This document shows positions 1 to 64,000 of a DNA stretch of 64,000 nt, one piece after another. The stretch lies in assembly GCF_009914755.1 (NCBI RefSeq), contig NC_060932.1. One strand, given 5' to 3'. Source of the stretch: the human T2T-CHM13v2.0 reference genome, Homo sapiens. Below the pieces are notes generated by a model. It was not told the origin of the DNA, made no database searches, and saw only the letters and a list, made by a program, of their open reading frames with translations. Each line of letters starts with the position of its first letter. Position 1 is the stretch's first letter. Made by a program: the position numbers and the translations under genes.

Positions 1-63
1 TTTGCGGCGAGGTGGGCAGGGTGAGCTCTCGGGACTGATGGCGGTTTTGGAAGAGGCCTGGGG

Positions 64-2091
64 CTAAGGACAGGCCAGGGCGGCGGGAGAGGCGGACCGG
101 TGGCGTGGCTGGATCTGGGCGCGCTGTCGGACCTTCCACATCACCAGCTGCAGGCAGGCGTTTGCGTCCTCGCTGGAGTTGTGGCCGTCCTGGCTGTCCT
201 GGATGATCTGTGCCAGGTAGTCGGCCGCGAGATTCCTGAGGGAGCGCTTGTAGGGGAAACCCAGGTAGTGCGGGAAGAGCACGGCCGTGTCCACCACGGT
301 GCTGTGGATGAGCTTCAGGGCCAGCAGGTCGCTCTCCAGGCTGTGCCCGATGAGGATGGTTTGGGCGCTGAAAAAGCTCAGCAGGATGGCTTGGACTTGG
401 GGCAACGTGATGCTCGTCTTGGCGACGTCGGCCTCGGTGACTCCGGAAAACCTGGTGTTGTAGTCCACGATCTCGTTGTCGGGCTTGACGAAGGTGTCGT
501 ACACCACTCGCATGTCGGCGTCCACCACGGTGACGCGGGTCAGCTCTAGGCCATGCGTGGTGTAGCACATCTCACAGTCCAAGGCGTAGATTCCTGGATA
601 AGCGTCTCTGGACAACTCTTTCTTGAAGGTCTCCACGAAGCCATCGAGGCTCTCCTTGCGGCCGTCCCGCACGTGCTGCTTTGCCACCTGGCAGCCCACA
701 GAGCCAGGAGCAGCTGCACAGCAGGTGTACTGGCTAACCCGGCCTCCAGCCACCTGGCTCGAGCGGACCCGCCCCCAGTGATAATAACACAACTGGTCGC
801 GTACACAGCGGCCCGAGGAGGACACCAGGTACTCGGTGCCACAACGGCAGCAGACCCTGCAGGAGGAGTCGCCGGGCCCCTTCCCCTGGCCAGTGAAGAG
901 GACGGCGCCTCCGGGCCGCTCGGGGTGCGGGAAGGGGTAGCCGTTCTCCTTGAGCTGGTCCTGGGTGAGCAGGAACTCCTGGAGGCGGCTGTACAGGGCG
1001 GCCCTGCTGAGGCCGGGCATGGAGCTGGGGGTCAGGCCCTTCAGTCTCTTGAGGGTGTTCAGGACCACGTTCAGGTACCTGTTCTTGTTGGGGCTGCAGT
1101 CGTAGGCCACCTTCTCCTCGTTCAGCGCCTTCTCCTCGGCCTCCTGCTTGGAGGCGCAGAACTTGAGACACTCTTCGGTGAACAGTTGGAGATAGCCTCG
1201 GCGGAGGACGGTGGGGACTTGGCACCCAGAGCTTCGGAGGATAATGGGTTTCTTCAAACTCAAACTCGGTAAGGATGCACGACGGACGATTCGCTTAGAG
1301 CTGGTGGTGGCGGTGGTCTTGCATGCCATCCCTGACCTGTTGCGCGTCTTCCCTGGCTGTCTGCCGACCTTGGAGCCACGGGAGCGTTGGCTGCTGCTGG
1401 CCACCCGGGTTCTCTTGGCATCTGTGTAACCTGTGACCAAGCAAGGGCTGGAAGAGTGGGCGATCGTCTTCCTCTTCCTGGGGGCTGAGATGCGGACTCC
1501 CGAGGGCCTCTCTGTCAGCCTTGGGGCGGCTGGCAAGCGGCAGGCCGATCCCCTCTGCGCAGGGAAGTAGCACGACTCCGTCACCATCTTGGGCCACGCT
1601 GGGGGCACCGCCGGACCCCTGTTCTGGGGCTCCGCCTGGATGTCCACAAATGCTGAGGCCTGCTTGTGCATCTGGGGCACCCAGAGCCCGAAGCTCTGGG
1701 CAGGCTGATGAGAGGGCAGTGGGAATTCTGGAGCCTCGAGGGCCGCCTCCTCGGCCACCTTCTTAGCTTCTGGGTATCCAGGTGGGAACCAGCAGGGAGC
1801 TGTGGCTCGCAACATCTTGCTGCCTTCGGGAGCACCGGCCGGGCTCTGCTCCGCTCCCAAATGGCGGCTTGCCTCCGGGGCCGCCTCCTTGGCCACCTTC
1901 TTAGCTTCTGGGTATCCAGGGCGGAACCAGCAGGGAGCTGTGGCTCGCAACATCTTGCTGCCTTCGGGAGCACCGGCCTGGCTCTGCTCCCCTCCCAAAT
2001 GGCGGCTTGCCTCCAGGGCCGCCTCCTCGGCCACCTTCTTAGCTTCTGGGTATCCAGGGGGGAACCAGCAGGGAGCTGTGGCTCGCAACAT
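64..2091 (-). CDS. REXO1L1P: REXO1-like (GOR) DEDDh 3'-5' exonuclease, 675 aa, intronless retrogene, copy 1
   Basis: The ORF-track start at 2136 is TTG; the first ATG is 2091-2089 (AAGATGT, A at -3) and the stop is TAG at 66-64. ExoI ALDCEM, Exo[10 protein letters not shown] and Exo[11 protein letters not shown] are present, as is the REXO1-type Cys/His region (CCRCG...CYYHWG...YTCC). The exact paralog number cannot be assigned. Confidence 0.93.
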
Positions 2092-2146
2092 CTTGCTGCC
2101 TTCGGGAGCACCGGCCTGGCTCTGCTCCTCTCCCAACTGGCGGCTT
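1733..2146 (-). repeat. 3 x 138-bp tandem repeat (46-aa unit) spanning the 5'UTR and N-terminus, copy 1
   Basis: CAT(ATG) at 2089, 1951 and 1813, 138 bp apart; span is exactly 414 bp. Confidence 0.97.
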
Positions 2147-2149
2147 CAA

Positions 2150-2424
2150 TGAGTGCTGCGGCCGCCACTTGTCGCCTTTATATAGGCACAGGGCAGACTG
2201 GGTGGGACTTCTCCTTGATAGGTTGGTGCTTCAGTCCAATCACACTGAGCCTCATCTTCCACCAGACTCCAGCTTGGGAATGCCTCAGGGGGTGCGCTAA
2301 TGGAATCAACTGGAACTCCCGGTTGCTAAACTTGGAGCTAGGTTGCTTTTCCTGAGTTAAGTAACTGTCCCTGCAGGGCAGTCCTATAATGGCTACTGGA
2401 ATTGGGCTACCTAGGATTAAATTA
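2150..2424 (-). promoter_or_regulatory. Putative Pol II promoter of REXO1L copy 1: TATA box, CCAAT box, DUX4-type sites
   Basis: TATATAAAG on the minus strand at 2184-2176; Inr-like GCACTCATT ~30 nt downstream (~2150-2154); CCAATCA at 2236-2242; TAATGGAATCA at 2298-2308; TAATTTAATCC on the minus strand at 2424-2414. Confidence 0.7.
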
Positions 2425-2629
2425 AGGTTCAGGGAGGTTGGTCAACTTGCTTGGGCCCACACAGCACCCCTTGGAGCCAGGACTGGGCCAGCAGTCTGCT
2501 GCATGCTGGAGGGCGGGATCCCTCTGGGGCTGCCTTTCCCTGCTCTGTGCACTCCGCCGCTGCGGGCAAATTGAGGACAGGAAGCGGACCGCACCCACTT
2601 CTCTCCCAGGACTTGGGCAATGTTCAACA

Positions 2630-3518
2630 CAGGTGGTCTTCCAAAGGTTCATAGAAAATGCACATGGTGAAGAAACGATGCATGGATTTCCACTGGTGTG
2701 CACTAAAATAAACTTGTCCTAACTTCTGATAACCTTTCTGAACTAGATCTAGTTTGAGGCACTAAGAAGGATGAGACATCCACTGAAAAGGACTCCCGTC
2801 AGAGCAACATGAATTCCACGAAAATTGCAGCAAGAGGAAACATCAAATTTATGGTGAAGCTTGGGTGGAAGATTGAAGAAATCATTGACGTTTTAAGAAA
2901 AGCTTGTAAGGACACTACCCCAAAGAAATGAACTCTTTACGAATGTATAGCTTGTTTCAAGAAGAGGTGAGAAGATGTGGAAGATGAATCCTGCAGTGGC
3001 TGTGAAAACCACTGTGCCCAGATGAGCTGCAGTTACGACGAGAGCTATCAGTGGAAATTTTAAACAGGAGGGATCACGATCCTGACGCATCCCTCTGACA
3101 AATTGTAAGCGGCAGTTGGAACATGGCTTCACCAATATGATCGCCAAGGCAAAGCATCATGAAAGCGATGGCTACCAAGAGGTGGCAGTGGTCCAGTCAA
3201 AGGAAAAGGAGGCCAGTCAGGAGCCCACATCATGGCATCAGTGTTTTGGGACACTCAAGGCATTTTGCTTGTTGACTTTCTGAAAGGCCAAACATCTGCT
3301 TATTAGGAGAGTGTTCTGAGAAGCTTAGATAAAGCTTTGGTAGAAACATGCTGGGAAAGTCTCACTAGATCCTTGTTCACCACATCAATGCTCTGCTCAT
3401 TCCTCTCATCAAACAAGGGCAATTTTGTCAGTTTCAATGGGCAGTCCTTAGGAATTCACCTTACGGGCTGCTTTCATTCCTTCTAAATTCTTTTTGTTTC
3501 CTAATGATAAAAAGTCTC
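2630..3518 (+). mobile_element. HSMAR2 mariner DNA transposon remnant (5' TIR, internal deletion, 3'-truncated), unit 1
   Basis: TIR-like ggtggtcttccaaaggttcatagaaaatg at ~2632-2660. ATG 2809 gives MNSTKIAARGNIKFMVKLGWK..., resembling the Hsmar2 transposase N-terminus, with in-frame stops. Decayed catalytic-domain sequence continues to ~3518. Confidence 0.88.
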
Positions 3519-3576
3519 CTTGCCTTGCTTGGAAAGATGAGAGAAAGTCTCCTTGCCTTGTTTGGACAGATGAGAG
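3511..3576. repeat. 2 x 33-bp tandem duplication at the HSMAR2 3' breakpoint (all full units)
   Basis: aaagtctccttgccttgcttggaaagatgagag followed by aaagtctccttgccttgtttggacagatgagag. Confidence 0.9.
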
Positions 3577-3784
3577 ATGAGATCCTCCTCTTCTCTCCCA
3601 GGACAGAATGGTGAGACTTGAGTTTCCTTTCTCCTCACTCTTCTCCTCCTTGAGGGAGCTGCTGTGCCGGACAGACCTGCCCCCGTGTCTAGACACTGGT
3701 AGACTCGTTTAAGTTCCTCACAGGCAATCCTCCATGGGGTCAAAGTGGAAGGACTTATTTCTTCAGGGCTCAGTAGTCCACATC

Positions 3785-3897
3785 CTGGCGCGCACCTTCA
3801 CCAGCCCAGGGCGGGGTAGAGGAGGGTGAAAGGGCGTGGCTCAGAGCCCGCTTCTTCCGCTCGGGCGTATCCTGGGAGGAACCCTTGTCCGGTGAGC
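3785..3897 (+). promoter_or_regulatory. Small GC-rich promoter-like patch with Sp/KLF boxes and a splice donor (all full units)
   Basis: GGGCGGGG at 3809-3816, GGGCGTGGC at 3832-3840, CTTCCG, a CpG cluster, and donor-like CG|GTGAGC at 3892. Confidence 0.35.
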
Positions 3898-5379
3898 ATG
3901 TCTTCGTCTCTACCAAATTCCCTAGTGGGACATTTCTGGCAGCCCTACTTGTTCAGCAGCTTACGGGGGTCAGGTGGACCTCTGCTAGTCACCAGCCTGA
4001 AGCCCTTTCTCCATTTCAGCTATTTTGGCAGTTGCCTAGGTGACTTTTGAACCTCATTATCCAGAACAGCAAACGGACGAGGGGTGAGAAGAGTGGCCGT
4101 CTGGGTTTGCAGCATAGTGCTGCCTTCTAGGAGTTGTGCAGTCTTCGATTGTGTGAAACTTCACCTGGCTGATTTGTGGCAATGCCTCCACAAAATCGCT
4201 AAATTCAGTAGCTTTGGCCTTCCAAGATTCATTTACACAATGTTGAATGCTTTAAATGAATGAGCATGAAGAGTGCTGGGCTGGAAAGTGATGAGATGGG
4301 TGGTAGGGACTCCTCGGAGTAGAGGAGTAGAGTTTTACTATTATGACTAGGAGGCAAATAAAAAGAAGCTGAACGTGATCCATAATAAAAGAAGCACACA
4401 CTCACAGAGCTCCATACCAACTACATTAAAATGGAAATCATGATATTTGGAAATACAACTTAATTGGAAATCATTAAGTAATCTCATCAACCTTTTTACA
4501 GTGGGTGGCAGGGCTATGGAGGGAAAACAGCAATGGTTCTGGCACCTACTTAACTTGATTCCATTAAATTCACCCAACAGGCCTCCAGAGAAGATATTAC
4601 TGCTTTGATATTACAAAGGGAAAAACAGCTATGGCGTCTCTGAAAAGCACAACGTGCTAGGACTGGAATGACTTTAAAACCACACATAAATTTCTGAGAG
4701 ATTTTTGCCATAAGGTACCATCCACCTTACTGTAAACCACATCCTAAAATTGTCTGCAGTGCAAATGGATTATGTGCATCCAACAGGAAACAGCATAGGT
4801 TGAGAAGCTGTTACTTAATAGCTTCATTGTCACCACGAGTGTAAAGTGTGGGGTCTCATCACTTTTGCACCCACGTTTTGCCTGTTGGTTTCTCCACACT
4901 GTCAGGAGCATTTGACCAACTCACTGTGGCTCAGGGTCCCTTACGCAGCCTGTTGGGGAAACCAGTGGGTATTGAAGACCTGCCTCTGGTGTGCCAGGAG
5001 GTTGTGCCTGCCGGCCACTCTGACTTGCGATCTTCCGCCTCAGTGTATGGCTTCCTACACCTGGGTAATTAACATTGCCAGCATGATAAGGAGGTCCTTT
5101 CATCACTATTGCCACTAGTCCTTCCGACTCCTGTGCCCTGTTTCTCCTTTATTGGAACCCAAGAACGAGTAAACATAGCATTTTCAAACATCCCGCCCCC
5201 TTCACTGGTAACACCAATATTCCACCATCCTAATTCCCTCACAAGCATTCAGTCTCTCCACCCTGAGGTGGTGAAATCCCTGCAGGCATTTATAAGTATA
5301 CCTGGACAGAAGAAATACAAGATACCGTTCTATTAACTCAATATAGTGTTGCTAAGTTCGTACTTGTGCTTGGTTTATT

Positions 5380-5920
5380 TTATTTTATAAATAGGTATCA
5401 CTCGCATGGTTCCAAATGCGGTAGGCACAGAGAGTATATATGATGGAATTACATCCTCCTTCCCTGCACTCAGCAACCGAGATCATCCCGCTACGGGCAC
5501 TCAAAGGTTTCATTGTCTGAAATATCAGCCTAAACGTAGTTTATGTTTAGGAAGCAACAACCGTAAATAGGCCCACATCCAAACGGAGTGGATTTAGGTT
5601 TCACTTTTTCAAGGAAAAACCATCAAAGAATTTTTCCACATACTTATAAACCATCCCACGTATAGAATCCATTTTTACTGACACAAATTTAGTACCAATA
5701 AACGACTCTTCTTCTCAATTTGTTTTATTTAACAATAAGTCTTGAACGTCATTCCCAGTTAACATTTTGAAGAGTTTCCTCTCTTTCGTTCTGTTTTAGC
5801 TGCAAAGTATTCTTCCGTAAGGATGAACGTACTATAATTTATTAGCCAGCCACTTAGTGATGTACAATTAAACAGTTTTAAATCTTTGACTCTTGAAAAT
5901 ATTGTTTCTCACACATAAAT
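5380..5920 (-). mobile_element. Ancient L1M (L1MC/ME-like) 3' fragment (all full units)
   Basis: agctgcaaagtattcttccgtaaggatgaacgtactataatttattagccag resembles the reverse complement of old L1 3' ends; boundaries approximate. Confidence 0.45.
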
Positions 5921-5956
5921 ATTTCTATAAAATAAATTAGTTGAATTAGAATTGTT

Positions 5957-6170
5957 GGAGTTCAAGACCAGCCTGGCCAACATGGTGAAACCCCATCTCT
6001 ACTAGAAACACAAAATTAGCCGGACATGCCGGTACATGCCTCTAATCTCAGGTGAGGCAGGAGAATCACTTCAACCTGGGAGGCAGAGGTTGTAGTGACT
6101 CGAAATCACGCCACTGCACTCCAGCCTGGGCGACGCGAGCGAAACTCTGTCTCAAAAAACCAAAAAAAAT
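5957..6170 (+). mobile_element. 5'-truncated Alu (AluS-like), unit 1
   Basis: ggagttcaagaccagcctggccaacatggtgaaacccc...cactgcactccagcctgggcgac...A-tail; short internal deletion. Confidence 0.92.
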
Positions 6171-6184
6171 TAAACGTAAAAAGA

Positions 6185-7045
6185 AAAGCGGTACATATAC
6201 CCAATAGAACACAATTCAGCCTTAAAAAAGAAAGAAATCATCTCATTGGCAACACGAATGAGCCTAGAGGATGGTACACTGAGTGAAAGAAAGCAAAGGC
6301 CAGGCACGGTGGCTCATGCCTGTAATCCCAGTACTTTGGGAGGCCAAGGCAGGTGGAAGCGTTGAGCCCAGGAGTTGGAGATGAACCTGGGCAACATGGT
6401 GAAACCCCATCTCTAAAAGAAACACAAAAATTAGCCAAGTGTGGCGTTGGACGCCTGTAGTCCTAGCTATTCAGGAGGCTGAAGCGGGAGGAACTCTCGA
6501 CCCCGGGAGGTGGAGGCCGTGGTGAGTGAGCCGTGTTTGTGTCACTGTACTCCAGCCTGGGTGACAGACTGAGACCCTGTCTCAAAAAATAAATAATTAC
6601 ATAATAAAGATTTAAAAAGCAAGCACAAAAAGACAAATACTGCATGATCTCACTTATATGTGCAATCTCAAACAATGCAACTCATAGCTGTAGAGAGCAG
6701 AACGGTGGTTACCCGAGGCAGGGGTCAGGGAGGGACTGGAGAGATGATAGTCTCATGATACAAAATTTCAGAGAGGAATGGTTCTAGAGATCTATTGAAC
6801 AGCCTGGCATCTACAGTGTATAAGTATGTATTGTATACTTGAAAATTGCTATAAGAGTAGATTTTAGACATGTCCTCATCACATTAAAATCAGTATGTGA
6901 GGAAACGAGTGTGTTAATTAGCTTGATTTTGTCATTCCACAATGTATACACGTATGAAACATCATGTTGTATGCCATAAATATATATAATTTTTATTTGT
7001 CAAGTTAAAATTAAAATTCATATAAATTATAAAAATAAAATGAAA
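6185..7045 (+). mobile_element. Old L1MA/MB 3' end interrupted by an AluJ (all full units)
   Basis: cagccttaaaaaagaaagaaatc...gagtgaaa | Alu | gcacaaaaagacaaatactgcatgatctcacttatatgtg...ttagcttgattttgtcattccacaatgtatac, then an A-rich tail. Confidence 0.8.
6298..6615 (+). mobile_element. Full-length Alu (AluJ-like), unit 1
   Basis: ggccaggcacggtggctcatgcctgtaatcccag...; J-type ttgagcccaggagtt and ctgggcaacat; short aaagcaa repeat on both flanks. Confidence 0.93.
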
Positions 7046-7227
7046 TAACATACACTACAAAAGACGTTTATTTATTAAATCCCCACAGAAGGGGTCTAAG
7101 TGATAAAGGAAAATAAAATTCCGGGAACGGTAAAATCAATCAGAAATGCCCTACTTCAGTGCTTTCCGAAATTTGTCTGACAGAGTGGAAATCCAGTTTT
7201 TCACTAAGTCACTGTTCTGGAACAGTT

Positions 7228-7349
7228 TGTGTGTGTGTATGTATGTGTGTGAGGGCTCACATACACAAATTGAACTAATGGAAGTGTAAGCATTCAAATT
7301 ATCAGTTTAATTTAGTTCTATACATATACACACACACACACTCACACAC
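7228..7349. repeat. Short (TG)n and (CA)n microsatellites (all full units)
   Basis: gtgtgtgtgtatgtatgtgtgtg at ~7229-7251 and tacacacacacacactcacacac at ~7327-7349. Confidence 0.7.
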
Positions 7350-7559
7350 CGAAAACATTGATAAAATCAGCCATTCCAGCAAAACTAGCTACTTAGTGTC
7401 TATCTCTCCTTGAAGATTCAAACTAGAAATGAGGATTTAGAGAGGCATGATGGTTCGTTCTCTCTTGGAGCCCAGTTCGAAGTTGACTGACTGATTCAGT
7501 CATTGTAATTGGTTGGTCTTGGGGAAGAATCCACTTTGACTCTTGGGAAGTCAGCTAGG

Positions 7560-7910
7560 TCAGCGGACAGAGCAGGGGCTCTGGAGCCAGACTGCCTGCA
7601 CCCGACTTCTAGCTATGATACCTTGGATAAACTACTTATCACCTGGGCTTCAGGTTCCTCATCTGTAAAATGGGGATAAGAATGCTATCTCTCTCACAAC
7701 TATTAGGAGGACTGACTGGGTTAATACGTGCAAAGTACCAAGTACATAAGAAACCAACAGCCAGTGCTCATTACAATCATTATTATTTTGGGCAAGTTAA
7801 GCCGCATGGTTTCTTTAGGTATAAAATTAGGCTTTATTTACCTACCTGTTGGGTTGTTCCAAGGATTAATCACATAGTGTTCATGAATTCCCTTTATAAA
7901 CTATTATAGA
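7560..7910 (+). mobile_element. Two tandem MIR SINE fragments (all full units)
   Basis: ggctctggagccagactgcctg...ttcctcatctgtaaaatggggataa (MIR core); second fragment ttgggcaagtta...tacctacctgttgggttgttccaaggattaa. Confidence 0.8.
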
Positions 7911-7919
7911 AAAGAAATA

Positions 7920-8017
7920 TAGTTAACATTAATTGAACACCTACTATGCGCGATCGTTTTAAGGCTTGCCATGTGCTGCTTCATTCAGTCCGCACCATGA
8001 CATTAGGATCACACTTT
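7920..8017 (-). mobile_element. MIR, left half, split by the L1PA insertion (all full units)
   Basis: atagttaacattaattgaacacctactatg... matches the reverse complement of the MIR 3' end; continues at 11692. Confidence 0.65.
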
Positions 8018-11000
8018 CGTTTTCCATTTTTTTTTAAATTATACTTTAATTACTAGGGTACATGTGCACAACGTGCAGGTTTATTACGTATGTAAGCACG
8101 TGCCATGTTGGTGTGCTGCACCCATTCACTAGTCATTTACATTAGGTATATCTCTTAATGTTATCCCTCCCCCTCCCCCCGCCCATGACAGGCCCCGGTG
8201 TGTGATGTTCCCCTTTCTGCGTCCAAGTGTTCTCCTAGTTCAATTCCCACCTATGAGTGGGATCACGCGGTGTTTGGTTTTTTTGTCCTTGCGATAGTTT
8301 GCTAAGAATGATGGTTTCCAGCTTCATCCGTGTCCCTCCGAAGGGCATGAACACATGCTTTTTTATGGCTGCATAGTATTCCACGGTGTATTTGTGCCAC
8401 GTTTCCTTAATCCAGTCTATCATTGATGGACATCTGGGCTGGTTCCAAGTCTTTGCTACTGTGAACGGTGCCGCAATAAACATACGTCTGCGTGTGTCCT
8501 TTTAGCAGCATGATTTATAGTCCTATGGGTGTATACCCAGTAATGGGACGGCTGGGTCAAATGGTATTTCTAATTCTAGATCCTTGAGGATTCGCCACAC
8601 TATCTTCCACAACCGCTGAACTGGTTTACAGTCCCACCAGCAGTGTAAAAGTGTCCCTATTACTCCACTACCTCTCCAGCACCTGTTGTTTCCTGACTTT
8701 TTTATTGATCGCTATTCTAACTGGTGTGAGACGATATCTCTTTGCGGATTTGATTTGCATTTCTCTGATGACCAGTGTTGATGAGCATTTTTTCATGTGT
8801 CTGTTGGCTGCATAAATGTCTTCTTTTTAGAAGTGTCTCTTCATATCCTTCCCGCACTTGTTGATGGGGTTGTTTGGTTTTTCTTGTAACTCTGTTTGAG
8901 TTCTTAGTAGATTCTGGATATTAGCCCTTTGTCAGATGAGTAGATTGCAAAAATTTTCTCCCTTTCTGTAGCATGCCTGTTCACTCTGATGGGAGTTTCT
9001 TTAGCTGTGCAGAAACTCTTTAGTGTAATTAGATGCCGTTTGTCAATATTGGCTTTTGTTGCCTTTGCTTTTGGCGTTTTAGACATGAGGTCCTTGCCCA
9101 TGCCTATGTCCTGAATGGTATTGCCTAGGTTTTCTCCTAGGGTTTGTATGGCTTAAGATGTAACATTTAAGTCTTTCATCCGTCTTGAATAAACTTTTGT
9201 ATAAGGTGTAAGGAAGGGATCCAATTTCACCTTCGGACATATGGCTAGCCAGTTTTCCCAGCACCATTTATTAAATAGGGAATCCTTTCCCCATTTCTTG
9301 TTTTTGTCAGGTTTGTCAAAGATCCGACGGTTGTAGATGTGTCGTATTATTTCTGAGGGCTCTATTCTGTTCCATTGGTCTACAGTAACCAAAAAAAGGC
9401 AACCAACAGCATGCTGTTTGGTTACTGTAGGCTTGTAGTGTAGTTTGAAGTCGGGTAGCTTGATGCCTCCACCTTTGTTCTTTTGGCTTAGGATTATCTT
9501 GGCAGTGGGGGCCCTTTTGTGGTTCCATGTAAACTTTCAAGTAGTTTTTTCCAATTCTGTGAAGAAAGTCCTTGGTAGCTTGATGGGGATGGCATTGGAT
9601 CTATAATATACCTTGGGCAGTGTGGCCATTTTCACGATACTGATTCTTCCTAACCGTGAGCATGGAATATTCTTCCATTGGTTTGTGTCCTCTTTTATTT
9701 CGTGGAGCAGTGATTTGTAGTTCTCCTTGAAGAGGTCCTTCGCACATCGCATCCCTTGTTAGTTGGATTCCTCAGAATTTTATTCTCTTTGAAGCAATTG
9801 TGAATGGGAGCTCAGTCATGATTTGGCTCTCTGTTTGCCTGTTATTGGTGTATGAGAATGCTTGTGTGTTTTGCACATCGATTTTGTATCCTGAGACTTT
9901 GCTGAAGTTGCTTATCAGCTTAAGGAGATTTTGGGCTGAGACGATGGGGTTTTCTAAATATTCAATCATGTCATCTACAAACAGGGACAATTTGACTTCC
10001 TCTTTTCCTAATTGATTACTCTTTATTTCTTTCTCCTGCCTGATTGCCCTGGCCAGAAGTTCCAACACTATGTTGAATACGAGTGGTGAGAGAGGGCACC
10101 CCTGTCTTGTGGCAGTTTGCAAAGGGAATGCTTCCACTTTTTGCCCATTCAGTATGATATTGGCTGTGGGTTTGCCCTAAATAGCCCTTATTATTTTGAG
10201 GTATGTCCCATCAGTACCTAATTTATTGAGAGTTTTTGGCATGAAAGGCTGTTGGATTTTGTCAAAGGCCTTTTCTGCATCTGTTGAGATAATCACGCGG
10301 TTTCTGTCTTTGGTTCCGATTATATGCTGGATTATGTTTATTGATTTGCATATGTTGGACCAGCCTTGCATGTCAGGGATGAAGCCCACTTGATCATAAT
10401 GGATAAGCTCTTTGATGTGCTGCTGGATTCGGTTTGCCAGCATTTTATGGAGGATTTTTCCATCGGTGTTCCTCAGGGATATGGGCCGAAAATTCTCTTT
10501 GTTGGTTGTGTCTCTCTCAGCCTTTGGGATCAGGATGATGCTGGCCTCATAAAATGAGATAGGGAGGATTCCCTCTTTTTCTGTTGATTGGAATAGTTTC
10601 CGAAGGAATGGTACCAGCTCCTCCTTGTACTTCTGGTAGAATTCGGCTGTGAATCCGTCTGGTCCTGGAGTTTTATTGCTTGATAGGCTATTAATTATTG
10701 CCTCAATTTCAGAGCCTGTTATTGGTCTATTCAGGCATTCAACTTCTTCCTGGTTTACTCTGGGGAGGTTGCATGTGTCCAGGAATTTATTCATTTCTTC
10801 TAGATTTCCGAGTTTGTTTGCCTAGAGGTGCTGACAGTATTCTCTCATGGTAGTTTGTACTTCTGTGGGATCAGTGGTGATATCCCCTTTATCATTTTTT
10901 ATTGCATCTGCTTGATTCTTCTTCCTTTCATTCTTTAATAGTGTTGCTAGTGGTCTATCAATTTTGTTGATGGTTTCAAAAAACCCGCTCCTGGATTCAT

Positions 11001-11691
11001 TGATTTTTTGAAGGGTTTTTTGGGTCTCTATCTCCTTCAGTTCTGCTCGGATCTTAGTTATTTCTTGCCTTCTGCTAGCTTTTGAATGTGTTTGCTCTTG
11101 CTTCTCTCATCCTTTTAATGGTGATGTTAGGGTATGCATTTTTGATCTTTCCTGCTTTCCCTTGTGGGCATTTAGTGCTATAAATTTCCCTCTACACACT
11201 GCTTTAAATGTGTCCCAGAGATTCTGGTATGTTGTGTCTTTGTTCTCATTGCTTTCAGAGAATATCTTTATTTCTGCCTTCATTTCGTTATGTACCCAGT
11301 ACTCATTCAGGAACAGCTTGTCCGGTTTCCATGCAGTTGTGCGGTTTTGAGTGAGTTTCTCAATCCTGAGGTCTAGTGTGATTGCAATGTGGTCTGAGAG
11401 ACCGTTTGTAATAATTTCTGTTATTTTACTTTTACTGAGGAGTGCTTTACTTCCAACTATGTGGTCAATGTGGAAATAAGTGTGATGTGGTGCTGAGAAG
11501 AATGTATATTCTGTTGATTTGGGGTGGAGCGTTCTGTAGATGTCTCCTAGGTCCGCTTGGTGCAGAGCTGAGCTCAATTCCCGGATATCCTTTTTTAACT
11601 TTCTGTCTCGTTGGTGTGTCTAATGTTGACAGTGGGGTGTTAAGTTTGCCATTATTATTATTATTACTATGTGGGAGTCTAAGTCTCTTTT
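8018..11691 (-). mobile_element. 5'-truncated L1PA (ORF2 from within the EN domain through the 3'UTR, disrupted), unit 1
   Basis: ORF2 fragments ([38 protein letters not shown]); L1PA 3' end and decayed poly(A) at ~8018-8036; TSD GATCACACTTT at 8007-8017 and 11692-11702 with a CTTT/AA endonuclease site. Confidence 0.97.
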
Positions 11692-11825
11692 GATCACACT
11701 TTAAAGACCAAAAGGTAGAAGCGCAAAGACGTTATCTGTCCAATATTACAAACCTAGTAAGTGGTGGAATTTGGCCTTGAACCCAGATCTGTAACTCCAG
11801 AGCCGAAGTGCTTCACCCACCTCCC
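11692..11825 (-). mobile_element. MIR, right half, split by the L1PA insertion (all full units)
   Basis: ctagtaagtggtggaatttggccttgaacccagatctgtaactccagagcc matches the reverse complement of MIR. Confidence 0.7.
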
Positions 11826-11938
11826 TGTGGTGCCTCTACAGAAAAAGAGGTAAGCAGGCATTCCGAAAGCTGGTGGGCCGGGGGGCTGGCCTTGTACTCA
11901 GAAGCCATGGAAGTCCCACGTGGGGTGGCTAGTGGTGT

Positions 11939-12140
11939 AAGGACAGAGGTCTCGGATGGGCAGAGGGATGTGGACAGGCGCGAGGGCGCGCGGCAGGGAC
12001 TCGGGGGACTGGGAGTGGCGGCTCGGGGCTGCGGGAGGCGATTGGTGGAAGGACAGAGGTCTGGGAGGGGCAGAGGGATGTGGACAGGCCCGAGGGGCCG
12101 CGGCAGGGATTCCGGGGGACCGGGAGTGGGGGGTTGGGGT
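11939..12140. repeat. ~2 x 110-bp G-rich tandem duplication downstream of each REXO1L stop (also 24129, 36319, 48508, 60700)
   Basis: aaggacagaggtct...ggcagagggatgtggacagg... starts at 11939 and again at 12049; dense GGG runs on the + strand. Confidence 0.9.
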
Positions 12141-12255
12141 TACTCTTGGCTTTTTGCCCTCTCCTGCCGCCGGCTGCTCCAGTTTCTTTCGCTTTGCGGC
12201 GAGGTGGGCAGGGTGAGCTCTCGGGACTGATGGCGGTTTTGGAAGAGGCCTGGGG

Positions 12256-14283
12256 CTAAGGACAGGCCAGGGCGGCGGGAGAGGCGGACCGGTGGCGTGG
12301 CTGGATCTGGGCGCGCTGTCGGACCTTCCACATCACCAGCTGCAGGCAGGCGTTTGCGTCCTCGCTGGAGTTGTGGCCGTCCTGGCTGTCCTGGATGATC
12401 TGTGCCAGGTAGTCGGCCGCGAGATTCCTGAGGGAGCGCTTGTAGGGGAAACCCAGGTAGTGCGGGAAGAGCACGGCCGTGTCCACCACGGTGCTGTGGA
12501 TGAGCTTCAGGGCCAGCAGGTCGCTCTCCAGGCTGTGCCCGATGAGGATGGTTTGGGCGCTGAAAAAGCTCAGCAGGATGGCTTGGACTTGGGGCAACGT
12601 GATGCTCGTCTTGGCGACGTCGGCCTCGGTGACTCCGGAAAACCTGGTGTTGTAGTCCACGATCTCGTTGTCGGGCTTGACGAAGGTGTCGTACACCACT
12701 CGCATGTCGGCGTCCACCACGGTGACGCGGGTCAGCTCTAGGCCATGCGTGGTGTAGCACATCTCACAGTCCAAGGCGTAGATTCCTGGATAAGCGTCTC
12801 TGGACAACTCTTTCTTGAAGGTCTCCACGAAGCCATCGAGGCTCTCCTTGCGGCCGTCCCGCACGTGCTGCTTTGCCACCTGGCAGCCCACAGAGCCAGG
12901 AGCAGCTGCACAGCAGGTGTACTGGCTAACCCGGCCTCCAGCCACCTGGCTCGAGCGGACCCGCCCCCAGTGATAATAACACAACTGGTCGCGTACACAG
13001 CGGCCCGAGGAGGACACCAGGTACTCGGTGCCACAACGGCAGCAGACCCTGCAGGAGGAGTCGCCGGGCCCCTTCCCCTGGCCAGTGAAGAGGACGGCGC
13101 CTCCGGGCCGCTCGGGGTGCGGGAAGGGGTAGCCGTTCTCCTTGAGCTGGTCCTGGGTGAGCAGGAACTCCTGGAGGCGGCTGTACAGGGCGGCCCTGCT
13201 GAGGCCGGGCATGGAGCTGGGGGTCAGGCCCTTCAGTCTCTTGAGGGTGTTCAGGACCACGTTCAGGTACCTGTTCTTGTTGGGGCTGCAGTCGTAGGCC
13301 ACCTTCTCCTCGTTCAGCGCCTTCTCCTCGGCCTCCTGCTTGGAGGCGCAGAACTTGAGACACTCTTCGGTGAACAGTTGGAGATAGCCTCGGCGGAGGA
13401 CGGTGGGGACTTGGCACCCAGAGCTTCGGAGGATAATGGGTTTCTTCAAACTCAAACTCGGTAAGGATGCACGACGGACGATTCGCTTAGAGCTGGTGGT
13501 GGCGGTGGTCTTGCATGCCATCCCTGACCTGTTGCGCGTCTTCCCTGGCTGTCTGCCGACCTTGGAGCCACGGGAGCGTTGGCTGCTGCTGGCCACCCGG
13601 GTTCTCTTGGCATCTGTGTAACCTGTGACCAAGCAAGGGCTGGAAGAGTGGGCGATCGTCTTCCTCTTCCTGGGGGCTGAGATGCGGACTCCCGAGGGCC
13701 TCTCTGTCAGCCTTGGGGCGGCTGGCAAGCGGCAGGCCGATCCCCTCTGCGCAGGGAAGTAGCACGACTCCGTCACCATCTTGGGCCACGCTGGGGGCAC
13801 CGCCGGACCCCTGTTCTGGGGCTCCGCCTGGATGTCCACAAATGCTGAGGCCTGCTTGTGCATCTGGGGCACCCAGAGCCCGAAGCTCTGGGCAGGCTGA
13901 TGAGAGGGCAGTGGGAATTCTGGAGCCTCGAGGGCCGCCTCCTCGGCCACCTTCTTAGCTTCTGGGTATCCAGGTGGGAACCAGCAGGGAGCTGTGGCTC
14001 GCAACATCTTGCTGCCTTCGGGAGCACCGGCCGGGCTCTGCTCCGCTCCCAAATGGCGGCTTGCCTCCGGGGCCGCCTCCTCGGCCACCTTCTTAGCTTC
14101 TGGGTATCCAGGGCGGAACCAGCAGGGAGCTGTGGCTCGCAACATCTTGCTGCCTTCGGGAGCACCGGCCTGGCTCTGCTCCCCTCCCAAATGGCGGCTT
14201 GCCTCCAGGGCCGCCTCCTCGGCCACCTTCTTAGCTTCTGGGTATCCAGGGGGGAACCAGCAGGGAGCTGTGGCTCGCAACAT
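12256..14283 (-). CDS. REXO1L1P: REXO1-like (GOR) exonuclease, 675 aa, copy 2
   Basis: Intact ORF; differs from copy 1 by K>E in the second 46-aa repeat (VAEEAAPEA, nt ~14082). Confidence 0.93.
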
Positions 14284-14338
14284 CTTGCTGCCTTCGGGAG
14301 CACCGGCCTGGCTCTGCTCCTCTCCCAACTGGCGGCTT
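13925..14338 (-). repeat. 3 x 138-bp repeat, copy 2
   Basis: Same as 1733-2146. Confidence 0.95.
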
Positions 14339-14341
14339 CAA

Positions 14342-14616
14342 TGAGTGCTGCGGCCGCCACTTGTCGCCTTTATATAGGCACAGGGCAGACTGGGTGGGAC
14401 TTCTCCTTGATAGGTTGGTGCTTCAGTCCAATCACACTGAGCCTCATCTTCCACCAGACTCCAGCTTGGGAATGCCTCAGGGGGTGCGCTAATGGAATCA
14501 ACTGGAACTCCCGGTTGCTAAACTTGGAGCTAGGTTGCTTTTCCTGAGTTAAGTAACTGTCCCTGCAGGGCAGTCCTATAATGGCTACTGGAATTGGGCT
14601 ACCTAGGATTAAATTA
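14342..14616 (-). promoter_or_regulatory. Putative promoter, copy 2
   Basis: TATA, CCAAT and DUX4-type motifs identical to unit 1. Confidence 0.7.
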
Positions 14617-14821
14617 AGGTTCAGGGAGGTTGGTCAACTTGCTTGGGCCCACACAGCACCCCTTGGAGCCAGGACTGGGCCAGCAGTCTGCTGCATGCTG
14701 GAGGGCGGGATCCCTCTGGGGCTGCCTTTCCCTGCTCTGTGCACTCCGCCGCTGCGGGCAAATTGAGGACAGGAAGCGGACCGCACCCACTTCTCTCCCA
14801 GGACTTGGGCAATGTTCAACA

Positions 14822-15710
14822 CAGGTGGTCTTCCAAAGGTTCATAGAAAATGCACATGGTGAAGAAACTATGCATGGATTTCCACTGGTGTGCACTAAAA
14901 TAAACTTGTCCTAACTTCTGATAACCTTTCTGAACTAGATCTAGTTTGAGGCACTAAGAAGGATGAGACATCCACTGAAAAGGACTCCCATCAGAGCAAC
15001 ATGAATTCCACGAAAATTGCAGCAAGAGGAAACATCAAATTTATGGTGAAGCTTGGGTGGAAGATTGAAGAAATCATTGACGTTTTAAGAAAAGCTTGTA
15101 AGGACACTACCCCAAAGAAATGAACTCTTTACGAATGTATAGCTTGTTTCAAGAAGAGGTGAGAAGATGTGGAAGATGAATCCTGCAGTGGCTGTGAAAA
15201 CCACTGTGCCCAGATGAGCTGCAGTTACGACGAGAGCTATCAGTGGAAATTTTAAACAGGAGGGATCACGATCCTGACTCATCCCTCTGACAAATTGTAA
15301 GCGGCAGTTGGAACATGGCTTCACCAATATGATCGCCAAGGCAAAGCATCATGAAAGCGATGGCTACCAAGAGGTGGCAGTGGTCCAGTCAAAGGAAAAG
15401 GAGGCCAGTCAGGAGCCCACATCATGGCATCAGTGTTTTGGGACACTCAAGGCATTTTGCTTGTTGACTTTCTGAAAGGCCAAACATCTGCTTATTAGGA
15501 GAGTGTTCTGAGAAGCTTAGATAAAGCTTTGGTAGAAACATGCTGGGAAAGTCTCACTAGATCCTTGTTCACCACATCAATGCTCTGCTCATTCCTCTCA
15601 TCAAACAAGGGCAATTTTGTCAGTTTCAATGGGCAGTCCTTAGGAATTCACCTTACGGGCTGCTTTCATTCCTTCTAAATTCTTTTTGTTTCCTAATGAT
15701 AAAAAGTCTC
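14822..15710 (+). mobile_element. HSMAR2 remnant, unit 2
   Basis: Copy of 2630-3518. Confidence 0.88.
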
Positions 15711-18148
15711 CTTGCCTTGCTTGGAAAGATGAGAGAAAGTCTCCTTGCCTTGTTTGGACAGATGAGAGATGAGATCCTCCTCTTCTCTCCCAGGACAGAA
15801 TGGTGAGACTTGAGTTTCCTTTCTCCTCACTCTTCTCCTCCTTGAGGGAGCTGCTGTGCCGGACAGACCTGCCCCCGTGTCTAGACACTGGTAGACTCGT
15901 TTAAGTTCCTCACAGGCAATCCTCCATGGGGTCAAAGTGGAAGGACTTATTTCTTCAGGGCTCAGTAGTCCACATCCTGGCGCGCACCTTCACCAGCCCA
16001 GGGCGGGGTAGAGGAGGGTGAAAGGGCGTGGCTCAGAGCCCGCTTCTTCCGCTCGGGCGTATCCTGGGAGGAACCCTTGTCCGGTGAGCATGTCTTCGTC
16101 TCTACCAAATTCCCTAGTGGGACATTTCTGGCAGCCCTACTTGTTCAGCAGCTTACGGGGGTCAGGTGGACCTCTGCTAGTCACCAGCCTGAAGCCCTTT
16201 CTCCATTTCAGCTATTTTGGCAGTTGCCTAGGTGACTTTTGAACCTCATTATCCAGAACAGCAAACGGACGAGGGGTGAGAAGAGTGGCCGTCTGGGTTT
16301 GCAGCATAGTGCTGCCTTCTAGGAGTTGTGCAGTCTTCGATTGTGTGAAACTTCACCTGGCTGATTTGTGGCAATGCCTCCACAAATTCGCTAAATTCAG
16401 TAGCTTTTGCCTTCCAAGATTCATTTACACAATGTTGAATGCTTTAAAGGAATGAGCATGAAGAGTGCTGGGCTGGAAAGTGATGAGATGGGTGGTAGGG
16501 ACTCCTCGGAGTAGAGGAGTAGAGTTTTACTATTATGACTAGGAGGCAAATAAAAAGAAGCTGAACGTGATCCATAATAAAAGAAGCACACACTCACAGA
16601 GCTCCATACCAACTACATTAAAATGGAAATCATGATATTTGGAAATACAACTTAATTGGAAATCATTAAGTAATCTCATCAACCTTTTTACAGTGGGTGG
16701 CAGGGCTATGGAGGGAAAACAGCAATGGTTCTGGCACCTACTTAACTTGATTCCATTAAATTCACCCAACAGGCCTCCAGAGAAGATATTACTGCTTTGA
16801 TATTACAAAGGGAAAAACAGCTATGGCGTCTCTGAAAAGCGCAACGTGCTAGGACTGGAATGACTTTAAAACCACACATAAATTTCTGAGAGATTTTTGC
16901 CATAAGGTACCATCCACCTTACTGTAAACCACATCCTAAAATTGTCTGCAGTGCAAATGGATTATGTGCATCCAACAGGAAACAGCATAGGTTGAGAAGC
17001 TGTTACTTAATAGCTTCATTGTCACCACGAGTGTAAAGTGTGGGGTCTCATCACTTTTGCACCCACGTTTTGCCTGTTGGTTTCTCCACACTGTCAGGAG
17101 CATTTGACCAACTCACTGTGGCTCAGGGTCCCTTACGCAGCCTGTTGGGGAAACCAGTGGGTATTGAAGACCTGCCTCTGGTGTGCCAGGAGGTTGTGCC
17201 TGCCGGCCACTCTGACTTGCGATCTTCCGCCTCAGTGTATGGCTTCCTACACCTGGGTAATTAACATTGCCAGCATGATAAGGAGGTCCTTTCATCACTA
17301 TTGCCACTAGTCCTTCCGACTCCTGTGCCCTGTTTCTCCTTTATTGGAACCCAAGAACGAGTAAACATAGCATTTTCAAACATCCCGCCCCCTTCCCTGG
17401 TAACACCAATATTCCACCATCCTAATTCCCTCACAAGCATTCAGTCTCTCCACCCTGAGGTGGTGAAATCCCTGCAGGCATTTATAAGTATACCTGGACA
17501 GAAGAAATACAAGATACCGTTCTATTAACTCAATGTAGTGTTGCTAAGTTCGTACTTTTGCTTGGTTTATTTTATTTTATAAATAGGTATCACTCGCATG
17601 GTTCCAAATGCGATAGGCACAGAGAGTATATATGATGGAATTACATCCTCCTTCCCTGCACTCAGCAACCGAGATCTTCCCGCTACGGGCACTCAAAGGT
17701 TTCATTGTCTGAAATATCAGCCTAAACGTAGTTTATGTTTAGGAAGCAACAACCGTAAATAGGCCCACATCCAAACGGAGTGGATTTAGGTTTCACTTTT
17801 TCAAGGAAAAACCATCAAAGAATTTTTCCACATACTTATAAACCATCCCACGTATAGAATCCATTTTTACTGACACAAATTTAGTACCAATAAACGACTC
17901 TTCTTCTCAATTTGTTTTATTTAACAATAAGTCTTGAACGTCATTCCCAGTTAACATTTTGAAGAGTTTCCTCTCTTTCGTTATGTTTTAGCTGCAAAGT
18001 ATTCTTCCGTAAGGATGAACGTACTATAATTTATTAGCCAGCCACTTAGTGATGTACAATTAAGCAGTTTTAAATCTTTGACTCTTGGAAATATTGTTTC
18101 TCACACATAAATATTTCTATAAAATAAATTAGTTGAATTAGAATTGTT

Positions 18149-18362
18149 GGAGTTCAAGACCAGCCTGGCCAACATGGTGAAACCCCATCTCTACTAGAAA
18201 CACAAAATTAGCCGGACATGCCGGTACATGCCTCTAATCTCAGGTGAGGCAGGAGAATCACTTCAACCTGGGAGGCAGAGGTTGTAGTGACTCGAAATCA
18301 AGCCACTGCACTCCAGCCTGGGCGACGCGAGCGAAACTCTGTCTAAAAAAACCAAAAAAAAT
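18149..18362 (+). mobile_element. Truncated Alu (AluS-like), unit 2
   Basis: Copy of 5957-6170. Confidence 0.92.
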
Positions 18363-18489
18363 TAAACATAAAAAGAAAAGCGGTACATATACCCAATAGA
18401 ACACAATTCAGCCTTAAAAAAGAAAGAAATCATCTCATTGGCAACACGAATGAGCCTAGAGGATGGTACACTGAGTGAAAGAAAGCAAA

Positions 18490-18807
18490 GGCCAGGCACG
18501 GTGGCTCATGCCTGTAATCCCAGTACTTTGGGAGGCCAAGGCAGGTGGAAGCGTTGAGCCCAGGAGTTGGAGATGAACCTGGGCAACATGGTGAAACCCC
18601 ATCTCTAAAAGAAACACAAAAATTAGCCAAGTGTGGCGTTGGACGCCTGTAGTCCTAGCTATTCAGGAGGCTGAAGCGGGAGGAACTCTCGACCCCGGGA
18701 GGTGGAGGCCGTGGTGAGTGAGCCGTGTTTGTGTCACTGTACTCCAGCCTGGGTGACAGACTGAGACCCTGTCTCAAAAAATAAATAATTACATAATAAA
18801 GATTTAA
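18490..18807 (+). mobile_element. Alu (AluJ-like) within L1M, unit 2
   Basis: Copy of 6298-6615. Confidence 0.93.
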
Positions 18808-20209
18808 AAAGCAAGCACAAAAAGACAAATACTGCATGATCTCACTTATATGTGCAATCTCAAACAATGCAACTCATAGCTGTAGAGAGCAGAACGGTGG
18901 TTACCCGAGGCAGGGGTCAGGGAGGGACTGGAGAGATGATAGTCTCATGATACAAAATTTCAGAGAGGAATGGTTCTAGAGATCTATTGAACAGCCTGGC
19001 ATCTACAGTGTATAAGTATGTATTGTATACTTGAAAATTGCTATAAGAGTAGATTTTAGACATGTCCTCATCACATTAAAATCAGTATGTGAGGAAACGA
19101 GTGTGTTAATTAGCTTGATTTTGTCATTCCACAATGTATACACATATGAAACATCGTGTTGTAAGCCATAAATATATATAATTTTTATTTGTCAAGTTAA
19201 AATTAAAATTCATATAAATTATAAAAATAAAATGAAATAACATACACTACAAAAGACGTTTATTTATTAAATCCCCACAGAAGGGGTCTAAGTGATAAAG
19301 GAAAATAAAATTCCGGGAACGGTAAAATCAATCAGAAATGCCCTACTTCAGTGCTTTCCGAAATTTGTCTGACAGAGTGGAAATCCAGTTTTTCACTAAG
19401 TCACTGTTCTGGAACAGTTTGTGTGTGTGTATGTATGTGTGTGAGGGCTCACATACACAAATTGAACTAATGGAAGTGTAAGCATTCAAATTATCAGTTT
19501 AATTTAGTTCTATACATATACACACACACACACTCACACACCGAAAACATTGATAAAATCAGCCATTCCAGCAAAACTAGCTACTTAGTGTCTATCTCTC
19601 CTTGAAGATTCAAACTAGAAATGAGGATTTAGAGAGGCATGATGGTTCGTTCTCTCTTGGAGCCCAGTTCGAAGTTGACTGACTGATTCAGTCATTGTAA
19701 TTGGTTGGTCTTGGGGAAGAATCCACTTTGACTCTTGGGAAGTCAGCTAGGTCAGCGGACAGAGCAGGGGCTCTGGAGCCAGACTGCCTGCACCCGACTT
19801 CTAGCTATGATACCTTGGATAAACTACTTATCACCTGGGCTTCAGGTTCCTCATCTGTAAAATGGGGATAAGAATGCTATCTCTCTCACAACTATTAGGA
19901 GGACTGACTGGGTTAATACTTGCAAAGTACCAAGTACATAAGAAACCAACAGCCAGTGCTCATTACAATCATTATTATTTTGGGCAAGTTAAGCCGCATG
20001 GTTTCTTTAGGTATAAAATTAGGCTTTATTTACCTACCTGTTGGGTTGTTCCAAGGATTAATCACATAGTGTTCATGAATTCCCTTTATAAACTATTATA
20101 CAAAAGAACTATAGTTAACATTAATTGAACACCTACTATGTGCGATCGTTTTAAGGCGTGCCATGTGCTGCTTCATTCAGTCCGCACCATGACATTAGGA
20201 TCACACTTT

Positions 20210-23881
<3,672 letters not shown>

Positions 23882-24445
23882 GATCACACTTTAAAGACCA
23901 AAAGGTAGAAGCGCAAAGACGTTATCTGTCCAATATTACAAACCTAGTAAGTGGTGGAATTTGGCCTTGAACCCAGATCTGTAACTCCAGAGCCGAAGTG
24001 CTTCACCCACCTCCCTGTGGTGCCTCTACAGAAAAAGAGGTAAGCAGGCATTCCGAAAGCTGGTGGGCCGGGGGGCTGGCCTTGTACTCAGAAGCCATGG
24101 AAGTCCCACGTGGGGTGGCTAGTGGTGTAAGGACAGAGGTCTCGGATGGGCAGAGGGATTTGGACAGGCGCGAGGGCGCGCGGCAGGGACTCGGGGGACT
24201 GGGAGTGGCGGCTCGGGGCTGCGGGAGGCGATTGGTGGAAGGACAGAGGTCTGGGAGGGGCAGAGGGATGTGGACAGGCCCGAGGGGCCGCGGCAGGGAT
24301 TCCGGGGGACCGGGAGTGGGGGGTTGGGGTTACTCTTGGCTTTTTGCCCTCTCCTGCCGCCGGCTGCTCCAGTTTCTTTCGCTTTGCGGCGAGGTGGGCA
24401 GGGTGAGCTCTCGGGACTGATGGCGGTTTTGGAAGAGGCCTGGGG

Positions 24446-26473
24446 CTAAGGACAGGCCAGGGCGGCGGGAGAGGCGGACCGGTGGCGTGGCTGGATCTGG
24501 GCGCGCTGTCGGACCTTCCACATCACCAGCTGCAGGCAGGCGTTTGCGTCCTCGCTGGAGTTGTGGCCGTCCTGGCTGTCCTGGATGATCTGTGCCAGGT
24601 AGTCGGCCGCGAGATTCCTGAGGGAGCGCTTGTAGGGGAAACCCAGGTAGTGCGGGAAGAGCACGGCCGTGTCCACCACGGTGCTGTGGATGAGCTTCAG
24701 GGCCAGCAGGTCGCTCTCCAGGCTGTGCCCGATGAGGATGGTTTGGGCGCTGAAAAAGCTCAGCAGGATGGCTTGGACTTGGGGCAACGTGATGCTCGTC
24801 TTGGCGACGTCGGCCTCGGTGACTCCGGAAAACCTGGTGTTGTAGTCCACGATCTCGTTGTCGGGCTTGACGAAGGTGTCGTACACCACTCGCATGTCGG
24901 CGTCCACCACGGTGACGCGGGTCAGCTCTAGGCCATGCGTGGTGTAGCACATCTCACAGTCCAAGGCGTAGATTCCTGGATAAGCGTCTCTGGACAACTC
25001 TTTCTTGAAGGTCTCCACGAAGCCATCGAGGCTCTCCTTGCGGCCGTCCCGCACGTGCTGCTTTGCCACCTGGCAGCCCACAGAGCCAGGAGCAGCTGCA
25101 CAGCAGGTGTACTGGCTAACCCGGCCTCCAGCCACCTGGCTCGAGCGGACCCGCCCCCAGTGATAATAACACAACTGGTCGCGTACACAGCGGCCCGAGG
25201 AGGACACCAGGTACTCGGTGCCACAACGGCAGCAGACCCTGCAGGAGGAGTCGCCGGGCCCCTTCCCCTGGCCAGTGAAGAGGACGGCGCCTCCGGGCCG
25301 CTCGGGGTGCGGGAAGGGGTAGCCGTTCTCCTTGAGCTGGTCCTGGGTGAGCAGGAACTCCTGGAGGCGGCTGTACAGGGCGGCCCTGCTGAGGCCGGGC
25401 ATGGAGCTGGGGGTCAGGCCCTTCAGTCTCTTGAGGGTGTTCAGGACCACGTTCAGGTACCTGTTCTTGTTGGGGCTGCAGTCGTAGGCCACCTTCTCCT
25501 CGTTCAGCGCCTTCTCCTCGGCCTCCTGCTTGGAGGCGCAGAACTTGAGACACTCTTCGGTGAACAGTTGGAGATAGCCTCGGCGGAGGACGGTGGGGAC
25601 TTGGCACCCAGAGCTTCGGAGGATAATGGGTTTCTTCAAACTCAAACTCGGTAAGGATGCACGACGGACGATTCGCTTAGAGCTGGTGGTGGCGGTGGTC
25701 TTGCATGCCATCCCTGACCTGTTGCGCGTCTTCCCTGGCTGTCTGCCGACCTTGGAGCCACGGGAGCGTTGGCTGCTGCTGGCCACCCGGGTTCTCTTGG
25801 CATCTGTGTAACCTGTGACCAAGCAAGGGCTGGAAGAGTGGGCGATCGTCTTCCTCTTCCTGGGGGCTGAGATGCGGACTCCCGAGGGCCTCTCTGTCAG
25901 CCTTGGGGCGGCTGGCAAGCGGCAGGCCGATCCCCTCTGCGCAGGGAAGTAGCACGACTCCGTCACCATCTTGGGCCACGCTGGGGGCACCGCCGGACCC
26001 CTGTTCTGGGGCTCCGCCTGGATGTCCACAAATGCTGAGGCCTGCTTGTGCATCTGGGGCACCCAGAGCCCGAAGCTCTGGGCAGGCTGATGAGAGGGCA
26101 GTGGGAATTCTGGAGCCTCGAGGGCCGCCTCCTCGGCCACCTTCTTAGCTTCTGGGTATCCAGGTGGGAACCAGCAGGGAGCTGTGGCTCGCAACATCTT
26201 GCTGCCTTCGGGAGCACCGGCCGGGCTCTGCTCCGCTCCCAAATGGCGGCTTGCCTCCGGGGCCGCCTCCTTGGCCACCTTCTTAGCTTCTGGGTATCCA
26301 GGGCGGAACCAGCAGGGAGCTGTGGCTCGCAACATCTTGCTGCCTTCGGGAGCACCGGCCTGGCTCTGCTCCCCTCCCAAATGGCGGCTTGCCTCCAGGG
26401 CCGCCTCCTCGGCCACCTTCTTAGCTTCTGGGTATCCAGGGGGGAACCAGCAGGGAGCTGTGGCTCGCAACAT
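24446..26473 (-). CDS. REXO1L1P: REXO1-like (GOR) exonuclease, 675 aa, copy 3
   Basis: Intact ORF; protein identical to copy 1. Confidence 0.93.
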
Positions 26474-26528
26474 CTTGCTGCCTTCGGGAGCACCGGCCTG
26501 GCTCTGCTCCTCTCCCAACTGGCGGCTT
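26115..26528 (-). repeat. 3 x 138-bp repeat, copy 3
   Basis: Same as 1733-2146. Confidence 0.95.
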
Positions 26529-26531
26529 CAA

Positions 26532-26806
26532 TGAGTGCTGCGGCCGCCACTTGTCGCCTTTATATAGGCACAGGGCAGACTGGGTGGGACTTCTCCTTGA
26601 TAGGTTGGTGCTTCAGTCCAATCACACTGAGCCTCATCTTCCACCAGACTCCAGCTTGGGAATGCCTCAGGGGGTGCGCTAATGGAATCAACTGGAACTC
26701 CCGGTTGCTAAACTTGGAGCTAGGTTGCTTTTCCTGAGTTAAGTAACTGTCCCTGCAGGGCAGTCCTATAATGGCTACTGGAATTGGGCTACCTAGGATT
26801 AAATTA
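26532..26806 (-). promoter_or_regulatory. Putative promoter, copy 3
   Basis: Motifs identical to unit 1. Confidence 0.7.
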
Positions 26807-27011
26807 AGGTTCAGGGAGGTTGGTCAACTTGCTTGGGCCCACACAGCACCCCTTGGAGCCAGGACTGGGCCAGCAGTCTGCTGCATGCTGGAGGGCGGGA
26901 TCCCTCTGGGGCTGCCTTTCCCTGCTCTGTGCACTCCGCCGCTGCGGGCAAATTGAGGACAGGAAGCGGACCGCACCCACTTCTCTCCCAGGACTTGGGC
27001 AATGTTCAACA

Positions 27012-27900
27012 CAGGTGGTCTTCCAAAGGTTCATAGAAAATGCACATGGTGAAGAAACTATGCATGGATTTCCACTGGTTTGCACTAAAATAAACTTGTC
27101 CTAACTTCTGATAACCTTTCTGAACTAGATCTAGTTTGAGGCACTAAGAAGGATGAGACATCCACTGAAAAGGACTCCCATCAGAGCAACATGAATTCCA
27201 CGAAAACTGCAGCAAGAGGAAACATCAAATTTATGGTGAAGCTTGGGTGGAAGATTGAAGAAATCATTGACGTTTTAAGAAAAGCTTGTAAGGACACTAC
27301 CCCGAAGAAATGAACTCTTTACGAATGTATAGCTTGTTTCAAGAAGAGGTGAGAAGATGTGGAAGATGAATCCTGCAGTGGCTGTGAAAACCACTGTGCC
27401 CAGATCAGCTGCAGTTACGACGAGAGCTATCAGTGGAAATTTTAAACAGGAGGGATCACGATCCTGACGCATCCCTCTGACAAATTGTAAGCGGAAGTTG
27501 GAACATGGCTTCACCAATATGATCTCCAAGGCAAAGCATCATGAAAGCGATGGCTACCAAGAGGTGGCAGTGGTCCAGTCAAAGGAAAAGGAGGCCAGTC
27601 AGGAGCCCACATCATAGCATCAGTGTTTTGGGACACTCAAGGCATTTTGCTTGTTGACTTTCTGAAAGGCCAAACATCTGCTTATTAGGAGAGTGTTCTG
27701 AGAAGCTTAGATAAAGCTTTGGTAGAAACATGCTGGGAAAGTCTCACTAGATCCTTGTTCACCACATCAATGCTCTGCTCATTCCTCTCATCAAACAAGG
27801 GCAATTTTGTCAGTTTCAATGGACAGTCCTTAGGAATTCACCTTACGGGCTGCTTTCATTCCTTCTAAATTCTTTTTGTTTCCTAATGATAAAAAGTCTC
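27012..27900 (+). mobile_element. HSMAR2 remnant, unit 3
   Basis: Copy of 2630-3518. Confidence 0.88.
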
Positions 27901-30338
27901 CTTGCCTTGCTTGGAAAGATGAGAGAAAGTCTCCTTACCTTGTTTGGACAGATGAGAGATGAGATCCTCCTCTTCTCTCCCAGGACAGAATGGTGAGACT
28001 TGAGTTTCCTTTCTCCTCACTCTTCTCCTCCTTGAGGGAGCTGCTGTGCCGGACAGACCTGCCCCCGTGTCTAGACACTGGTAGACTCGTTTAAGTTCCT
28101 CACAGGCAATCCTCCATGGGGTCAAAGTGGAAGGACTTATTTCTTCAGGGCTCAGTAGTCCACATCCTGGCGCGCACCTTCACCAGCCCAGGGCGGGGTA
28201 GAGGAGGGTGAAAGGGCGTGGCTCAGAGCCCGCTTCTTCCGCTCGGGCGTATCCTGGGAGGAACCCTTGTCCGGTGAGCATGTCTTCGTCTCTACCAAAT
28301 TCCCTAGTGGGACATTTCTGGCAGCCCTACTTGTTCAGCAGCTTACGGGGGTCAGGTGGACCTCTGCTAGTCACCAGCCTGAAGCCCTTTCTCCATTTCA
28401 GCTATTTTGGCAGTTGCCTAGGTGACTTTTGAACCTCATTATCCAGAACAGCAAACGGACGAGGGGTGAGAAGAGTGGCCGTCTGGGTTTGCAGCATAGT
28501 GCTGCCTTCTAGGAGTTGTGCAGTCTTCGATTGTGTGAAACTTCACCTGGCTGATTTGTGGCAATGCCTCCACAAATTCGCTAAATTCAGTAGCTTTTGC
28601 CTTCCAAGATTCATTTACACAATGTTGAATGCTTTAAAGGAATGAGCATGAAGAGTGCTGGGCTGGAAAGTGATGAGATGGGTGGTAGGGACTCCTCGGA
28701 GTAGAGGAGTAGAGTTTTACTATTATGACTAGGAGGCAAATAAAAAGAAGCTGAACGTGATCCATAATAAAAGAAGCACACACTCACAGAGCTCCATACC
28801 AACTACATTAAAATGGAAATCATGATATTTGGAAATACAACTTAATTGGAAATCATTAAGTAATCTCATCAACCTTTTTACAGTGGGTGGCAGGGCTATG
28901 GAGGGAAAACAGCAATGGTTCTGGCACCTACTTAACTTGATTCCATTAAATTCACCCAACAGGCCTCCAGAGAAGATATTACTGCTTTGATATTACAAAG
29001 GGAAAAACAGCTATGGCGTCTCTGAAAAGCGCAACGTGCTAGGACTGGAATGACTTTAAAACCACACATAAATTTCTGAGAGATTTTTGCCATAAGGTAC
29101 CATCCACCTTACTGTAAACCACATCCTAAAATTGTCTGCAGTGCAAATGGATTATGTGCATCCAACAGGAAACAGCATAGGTTGAGAAGCTGTTACTTAA
29201 TAGCTTCATTGTCACCACGAGTGTAAAGTGTGGGGTCTCATCACTTTTGCACCCACGTTTTGCCTGTTGGTTTCTCCACACTGTCAGGAGCATTTGACCA
29301 ACTCACTGTGGCTCAGGGTCCCTTACGCAGCCTGTTGGGGAAACCAGTGGGTATTGAAGACCTGCCTCTGGTGTGCCAGGAGGTTGTGCCTGCCGGCCAC
29401 TCTGACTTGCGATCTTCCGCCTCAGTGTATGGCTTCCTACACCTGGGTAATTAACATTGCCAGCATGATAAGGAGGTCCTTTCATCACTATTGCCACTAG
29501 TCCTTCCGACTCCTGTGCCCTGTTTCTCCTTTATTGGAACCCAAGAACGAGTAAACATAGCATTTTCAAACATCCCGCCCCCTTCCCTGGTAACACCAAT
29601 ATTCCACCATCCTAATTCCCTCACAAGCATTCAGTCTCTCCACCCTGAGGTGGTGAAATCCCTGCAGGCATTTATAAGTATACCTGGACAGAAGAAATAC
29701 AAGATACCGTTCTATTAACTCAATGTAGTGTTGCTAAGTTCGTACTTTTGCTTGGTTTATTTTATTTTATAAATAGGTATCACTCGCATGGTTCCAAATG
29801 CGATAGGCACAGAGAGTATATATGATGGAATTACATCCTCCTTCCCTGCACTCAGCAACCGAGATCTTCCCGCTACGGGCACTCAAAGGTTTCATTGTCT
29901 GAAATATCAGCCTAAACGTAGTTTATGTTTAGGAAGCAACAACCGTAAATAGGCCCACATCCAAACGGAGTGGATTTAGGTTTCACTTTTTCAAGGAAAA
30001 ACCATCAAAGAATTTTTCCACATACTTATAAACCATCCCACGTATAGAATCCATTTTTACTGACACAAATTTAGTACCAATAAACGACTCTTCTTCTCAA
30101 TTTGTTTTATTTAACAATAAGTCTTGAACGTCATTCCCAGTTAACATTTTGAAGAGTTTCCTCTCTTTCGTTCTGTTTTAGCTGCAAAGTATTCTTCCGT
30201 AAGGATGAACGTACTATAATTTATTAGCCAGCCACTTAGTGATGTACAATTAAGCAGTTTTAAATCTTTGACTCTTGGAAATATTGTTTCTCACACATAA
30301 ATATTTCTATAAAATAAATTAGTTGAATTAGAATTGTT

Positions 30339-30552
30339 GGAGTTCAAGACCAGCCTGGCCAACATGGTGAAACCCCATCTCTACTAGAAACACAAAATTA
30401 GCCGGACATGCCGGTACATGCCTCTAATCTCAGGTGAGGCAGGAGAATCACTTCAACCTGGGAGGCAGAGGTTGTAGTGACTCGAAATCAAGCCACTGCA
30501 CTCCAGCCTGGGCGACGCGAGCGAAACTCTGTCTCAAAAAACCAAAAAAAAT
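30339..30552 (+). mobile_element. Truncated Alu (AluS-like), unit 3
   Basis: Copy of 5957-6170. Confidence 0.92.
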
Positions 30553-30679
30553 TAAACATAAAAAGAAAAGCGGTACATATACCCAATAGAACACAATTCA
30601 GCCTTAAAAAAGAAAGAAATCATCTCATTGGCAACACGAATGAGCCTAGAGGATGGTACACTGAGTGAAAGAAAGCAAA

Positions 30680-30997
30680 GGCCAGGCACGGTGGCTCATG
30701 CCTGTAATCCCAGTACTTTGGGAGGCCAAGGCAGGTGGAAGCGTTGAGCCCAGGAGTTGGAGATGAACCTGGGCAACATGGTGAAACCCCATCTCTAAAA
30801 GAAACACAAAAATTAGCCAAGTGTGGCGTTGGACGCCTGTAGTCCTAGCTATTCAGGAGGCTGAAGCGGGAGGAACTCTCGACCCCGGGAGGTGGAGGCC
30901 GTGGTGAGTGAGCCGTGTTTGTGTCACTGTACTCCAGCCTGGGTGACAGACTGAGACCCTGTCTCAAAAAATAAATAATTACATAATAAAGATTTAA
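30680..30997 (+). mobile_element. Alu (AluJ-like) within L1M, unit 3
   Basis: Copy of 6298-6615. Confidence 0.93.
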
Positions 30998-32399
30998 AAA
31001 GCAAGCACAAAAAGACAAATACTGCATGATCTCACTTATATGTGCAATCTCAAACAATGCAACTCATAGCTGTAGAGAGCAGAACGGTGGTTACCCGAGG
31101 CAGGGGTCAGGGAGGGACTGGAGAGATGATAGTCTCATGATACAAAATTTCAGAGAGGAATGGTTCTAGAGATCTATTGAACAGCCTGGCATCTACAGTG
31201 TATAAGTATGTATTGTATACTTGAAAATTGCTATAAGAGTAGATTTTAGACATGTCCTCATCACATTAAAATCAGTATGTGAGGAAACGAGTGTGTTAAT
31301 TAGCTTGATTTTGTCATTCCACAATGTATACACGTATGAAACATCATGTTGTATGCCATAAATATATATAATTTTTATTTGTCAAGTTAAAATTAAAATT
31401 CATATAAATTATAAAAATAAAATGAAATAACATACACTACAAAAGACGTTTATTTATTAAATCCCCACAGAAGGGGTCTAAGTGATAAAGGAAAATAAAA
31501 TTCCGGGAACGGTAAAATCAATCAGAAATGCCCTACTTCAGTGCTTTCCGAAATTTGTCTGACAGAGTGGAAATCCAGTTTTTCACTAAGTCACTGTTCT
31601 GGAACAGTTTGTGTGTGTGTATGTATGTGTGTGAGGGCTCACATACACAAATTGAACTAATGGAAGTGTAAGCATTAAAATTATCAGTTTAATTTAGTTC
31701 TATACATATACACACACACACACTCACACACCGAAAACATTGATAAAATCAGCCATTCCAGCAAAACTAGCTACTTAGTGTCTATCTCTCCTTGAAGATT
31801 CAAACTAGAAATGAGGATTTAGAGAGGCATGATGGTTCATACTCTCTTGGAGCCCAGTTCGAAGTTGACTGACTGATTCAGTCATTGTAATTGGTTGGTC
31901 TTGGGGAAGAATCCACTTTGACTCTTGGGAAGTCAGCTAGGTCAGCGGACAGAGCAGGGGCTCTGGAGCCAGACTGCCTGCACCCGACTTCTAGCTATGA
32001 TACCTTGGATAAACTACTTATCACCTGGGCTTCAGGTTCCTCATCTGTAAAATGGGGATAAGAATGCTATCTCTCTCACAACTATTAGGAGGACTGACTG
32101 GGTTAATACGTGCAAAGTACCGAGTACATAAGAAACCAACAGCCAGTGCTCATTACAATCATTATTATTTTGGGCAAGTTAAGCCGCATGGTTTCTTTAG
32201 GTATAAAATTAGGCTTTATTTACCTACCTGTTGGGTTGTTCCAAGGATTAATCACATAGTGTTCATGAATTCCCTTTATAAACTATTATAGAAAAGAAAT
32301 ATAGTTAACATTAATTGAACACCTACTATGTGCGATCGTTTTAAGGCTTGCCATGTGCTGCTTCATTCAGTCCGCACCATGACATTAGGATCACACTTT

Positions 32400-36071
<3,672 letters not shown>

Positions 36072-36635
36072 GATCACACTTTAAAGACCAAAAGGTAGAA
36101 GCGCAAAGACGTTATCTGTCCAATATTACAAACCTAGTAAGTGGTGGAATTTGGCCTTGAACCCAGATCTGTAACTCCAGAGCCGAAGTGCTTCACCCAC
36201 CTCCCTGTGGTGCCTCTACAGAAAAAGAGGTAAGCAGGCATTCCGAAAGCTGGTGGGCCGGGGGGCTGGCCTTGTACTCAGAAGCCATGGAAGTCCCACG
36301 TGGGGTGGCTAGTGGTGTAAGGACAGAGGTCTCGGATGGGCAGAGGGATGTGGACAGGCGCGAGGGCGCGCGGCAGGGACTCGGGGGACTGGGAGTGGCG
36401 GCTCGGGGCTGCGGGAGGCGATTGGTGGAAGGACAGAGGTCTGGGAGGGGCAGAGGGATGTGGACAGGCCCGAGGGGCCGCGGCAGGGATTCCGGGGGAC
36501 CGGGAGTGGGGGGTTGGGGTTACTCTTGGCTTTTTGCCCTCTCCTGCCGCCGGCTGCTCCAGTTTCTTTCGCTTTGCGGCGAGGTGGGCAGGGTGAGCTC
36601 TCGGGACTGATGGCGGTTTTGGAAGAGGCCTGGGG

Positions 36636-38663
36636 CTAAGGACAGGCCAGGGCGGCGGGAGAGGCGGACCGGTGGCGTGGCTGGATCTGGGCGCGCTGTC
36701 GGACCTTCCACATCACCAGCTGCAGGCAGGCGTTTGCGTCCTCGCTGGAGTTGTGGCCGTCCTGGCTGTCCTGGATGATCTGTGCCAGGTAGTCGGCCGC
36801 GAGATTCCTGAGGGAGCGCTTGTAGGGGAAACCCAGGTAGTGCGGGAAGAGCACGGCCGTGTCCACCACGGTGCTGTGGATGAGCTTCAGGGCCAGCAGG
36901 TCGCTCTCCAGGCTGTGCCCGATGAGGATGGTTTGGGCGCTGAAAAAGCTCAGCAGGATGGCTTGGACTTGGGGCAACGTGATGCTCGTCTTGGCGACGT
37001 CGGCCTCGGTGACTCCGGAAAACCTGGTGTTGTAGTCCACGATCTCGTTGTCGGGCTTGACGAAGGTGTCGTACACCACTCGCATGTCGGCGTCCACCAC
37101 GGTGACGCGGGTCAGCTCTAGGCCATGCGTGGTGTAGCACATCTCACAGTCCAAGGCGTAGATTCCTGGATAAGCGTCTCTGGACAACTCTTTCTTGAAG
37201 GTCTCCACGAAGCCATCGAGGCTCTCCTTGCGGCCGTCCCGCACGTGCTGCTTTGCCACCTGGCAGCCCACAGAGCCAGGAGCAGCTGCACAGCAGGTGT
37301 ACTGGCTAACCCGGCCTCCAGCCACCTGGCTCGAGCGGACCCGCCCCCAGTGATAATAACACAACTGGTCGCGTACACAGCGGCCCGAGGAGGACACCAG
37401 GTACTCGGTGCCACAACGGCAGCAGACCCTGCAGGAGGAGTCGCCGGGCCCCTTCCCCTGGCCAGTGAAGAGGACGGCGCCTCCGGGCCGCTCGGGGTGC
37501 GGGAAGGGGTAGCCGTTCTCCTTGAGCTGGTCCTGGGTGAGCAGGAACTCCTGGAGGCGGCTGTACAGGGCGGCCCTGCTGAGGCAGGGCATGGAGCTGG
37601 GGGTCAGGCCCTTCAGTCTCTTGAGGGTGTTCAGGACCACGTTCAGGTACCTGTTCTTGTTGGGGCTGCAGTCGTAGGCCACCTTCTCCTCGTTCAGCGC
37701 CTTCTCCTCGGCCTCCTGCTTGGAGGCGCAGAACTTGAGACACTCTTCGGTGAACAGTTGGAGATAGCCTCGGCGGAGGACGGTGGGGACTTGGCACCCA
37801 GAGCTTCGGAGGATAATGGGTTTCTTCAAACTCAAACTCGGTAAGGATGCACGACGGACGATTCGCTTAGAGCTGGTGGTGGCGGTGGTCTTGCATGCCA
37901 TCCCTGACCTGTTGCGCGTCTTCCCTGGCTGTCTGCCGACCTTGGAGCCACGGGAGCGTTGGCTGCTGCTGGCCACCCGGGTTCTCTTGGCATCTGTGTA
38001 ACCTGTGACCAAGCAAGGGCTGGAAGAGTGGGCGATCGTCTTCCTCTTCCTGGGGGCTGAGATGCGGACTCCCGAGGGCCTCTCTGTCAGCCTTGGGGCG
38101 GCTGGCAAGCGGCAGGCCGATCCCCTCTGCGCAGGGAAGTAGCACGACTCCGTCACCATCTTGGGCCACGCTGGGGGCACCGCCGGACCCCTGTTCTGGG
38201 GCTCCGCCTGGATGTCCACAAATGCTGAGGCCTGCTTGTGCATCTGGGGCACCCAGAGCCCGAAGCTCTGGGCAGGCTGATGAGAGGGCAGTGGGAATTC
38301 TGGAGCCTCGAGGGCCGCCTCCTCGGCCACCTTCTTAGCTTCTGGGTATCCAGGTGGGAACCAGCAGGGAGCTGTGGCTCGCAACATCTTGCTGCCTTCG
38401 GGAGCACCGGCCGGGCTCTGCTCCGCTCCCAAATGGCGGCTTGCCTCCGGGGCCGCCTCCTTGGCCACCTTCTTAGCTTCTGGGTATCCAGGGCGGAACC
38501 AGCAGGGAGCTGTGGCTCGCAACATCTTGCTGCCTTCGGGAGCACCGGCCTGGCTCTGCTCCCCTCCCAAATGGCGGCTTGCCTCCAGGGCCGCCTCCTC
38601 GGCCACCTTCTTAGCTTCTGGGTATCCAGGGGGGAACCAGCAGGGAGCTGTGGCTCGCAACAT
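36636..38663 (-). CDS. REXO1L1P: REXO1-like (GOR) exonuclease, 675 aa, copy 4
   Basis: Intact ORF; one G>C change (SMPCLSR, nt ~37586). Confidence 0.93.
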
Positions 38664-38718
38664 CTTGCTGCCTTCGGGAGCACCGGCCTGGCTCTGCTCC
38701 TCTCCCAACTGGCGGCTT
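38305..38718 (-). repeat. 3 x 138-bp repeat, copy 4
   Basis: Same as 1733-2146. Confidence 0.95.
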
Positions 38719-38721
38719 CAA

Positions 38722-38996
38722 TGAGTGCTGCGGCCGCCACTTGTCGCCTTTATATAGGCACAGGGCAGACTGGGTGGGACTTCTCCTTGATAGGTTGGTG
38801 CTTCAGTCCAATCACACTGAGCCTCATCTTCCACCAGACTCCAGCTTGGGAATGCCTCAGGGGGTGCGCTAATGGAATCAACTGGAACTCCCGGTTGCTA
38901 AACTTGGAGCTAGGTTGCTTTTCCTGAGTTAAGTAACTGTCCCTGCAGGGCAGTCCTATAATGGCTACTGGAATTGGGCTACCTAGGATTAAATTA
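38722..38996 (-). promoter_or_regulatory. Putative promoter, copy 4
   Basis: Motifs identical to unit 1. Confidence 0.7.
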
Positions 38997-39201
38997 AGGT
39001 TCAGGGAGGTTGGTCAACTTGCTTGGGCCCACACAGCACCCCTTGGAGCCAGGACTGGGCCAGCAGTCTGCTGCATGCTGGAGGGCGGGATCCCTCTGGG
39101 GCTGCCTTTCCCTGCTCTGTGCACTCCGCCGCTGCGGGCAAATTGAGGACAGGAAGCGGACCGCACCCACTTCTCTCCCAGGACTTGGGCAATGTTCAAC
39201 A

Positions 39202-40090
39202 CAGGTGGTCTTCCAAAGGTTCATAGAAAATGCACATGGTGAAGAAACTATGCATGGATTTCCACTGGTTTGCACTAAAATAAACTTGTCCTAACTTCTG
39301 ATAACCTTTCTGAACTAGATCTAGTTTGAGGCACTAAGAAGGATGAGACATCCACTGAAAAGGACTCCCATCAGAGCAACATGAATTCCACGAAAATTGC
39401 AGCAAGAGGAAACATCAAATTTGTGGTGAAGCTTGGGTGGAAGATTGAAGAAATCATTGACGTTTTAAGAAAAGCTTGTAAGGACACTACCCCGAAGAAA
39501 TGAACTCTTTACGAATGTATAGCTTGTTTCAAGAAGAGTTGAGAAGATGTGGAAGATGAATCCTGCAGTGGCTGTGAAAACCACTGTGCCCAGATGAGCT
39601 GCAGTTACGACGAGAGCTATCAGTGGAAATTTTAAACAGGAGGGATCACGATCCTGACGCATCCCTCTGACAAATTGTAAGCGGAAGTTGGAACATGGCT
39701 TCACCAATATGATCTCGAAGGCAAAGCATCATGAAAACGATGGCTACCAAGAGGTGGCAGTGGTCCAGTCAAAGGAAAAGGAGGCCAGTCAGGAGCCCAC
39801 ATCATGGCATCAGTGTTTTGGGACACTCAAGGCATTTTGCTTGTTGACTTTCTGAAAGGCCAAACATCTGCTTATTAGGAGAGTGTTCTGAGAAGCTTAG
39901 ATAAAGCTTTGGTAGAAACATGCTGGGAAAGTCTCACTAGATCCTTGTTCACCACATCAATGCTCTGCTCATTCCTCTCATCAAACAAGGGCAATTTTGT
40001 CAGTTTCAATGGGCAGTCCTTAGGAATTCACCTTACGGGCTGCTTTCATTCCTTCTAAATTCTTTTTGTTTCCTAATGATAAAAAGTCTC
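39202..40090 (+). mobile_element. HSMAR2 remnant, unit 4
   Basis: Copy of 2630-3518. Confidence 0.88.
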
Positions 40091-42528
40091 CTTGCCTTGC
40101 TTGGAAAGATGAGAGAAAGTCTCCTTGCCTTGTTTGGACAGATGAGAGATGAGATCCTCCTCTTCTCTCCCAGGACAGAATGGTGAGACTTGAGTTTCCT
40201 TTCTCCTCACTCTTCTCCTCCTTGAGGGAGCTGCTGTGCCGGACAGACCTGCCCCCGTGTCTAGACACTGGTAGACTCGTTTAAGTTCCTCACAGGCAAT
40301 CCTCCATGGGGTCAAAGTGGAAGGACTTATTTCTTCAGGGCTCAGTAGTCCACATCCTGGCGCGCACCTTCACCAGCCCAGGGCGGGGTAGAGGAGGGTG
40401 AAAGGGCGTGGCTCAGAGCCCGCTTCTTCCGCTCGGGCGTATCCTGGGAGGAACCCTTGTCCGGTGAGCATGTCTTCGTCTCTACCAAATTCCCTAGTGG
40501 GACATTTCTGGCAGCCCTACTTGTTCAGCAGCTTACGGGGGTCAGGTGGACCTCTGCTAGTCACCAGCCTGAAGCCCTTTCTCCATTTCAGCTATTTTGG
40601 CAGTTGCCTAGGTGACTTTTGAACCTCATTATCCAGAACAGCAAACGGACGAGGGGTGAGAAGAGTGGCCGTCTGGGTTTGCAGCATAGTGCTGCCTTCT
40701 AGGAGTTGTGCAGTCTTCGATTGTGTGAAACTTCACCTGGCTGATTTGTGGCAATGCCTCCACAAAATCGCTAAATTCAGTAGCTTTGGCCTTCCAAGAT
40801 TCATTTACACAATGTTGAATGCTTTAAATGAATGAGCATGAAGAGTGCTGGGCTGGAAAGTGATGAGATGGGTGGTAGGGACTCCTCGGAGTAGAGGAGT
40901 AGAGTTTTACTATTATGACTAGGAGGCAAATAAAAAGAAGCTGAACGTGATCCATAATAAAAGAAGCACACACTCACAGAGCTCCATACCAACTACATTA
41001 AAATGGAAATCATGATATTTGGAAATACAACTTAATTGGAAATCATTAAGTAATCTCATCAACCTTTTTACAGTGGGTGGCAGGGCTATGGAGGGAAAAC
41101 AGCAATGGTTCTGGCACCTACTTAACTTGATTCCATTAAATTCACCCAACAGGCCTCCAGAGAAGATATTACTGCTTTGATATTACAAAGGGAAAAACAG
41201 CTATGGCGTCTCTGAAAAGCACAACGTGCTAGGACTGGAATGACTTTAAAACCACACATAAATTTCTGAGAGATTTTTGCCATAAGGTACCATCCACCTT
41301 ACTGTAAACCACATCCTAAAATTGTCTGCAGTGCAAATGGATTATGTGCATCCAACAGGAAACAGCATAGGTTGAGAAGCTGTTACTTAATAGCTTCATT
41401 GTCACCACGAGTGTAAAGTGTGGGGTCTCATCACTTTTGCACCCACGTTTTGCCTGTTGGTTTCTCCACACTGTCAGGAGCATTTGACCAACTCACTGTG
41501 GCTCAGGGTCCCTTACGCAGCCTGTTGGGGAAACCAGTGGGTATTGAAGACCTGCCTCTGGTGTGCCAGGAGGTTGTGCCTGCCGGCCACTCTGACTTGC
41601 GATCTTCCGCCTCAGTGTATGGCTTCCTACACCTGGGTAATTAACATAGCCAGCATGATAAGGAGGTCCTTTCATCACTATTGCCACTAGTCCTTCCGAC
41701 TCCTGTGCCCTGTTTCTCCTTTATTGGAACCCAAGAACGAGTAAACATAGCATTTTCAAACATCCCGCCCCCTTCCCTGGTAACACCAATATTCCACCAT
41801 CCTAATTCCCTCACAAGCATTGAGTCTCTCCACCCTGAGGTGGTGAAATCCCTGCAGGCATTTATAAGTATACCTGGACAGAAGAAATACAAGATACCGT
41901 TCTATTAACTCAATATAGTGTTGCTAAGTTCGTACTTTTGCTTGGTTTATTTTATTTTATAAATAGGTATCACTCGCATGGTTCCAAATGCGATAGGCAC
42001 AGAGAGTATATATGATGGAATTACATCCTCCTTCCCTGCACTCAGCAACCGAGATCTTCCCGCTACGGGCACTCAAAGGTTTCATTGTCTGAAATATCAG
42101 CCTAAACGTAGTTTATGTTTAGGAAGCAACAACCGTAAATAGGCCCACATCCAAACGGAGTGGATTTAGGTTTCACTTTTTCAAGGAAAAACCATCAAAG
42201 AATTTTTCCACATACTTATAAACCATCCCACGTATAGAATCCATTTTTACTGACACAAATTTAGTACCAATAAACGACTCTTCTTCTCAATTTGTTTTAT
42301 TTAACAATAAGTCTTGAACGTCATTCCCAGTTAACATTTTGAAGAGTTTCCTCTCTTTCGTTCTGTTTTAGCTGCAAAGTATTCTTCCGTAAGGATGAAC
42401 GTACTATAATTTATTAGCCAGCCACTTAGTGATGTACAATTAAGCAGTTTTAAATCTTTGACTCTTGAAAATATTGTTTCTCACACATAAATATTTCTAT
42501 AAAATAAATTAGTTGAATTAGAATTGTT

Positions 42529-42742
42529 GGAGTTCAAGACCAGCCTGGCCAACATGGTGAAACCCCATCTCTACTAGAAACACAAAATTAGCCGGACATG
42601 CCGGTACATGCCTCTAATCTCAGGTGAGGCAGGAGAATCACTTCAACCTGGGAGGCAGAGGTTGTAGTGACTCGAAATCACGCCACTGCACTCCAGCCTG
42701 GGCGACGCGAGCGAAACTCTGTCTCAAAAAACCAAAAAAAAT
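42529..42742 (+). mobile_element. Truncated Alu (AluS-like), unit 4
   Basis: Copy of 5957-6170. Confidence 0.92.
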
Positions 42743-42869
42743 TAAACATAAAAAGAAAAGCGGTACATATACCCAATAGAACACAATTCAGCCTTAAAAA
42801 AGAAAGAAATCATCTCATTGGCAACACGAATGAGCCTAGAGGATGGTACACTGAGTGAAAGAAAGCAAA

Positions 42870-43187
42870 GGCCAGGCACGGTGGCTCATGCCTGTAATCC
42901 CAGTACTTTGGGAGGCCAAGGCAGGTGGAAGCGTTGAGCCCAGGAGTTGGAGATGAACCTGGGCAACATGGTGAAACCCCATCTCTAAAAGAAACACAAA
43001 AATTAGCCAAGTGTGGCGTTGGAAGCCTGTAGTCCTAGCTATTCAGGAGGCTGAAGCGGGAGGAACTCTCGACCCCGGGAGGTGGAGGCCGTGGTGAGTG
43101 AGCCGTGTTTGTGTCACTGTACTCCAGCCTGGGTGACAGACTGAGACCCTGTCTCAAAAAATAAATAATTACATAATAAAGATTTAA
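42870..43187 (+). mobile_element. Alu (AluJ-like) within L1M, unit 4
   Basis: Copy of 6298-6615. Confidence 0.93.
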
Positions 43188-44588
43188 AAAGCAAGCACAA
43201 AAAGACAAATACTGCATGATCTCACTTATATGTGCAATCTCAAACAATGCAACTCATAGCTGTAGAGAGCAGAACGGTGGTTACCCGAGGCAGGGGTCAG
43301 GGAGGGACTGGAGAGATGATAGTCTCATGATACAAAATTTCAGAGAGGAATGGTTCTAGAGATCTATTGAACAGCCTGGCATCTACAGTGTATAAGTATG
43401 TATTGTATACTTGAAAATTGCTATAAGAGTAGATTTTAGACATGTCCTCATCACATTAAAATCAGTATGTGAGGAAACGAGTGTGTTAATTAGCTTGATT
43501 TTGTCATTCCACAATGTATACACGTATGAAACATCATGTTGTATGCCATAAATATATATAATTTTTATTTGTCAAGTTAAAATTAAAATTCATATAAATT
43601 ATAAAAATAAAATGAAACAACATACACTACAAAAGACTTTTATTTATTAAATCCCCACAGAAGGGGTCAGAGTGATAAAGGAAAATAAAATTCCGGGAAC
43701 GGTAAAATCAATCAGAAATGCCCTACTTCAGTGCTTTCGAAATTTGTCTGACAGAGTGGAAATCCAGTTTTTCACTAAGTCACTGTTCTGGAACAGTTTG
43801 TGTGTGTGTATGTATGTGTGTGAGGGCTCACATACACAAATTGAACTAATGGAAGTGTAAGCATTCAAATTATCAGTTTAATTTAGTTCTATACATATAC
43901 ACACACACACACTCACACACCGAAAACATTGATAAAATCAGCCATTCCAGCAAAACTAGCTACTTAGTGTCTATCTCTCCTTGAAGATTCAAACTAGAAA
44001 TGAGGATTTAGAGAGGCATGATGGTTCGTTCTCTCTTGGAGCCCAGTTCGAAGTTGACTGACTGATTCAGTCATTGTAATTGGTTGGTCTTGGGGAAGAA
44101 TCCACTTTGACTCTTGGGAAGTCAGCTAGGTCAGCGGACAGAGCAGGGGCTCTGGAGCCAGACTGCCTGCACCCGACTTCTAGCTATGATACCTTGGAAA
44201 AACTACTTATCACCTGGGCTTCAGGTTCCTCATCTGTAAAATGGGGATAAGAATGCTATCTCTCTCACAACTGTTAGGAGGACTGACTGGGTTAATACGT
44301 GCAAAGTACCAAGTACATAAGAAACCAACAGCCAGTGCTCATTACAATCATTATTATTTTGGGCAAGTTAAGCCGCATGGTTTCTTTAGGTATAAAATTA
44401 GGCTTTATTTACCTACCTGTTGGGTTGTTCCAAGGATTAATCACATAGTGTTCATGAATTCCCTTTATAAACTATTATAGAAAAGAAATATAGTTAACAT
44501 TAATTGAACACCTACTATGTGCGATCGTTTTAAGGCTTGCCATGTGCTGCTTCATTCAGTCCGCACCATGACATTAGGATCACACTTT

Positions 44589-47500
44589 CGTTTTCCATTT
44601 TTTTTTAAATTATACTTTAATTACTAGGGCACATGTGCACAACGTGCAGGTTTATTACGTATGTAAGCACGTGCCATGTTGGTGTGCTGCACCCATTCAC
44701 TAGTCATTTACATTAGGTATATCTCTTAATGTTATCCCTCCCCCTCCCCCCGCCCATGACAGGCCCCGGTGTGTGATGTTCCCCTTTCTGCGTCCAAGTG
44801 TTCTCCTAGTTCAATTCCCACCTATGAGTGGGATCACGCGGTGTTTGGTTTTTTTGTCTTTGCGATAGTTTGCTAAGAATGATGGTTTCCAGCTTCATCC
44901 GTGTCCCTCCGAAGGGCATGAACACATGCTTTTTTATGGCTGCATAGTATTCCACGGTGTATTTGTGCCACGTTTCCTTAATCCAGTCTATCATTGATGG
45001 ACATCTGGGCTGGTTCCAAGTCTTTGCTACTGTGAACGGTGCCGCAATAAACATGCGTCTGCGTGTGTCCTTTTAGCAGCATGATTTATAGTCCTATGGG
45101 TGTATACCCAGTAATGGGACGGCTGGGTCAAATGGTATTTCTAATTCTAGATCCTTGAGGATTCGCCACACTATCTTCCACAACCGCTGAACTGGTTTAC
45201 AGTCCCACCAGCAGTGTAAAAGTGTTCCTATTTCTCCACTACCTCTCCAGCACCTGTTGTTTCCTGACTTTTTTATTGATCGCTATTGTAACTGTTGTGA
45301 GACGATATCTCTTTGCGGATTTGATTTGCATTTCTCTGATGACCAGTGTTGATGGGCATTTTTTCATGTGTCTGTTGGCTGCATAAATGTCTTCTTTTTA
45401 GAAGTGTCTCTTCATATCCTTCCCGCACTTGTTGATGGGGTTGTTTGGTTTTTCTTGTAACTCTGTTTGAGTTCTTAGTAGATTCTGGATATTAGCCCTT
45501 TGTCAGATGAGTAGATTGCAAAAATTTTCTCCCTTTCTGTAGCATGCCTGTTCACTCTGATGGGAGTTTCTTTAGCTGTGCAGAAACTCTTTAGTGTAAT
45601 TAGATGCCGTTTGTCAATATTGGCTTTTGTTGCCTTTGCTTTTGGCGTTTTAGACATGAGGTCCTTGCCCATGCCTGTGTCCTGAATGGTATTGCCTAGG
45701 TTTTCTCCTAGGGTTTGTATGGCTTAAGATGTAACATTTAAGTCTGTCATCCGTCTTGAATAAACTTTTGCATAAGGTGTAAGGAAGGGATCCAATTTCA
45801 CCTTCGGACATATGGCTAGCCAGTTTTCCCAGCACCATTTATTAAATAGGGAATCCTTTCCCTATTTCTTGTTTTTGTCAGGTTTGTCAAAGATCCGACG
45901 GTTGTAGATGTGTCGTATTATTTCTGAGGGCTCTATTCTGTTCCATTGGTCTACAGTAACCAAAAAGGCAACCAACAGCATGCTGTTTGGTTACTGTAGG
46001 CTTGTAGTGTAGTTTGAAGTCGGGTAGCTTGATGCCTCCACCTTTGTTCTTTTGGCTTAGGATTATCTTGGCAGTGGGGGCCCTTTTGTGGTTCCATGTA
46101 AACTTTCAAGTAGTTTTTTCCAATTCTGTGAAGAAAGTCCTTGGTAGCTTGATGGGGATGGCATTGGATCTATAATATACCTTGGGCAGTATGGCCATTT
46201 TCACGATACTGATTCTTCCTAACCGTGAGCATGGAATATTCTTCCATTGGTTTGTGTCCTCTTTTATTTCGTGGAGCAGTGGTTTGTAGTTCTCCTTGAA
46301 GAGGTCCTTCGCACATCGCATCCCTTGTTAGTTGGATTCCTCAGTATTTTATTCTCTTTGAAGCAATTGTGAATGGGAGCTCAGTCATGATTTGGCTCTC
46401 TGTTTGCCTGTTATTGGTGTATGAGAATGCTTGTGTTTTTTGCACATCGATTTTGTATCCTGAGACTTTGCTGAAGTTGCTTATCAGCTTAAGGAGATTT
46501 TGGGCTGAGACGCTGGGGTTTTCTAAATATTCAATCATGTCATCTACAAACAGGGACAATTTGACTTCCTCTTTTCCTAATTGATTACTCTTTATTTCTT
46601 TCTCCTGCCTGATTGCCCTGGCCAGAAGTTCCAACACCATGTTGAATAGGAGTGGTGAGAGAGGGCACCCCTGTCTTGTGGCAGTTTGCAAAGGGAATGC
46701 TTCCACTTTTTGCCCATTCAGTATAATATTGGCTGTGGGTTTGCCCTAAATAGCCCTTATTATTTTGAGGTATGTCCCATCAGTACCTAATTTATTGAGA
46801 GTTTTTGGCATGAAAGGCTGTTGAATTTTGTCAAAGGCCTTTTCTGCATCTGTTGAGATAATCACGCGGTTTCTGTCTTTGGTTCCGATTATATGCTGGA
46901 TTATGTTTATTGATTTGCATATGTTGGACCAGCCTTGCATGTCAGGGATGAAGCCCACTTGATCATAATGGATAAGCTCTTTGATGTGCTGCTGGATTCG
47001 GTTTGCCAGCATTTTATGGAGGATTTTTCCATCGGTGTTCCTCAGGGATATGGGCCGAAAATTCTCTTTGTTGGTTGTGTCTCTCTCAGCCTTTGGGATC
47101 AGGATGATGCTGGCCTCATAAAATGAGATAGGGAGGATTCCCTCTTTTTCTGTTGATTGGAATAGTTTCCGAAGGAATGGTACCAGCTCCTCCTTGTACT
47201 TCTGGTAGAATTCGGCTGTGAATCCGTCTGGTCCTGGAGTTTTATTGCTTGATAGGCTATTAATTATTGCCTCAATTTCAGAGCCTGTTATTGGTCTATT
47301 CAGGCATTCAACTTCTTCCTGGTTTACTCTGGGGAGGTTGCATGTGTCCAGGAATTTATTCATTTCTTCTAGATTTCCGAGTTTGTTTGCCTAGAGGTGT
47401 TGACAGTATTCTCTCATGGTAGTTTGTACTTCTGTGGGATCAGTGGTGATATCCCCTTTATCATTTTTTATTGCATCTGCTTGATTCTTCTTCCTTTCAT

Positions 47501-48260
47501 TCTTTAATAGTCTTGCTAGTGGTCTATCAATTTTGTTGATGGTTTCAAAAAACCCGCTCCTGGATTCATTGATTTTTTGAAGGGTTTTTTGGGTCTCTAT
47601 CTCCTTCAGTTCTGCTCGGATCTTAGTTATTTCTTGCCTTCTGCTAGCTTTTGAATGTGTTTGCTCTTGCTTCTCTCATCCTTTTAATGGTGATGTTAGG
47701 GTATGCATTTTTGATCTTTCCTGCTTTCCCTTGTGGGCATTTAGTGCTATAAATTTCCCTCTACACACTGCTTTAAATGTGTCCCAGAGATTCTGGTATG
47801 TTGTGTCTTTGTTCTCATTGCTTTCAGAGAATATCTTTATTTCTGCCTTCATTTCGTTATGTACCCAGTACTCATTCAGGAGCAGCTTGTCCGGTTTCCA
47901 TGCAGTTGTGCGGTTTTGAGTGAGTTTCTCAATCCTGAGGTCTAGTGTGATTGCAATGTGGTCTGAGAGACCGTTTGTAATAATTTCTGTAATTTTACTT
48001 TTACTGAGGAGTGCTTTACTTCCAACTATGTGGTCAATGTGGAAATAAGTGTGATGTGGTGCTGAGAAGAATGTATATTCTGTTGATTTGGGGTGGAGCG
48101 TTCTGTACATGTCTCCTAGGTCCGCTTGGTGCAGAGCTGAGCTCAATTCCCGGATATCCTTTTTTAACTTTCTGTCTCGTTGGTGTGTCTAATGTTGACA
48201 GTGGGGTGTTAAGTTTGCCATTATTATTATTATTACTATGTGGGAGTCTAAGTCTCTTTT
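44589..48260 (-). mobile_element. 5'-truncated L1PA, unit 4
   Basis: Copy of 8018-11691 with the same TSD. Confidence 0.97.
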
Positions 48261-48824
48261 GATCACACTTTAAAGACCAAAAGGTAGAAGCGCAAAGACG
48301 TTATCTGTCCAATATTACAAACCTAGTAAGTGGTGGAATTTGGCCTTGAACCCAGATCTGTAACTCCAGAGCCGAAGTGCTTCACCCACCTCCCTGTGGT
48401 GCCTCTACAGAAAAAGAGGTAAGCAGGCATTCCGAAAGCTGGTGGGCCGGGGGGCTGGCCTTGTACTCAGAAGCCATGGAAGTCCCACGTGGGGTGGCTA
48501 GTGGTGTAAGGACAGAGGTCTCGGATGGGCAGAGGGATGTGGACAGGCGCGAGGGCGCGCGGCAGGGACTCGGGGGACTGGGAGTGGCGGCTCGGGGCTG
48601 CGGGAGGCGATTGGTGGAAGGACAGAGGTCTGGGAGGGGCAGAGGGATGTGGACAGGCCCGAGGGGCCGCGGCAGGGATTCCGGGGGACCGGGAGTGGGG
48701 GGTTGGGGTTACTCTTGGCTTTTTGCCCTCTCCTGCCGCCGGCTGCTCCAGTTTCTTTCGCTTTGCGGCGAGGTGGGCAGGGTGAGCTCTCGGGACTGAT
48801 GGCGGTTTTGGAAGAGGCCTGGGG

Positions 48825-50852
48825 CTAAGGACAGGCCAGGGCGGCGGGAGAGGCGGACCGGTGGCGTGGCTGGATCTGGGCGCGCTGTCGGACCTTCCAC
48901 ATCACCAGCTGCAGGCAGGCGTTTGCGTCCTCGCTGGAGTTGTGGCCGTCCTGGCTGTCCTGGATGATCTGTGCCAGGTAGTCGGCCGCGAGATTCCTGA
49001 GGGAGCGCTTGTAGGGGAAACCCAGGTAGTGCGGGAAGAGCACGGCCGTGTCCACCACGGTGCTGTGGATGAGCTTCAGGGCCAGCAGGTCGCTCTCCAG
49101 GCTGTGCCCGATGAGGATGGTTTGGGCGCTGAAAAAGCTCAGCAGGATGGCTTGGACTTGGGGCAACGTGATGCTCGTCTTGGCGACGTCGGCCTCGGTG
49201 ACTCCGGAAAACCTGGTGTTGTAGTCCACGATCTCGTTGTCGGGCTTGACGAAGGTGTCGTACACCACTCGCATGTCGGCGTCCACCACGGTGACGCGGG
49301 TCAGCTCTAGGCCATGCGTGGTGTAGCACATCTCACAGTCCAAGGCGTAGATTCCTGGATAAGCGTCTCTGGACAACTCTTTCTTGAAGGTCTCCACGAA
49401 GCCATCGAGGCTCTCCTTGCGGCCGTCCCGCACGTGCTGCTTTGCCACCTGGCAGCCCACAGAGCCAGGAGCAGCTGCACAGCAGGTGTACTGGCTAACC
49501 CGGCCTCCAGCCACCTGGCTCGAGCGGACCCGCCCCCAGTGATAATAACACAACTGGTCGCGTACACAGCGGCCCGAGGAGGACACCAGGTACTCGGTGC
49601 CACAACGGCAGCAGACCCTGCAGGAGGAGTCGCCGGGCCCCTTCCCCTGGCCAGTGAAGAGGACGGCGCCTCCGGGCCGCTCGGGGTGCGGGAAGGGGTA
49701 GCCGTTCTCCTTGAGCTGGTCCTGGGTGAGCAGGAACTCCTGGAGGCGGCTGTACAGGGCGGCCCTGCTGAGGCCGGGCATGGAGCTGGGGGTCAGGCCC
49801 TTCAGTCTCTTGAGGGTGTTCAGGACCACGTTCAGGTACCTGTTCTTGTTGGGGCTGCAGTCGTAGGCCACCTTCTCCTCGTTCAGCGCCTTCTCCTCGG
49901 CCTCCTGCTTGGAGGCGCAGAACTTGAGACACTCTTCGGTGAACAGTTGGAGATAGCCTCGGCGGAGGACGGTGGGGACTTGGCACCCAGAGCTTCGGAG
50001 GATAATGGGTTTCTTCAAACTCAAACTCGGTAAGGATGGACGACGGACGATTCGCTTAGAGCTGGTGGTGGCGGTGGTCTTGCATGCCATCCCTGACCTG
50101 TTGCGCGTCTTCCCTGGCTGTCTGCCGACCTTGGAGCCACGGGAGCGTTGGCTGCTGCTGGCCACCCGGGTTCTCTTGGCATCTGTGTAACCTGTGACCA
50201 AGCAAGGGCTGGAAGAGTGGGCGATCGTCTTCCTCTTCCTGGGGGCTGAGATGCGGACTCCCGAGGGCCTCTCTGTCAGCCTTGGGGCGGCTGGCAAGCG
50301 GCAGGCTGATCCCCTCTGCGCAGGGAAGTAGCACGACTCCGTCACCATCTTGGGCCACGCTGGGGGCACCGCCGGACCCCTGTTCTGGGGCTCCGCCTGG
50401 ATGTCCACAAATGCTGAGGCCTGCTTGTGCATCTGGGGCACCCAGAGCCCGAAGCTCTGGGCAGGCTGATGAGAGGGCAGTGGGAATTCTGGAGCCTCGA
50501 GGGCCGCCTCCTCGGCCACCTTCTTAGCTTCTGGGTATCCAGGTGGGAACCAGCAGGGAGCTGTGGCTCGCAACATCTTGCTGCCTTCGGGAGCACCGGC
50601 CGGGCTCTGCTCCGCTCCCAAATGGCGGCTTGCCTCCGGGGCCGCCTCCTTGGCCACCTTCTTAGCTTCTGGGTATCCAGGGCGGAACCAGCAGGGAGCT
50701 GTGGCTCGCAACATCTTGCTGCCTTCGGGAGCACCGGCCTGGCTCTGCTCCCCTCCCAAATGGCGGCTTGCCTCCAGGGCCGCCTCCTCGGCCACCTTCT
50801 TAGCTTCTGGGTATCCAGGGGGGAACCAGCAGGGAGCTGTGGCTCGCAACAT
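48825..50852 (-). CDS. REXO1L1P: REXO1-like (GOR) exonuclease, 675 aa, copy 5
   Basis: Intact ORF; A>P (VRRPSLP, nt ~50039) plus one synonymous change (~50307). Confidence 0.93.
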
Positions 50853-50907
50853 CTTGCTGCCTTCGGGAGCACCGGCCTGGCTCTGCTCCTCTCCCAACTG
50901 GCGGCTT
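50494..50907 (-). repeat. 3 x 138-bp repeat, copy 5
   Basis: Same as 1733-2146. Confidence 0.95.
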
Positions 50908-50910
50908 CAA

Positions 50911-51185
50911 TGAGTGCTGCGGCCGCCACTTGTCGCCTTTATATAGGCACAGGGCAGACTGGGTGGGACTTCTCCTTGATAGGTTGGTGCTTCAGTCCAA
51001 TCACACTGAGCCTCATCTTCCACCAGACTCCAGCTTGGGAATGCCTCAGGGGGTGCGCTAATGGAATCAACTGGAACTCCCGGTTGCTAAACTTGGAGCT
51101 AGGTTGCTTTTCCTGAGTTAAGTAACTGTCCCTGCAGGGCAGTCCTATAATGGCTACTGGAATTGGGCTACCTAGGATTAAATTA
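50911..51185 (-). promoter_or_regulatory. Putative promoter, copy 5
   Basis: Motifs identical to unit 1. Confidence 0.7.
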
Positions 51186-51390
51186 AGGTTCAGGGAGGTT
51201 GGTCAACTTGCTTGGGCCCACACAGCACCCCTTGGAGCCAGGACTGGGCCAGCAGTCTGCTGCATGCTGGAGGGCGGGATCCCTCTGGGGCTGCCTTTCC
51301 CTGCTCTGTGCACTCCGCCGCTGCGGGCAAATTGAGGACAGGAAGCGGACCGCACCCACTTCTCTCCCAGGACTTGGGCAATGTTCAACA

Positions 51391-52279
51391 CAGGTGGTCT
51401 TCCAAAGGTTCATAGAAAATGCACATGGTGAAGAAACTATGCATGGATTTCCACTGGTTTGCACTAAAATAAACTTGTCCTAACTTCTGATAACCTTTCT
51501 GAACTAGATCTAGTTTGAGGCACTAAGAAGGATGAGACATCCACTGAAAAGGACTCCCATCAGAGCAACATGAATTCCACGAAAATTGCAGCAAGAGGAA
51601 ACATCAAATTTATGGTGAAGCTTGGGTGGAAGATTGAAGAAATCATTGACGTTTTAAGAAAAGCTTGTAAGGACACTACCCCGAAGAAATGAACTCTTTA
51701 CGAATGTATAGCTTGTTTCAAGAAGAGGTGAGAAGATGTGGAAGATGAATCCTGCAGTGGCTGTGAAAACCACTGTGCCCAGATCAGCTGCAGTTACGAC
51801 GAGAGCTGTCAGTGGAAATTTTAAACAGGAGGGATCACGATCCTGACGCATCCCTCTGACAAATTGTAAGCGGAAGTTGGAACATGGCTTCACCAATATG
51901 ATCTCGAAGGCAAAGCATCATGAAAGCGATGGCTACCAAGAGGTGGCAGTGGTCCAGTCAAAGGAAAAGGAGGCCAGTCAGGAGCCCACATCATGGCATC
52001 AGTGTTTTGGGACACTCAAGGCATTTTGCTTGTTGACTTTCTGAAAGGCCAAACATCTGCTTATTAGGAGAGTGTTCTGAGAAGCTTAGATAAAGCTTTG
52101 GTAGAAACATGCTGGGAAAGTCTCACTAGATCCTTGTTCACCACATCAATGCTCTGCTCATTCCTCTCATCAAACAAGGGCAATTTTGTCAGTTTCAATG
52201 GGCAGTCCTTAGGAATTCACCTTACGGGCTGCTTTCATTCCTTCTAAATTCTTTTTGTTTCCTAATGATAAAAAGTCTC
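51391..52279 (+). mobile_element. HSMAR2 remnant, unit 5
   Basis: Copy of 2630-3518. Confidence 0.88.
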
Positions 52280-54717
52280 CTTGCCTTGCTTGGAAAGATG
52301 AGAGAAAGTCTCCTTGCCTTGTTTGGACAGATGAGAGATGAGATCCTCCTCTTCTCTCCCAGGACAGAATGGTGAGACTTGAGTTTCCTTTCTCCTCACT
52401 CTTCTCCTCCTTGAGGGAGCTGCTGTGCCGGACAGACCTGCCCCCGTGTCTAGACACTGGTAGACTCGTTTAAGTTCCTCACAGGCAATCCTCCATGGGG
52501 TCAAAGTGGAAGGACTTATTTCTTCAGGGCTCAGTAGTCCACATCCTGGCGCGCACCTTCACCAGCCCAGGGCGGGGTAGAGGAGGGTGAAAGGGCGTGG
52601 CTCAGAGCCCGCTTCTTCCGCTCGGGCGTATCCTGGGAGGAACCCTTGTCCGGTGAGCATGTCTTCGTCTCTACCAAATTCCCTAGTGGGACATTTCTGG
52701 CAGCCCTACTTGTTCAGCAGCTTACGGGGGTCAGGTGGACCTCTGCTAGTCACCAGCCTGAAGCCCTTTCTCCATTTCAGCTATTTTGGCAGTTGCCTAG
52801 GTGACTTTTGAACCTCATTATCCAGAACAGCAAACGGACGAGGGGTGAGAAGAGTGGCCGTCTGGGTTTGCAGCATAGTGCTGCCTTCTAGGAGTTGTGC
52901 AGTCTTCGATTGTGTGAAACTTCACCTGGCTGATTTGTGGCAATGCCTCCACAAATTCGCTAAATTCAGTAGCTTTTGCCTTCCAAGATTCATTTACACA
53001 ATGTTGAATGCTTTAAATGAATGAGCATGAAGAGTGCTGGGCTGGAAAGTGATGAGATGGGTGGTAGGGACTCCTCGGAGTAGAGGAGTAGAGTTTTACT
53101 ATTATGACTAGGAGGCAAATAAAAAGAAGCTGAACGTGATCCATAATAAAAGAAGCACACACTCACAGAGCTCCATACCAACTACATTAAAATGGAAATC
53201 ATGATATTTGGAAATACAACTTAATTGGAAATCATTAAGTAATCTCATCAACCTTTTTACAGTGGGTGGCAGGGCTATGGAGGGAAAACAGCAATGGTTC
53301 TGGCACCTACTTAACTTGATTCCATTAAATTCACCCAACAGGCCTCCAGAGAACATATTACTGCTTTGATATTACAAAGGGAAAAACAGCTATGGCGTCT
53401 CTGAAAAGCACAACGTGCTAGGACTGGAATGACTTTAAAACCACACATAAATTTCTGAGAGATTTTTGCCATAAGGTACCATCCACCTTACTGTAAACCA
53501 CATCCTAAAATTGTCTGCAGTGCAAATGGATTATGTGCATCCAACAGGAAACAGCATAGGTTGAGAAGCTGTTACTTAATAGCTTCATTGTCACCACGAG
53601 TGTAAAGTGTGGGGTCTCATCACTTTTGCACCCACGTTTTGCCTGTTGGTTTCTCCACACTGTCAGGAGCATTTGACCAACTCACTGTGGCTCAGGGTCC
53701 CTTACGCAGCCTGTTGGGGAAACCAGTGGGTATTGAAGACCTGCCTCTGGTGTGCCAGGAGGTTGTGCCTGCCGGCCACTCTGACTTGCGATCTTCCGCC
53801 TCAGTGTATGGCTTCCTACACCTGGGTAATTAACATAGCCAGCATGATAAGGAGGTCCTTTCATCACTATTGCCACTAGTCCTTCCGACTCCTGTGCCCT
53901 GTTTCTCCTTTATTGGAACCCAAGAACGAGTAAACATAGCATTTTCAAACATCCCGCCCCCTTCACTGGTAACACCAATATTCCACCATCCTAATTCCCT
54001 CACAAGCATTGAGTCTCTCCACCCTGAGGTGGTGAAATCCCTGCAGGCATTTATAAGTATACCTGGACAGAAGAAATACAAGATACCGTTCTATTAACTC
54101 AATATAGTGTTGCTAAGTTCGTACTTGTGCTTGGTTTATTTTATTTTATAAATAGGTATCACTCGCATGGTTCCAAATGCGGTAGGCACAGAGAGTATAT
54201 ATGATGGAATTACATCCTCCTTCCCTGCACTCACCAACCGAGATCATCCCGCTACGGGCACTCAAAGGTTTCATTGTCTGAAATATCAGCCTAAACGTAG
54301 TTTATGTTTAGGAAGCAACAACCGTAAATAGGCCCACATCCAAACGGAGTGGATTTAGGTTTCACTTTTTCAAGGAAAAACCATCAAAGAATTTTTCCAC
54401 ATACTTATAAACCATCCCACGTATAGAATCCATTTTTACTGACACAAATTTAGTACCAATAAACGACTCTTCTTCTCAATTTGTTTTATTTAACAATAAG
54501 TCTTGAACGTCATTCCCAGTTAACATTTTGAAGAGTTTCCTCTCTTTCGTTCTGTTTTAGCTGCAAAGTATTCTTCCGTAAGGATGAACGTACTATAATT
54601 TATTAGCCAGCCACTTAGTGATGTACAATTAAGCAGTTTTAAATCTTTGATTCTTGGAAATATTGTTTCTCACACATAAATATTTCTATAAAATAAATTA
54701 GTTGAATTAGAATTGTT

Positions 54718-54931
54718 GGAGTTCAAGACCAGCCTGGCCAACATGGTGAAACCCCATCTCTACTAGAAACACAAAATTAGCCGGACATGCCGGTACATGC
54801 CTCTAATCTCAGGTGAGGCAGGAGAATCACTTCAACCTGGGAGGCGGAGGTTGTAGTGACTCGAAATCACGCCACTGCACTCCAGCCTGGGCGACGCGAG
54901 CGAAACTCTGTCTCAAAAAACCAAAAAAAAT
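54718..54931 (+). mobile_element. Truncated Alu (AluS-like), unit 5
   Basis: Copy of 5957-6170. Confidence 0.92.
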
Positions 54932-55058
54932 TAAACATAAAAAGAAAAGCGGTACATATACCCAATAGAACACAATTCAGCCTTAAAAAAGAAAGAAATC
55001 ATCTCATTGGCAACACGAATGAGCCTAGAGGATGGTACACTGAGTGAAAGAAAGCAAA

Positions 55059-55376
55059 GGCCAGGCACGGTGGCTCATGCCTGTAATCCCAGTACTTTGG
55101 GAGGCCAAGGCAGGTGGAAGCGTTGAGCCCAGGAGTTGGAGATGAACCTGGGCAACATGGTGAAACCCCATCTCTAAAAGAAACACAAAAATTAGCCAAG
55201 TGTGGCGTTGGACGCCTGTAGTCCTAGCTATTCAGGAGGCTGAAGTGGGAGGAACTCTCGACCCCGGGAGGTGGAGGCCGTGGTGAGTGAGCCGTGTTTG
55301 TGTCACTGTACTCCAGCCTGGGTGACAGACTGAGACCCTGTCTCAAAAAATAAATAATTACATAATAAAGATTTAA
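55059..55376 (+). mobile_element. Alu (AluJ-like) within L1M, unit 5
   Basis: Copy of 6298-6615. Confidence 0.93.
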
Positions 55377-56778
55377 AAAGCAAGCACAAAAAGACAAATA
55401 CTGCATGATCTCACTTATATGTGCAATCTCAAACAATGCAACTCATAGCTGTAGAGAGCAGAACGGTGGTTACCCGAGGCAGGGGTCAGGGAGGGACTGG
55501 AGAGATGATAGTCTCATGATACAAAATTTCAGAGAGGAATGGTTCTAGAGATCTATTGAACAGCCTGGCATCTACAGTGTATAAGTATGTATTGTATACT
55601 TGAAAATTGCTATAAGAGTAGATTTTAGACATGTCCTCATCACATTAAAATCAGTATGTGAGGAAACGAGTGTGTTAATTAGCTTGATTTTGTCATTCCA
55701 CAATGTATACACGTATGAAACATCATGTTGTATGCCATAAATATATATAATTTTTATTTGTCAAGTTAAAATTAAAATTCATATAAATTATAAAAATAAA
55801 ATGAAATAACATACACTACAAAAGACGTTTATTTATTAAATCCCCACAGAAGGCGTCTAAGTGATAAAGGAAAATAAAATTCCGGGAACGGTAAAATCAA
55901 TCAGAAATGCCCTACTTCAGTGCTTTCCGAAATTTGTCTGACAGAGTGGAAATCCAGTTTTTCACTAAGTCACTGTTCTGGAACAGTTTGTGTGTGTGTA
56001 TGTATGTGTGTGAGGGCTCACATACACAAATTGAACTAATGGAAGTGTAAGCATTCAAATTATCAGTTTAATTTAGTTCTATACATATACACACACACAC
56101 ACTCACACACCGAAAACATTGATAAAATCAGCCATTCCAGCAAAACTAGCTACTTAGTGTCTATCTCTCCTTGAAGATTCAAACTAGAAATGAGGATTTA
56201 GAGAGGCATGATGGTTCGTTCTCTCTTGGAGCCCAGTTCGAAGTTGACTGACTGATTCAGTCATTGTAATTGGTTGGTCTTGGGGAAGAATCCACTTTGA
56301 CTCTTGGGAAGTCAGCTAGGTCAGCGGACAGAGCAGGGGCTCTGGAGCCAGACTGCCTGCACCCGACTTCTAGCTATGATACCTTGGATAAACTACTTAT
56401 CACCTGGGCTTCAGGTTCCTCATCTGTAAAATGGGGATAAGAATGCTATCTCTCTCACAACTATTAGGAGGACTGACTGGGTTAATACGTGCAAAGTACG
56501 GAGTACATAAGAAACCAACAGCCAGTGCTCATTACAATCATTATTATTTTGGGCAAGTTAAGCCGCATGGTTTCTTTAGGTATAAAATTAGGCTTTATTT
56601 ACCTACCTGTTGGGTTGTTCCAAGGATTAATCACATAGTGTTCATGAATTCCCTTTATAAACTATTATAGAAAAGAAATATAGTTAACATTAATTGAACA
56701 CCTACTATGTGCGATCGTTTTAAGGCTTGCCATGTGCTGCTTCATTCAGTCCGCACCATGACATTAGGATCACACTTT

Positions 56779-59700
56779 CGTTTTCCATTTTTTTTAAAAT
56801 TATACTTTAATTACTAGGGTACATGTGCACAACGTGCAGGTTTATTACGTATGTAAGCACGTGCCATGTTGGTGTGCTGCACCCATTCACTAGTCATTTA
56901 CATTAGGTATATCTCTTAATGTTATCCCTCCCCCTCCCCCCGCCCGTGACAGGCCCCGGTGTGTGATGTTCCCCTTTCTGCGTCCAAGTGTTCTCCTAGT
57001 TCAATTCCCACCTATGAGTGGGATCACGCGGTGTTTGGTTTTTTTGTCCTTGCGATAGTTTGCTAAGAATGATGGTTTCCAGCTTCATCCGTGTCCCTCC
57101 GAAGGGCATGAACACATGCTTTTTTATGGCTGCATAGTATTCCACGGTGTATTTGTGCCACGTTTCCTTAATCCAGTCTATCATTGATGGACATCTGGGC
57201 TGGTTCCAAGTCTTTGCTACTGTGAACGGTGCCGCAATAAACATACGTCTGCGTGTGTCCTTTTAGCAGCATGATTTATAGTCCTATGGGTGTATACCCA
57301 GTAATGGGACGGCTGGGTCAAATGGTATTTCTAATTCTAGATCCTTGAGGATTCGCCACACTATCTTCCACAACCGCTGAACTGGTTTACAGTCCCACCA
57401 GCAGTGTAAAAGTGTCCCTATTTCTCCACTACCTCTCCAGCACCTGTTGTTTCCTGACTTTTTTATTGATCGCTATTGTAACTGGTGTGAGACGATATCT
57501 CTTTGCGGATTTGATTTGCATTTCTCTGATGACCAGTGTTGATGGGCATTTTTTCATGTGTCTGTTGGCTGCATAAATGTCTTCTTTTTAGAAGTGTCTC
57601 TTCATATCCTTCCCGCACTTGTTGATGGGGTTGTTTGGTTTTTCTTGTAACTCTGTTTGAGTTCTTAGTAGATTCTGGATATTAGCCCTTTGTCAGATGA
57701 GTAGATTGCAAAAATTTTCTCCCTTTCTGTAGCATGCCTGTTCACTCTGATGGGAGTTTCTTTAGCTGTGCAGAAACTCTTTAGTGTAATTAGATGCCGT
57801 TTGTCAATATTGGCTTTTGTTGCCTTTGCTTTTGGCGTTTTAGACATGAGGTCCTTGCCCATGCCTATGTCCTGAATGGTATTGCCTAGGTTTTCTCCTA
57901 GGGTTTGTATGGCTTAAGATGTAACATTTAAGTCTTTCATCCGTCTTGAATAAACTTTTGTATAAGGTGTAAGGAAGGGATCCAATTTCACCTTCGGACA
58001 TATGGCTAGCCAGTTTTCCCAGCACCATTTATTAAATAGGGAATCCTTTCCCCATTTCTTGTTTTTGTCAGGTTTGTCAAAGATCCGACGGTTGTAGATG
58101 TGTCGTATTATTTCTGAGGGCTCTATTCTGTTCCATTGGTCTACAGTAACCAAAAAAAGGCAACCAACAGCATGCTGTTTGGTTACTGTAGGCTTGTAGT
58201 GTAGTTTGAAGTCGGGTAGCTTGATGCCTCCACCTTTGTTCTTTTGGCTTAGGATTATCTTGGCAGTGGGGGCCCTTTTGTGGTTCCATGTAAACTTTCA
58301 AGTAGTTTTTTCCAATTCTGTGAAGAAAGTCCTTGGTAGCTTGATGGGGATGGCATTGGATCTATAATATACCTTGGGCAGTATGGCCATTTTCACGATA
58401 CTGATTCTTCCTAACCGTGAGCATGGAATATTCTTCCATTGGTTTGTGTCCTCTTTTATTTCGTGGAGCAGTGATTTGTAGTTCTCCTTGAAGAGGTCCT
58501 TCGCACATCGCATCCCTTGTTAGTTGGATTCCTCAGAATTTTATTCTCTTTGAAGCAATTGTGAATGGGAGCTCAGTCATGATTTGGCTCTCTGTTTGCC
58601 TGTTATTGGTGTATGAGAATGCTTGTGTGTTTTGCACATCGATTTTGTATCCTGAGACTTTGCTGAAGTTGCTTATCAGCTTAAGGAGATTTTGGGCTGA
58701 GACGATGGGGTTTTCTAAATATTCAATCATGTCATCTACAAACAGGGACAATTTGACTTCCTCTTTTCCTAATTGATTACTCTTTATTTCTTTCTCCTGC
58801 CTGATTGCCCTGGTCAGAAGTTCCAACACAATGTTGAATAGGAGTGGTGAGAGAGGGCACCCCTGTCTTGTGGCAGTTTGCAAAGGGAATGCTTCCACTT
58901 TTTGCCCATTCAGTATGATATTGTCTGTGGGTTTGCCCTAAATAGCCCTTATTATTTTGAGGTATGTCCCATCAGTACCTAATTTATTGAGAGTTTTTGG
59001 CATGAAAGGCTGTTGGATTTTGTCAAAGGCCTTTTCTGCATCTGTTGAGATAATCACGCGGTTTCTGTCTTTGGTTCCGATTATATGCTGGATTATGTTT
59101 ATTGATTTGCATATGTTGGACCAGCCTTGCATGTCAGGGATGAAGCCCACTTGATCATAATGGATAAGCTCTTTGATGTGCTGCTGGATTCGGTTTGCCA
59201 GCATTTTATGGAGGATTTTTCCATCGGTGTTCCTCAGGGATATGGGCCGAAAATTCTCTTTGTTGGTTGTGTCTCTCTCAGCCTTTGGGATCAGGATGAT
59301 GCTGGCCTCATAAAATGAGATAGGGAGGATTCCCTCTTTTTCTGTTGATTGGAATAGTTTCCGAAGGAATGGTACCAGCTCCTCCTTGTACTTCTGGTAG
59401 AATTCGGCTGTGAATCCGTCTGGTCCTGGACTTTTATTGCTTGATAGGCTATTAATTATTGCCTCAATTTCAGAGCCTGTTATTGGTCTATTCAGGCATT
59501 CAACTTCTTCCTGGTTTACTCTGGGGAGGTTGCATGTGTCCAGGAATTTATTCATTTCTTCTAGATTTCCGAGTTTGTTTGCCTAGAGGTGTTGACAGTA
59601 TTCTCTCATGGTAGTTTGTACTTCTGTGGGATCAGTGGTGATATCCCCTTTATCATTTTTTATTGCATCTGCTTGATTCTTCTTCCTTTCATTCTTTAAT

Positions 59701-60452
59701 AGTCTTGCTAGTGGTCTATCAATTTTGTTGATGGTTTCAAAAAACCCGCTCCTGGATTCATTGATTTTTTGAAGGGTTTTTTGGGTCTCTATCTCCTTCA
59801 GTTCTGCTCGGATCTTAGTTATTTCTTGCCTTCTGCTAGCTTTTGAATGTGTTTGCTCTTGCTTCTCTCATCCTTTTAATGGTGATGTTAGGGTATGCAT
59901 TTTTGATCTTTCCTGCTTTCCCTTGTGGGCGTTTAGTGCTATAAATTTCCCTCTACACACTGCTTAAAATGTGTCCCAGAGATTCTGGTATGTTGTGTCT
60001 TTGTTCTCATTGCTTTCAGAGAATATCTTTATTTCTGCCTTCATTTCGTTATGTACCCAGTACTCATTCAGGAACAGCTTGTCCGGTTTCCATGCAGTTG
60101 TGCGGTTTTGAGTGAGTTTCTCAATGCTGAGGTCTAGTGTGATTGCAATGTGGTCTGAGAGACCGTTTGTAATAATTTCTGTTATTTTACTTTTACTGAG
60201 GAGTGCTTTACTTCCAACTATGTGGTCAATGTGGAAATAAGTGTGATGTGGTGCTGAGAAGAATGTATATTCTGTTGATTTGGGGTGGAGCGTTCTGTAC
60301 ATGTCTCCTAGGTCCGCTTGGTGCAGAGCTGAGCTCAATTCCCGGATATCCTTTTTTAACTTTCTGTCTCGTTGGTGTGTCTAATGTTGACAGTGGGGTG
60401 TTAAGTTTGCCATTATTATTATTATTACTATGTGGGAGTCTAAGTCTCTTTT
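56779..60452 (-). mobile_element. 5'-truncated L1PA, unit 5
   Basis: Copy of 8018-11691 with the same TSD. Confidence 0.97.
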
Positions 60453-61016
60453 GATCACACTTTAAAGACCAAAAGGTAGAAGCGCAAAGACGTTATCTGT
60501 CCAATATTACAAACCTAGTAAGTGGTGGAATTTGGCCTTGAACCCAGATCTGTAACTCCAGAGCCGAAGTGCTTCACCCACCTCCCTGTGGTGCCTCTAC
60601 AGAAAAAGAGGTAAGCAGGCATTCCGAAAGCTGGTGGGCCGGGGGGCTGGCCTTGTACTCAGAAGCCATGGAAGTCCCACGTGGGGTGGCTAGTGGTGTA
60701 AGGACAGAGGTCTCGGATGGGCAGAGGGATGTGGACAGGCGCGAGGGCGCGCGGCAGGGACTCGGGGGACTGGGAGTGGCGGCTCGGGGCTGCGGGAGGC
60801 GATTGGTGGAAGGACAGAGGTCTGGGAGGGGCAGAGGGATGTGGACAGGCCCGAGGGGCCGCGGCAGGGATTCCGGGGGACCGGGAGTGGGGGGTTGGGG
60901 TTACTCTTGGCTTTTTGCCCTCTCCTGCCGCCGGCTGCTCCAGTTTCTTTCGCTTTGCGGCGAGGTGGGCAGGGTGAGCTCTCGGGACTGATGGCGGTTT
61001 TGGAAGAGGCCTGGGG

Positions 61017-63044
61017 CTAAGGACAGGCCAGGGCGGCGGGAGAGGCGGACCGGTGGCGTGGCTGGATCTGGGCGCGCTGTCGGACCTTCCACATCACCAG
61101 CTGCAGGCAGGCGTTTGCGTCCTCGCTGGAGTTGTGGCCGTCCTGGCTGTCCTGGATGATCTGTGCCAGGTAGTCGGCCGCGAGATTCCTGAGGGAGCGC
61201 TTGTAGGGGAAACCCAGGTAGTGCGGGAAGAGCACGGCCGTGTCCACCACGGTGCTGTGGATGAGCTTCAGGGCCAGCAGGTCGCTCTCCAGGCTGTGCC
61301 CGATGAGGATGGTTTGGGCGCTGAAAAAGCTCAGCAGGATGGCTTGGACTTGGGGCAACGTGATGCTCGTCTTGGCGACGTCGGCCTCGGTGACTCCGGA
61401 AAACCTGGTGTTGTAGTCCACGATCTCGTTGTCGGGCTTGACGAAGGTGTCGTACACCACTCGCATGTCGGCGTCCACCACGGTGACGCGGGTCAGCTCT
61501 AGGCCATGCGTGGTGTAGCACATCTCACAGTCCAAGGCGTAGATTCCTGGATAAGCGTCTCTGGACAACTCTTTCTTGAAGGTCTCCACGAAGCCATCGA
61601 GGCTCTCCTTGCGGCCGTCCCGCACGTGCTGCTTTGCCACCTGGCAGCCCACAGAGCCAGGAGCAGCTGCACAGCAGGTGTACTGGCTAACCCGGCCTCC
61701 AGCCACCTGGCTCGAGCGGACCCGCCCCCAGTGATAATAACACAACTGGTCGCGTACACAGCGGCCCGAGGAGGACACCAGGTACTCGGTGCCACAACGG
61801 CAGCAGACCCTGCAGGAGGAGTCGCCGGGCCCCTTCCCCTGGCCAGTGAAGAGGACGGCGCCTCCAGGCCGCTCGGGGTGCGGGAAGGGGTAGCCGTTCT
61901 CCTTGAGCTGGTCCTGGGTGAGCAGGAACTCCTGGAGGCGGCTGTACAGGGCGGCCCTGCTGAGGCCGGGCATGGAGCTGGGGGTCAGGCCCTTCAGTCT
62001 CTTGAGGGTGTTCAGGACCACGTTCAGGTACCTGTTCTTGTTGGGGCTGCAGTCGTAGGCCACCTTCTCCTCGTTCAGCGCCTTCTCCTCGGCCTCCTGC
62101 TTGGAGGCGCAGAACTTGAGACACTCTTCGGTGAACAGTTGGAGATAGCCTCGGCGGAGGACGGTGGGGACTTGGCACCCAGAGCTTCGGAGGATAATGG
62201 GTTTCTTCAAACTCAAACTCGGTAAGGATGCACGACGGACGATTCGCTTAGAGCTGGTGGTGGCGGTGGTCTTGCATGCCATCCCTGACCTGTTGCGCGT
62301 CTTCCCTGGCTGTCTGCCGACCTTGGAGCCACGGGAGCGTTGGCTGCTGCTGGCCACCCGGGTTCTCTTGGCATCTGTGTAACCTGTGACCAAGCAAGGG
62401 CTGGAAGAGTGGGCGATCGTCTTCCTCTTCCTGGGGGCTGAGATGCGGACTCCCGAGGGCCTCTCTGTCAGCCTTGGGGCGGCTGGCAAGCGGCAGGCCG
62501 ATCCCCTCTGCGCAGGGAAGTAGCACGACTCCGTCACCATCTTGGGCCACGCTGGGGGCACCGCCGGACCCCTGTTCTGGGGCTCCGCCTGGATGTCCAC
62601 AAATGCTGAGGCCTGCTTGTGCATCTGGGGCACCCAGAGCCCGAAGCTCTGGGCAGGCTGATGAGAGGGCAGTGGGAATTCTGGAGCCTCGAGGGCCGCC
62701 TCCTCGGCCACCTTCTTAGCTTCTGGGTATCCAGGTGGGAACCAGCAGGGAGCTGTGGCTCGCAACATCTTGCTGCCTTCGGGAGCACCGGCCGGGCTCT
62801 GCTCCGCTCCCAAATGGCGGCTTGCCTCCGGGGCCGCCTCCTTGGCCACCTTCTTAGCTTCTGGGTATCCAGGGCGGAACCAGCAGGGAGCTGTGGCTCG
62901 CAACATCTTGCTGCCTTCGGGAGCACCGGCCTGGCTCTGCTCCCCTCCCAAATGGCGGCTTGCCTCCAGGGCCGCCTCCTCGGCCACCTTCTTAGCTTCT
63001 GGGTATCCAGGGGGGAACCAGCAGGGAGCTGTGGCTCGCAACAT
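61017..63044 (-). CDS. REXO1L1P: REXO1-like (GOR) exonuclease, 675 aa, copy 6
   Basis: Intact ORF; protein identical to copy 1, with one synonymous change (~61866). Confidence 0.93.
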
Positions 63045-63099
63045 CTTGCTGCCTTCGGGAGCACCGGCCTGGCTCTGCTCCTCTCCCAACTGGCGGCTT
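62686..63099 (-). repeat. 3 x 138-bp repeat, copy 6
   Basis: Same as 1733-2146. Confidence 0.95.
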
Positions 63100-63102
63100 C
63101 AA

Positions 63103-63377
63103 TGAGTGCTGCGGCCGCCACTTGTCGCCTTTATATAGGCACAGGGCAGACTGGGTGGGACTTCTCCTTGATAGGTTGGTGCTTCAGTCCAATCACACTG
63201 AGCCTCATCTTCCACCAGACTCCAGCTTGGGAATGCCTCGGGGGGTGCGCTAATGGAATCAACTGGAACTCCCGGTTGCTAAACTTGGAGCTAGGTTGCT
63301 TTTCCTGAGTTAAGTAACTGTCCCTGCAGGGCAGTCCTATAATGGCTACTGGAATTGGGCTACCTAGGATTAAATTA
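63103..63377 (-). promoter_or_regulatory. Putative promoter, copy 6
   Basis: Motifs identical to unit 1 (one SNV at ~63240 outside the motifs). Confidence 0.7.
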
Positions 63378-63582
63378 AGGTTCAGGGAGGTTGGTCAACT
63401 TGCTTGGGCCCACACAGCACCCCTTGGAGCCAGGACTGGGCCAGCAGTCTGCTGCATGCTGGAGGGCGGGATCCCTCTGGGGCTGCCTTTCCCTGCTCTG
63501 TGCACTCCGCCGCTGCGGGCAAATTGAGGACAGGAAGCGGACCGCACCCACTTCTCTCCCAGGACTTGGGCAATGTTCAACA

Positions 63583-64000
63583 CAGGTGGTCTTCCAAAGG
63601 TTCATAGAAAATGCACATGGTGAAGAAACTATGCATGGATTTCCACTGGTGTGCACTAAAATAAACTTGTCCTAACTTCTGATAACCTTTCTGAACTAGA
63701 TCTAGTTTGAGGCACTAAGAAGGATGAGACATCCACTGAAAAGGACTCCCATCAGAGCAACATGAATTCCACGAAAACTGCAGCAAGAGGAAACATCAAA
63801 TTTATGGTGAAGCTTGGGTGGAAGATTGAAGAAATCATTGACGTTTTAAGAAAAGCTTGTAAGGACACTACCCCAAAGAAATGAACTCTTTACGAATGTA
63901 TAGCTTGTTTCAAGAAGAGGTGAGAAGATGTGGAAGATGAATCCTGCAGTGGCTGTGAAAACCACTGTGCCCAGATCAGCTGCAGTTACGACGAGAGCTA
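63583..64000 (+). mobile_element. HSMAR2 remnant, unit 6 (cut by the window end)
   Basis: Copy of 2630-3047. Confidence 0.85.

What the first reader, a model, noticed from the sequence alone, without database searches (positions are those of the whole stretch)
64..63044. A 'pseudogene' array in which all six copies encode an intact, catalytically complete DEDDh exonuclease
Seen: six 675-codon ORFs with no stop or frameshift. Each keeps ExoI (D-C-E), ExoII (D), ExoIII (H-x4-D), the Cys/His-rich REXO1 region and basic NLS-like patches (PRKRK, AKRTR). The neighbouring L1 and HSMAR2 frames are full of lesions. Known: REXO1L loci carry pseudogene (P) symbols, and the parent REXO1 is an Elongin A-binding nuclease. 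Inference: this is a dosage-amplified, probably protein-coding, primate retrogene family organised like DUX4/D4Z4, USP17L, TAF11L or ELOA3, with no established function.
Basis: partly seen in the sequence, partly recalled or inferred. Interest (0 to 1): 0.75.

Follow-up and report, generated by a model that had tools for sequence, protein, structure and literature searches.

The report
Known GOR/REXO1L1 exonuclease gene array
This is the well-known human 8q21.2 tandem array in which every 12.2-kb unit carries an intact copy of the GOR (REXO1L1) exonuclease gene, which looks selectively maintained rather than dead, although the array and the reading frame are already in print.

Summary
The window holds six 675-codon ORFs on the minus strand, 12,189-12,192 bp apart. 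All keep the DEDDh residues D505/E507, D588 and H637/D642.

The six copies differ at only 5 of 2,028 nt, so six intact frames count as one observation. Across the whole array, 72 of 72 copies are open.

The locus is already known as the 8q21.2 REXO1L1/GOR VNTR. GOR appears in print as a DEDDh enzyme with KIX, CHORD and DEDDh domains.

My analysis supports real constraint:
- The ORF is a 5'-truncated copy of REXO1 that lacks nine introns and retains one.
- It aligns to the parent over 385 codons with no gap, dN/dS about 0.3.
- The REXO1 exon remnant just upstream, of the same age, has 5 stops and frameshifts.
- Orthologous open frames exist in apes and New World monkeys.
- The exonuclease domain evolves about four times slower than the N-terminus.
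- A TATA box lies 84-93 nt before the ATG.

Not shown: translation or activity in humans. A pre-primate origin is likely but not proven. Novelty is low.

The parts
64..2091 (-). GOR/REXO1L1 ORF copy 1, 675 aa (stop codon at 64-66)
   Evidence: Identical in nucleotide sequence to copy 3.
12256..14283 (-). GOR ORF copy 2, 675 aa (K68E relative to the majority)
24446..26473 (-). GOR ORF copy 3, 675 aa (majority sequence)
36636..38663 (-). GOR ORF copy 4, 675 aa (G360C)
48825..50852 (-). GOR ORF copy 5, 675 aa (A272P plus one synonymous change)
61017..63044 (-). GOR ORF copy 6, 675 aa (one synonymous change)
13925..14338 (-). Three copies of a 138-bp tandem repeat, made of 55 nt of former 5'UTR plus the first 83 nt of coding sequence. 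It gives three in-frame ATGs and a 46-aa N-terminal triplication. The same repeat lies at 1733-2146, 26115-26528, 38305-38718, 50494-50907 and 62686-63099.
   Evidence: Chimpanzee, gorilla and gibbon proteins have one copy. Array copies with 2 or 1 repeats exist.
14367..14378 (-). TATA box (TATATAAAGG on the minus strand) 84-93 nt upstream of the first ATG, with no ATG in between. The same motif starts at 2175, 26557, 38747, 50936 and 63128.
   Evidence: Promoter activity is inferred, not shown.
14284..15707 (-). Region derived from a retained REXO1 intron, now 5' flank, promoter and 5'UTR. About 71% nt identity to the REXO1 intron over 422 nt.
15708..16138 (-). Decayed remnant of upstream REXO1 coding exons (REXO1 residues about 482-669). 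It has 5 stops in one frame, and the homology shifts through all three frames. Also at 3516-3946, 27898-28328, 40088-40518 and 52277-52707.
11932..12255 (-). In-frame open extension of 107 codons after the TAG stop. The chimpanzee protein reads through here, with W at the stop position.
9775..10821 (-). Broken L1 ORF2 reverse-transcriptase remnant. Two Pfam RVT_1 pieces are separated by a stop.

Best explanation
Each 12.2-kb unit of the known 8q21.2 macrosatellite carries one copy of GOR (REXO1L1). GOR is an old copy of the 3' half of REXO1 that is 5'-truncated and mostly processed.

Origin. The source transcript had lost nine downstream introns but kept one. An ATG inside that retained intron now opens the frame. 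The REXO1 exons upstream of it have decayed into non-coding flank that carries a TATA box.

Product. The frame encodes a Rex3/REXO1-type protein: a disordered basic N-terminus, a KIX/EloA-BP1 helical domain, a zinc-binding CHORD-like Cys/His domain, and a C-terminal DEDDh 3'-5' exonuclease with all five catalytic residues.

Selection. Relaxed purifying selection has kept the frame open through anthropoid evolution, strongest on the exonuclease domain. The gene was then amplified to tens or hundreds of near-identical copies per haplotype.

Inferred function. The most likely activity is 3'-end trimming or degradation of RNA polymerase II-associated or small stable RNAs, by analogy with yeast Rex3 and REXO1, in a restricted and still undefined expression context.

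Shown versus inferred. Shown here: the anatomy, the origin, residue conservation, the evolutionary rates and the intactness of all copies. Inferred: transcription from the TATA box, translation in humans, enzymatic activity, the substrate, and any benefit of high copy number.
For: - Intactness. 72 of 72 chr8 copies have no stop over residues 281-675. Open frames are 693 codons in 62 copies, 647 in 7, and 691, 601 and 599 in one each. In 264 kb read directly, 23 of 23 copies are intact.
- Origin. ORF residues 278-662 are collinear with 10 REXO1 exons on chr19. I found canonical GT-AG introns at all 9 junctions in the parent, and GOR lacks all nine.
- Parent comparison. 385 codons align with no gap, 82.6% nt and 77.4% aa identity. 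NG86 gives dN 0.137, dS 0.443, ratio 0.31; LWL85 gives 0.30.
- Retained intron. The N-terminus and at least 800 nt upstream match the REXO1 intron, including an in-frame ATG in the parent.
- Internal control of the same age. The upstream exon remnant has 5 stops and at least 2 frameshifts in about 143 codons.
- Chance of staying open. With substitutions only, P(no stop in 583 codons) is 0.037 at K=0.06 and 0.0003 at K=0.18.
- Orthologues. Open proteins exist in chimpanzee (96% identity), gorilla, gibbon and four New World monkeys (79%).
- Catalytic residues. They are kept in 18 of 19 GOR-like proteins.
- Domain rates, human versus New World monkeys. Identity is 91-92% in the exonuclease domain, 83-90% in CHORD, 82-84% in KIX and 61-64% in the N-terminus.
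- Site-class test. Changes avoid REXO1-invariant columns: 28% versus 46% in anthropoids (p=5e-5), and 2.4% versus 8.5% in human/chimpanzee/gorilla (p=0.004).
- Family. Pfam EloA-BP1 at 2e-38 and RNase_T at 33 bits against a cut-off of 24. Solved relatives are SDN1 (1e-28) and ISG20 (2e-16), with the catalytic motifs aligned.
- Variation between units. The ORF has 1 variant shared by two or more units, against 20 in the adjacent 1.86 kb of non-coding sequence of the same origin (p=6e-6).
- Literature, passages read. RT-PCR signal in cancer cell lines and after X-rays. One GOR-specific peptide with 1 spectrum match. GOR grouped with REXO1 and Rex3 by architecture.
Against: - Relaxed constraint. 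Of 87 differences from REXO1 in 385 sites, 67 fall on the GOR lineage, 8 on REXO1 and 12 are ambiguous. With a per-lineage neutral distance of about 0.18-0.22, that gives roughly 0.5-0.65 for the GOR branch. The ratio is my arithmetic.
- N-terminus. Its 280 residues change at about the rate of the decayed remnant.
- Weak site-class test inside domains. For residues 281-655, anthropoid p=0.011 and hominoid p=0.065. It is not significant within the exonuclease domain alone.
- Unstable estimates. YN00 and ML dS values (1.6-2.2) disagree with NG86.
- Recent loss not excluded. At human-chimpanzee depth a dead gene would still be open with P about 0.7.
- Methylation. The 3-kb ORF region is the methylated part of the unit in CHM13 cells.
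- Thin protein evidence. UniProt level PE5, with a single spectrum.
- Literature. Recent papers still call it a pseudogene.
- Variant depletion is not purely protein-level. It also removes synonymous variants, so gene conversion may explain it better than selection on the protein.
- One lineage lacks the catalytic histidine. Plecturocebus has L at that position.
- Structure model. My AlphaFold model was poor (mean pLDDT 51).
Confidence: 0.6

Rival explanations
1. The human array is now a protein-dead pseudogene family. The frame is open only because the units are very young, near-identical and GC-rich. Whatever constraint existed in ancestors ended recently.
For: - The six copies differ at 5 nt. 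Units differ from their consensus by 0-2 nt in the ORF.
- A dead L1 frame of 205 aa is likewise open in 20 units.
- P(no stop) is 0.71 at K=0.006.
- The ORF region is methylated in CHM13.
- Protein evidence is PE5 with one spectrum match.
- The human-specific triplication of the start region could be a neutral rearrangement.
- The 'P' symbols and the recent literature call it a pseudogene.
Against: - Changes among human, chimpanzee and gorilla still avoid REXO1-invariant columns: 2.4% versus 8.5%, p=0.004.
- All indels seen among the 72 copies are in frame: 138-bp repeat steps and one 6-bp deletion.
- The ORF is less variable than the adjacent sequence of the same origin.
- RT-PCR signal has been reported.
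Confidence: 0.22
2. What is maintained is the DNA array, not the protein. The array would serve as a chromatin or macrosatellite element, or as a source of non-coding RNA. ORF uniformity would then be a by-product of local gene conversion or GC-biased conversion in a GC-rich, CpG-rich segment.
For: - The depletion of shared variants covers the whole ORF plus the 350-nt GC-rich 3' flank, and includes synonymous sites. Shared variants number 1 in the ORF against 20 in the adjacent segment. ORF variants are 4 at third codon positions and 6 at first or second positions.
- The ORF has GC 0.59-0.68 and CpG observed/expected 0.43-0.92.
- The array is a recurrent neocentromere site with a sharply partitioned methylation pattern.
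Against: - Conversion among units cannot keep a frame open for tens of millions of years or across species.
- The upstream exon remnant in the same unit decayed.
- Catalytic residues are conserved, and rates differ by protein domain.
Confidence: 0.1
3. On origin only: GOR-like genes arose several times independently from the same intron-retaining REXO1 transcript. On this view the human gene is anthropoid-specific rather than boreoeutherian.
For: - No alignment column has a derived residue shared by 5 or more of 7 GOR-like lineages.
- A tree joining anthropoid GOR with primate REXO1 is not rejected (delta lnL 17, p-AU 0.161).
- The GOR-like branches are long, 0.3-0.39, so long-branch attraction is possible.
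- The parent locus itself carries the in-frame ATG and the shared N-terminal motif.
Against: - The ML tree groups all 19 GOR-like rows (SH-aLRT 97).
- The neutral distance between GOR and REXO1 is large: intron about 29% raw difference, NG86 dS 0.44.
- The anthropoid stem is about twice its crown depth.
- GOR keeps ancestral residues at 8 sites where primate REXO1 changed.
Confidence: 0.3

Closest known systems
REXO1L1/GOR 12.2-kb VNTR at 8q21.2 (Warburton 2008, Brahmachary 2014, Logsdon 2021)
   Same: This is that locus. The unit is 12.19 kb with one GOR gene per unit. CHM13 has about 71 units in blocks of alternating orientation. The Southern-blot probe printed in Logsdon 2021 lies just after the stop codon.
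   Different: Nothing structural differs. Those papers, in the passages I read, do not report the retained-intron origin, the decayed upstream exons as an internal control, or the ORF-specific lack of shared variants.
REXO1 (EloA-BP1) and yeast Rex3: KIX + CHORD + DEDDh exoribonucleases
   Same: GOR has the same C-terminal architecture and catalytic residues. Identity to human REXO1 is 77% over 385 residues with no gap. Daniels 2025 already groups GOR with REXO1 and Rex3.
   Different: GOR lacks the N-terminal roughly 600 residues of REXO1. It starts in a former intron, evolves about 8 times faster at the protein level (67 versus 8 polarised changes), has no introns in the coding region, and is multicopy. 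Binding to Elongin A or TFIIS was not shown here.
ORF-bearing macrosatellites (DUX4/D4Z4, USP17L, ELOA3/TCEB3C, CT47)
   Same: All are head-to-tail units, each with one intronless ORF, near-identical copies and extreme copy-number variation. ELOA3 in this genome has 12 copies at a 5.9-kb period, all open. Brahmachary 2014 shows REXO1L1 and TCEB3C both expanded in chimpanzee and gorilla.
   Different: GOR encodes an enzyme with a complete active site. Its expression context is unknown, whereas DUX4 has a defined embryonic role (recalled, not checked here).
ISG20 and plant SDN1: solved DEDDh RNases
   Same: These are the best solved-structure matches, SDN1 (5z9x) at 1e-28 and ISG20 (1wlj) at 2e-16. 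ExoI, ExoII and ExoIII are aligned residue for residue.
   Different: They share only the catalytic domain and have no KIX or CHORD.

Membership tests
DEDDh 3'-5' exonuclease superfamily (Pfam RNase_T PF00929) | ExoI motif D-x-E | tested here: met
   ALDCEM, D505/E507. Invariant in 19 of 19 GOR-like and 17 of 17 REXO1 rows. Aligned to the same motif of ISG20 and SDN1.
DEDDh 3'-5' exonuclease superfamily (Pfam RNase_T PF00929) | ExoII aspartate | tested here: met
   [10 protein letters not shown]588. Invariant in all 36 rows.
DEDDh 3'-5' exonuclease superfamily (Pfam RNase_T PF00929) | ExoIII H-x4-D | tested here: met
   GHNSSED, H637 and D642. H is kept in 18 of 19 GOR-like rows (Plecturocebus has L). 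D is kept in all.
DEDDh 3'-5' exonuclease superfamily (Pfam RNase_T PF00929) | Profile match above the curated cut-off | tested here: met
   33.1 bits against a cut-off of 24, E=1e-7, when residues 480-675 are scanned alone. The family was not listed in the whole-protein scan at E<=0.01.
DEDDh 3'-5' exonuclease superfamily (Pfam RNase_T PF00929) | Exonuclease activity | not testable with these tools
   Needs recombinant protein, wild type against an ExoI mutant.
Rex3/REXO1 subfamily | KIX / EloA-BP1 domain upstream of the nuclease | tested here: met
   Pfam PF15870, E=2e-38, 132 bits against a cut-off of 27. The architecture is described for GOR in Daniels 2025 (passages).
Rex3/REXO1 subfamily | Single CHORD-like Cys/His domain next to the DEDDh domain | tested here: met
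   C414, C415, C417, C435, H438, C457, C458, C467 and H473 are invariant in 37 rows. The fold itself was not confirmed, because my model was poor.
Rex3/REXO1 subfamily | Binding to the N-terminal domain of Elongin A / TFIIS | not testable with these tools
   Reported for REXO1 only. No usable result was obtained here.
Processed retrogene | Parental introns absent | tested here: inconclusive
   9 of 9 introns downstream of the start are absent, and an upstream intron is also spliced out in the remnant. One intron is retained, so the copy is semi-processed.
Processed retrogene | Poly(A) tract and target-site duplications | not tested
   I saw no AATAAA or poly(A) tract in the 700 nt after the stop. 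No systematic search was made.
Pseudogene (disabled copy) | Stop codon, frameshift or loss of essential residues | tested here: not met
   0 of 72 copies carry a stop in residues 281-675. 23 of 23 full ORFs read directly are intact. Catalytic residues are present.
ORF-bearing macrosatellite | Head-to-tail units of several kb, each with one ORF, highly identical, copy-number polymorphic | tested here: met
   Polymorphism comes from the literature.

The most novel reading that the evidence does not exclude
GOR is a working, TATA-driven protein-coding gene that has been misfiled as a pseudogene family. It would encode an N-terminally truncated REXO1/Rex3-type exoribonuclease born from an intron-retaining transcript. 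It would be kept by selection from at least the anthropoid ancestor, and probably from early placental mammals. In apes it would be amplified to hundreds of copies because dosage matters in a short germline, early-embryo or stress window, possibly alongside the co-expanded Elongin A paralogue array ELOA3. The near absence of shared variants in the ORF would then reflect selection or directed conversion acting on the coding part of a macrosatellite.
Probability: 0.35. Interest if true: 0.55.

Novelty: already known. Interest (0 to 1): 0.3.

Why it matters
If GOR is translated, humans carry roughly 100-250 diploid copies of an active RNA exonuclease gene that reference annotation labels inconsistently. 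Identical sequences are called pseudogene, full-length coding, 318-aa coding, or left unannotated.

That has several consequences:
- It would affect how RNA-seq, proteomics and copy-number studies treat 8q21.2.
- It bears on the old observation of anti-GOR autoantibodies in hepatitis C.
- It would add an enzyme to the small set of ORF-bearing macrosatellites.

The retained-intron origin with a decayed upstream half gives a clean internal control for selection that could be reused for other arrays. The basic facts are published, so the gain is a better argument rather than a discovery.

Tried and rejected
- **Fetching the whole 850-kb array.** I used the whole-genome protein search instead.
- **Tyson 2014.** Not held.
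- **AlphaFold2 of residues 397-675 with a 37-row alignment.** Mean pLDDT 51 and pTM 0.46. This is too poor for a fold search, so none was run. Fold assignment rests on sequence matches to solved structures.
- **Complex prediction, GOR (583 aa) with the ELOA3 N-terminal 110 residues.** The queue was full four times. The job then ran and gave no verdict. It counts neither for nor against binding.
- **Rfam scan of two units.** 0 matches.
- **HSMAR2.** No transposase hit.
- **Synapomorphy search for a single origin.** 0 columns.
- **AU test.** It does not reject a primate-only origin.
- **YN00 and ML dN/dS.** dS was 1.6-2.2, which I regard as unstable for this GC-rich pair.
- **Literature searches that found no evolutionary or expression study of GOR.** 'REXO1L'+'embryo' (19 papers), 'REXO1L'+'testis' (5), 'exonuclease GOR' (6) and 'REXO1'+'retrogene' (2). 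Supplementary tables were not searched and may hold expression values.

Full report
**1. The observation**

The window holds exactly six ORFs of 250 aa or more. They are spaced 12,189-12,192 bp apart.

Each ORF begins with three copies of a 138-bp repeat, equal to 46 codons.

The six ORFs differ at only five nucleotide positions. Three are nonsynonymous (K68E, A272P, G360C) and two are synonymous. Copies 1 and 3 are identical.

- ALDCEM (D505, E507)
- GHSLESDLL (D588)
- GHNSSED (H637, D642)
- a Cys/His block
- PRKRK and AKRTR

The neighbouring L1 ORF2 is broken by stops. I could not confirm HSMAR2.

**2. Six copies are one observation**

Near-identity makes the six frames non-independent. A dead 205-aa L1 ORF2 frame is also open in 20 units of the 264 kb that I read.

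I fetched 200 kb of flanks. In the resulting 264 kb, 23 of 23 copies are intact:
- 21 copies of 675 aa, of which 13 are identical in protein to copy 1 and 8 have one change
- one copy of 673 aa
- one copy of 629 aa, which has one 46-aa repeat fewer

A whole-genome protein search with residues 281-675 found 72 chr8 copies. None has a stop inside the match. The stop-to-stop frames are 693 codons in 62 copies, 647 in 7, and 691, 601 and 599 in one each. Fifty-five copies scored identically to the query. All length variants are in frame.

The annotation labels do not follow sequence. Copies 1 and 3, identical to each other, are called pseudogenes. Copy 2 differs by one nucleotide and is called protein-coding. 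Copy 4 has no annotation (with the hub's gene table).

**3. The locus is known**

Logsdon 2021 (passages read) describes this 863-kb VNTR:
- a 12.192-kb unit, with 67 full and 7 partial units
- the 'REXO1L1 (GOR) pseudogene' in each unit
- methylation confined to the 3-kb gene part
- neocentromere formation at this site

Other papers cover the same array:
- Warburton 2008 lists 'Gor1' once per unit.
- Brahmachary 2014 reports 108-266 diploid copies in humans, about 550 in chimpanzee, 400-860 in gorilla and 22 in macaque. It calls the function unknown.
- D'Apice 2015 calls GOR a DEDDh exonuclease and reports RT-PCR signal in cancer lines and after irradiation.
- Daniels 2025 groups human REXO1 and GOR with yeast Rex3 by a KIX + CHORD + DEDDh architecture.
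- A melanoma proteomics paper lists UniProt Q8IX06 (protein-evidence level PE5) with one peptide and one spectrum match. That peptide occurs in this ORF.

**4. Origin**

The parent gene REXO1 lies on chr19. ORF residues 274-661 are collinear with ten REXO1 exons at 77-87% nt identity.

I found canonical GT-AG introns at all nine junctions in the parent, and GOR lacks all nine.

The GOR N-terminus is not REXO1 exon sequence. It matches the last roughly 180 nt of the REXO1 intron that precedes the exon beginning VEPPRRGP. The parent carries an in-frame ATG there, followed by a similar peptide. Nucleotide homology to that intron continues for at least 800 nt upstream of the GOR ATG, at 71% over 422 nt.

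Further upstream each unit holds a remnant of REXO1 residues about 482-669. An earlier intron has been spliced out of this remnant. It is disabled by five stops in one frame, a 1-nt deletion, a 5-nt insertion and a small duplication, so the homology runs through all three frames.

GOR is therefore a 5'-truncated, mostly processed copy of an intron-retaining REXO1 transcript. Only the part downstream of the intronic ATG has stayed open.

A TATA box (TATATAAAGG) lies 84-93 nt before the first ATG in all six copies, with no intervening ATG. Its use as a promoter is inferred.

The 138-bp repeat is 55 nt of former 5'UTR plus 83 nt of coding sequence. The chimpanzee, gorilla and gibbon proteins have one copy. 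Copies at the array edges also have one.

**5. Evidence for constraint**

- **Parent comparison.** GOR and human REXO1 align over 385 codons with no gap, at 82.6% nt and 77.4% aa identity. NG86 gives dN 0.137 and dS 0.443, ratio 0.31. LWL85 gives 0.30. YN00 and ML gave much larger dS.
- **Polarised changes.** With Atlantogenata REXO1 as outgroup, 67 changes fall on the GOR lineage, 8 on REXO1 and 12 are ambiguous. With a per-lineage neutral distance of about 0.18-0.22, taken from the intron and from dS, the GOR branch ratio is roughly 0.5-0.65 overall and about 0.35 in the exonuclease domain. This is my arithmetic. Constraint is relaxed but real.
- **Chance of staying open.** A substitution-only simulation gives P(no stop in 583 codons) = 0.037 at K=0.06 and 0.0003 at K=0.18. 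The upstream remnant shows what neutral decay did at this very locus.
- **Orthologues.** Open orthologous proteins exist in chimpanzee (96%), gorilla (95%), gibbon (91%), an unnamed source (87%) and four New World monkeys (79%).
- **Catalytic residues.** They are kept in 18 of 19 GOR-like proteins.
- **Domain rates, human versus New World monkeys.** Identity is 61-64% in the N-terminus, 82-84% in KIX, 83-90% in CHORD and 91-92% in the exonuclease domain.
- **Site-class test.** Changes avoid columns that are invariant in REXO1:

| Group | Changed at REXO1-invariant columns | Changed at variable columns | p |
|---|---|---|---|
| Anthropoids | 28% | 46% | 5e-5 |
| Hominoids | 5.5% | 15.4% | 5e-4 |
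| Human/chimpanzee/gorilla | 2.4% | 8.5% | 0.004 |

Restricted to residues 281-655 the effect is weaker (p = 0.011 for anthropoids, 0.022 for catarrhines, 0.065 for hominoids). Within the exonuclease domain alone it is not significant.

**6. Variation among units**

I aligned 20 full units. The ORF has 10 variable columns (4.9 per kb) against 195 (19.2 per kb) in the rest of the unit. Mean pairwise differences are 0.54 per kb against 4.7 per kb.

Variants shared by two or more units number 1 in the ORF against 108 elsewhere (p=1e-7). Singletons number 9 against 87 (p=0.055).

Against the adjacent 1.86 kb of non-coding sequence of the same origin, shared variants are 1 against 20 (p=6e-6).

Synonymous variants are missing too. 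Of the ORF variants, 4 are at third codon positions and 6 at first or second positions. Protein-level selection alone does not explain this. Local gene conversion or a recent sweep of one ORF haplotype are alternatives. I leave this unexplained.

**7. Age**

The ML tree groups 19 GOR-like proteins (SH-aLRT 97) inside eutherian REXO1. They come from anthropoids, mouse lemur, galago, slow loris, hare, beaver, squirrel and bats. The anthropoid stem is about twice the crown depth.

Against a single origin:
- No column shows a derived residue shared by five or more of seven lineages.
- The branches are long.
- A tree with anthropoid GOR next to primate REXO1 is not rejected (delta lnL 17, p-AU 0.161).

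The gene is at least as old as the human-New World monkey ancestor. A boreoeutherian origin is likely but unproven.

**8. Function**

By family, the best guess is an RNA 3'-end trimming or degrading enzyme:
- Pfam EloA-BP1 and RNase_T both match.
- The solved relatives are SDN1 and ISG20.
- Rex3 processes RNase MRP RNA, and REXO1 associates with Elongin A and paused polymerase II.

GOR lacks the N-terminal half of REXO1. Nothing here shows activity, partners or expression.

**9. Verdict**

The interpretation that the array is probably protein-coding is reasonable and is now better supported. 'Six intact copies' is not the evidence for it, and the retrogene is neither cleanly processed nor clearly primate-specific. 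The array and its DEDDh ORF are already published.

Noticed in passing
window 12256-12258 and 11932-12255 (minus strand); the same in copies 3-6: After the TAG stop the frame stays open for 107 more codons, ending at the same SLHH-stop in all five copies checked. The chimpanzee protein P0002 has W at the stop position and reads through this stretch, which holds the peptide GRRGQKAKSNPNRPL. I recall that peptide as the GOR47-1 autoantibody epitope; the label is recalled and not from a call. Gorilla and four New World monkeys stop where human does. Gibbon and an unnamed 87% relative read on.
   Followed up: partly
L022 (chr19 REXO1 intron), about 180 nt before the exon that begins VEPPRRGP: The parent gene has an in-frame ATG in its intron, followed by a peptide like the GOR N-terminus. 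Two transcript-derived proteins that cluster with REXO1 (P0015, P0019) are short forms of 616-621 aa, and P0015 starts with a GOR-like N-terminus. REXO1 may itself make a short, intron-initiated or intron-retaining isoform.
   Followed up: partly
window 10177-10794 (minus strand) and the same place in other units: A 205-aa ATG-initiated open frame from the dead L1 ORF2 is preserved in 20 units of the 264 kb examined. It serves as a control showing that unit identity alone keeps frames open.
   Followed up: yes
20 aligned units, chr8:86107066-86350725: The ORF and the 350-nt GC-rich 3' flank almost lack variants shared between units, 1 and 0 respectively. The adjacent 1.86 kb has 20 and the remainder 88. 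Synonymous sites are depleted too, so the cause is unclear.
   Followed up: partly
chr8:86081494 and 86944354 (array edges); seven internal copies, e.g. 86143637: Copies at both array edges have the shortest frames (599 and 601 codons, consistent with one N-terminal repeat). Seven copies have two repeats. This suggests the triplication spread from within the array.
   Followed up: no
chr18:47153767-47219054 (L023 is one unit): The ELOA3 array has 12 copies at a 5.9-kb period, all with open 590-codon frames. The 546-aa ORF has a TFIIS-N/Med26 domain and an Elongin_A domain. Brahmachary 2014 reports that this array and the GOR array are both largest in chimpanzee and gorilla.
   Followed up: partly
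chr7:55504518-55505000 and chr9:27257949-27258074: Other REXO1-like fragments in the genome are degraded. The chr7 fragment is 40% identical with 3 stops, and the chr9 fragment has 1 stop. This is the expected fate of unconstrained copies.
   Followed up: no
window, gene table against sequence: The RefSeq T2T annotation gives identical or near-identical units four different treatments: pseudogene, 675-aa coding, 318-aa coding (just outside the window at 73209-74165) and no annotation (copy 4).
   Followed up: yes

What the first reader, a model, noticed from the sequence alone, without database searches (positions are those of the whole stretch)
2150..2424. TATA promoter with DUX4-consensus sites in every unit: candidate embryonic-genome-activation gene array
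Seen: TATATAAAG (2184-2176), CCAATCA (2236), TAATGGAATCA (2298-2308) and TAATTTAATCC (minus strand, 2424-2414), all invariant in six units. Known: the DUX4 consensus is TAAYBBAATCA. The first site fits it exactly. The second has one mismatch and contains the PRD-like homeodomain TAATCC core. CAGTCCAATCA (2232-2242) is a two-mismatch third site. DUX4 targets are often multicopy primate genes (ZSCAN4, PRAMEF, TRIM43, MBD3L). Inference: a DUX4-switched burst of an RNA exonuclease in cleavage-stage embryos, also induced in FSHD muscle or DUX4-positive tumours, possibly acting in RNA clearance or elongation control.
Basis: partly seen in the sequence, partly recalled or inferred. Interest (0 to 1): 0.8.

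Follow-up and report, generated by a model that had tools for sequence, protein, structure and literature searches.

The report
REXO1L1 array promoter with DUX4-type sites
Each 12-kb unit of the human chromosome 8 REXO1L1/GOR gene array carries a textbook TATA/CCAAT promoter with an exact DUX4-type binding word just upstream, but whether DUX4 actually switches the array on in early embryos is not shown.

Summary
TATATAAAG (2184-2176, minus), CCAATCA (2236-2242), TAATGGAATCA (2298-2308, exact TAAYBBAATCA) and TAATTTAATCC (2424-2414, minus) are all present and identical in the six units. Genome-wide they occur in all 71 array copies.

This invariance carries no information. The copies differ by only about 0.1-0.5%, and zero changes in 38 motif bases is expected by chance (P about 0.3).

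The geometry fits a Pol II core promoter for the intact 675-aa ORF: TATA at -30/-34, an initiator-like CTCATT at 2150-2154, an inverted CCAAT at about -87, and the ATG at 2091. An exact DUX4 word plus a one-mismatch site within 300 bp is rare in shuffles (2 in 10,000).

DUX4 control itself is untested. REXO1L was absent from every DUX4 or 8-cell list I could read, but those pipelines drop multi-mapping reads.

[quoted passage not shown] They do not fall between oocyte and 4-cell, unlike six maternal neighbours.

Verdict: a real promoter and a plausible early-embryo gene. I put DUX4 dependence at about 25%.

The parts
2176..2184 (-). TATA box TATATAAAG, once per unit. Copies in the other units lie at offsets +12192, +24382, +36572, +48761 and +60953.
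   Evidence: It is the only TATAWAWR match near the ORF start. No variant in the 51 copies examined.
2150..2154 (-). Predicted transcription start. A2154 lies 30 nt and A2150 lies 34 nt after the first T of the TATA box. CTCATT around A2150 fits the initiator consensus BBCABW, which I recall from memory.
   Evidence: Sequence read. This is an inference; I saw no 5'-end data at base resolution.
2236..2242 (+). CCAATCA, a CCAAT box inverted relative to the gene, about 84-90 nt upstream of the predicted start. This is the usual NF-Y position (recalled).
   Evidence: CCAAT occurs 22 times per unit on both strands, so this position alone is weak evidence.
2298..2308 (+). TAATGGAATCA, an exact match to the DUX4 consensus TAAYBBAATCA, about 146-156 nt upstream of the predicted start.
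   Evidence: The 26-mer around it occurs in 71 array copies: 70 exact and 1 with a flank mismatch.
2414..2424 (-). TAATTTAATCC. It has one mismatch (the last base) to the DUX4 consensus and carries the TAATCC core of K50 paired-like homeodomains. It lies about 262-272 nt upstream.
   Evidence: The 26-mer is exact in 71 array copies.
2401..2405 (-). Second CCAAT, on the gene strand, next to the TAATCC site.
64..2091 (-). Intact 675-aa REXO1L1/GOR ORF with an EloA-BP1 domain and a C-terminal RNase_T (DEDDh-type) exonuclease domain.
   Evidence: The ORF is open in 6 of 6 window units and in 51 of 51 copies examined.
1733..2146 (.). Three tandem copies of a 138-bp unit spanning the 5' leader and the first ~130 codons. 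Each copy carries an in-frame ATG.
   Evidence: Six of 51 copies have one repeat fewer, giving 629 aa.
4556..4566 (-). Second exact DUX4-consensus word (the same 11-mer, TAATGGAATCA), about 2.4 kb upstream of the gene.

Best explanation
Bases 2150-2424 are the core and proximal promoter of the single-exon REXO1L1/GOR retrogene, copied with every 12.19-kb unit of the 8q21.2 array.

A consensus TATA box sets the start about 30-34 nt downstream, at 2150-2154. An inverted CCAAT box at about -87 would recruit NF-Y. Two paired-type homeodomain words, at about -150 and about -267, lie in a CpG-poor stretch.

The RNA is present in human embryos up to the 4-cell stage and is removed by the 8-cell stage. 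The array therefore behaves as an oocyte-to-early-cleavage gene rather than a major-EGA (8-cell) gene.

The homeodomain words are candidate inputs for PRD-class factors present before major genome activation: DUX4, DUXA, OTX2 or TPRX-type proteins. Which of these acts, if any, is not shown. Basal activity does not need DUX4.

Shown: the motifs, their geometry, the open frame, the domains and the embryo time course. Inferred: the start site, NF-Y use and homeodomain input.
For: - Motif positions and geometry. The ATG is at 2091 and the ORF is open in 6 of 6 units and 51 of 51 copies.
- Pfam gives EloA-BP1 at 2e-38 and RNase_T at 1.3e-7.
- The upstream 2251-2500 stretch is CpG-poor (2 CpGs, observed/expected 0.12), next to a CpG-rich gene body.
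- An exact site plus a one-mismatch site within 300 bp has P = 0.0002 in 5000 shuffles.
- PMC4569847 supplements: TFE FE527666 (REXO1L1, labelled CDS) scores -67.2 with q = 0 in 'significantly decreased 4-cell to 8-cell', row 79 of 1,512.
- REXO1L has 0 occurrences in the 33,794-row 'decreased oocyte to 4-cell' file. Six of six maternal-type neighbours from the same list are in that file under the same TFE ids: WEE2, NLRP4, PATL2, TUBB8, UHRF1 and ACTL8.
- RT-PCR signal after DNase treatment in colon and breast cancer lines and in irradiated HEK293 shows activity without known DUX4 (PMC4422118, passages).
Against: - I saw no base-resolution 5'-end data. The embryo TFE is labelled 'CDS', not 5'-UTR, and spans 1.67 kb. 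It may therefore reflect partly degraded RNA or an internal start.
- The embryo evidence is one row in one study that uses uniquely mapped reads in hg19.
- In CHM13 the 3-kb REXO1L1 part of each unit is methylated (PMC8099727, passage), so the promoter may be silent in most cells.
- CCAAT is frequent (22 per unit).
- Diversity among copies is no lower in the promoter (1.4-1.6 per kb) than in several neutral-looking windows (0.5-1.1 per kb at 3251-4000).
Confidence: 0.5

Rival explanations
1. DUX4 binds TAATGGAATCA (and TAATTTAATCC) and switches on all units at once, giving a burst of the exonuclease in cleavage embryos. The same switch would operate in FSHD muscle and in DUX4-positive tumours.
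For: - An exact consensus lies about 150 nt upstream of the predicted start, with a second near-site 116 nt further up and a third exact word at 4556.
- The same 11-mer, in reverse complement, lies inside a published HSat2-A1 probe, and HSATII is DUX4-bound and activated. This suggests the GG variant can be used, but that is an inference.
- REXO1L1 RNA holds its level from oocyte to 4-cell and then falls. The DUX4 target PRAMEF1 also appears in the 4-to-8-cell decreased list.
- This timing overlaps the window when DUX4 is present (PMC8990217 abstract).
- Like other DUX4 targets, it is a primate multicopy array (PMC4063668).
Against: - REXO1L has 0 occurrences in 8 supplementary files of PMC11735616, which hold lists of DUX4-, HSV-1- and 8-cell-induced genes. 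ZSCAN4 was found there as a positive control.
- It has 0 occurrences in 4 files of the 8C-like-cell paper PMC8901440.
- It has 0 occurrences in the readable files of PMC8990217. The NET-CAGE and bulk STRT tables were too large to read.
- It is not among the 32 TFEs accumulating at 4-cell or the 129 accumulating at 8-cell.
- ZSCAN4, LEUTX, TRIM43, MBD3L and DUXA are not in the decreased list, so a 4-to-8-cell fall is not the usual behaviour of a DUX4 target.
- Only 738 of 63,795 bound sites (1.2%) activate a transcript.
- The optimum site is TAATCTAATCA. Here the central pair is GG.
- No paper in the library links the two. There are 7 co-mentions. I read passages in two of them and neither link was functional.
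Confidence: 0.25
2. The homeodomain words are chance matches with no regulatory role. The array is largely methylated and silent, and most reported 'expression' reflects its very high copy number: genomic DNA carry-over, or mapping artefacts of an intronless 70-300-copy sequence.
For: - A human genome of 3.1 Gb must hold tens of thousands of exact TAAYBBAATCA words (my arithmetic: about 8.6e-6 per base counting both strands), and most bound sites do nothing.
- There is no constraint signal. 0 of 38 motif bases vary in 51 copies where 1.25 changes are expected (P about 0.29). The diverged edge copy has 15 changes in 509 bases and none in the motifs, where 1.1 are expected.
- In a PBMC microarray study, REXO1L1/2P/3P/5P/6P/7P rise together with DUX4, DUX1, DUB3, TCEB3C, FAM90A7 and NBPF9.
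- The gene part is methylated in CHM13.
Against: - DNA carry-over cannot explain a per-cell fall from 4-cell to 8-cell.
- The exact site plus near-site within 300 bp of a consensus TATA box is rare in shuffles (0.0002).
- The ORF is open in 51 of 51 copies, with lower diversity (1.03 per kb) than the upstream flank (4.72 per kb).
Confidence: 0.2

Closest known systems
Direct DUX4 target promoters of multicopy primate gene families (ZSCAN4, PRAMEF, TRIM43/48, MBD3L, KHDC1L)
   Same: A double-homeobox word close to the start site, more than one site per promoter, a primate-expanded multicopy gene, and RNA present in 4-cell embryos.
   Different: No occupancy or induction is shown, and the gene is absent from the target lists I could read. 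The central dinucleotide is GG, not the optimal CT. The RNA decreases rather than rises from 4- to 8-cell. At the sensitivity of the whole-genome search, the promoter is not a dispersed LTR or MaLR element: 72 candidates were found, and the 40 scored all lie in the array.
Macrosatellite-embedded genes (DUX4 in D4Z4; USP17/DUB3; TCEB3C/ELOA3)
   Same: One intronless ORF with its own promoter per tandem unit, extreme copy-number variation (108-266 copies in 165 people) and expansion in African apes (PMC4063668).
   Different: The 12.19-kb unit is much larger than the gene. The array lies in five blocks of alternating orientation and can host a neocentromere (PMC8099727). Its regulation has not been described.
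Z-decay type maternal transcripts of human embryos (stable to 4-cell, cleared at 8-cell)
   Same: The time course matches: no significant fall from oocyte to 4-cell, then a strong fall from 4- to 8-cell.
   Different: I saw no direct oocyte measurement for REXO1L1. It was not found in the single readable supplementary file of PMC7530992.

Membership tests
Direct DUX4 target promoter | Match to the DUX4 double-homeobox consensus near the transcription start | tested here: met
   TAATGGAATCA at 2298-2308 is an exact TAAYBBAATCA match about 150 nt upstream of the predicted start. The consensus is as quoted in PMC12376486.
Direct DUX4 target promoter | DUX4 occupancy in ChIP-seq, CUT&RUN or CUT&Tag | not testable with these tools
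   No read data are available here. The published peak calling removed multi-mapping reads (PMC3836709), so a 99.9%-identical array is invisible to it.
Direct DUX4 target promoter | Induction on DUX4 expression | tested here: inconclusive
   REXO1L is absent from the readable supplementary lists of PMC11735616 (8 files, ZSCAN4 found as control) and PMC8990217. The NET-CAGE and bulk STRT tables of PMC8990217 and the .xls tables of PMC5362247 could not be read. Other DUX4-induction papers were not held.
Direct DUX4 target promoter | Accumulation of RNA at the 4-cell to 8-cell stages | tested here: not met
   REXO1L is not in the lists of 32 (oocyte to 4-cell) or 129 (4- to 8-cell) accumulating TFEs. 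It is in the 4-to-8-cell decreased list with score -67.2 and q = 0. Presence at the 4-cell stage is shown.
TATA-dependent Pol II core promoter | Consensus TATA box about 30 nt upstream of an initiator, in the gene's orientation, upstream of the ORF | tested here: met
   TATATAAAG lies at 2184-2176. A2154 and A2150 lie 30 and 34 nt downstream, and the ATG is at 2091. The initiator consensus is recalled from memory.
TATA-dependent Pol II core promoter | Mapped capped 5' ends at the predicted start | not testable with these tools
   The only 5'-end record I saw is a 1.67-kb TFE labelled 'CDS' in hg19 coordinates. I could not place it on the unit.
REXO1-type DEDDh exonuclease (retrocopy) | EloA-BP1 domain plus an RNase_T exonuclease domain in an open frame | tested here: met
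   PF15870 at 2e-38. PF00929 at 1.3e-7 and 32.8 bits, above the cut-off of 24, covering profile positions 3-163 of 164. The ORF is open in 51 of 51 copies. Enzyme activity was not tested.

The most novel reading that the evidence does not exclude
The 8q21.2 macrosatellite is a burst generator driven by DUX4 or another PRD-class factor. Some 70-300 identical promoters fire together between the zygote and 4-cell stages and flood the embryo with a DEDDh exonuclease / Elongin-A-binding paralogue. This protein would help clear maternal RNA or tune Pol II elongation at genome activation. The array's extreme copy-number variation would then be a heritable dose variable for the earliest human development.
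Probability: 0.12. Interest if true: 0.8.

Novelty: new member of a known kind. Interest (0 to 1): 0.45.

Why it matters
REXO1L1/GOR is one of the largest and most copy-variable gene arrays in humans, with 108-266 copies in 165 people and up to about 860 in a gorilla (PMC4063668). That paper states its function is unknown.

The full-text searches I ran found no paper linking it to early embryos or to DUX4, and I saw no description of its promoter.

If the array is a DUX4 or PRD-class target, it would add a nuclease to the early-embryo programme. It would also give a reason for keeping hundreds of open reading frames, and it would be a new repeat-borne read-out in FSHD and in DUX4-positive tumours.

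The question can be settled with existing public data remapped to the complete genome.

Tried and rejected
1. **Invariance as evidence of selection: rejected.**
   - I examined 51 of the 71 copies.
   - There are 165 segregating sites in 5 kb (33 per kb). None falls in the 38 motif bases, where 1.25 are expected.
   - Promoter diversity (1.4-1.6 per kb) is not below that of other quiet windows.
2. **CAGTCCAATCA as a third DUX4 site: rejected.** It has two mismatches and sits at the classical CCAAT-box position.
3. **Promoter as a dispersed LTR/MaLR copy: not supported.** A whole-genome search gave 72 first-look candidates. The 40 scored all lie in the chr8 array at 100% identity. The two 26-mers occur nowhere else, apart from one 3-mismatch hit on chr11. 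An old, diverged element cannot be excluded.
4. **PU.1 reading of site 1 (two GGAA cores): not favoured.**
   - PU.1 does bind the repeat in monocytes (PMC9457492).
   - The only strong PU.1-type word, AGAGGAAGT, is at 9995-10003.
   - The published peak position was not available to me.
5. **Literature searches for a stated link.**
   - REXO1L with DUX4: 7 papers.
   - REXO1L with oocyte: 1 paper, irrelevant.
   - REXO1L with embryo: 19 papers, none on early embryos judged by title.
   - ELOA3/TCEB3C with DUX4: nothing in the top 15.
   - The exact 11-mers: only primer or satellite contexts.
   - One search was badly framed and uninformative.
6. **Sources I could not reach.**
   - Two papers were not held.
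   - PMC5362247 has only old .xls files.
7. **Mariner-like fragment at 2809-2928.** A Pfam scan of the 40-aa open stretch found nothing.

Full report
**What is there**

The window is a run of the 12.19-kb REXO1L1/GOR repeat of 8q21.2.
- TATATAAAG lies on the minus strand at 2184-2176.
- CCAATCA lies at 2236-2242.
- TAATGGAATCA lies at 2298-2308 and is an exact match to TAAYBBAATCA.
- TAATTTAATCC lies on the minus strand at 2424-2414, with one mismatch at the last base.

The TATA word occurs six times in the window (0.31 expected). The DUX4 consensus occurs eleven times (0.55 expected; 0 of 100 shuffles reached 11).

The six units start at offsets 0, 12192, 24382, 36572, 48761 and 60953. Bases 2100-2600 are identical in units 1-5 and differ at one base in unit 6 (2287), outside every motif.

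**Is it more than chance?**

Within a single unit, dinucleotide-preserving shuffles give 0.123 exact sites on average. Two are observed, with P(>=2) = 0.003 in 300 shuffles. One-mismatch sites average 2.94 against 6 observed (P = 0.08).

In the 300 bases upstream of the TATA box, P(at least one exact site) = 0.001 and P(exact plus a one-mismatch site) = 0.0002 in 5000 shuffles. The test is post hoc. A 3.1-Gb genome must also contain tens of thousands of exact words (my arithmetic), so rarity in one promoter does not show function.

**Invariance is uninformative**

Genome-wide, the 26-mer around site 1 is found in 71 array copies: 70 exact, and 1 with a mismatch outside the 11-mer. The 26-mer around site 2 is exact in 71 copies. 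Neither occurs elsewhere, apart from one 3-mismatch hit on chr11.

I fetched 5 kb (ORF, promoter and 2.4 kb upstream) from 51 of the 71 copies.
- Among the 51 copies there are 165 segregating substitutions in 5 kb (33 per kb).
- None falls in the 38 motif bases, where 1.25 would be expected (Poisson P about 0.29).
- With the diverged edge copy dropped, pairwise diversity per kb is 1.03 in the ORF, 1.43 in 2092-2600, 1.61 in 2150-2450 and 4.72 in 2601-5000.
- The upstream stretch has a hot spot at 2751-3250 (10-15 per kb) and quiet windows of 0.5-1.1 per kb at 3251-4000.
- The edge copy has 15 changes in 2092-2600, none in a motif, where 1.1 are expected.

The human copies therefore give no evidence for or against constraint on the sites.

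**Anatomy**

All six units in the window carry an open 675-codon frame on the minus strand (64..2091 and equivalents). RefSeq calls three of them pseudogenes.

Of the 51 copies examined, 43 encode 675 aa. Six encode 629 aa because they have one 138-bp repeat fewer. One encodes 673 aa, and the edge copy encodes 581 aa.

The protein has an Elongin-A-binding-protein-1 domain (PF15870, 2e-38). It also has a C-terminal RNase_T exonuclease domain (PF00929, 1.3e-7, covering 3-163 of 164 profile positions).

Read on the gene strand, the layout is as follows.
- The first T of the TATA box is at 2184.
- A2154 and A2150 lie 30 and 34 nt downstream. CTCATT around A2150 fits the initiator consensus as I recall it.
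- The ATG is at 2091, giving a leader of about 59 nt.
- The CCAAT box (ATTGG on the gene strand) is at about -84 to -90.
- Site 1 is at about -146 to -156 and site 2 at about -262 to -272.

The gene body is CpG-rich (observed/expected 0.5-0.87). The stretch 2251-2500 has two CpGs (0.12). This is the layout of a TATA-dependent, CpG-poor promoter.

The promoter is not a dispersed repeat at the sensitivity of the genome search. There were 72 first-look candidates, about the copy number of the array, and the 40 scored all lie in the array at 100% identity.

**What is in print about the locus**
- The repeat is 12.192 kb, with 67 full and 7 partial units in CHM13. [quoted passage not shown]
- Copy number runs from 108 to 266 in 165 people and is higher in African apes. 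The function is stated to be unknown (PMC4063668, passages).
- RT-PCR after DNase treatment detects the RNA in colon and breast cancer lines and in irradiated HEK293 cells (PMC4422118, passages).
- PU.1 and the lincRNA PIRAT bind alternating sites along the repeat in monocytes (PMC9457492, passages). The only strong PU.1-type word I find is at 9995-10003.

**What is in print about DUX4**
- The consensus is TAAYBBAATCA and the optimum is TAATCTAATCA (PMC12376486, passage). The site here therefore fits the consensus but not the optimum.
- In myoblasts, 738 of 63,795 bound sites (1.2%) activate a transcript. [quoted passage not shown]
- That analysis removed multi-mapping reads (PMC3836709, passages).
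- The reverse complement of TAATGGAATCA lies inside a published HSat2-A1 probe (PMC11622622), and HSATII is bound and activated by DUX4. This suggests, but does not show, that the GG variant is usable.

**The test of the interpretation that I could make**

Full-text searches find no paper that links REXO1L with DUX4 or early embryos.
- 7 co-mentions. I read passages in two and neither link was functional.
- 61 papers mention REXO1L, of which 40 were listed.
- 1 paper, irrelevant.
- 19 papers, none on early embryos judged by title.

In supplementary tables, REXO1L is absent from three sources.
- Eight files of PMC11735616, which list genes induced by DUX4, HSV-1 and the 8-cell stage. ZSCAN4 was found there as a control.
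- Four files of the 8C-like-cell paper PMC8901440.
- The readable files of PMC8990217. Its NET-CAGE and bulk STRT tables were too large to read.

These negatives are weak, because the methods count uniquely mapped reads.

One positive record exists. In Töhönen et al. 2015 (PMC4569847), TFE (transcript 5'-end cluster) FE527666 is annotated REXO1L1 and labelled CDS. It lies at chr8:86786050-86787723, minus strand, in hg19. It is in Supplementary Data 5, 'significantly decreased from 4-cell to 8-cell', with score -67.2 and q = 0, at row 79 of 1,512.

REXO1L is not in the 32 TFEs accumulating from oocyte to 4-cell, nor in the 129 accumulating from 4- to 8-cell. It is also not in the 33,794-row list decreased from oocyte to 4-cell.

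Its neighbours in Data 5 are WEE2, NLRP4, NLRP8, PATL2, TUBB8, UHRF1 and ACTL8, which I recognise from memory as oocyte-type RNAs. Six of six that I checked are also in the oocyte-to-4-cell decreased list under the same TFE ids. REXO1L1 is not.

Among DUX4 targets, PRAMEF1 is in Data 5, but ZSCAN4, LEUTX, TRIM43, MBD3L and DUXA are not.

So REXO1L1 RNA is present at the 4-cell stage, has not fallen from the oocyte level, and is then removed. This fits two readings: a stored maternal RNA of the late-decay type, or a short early-embryonic pulse. It does not fit an 8-cell burst.

**A caution on expression claims**

In a PBMC microarray study, six REXO1L probes rise together with DUX4, DUX1, DUB3, TCEB3C, FAM90A7 and NBPF9 (PMC4305227 tables). 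All of these are high-copy arrays. In my reading this is the signature of genomic DNA carry-over, not of DUX4 activity. Any bulk signal from this intronless array needs that control.

**Verdict**

The promoter reading is well founded on sequence geometry, and the gene is an open exonuclease-type frame in every copy examined.

Early-embryo presence has one supporting record. DUX4 dependence is plausible from the motif arrangement but unsupported by any data I could read, and the time course is not that of typical DUX4 targets.

My probabilities are about 0.5 for an oocyte-to-4-cell promoter with undetermined homeodomain input, 0.25 for direct DUX4 control, and 0.2 for chance motifs on a mostly silent array.

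If DUX4 control were shown, this would be a new member of a known kind. The decisive analysis is a multi-mapper-aware remap of existing public reads to one repeat unit.

Noticed in passing
window 4556-4566 (-), and the equivalent place in four further units: A second exact DUX4-consensus word, the identical 11-mer TAATGGAATCA, lies about 2.4 kb upstream of each gene copy. The flanks are unrelated to those of the promoter site.
   Followed up: partly
window 64-2091, 24446-26473, 61017-63044 (-): Three units that RefSeq labels pseudogenes (108..1637, 24232..25386, 61061..62590) carry the same open 675-codon frame as the two 'protein_coding' units. 51 of 51 array copies examined have an open frame.
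   Followed up: yes
window 1733-2146 and equivalents: A 138-bp unit is repeated three times across the 5' leader and the first ~130 codons, and each copy has an in-frame ATG. The repeat number varies between array units: 6 of 51 copies have two repeats (629 aa), which matches the 12,050-bp unit spacing.
   Followed up: partly
window 2751-3250: A hot spot of between-copy diversity (10-15 differences per kb) against 0.5-2 per kb in the ORF and promoter. I did not separate cause from alignment artefact.
   Followed up: no
window 2809-2928 (+): A 40-codon open stretch upstream of the promoter looks to me like the N-terminal part of a mariner-type transposase (from memory). A Pfam scan found nothing.
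   Followed up: partly
window 9995-10003 (-): This is the only strong PU.1-type word (AGAGGAAGT) in the unit. It lies in the part reported as hypomethylated and open, so it is a candidate for the published PU.1 peak of the REXO1LP repeat.
   Followed up: no
G000:C8:86.08-86.94 Mb (whole array): The 71 promoter copies lie in five blocks of alternating orientation (51 plus, 20 minus). There are two 6,837-bp short units near the start and several 12,050-bp units near the end. This agrees with the five domains described in PMC8099727.
   Followed up: partly
window 64-2091 (-), protein level: The ORF keeps the Elongin-A-binding domain of REXO1. The Elongin A paralogue array TCEB3C shows parallel copy-number expansion in chimpanzee and gorilla (PMC4063668). 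A possible co-amplified partner pair. A search for a link to DUX4 found nothing.
   Followed up: partly
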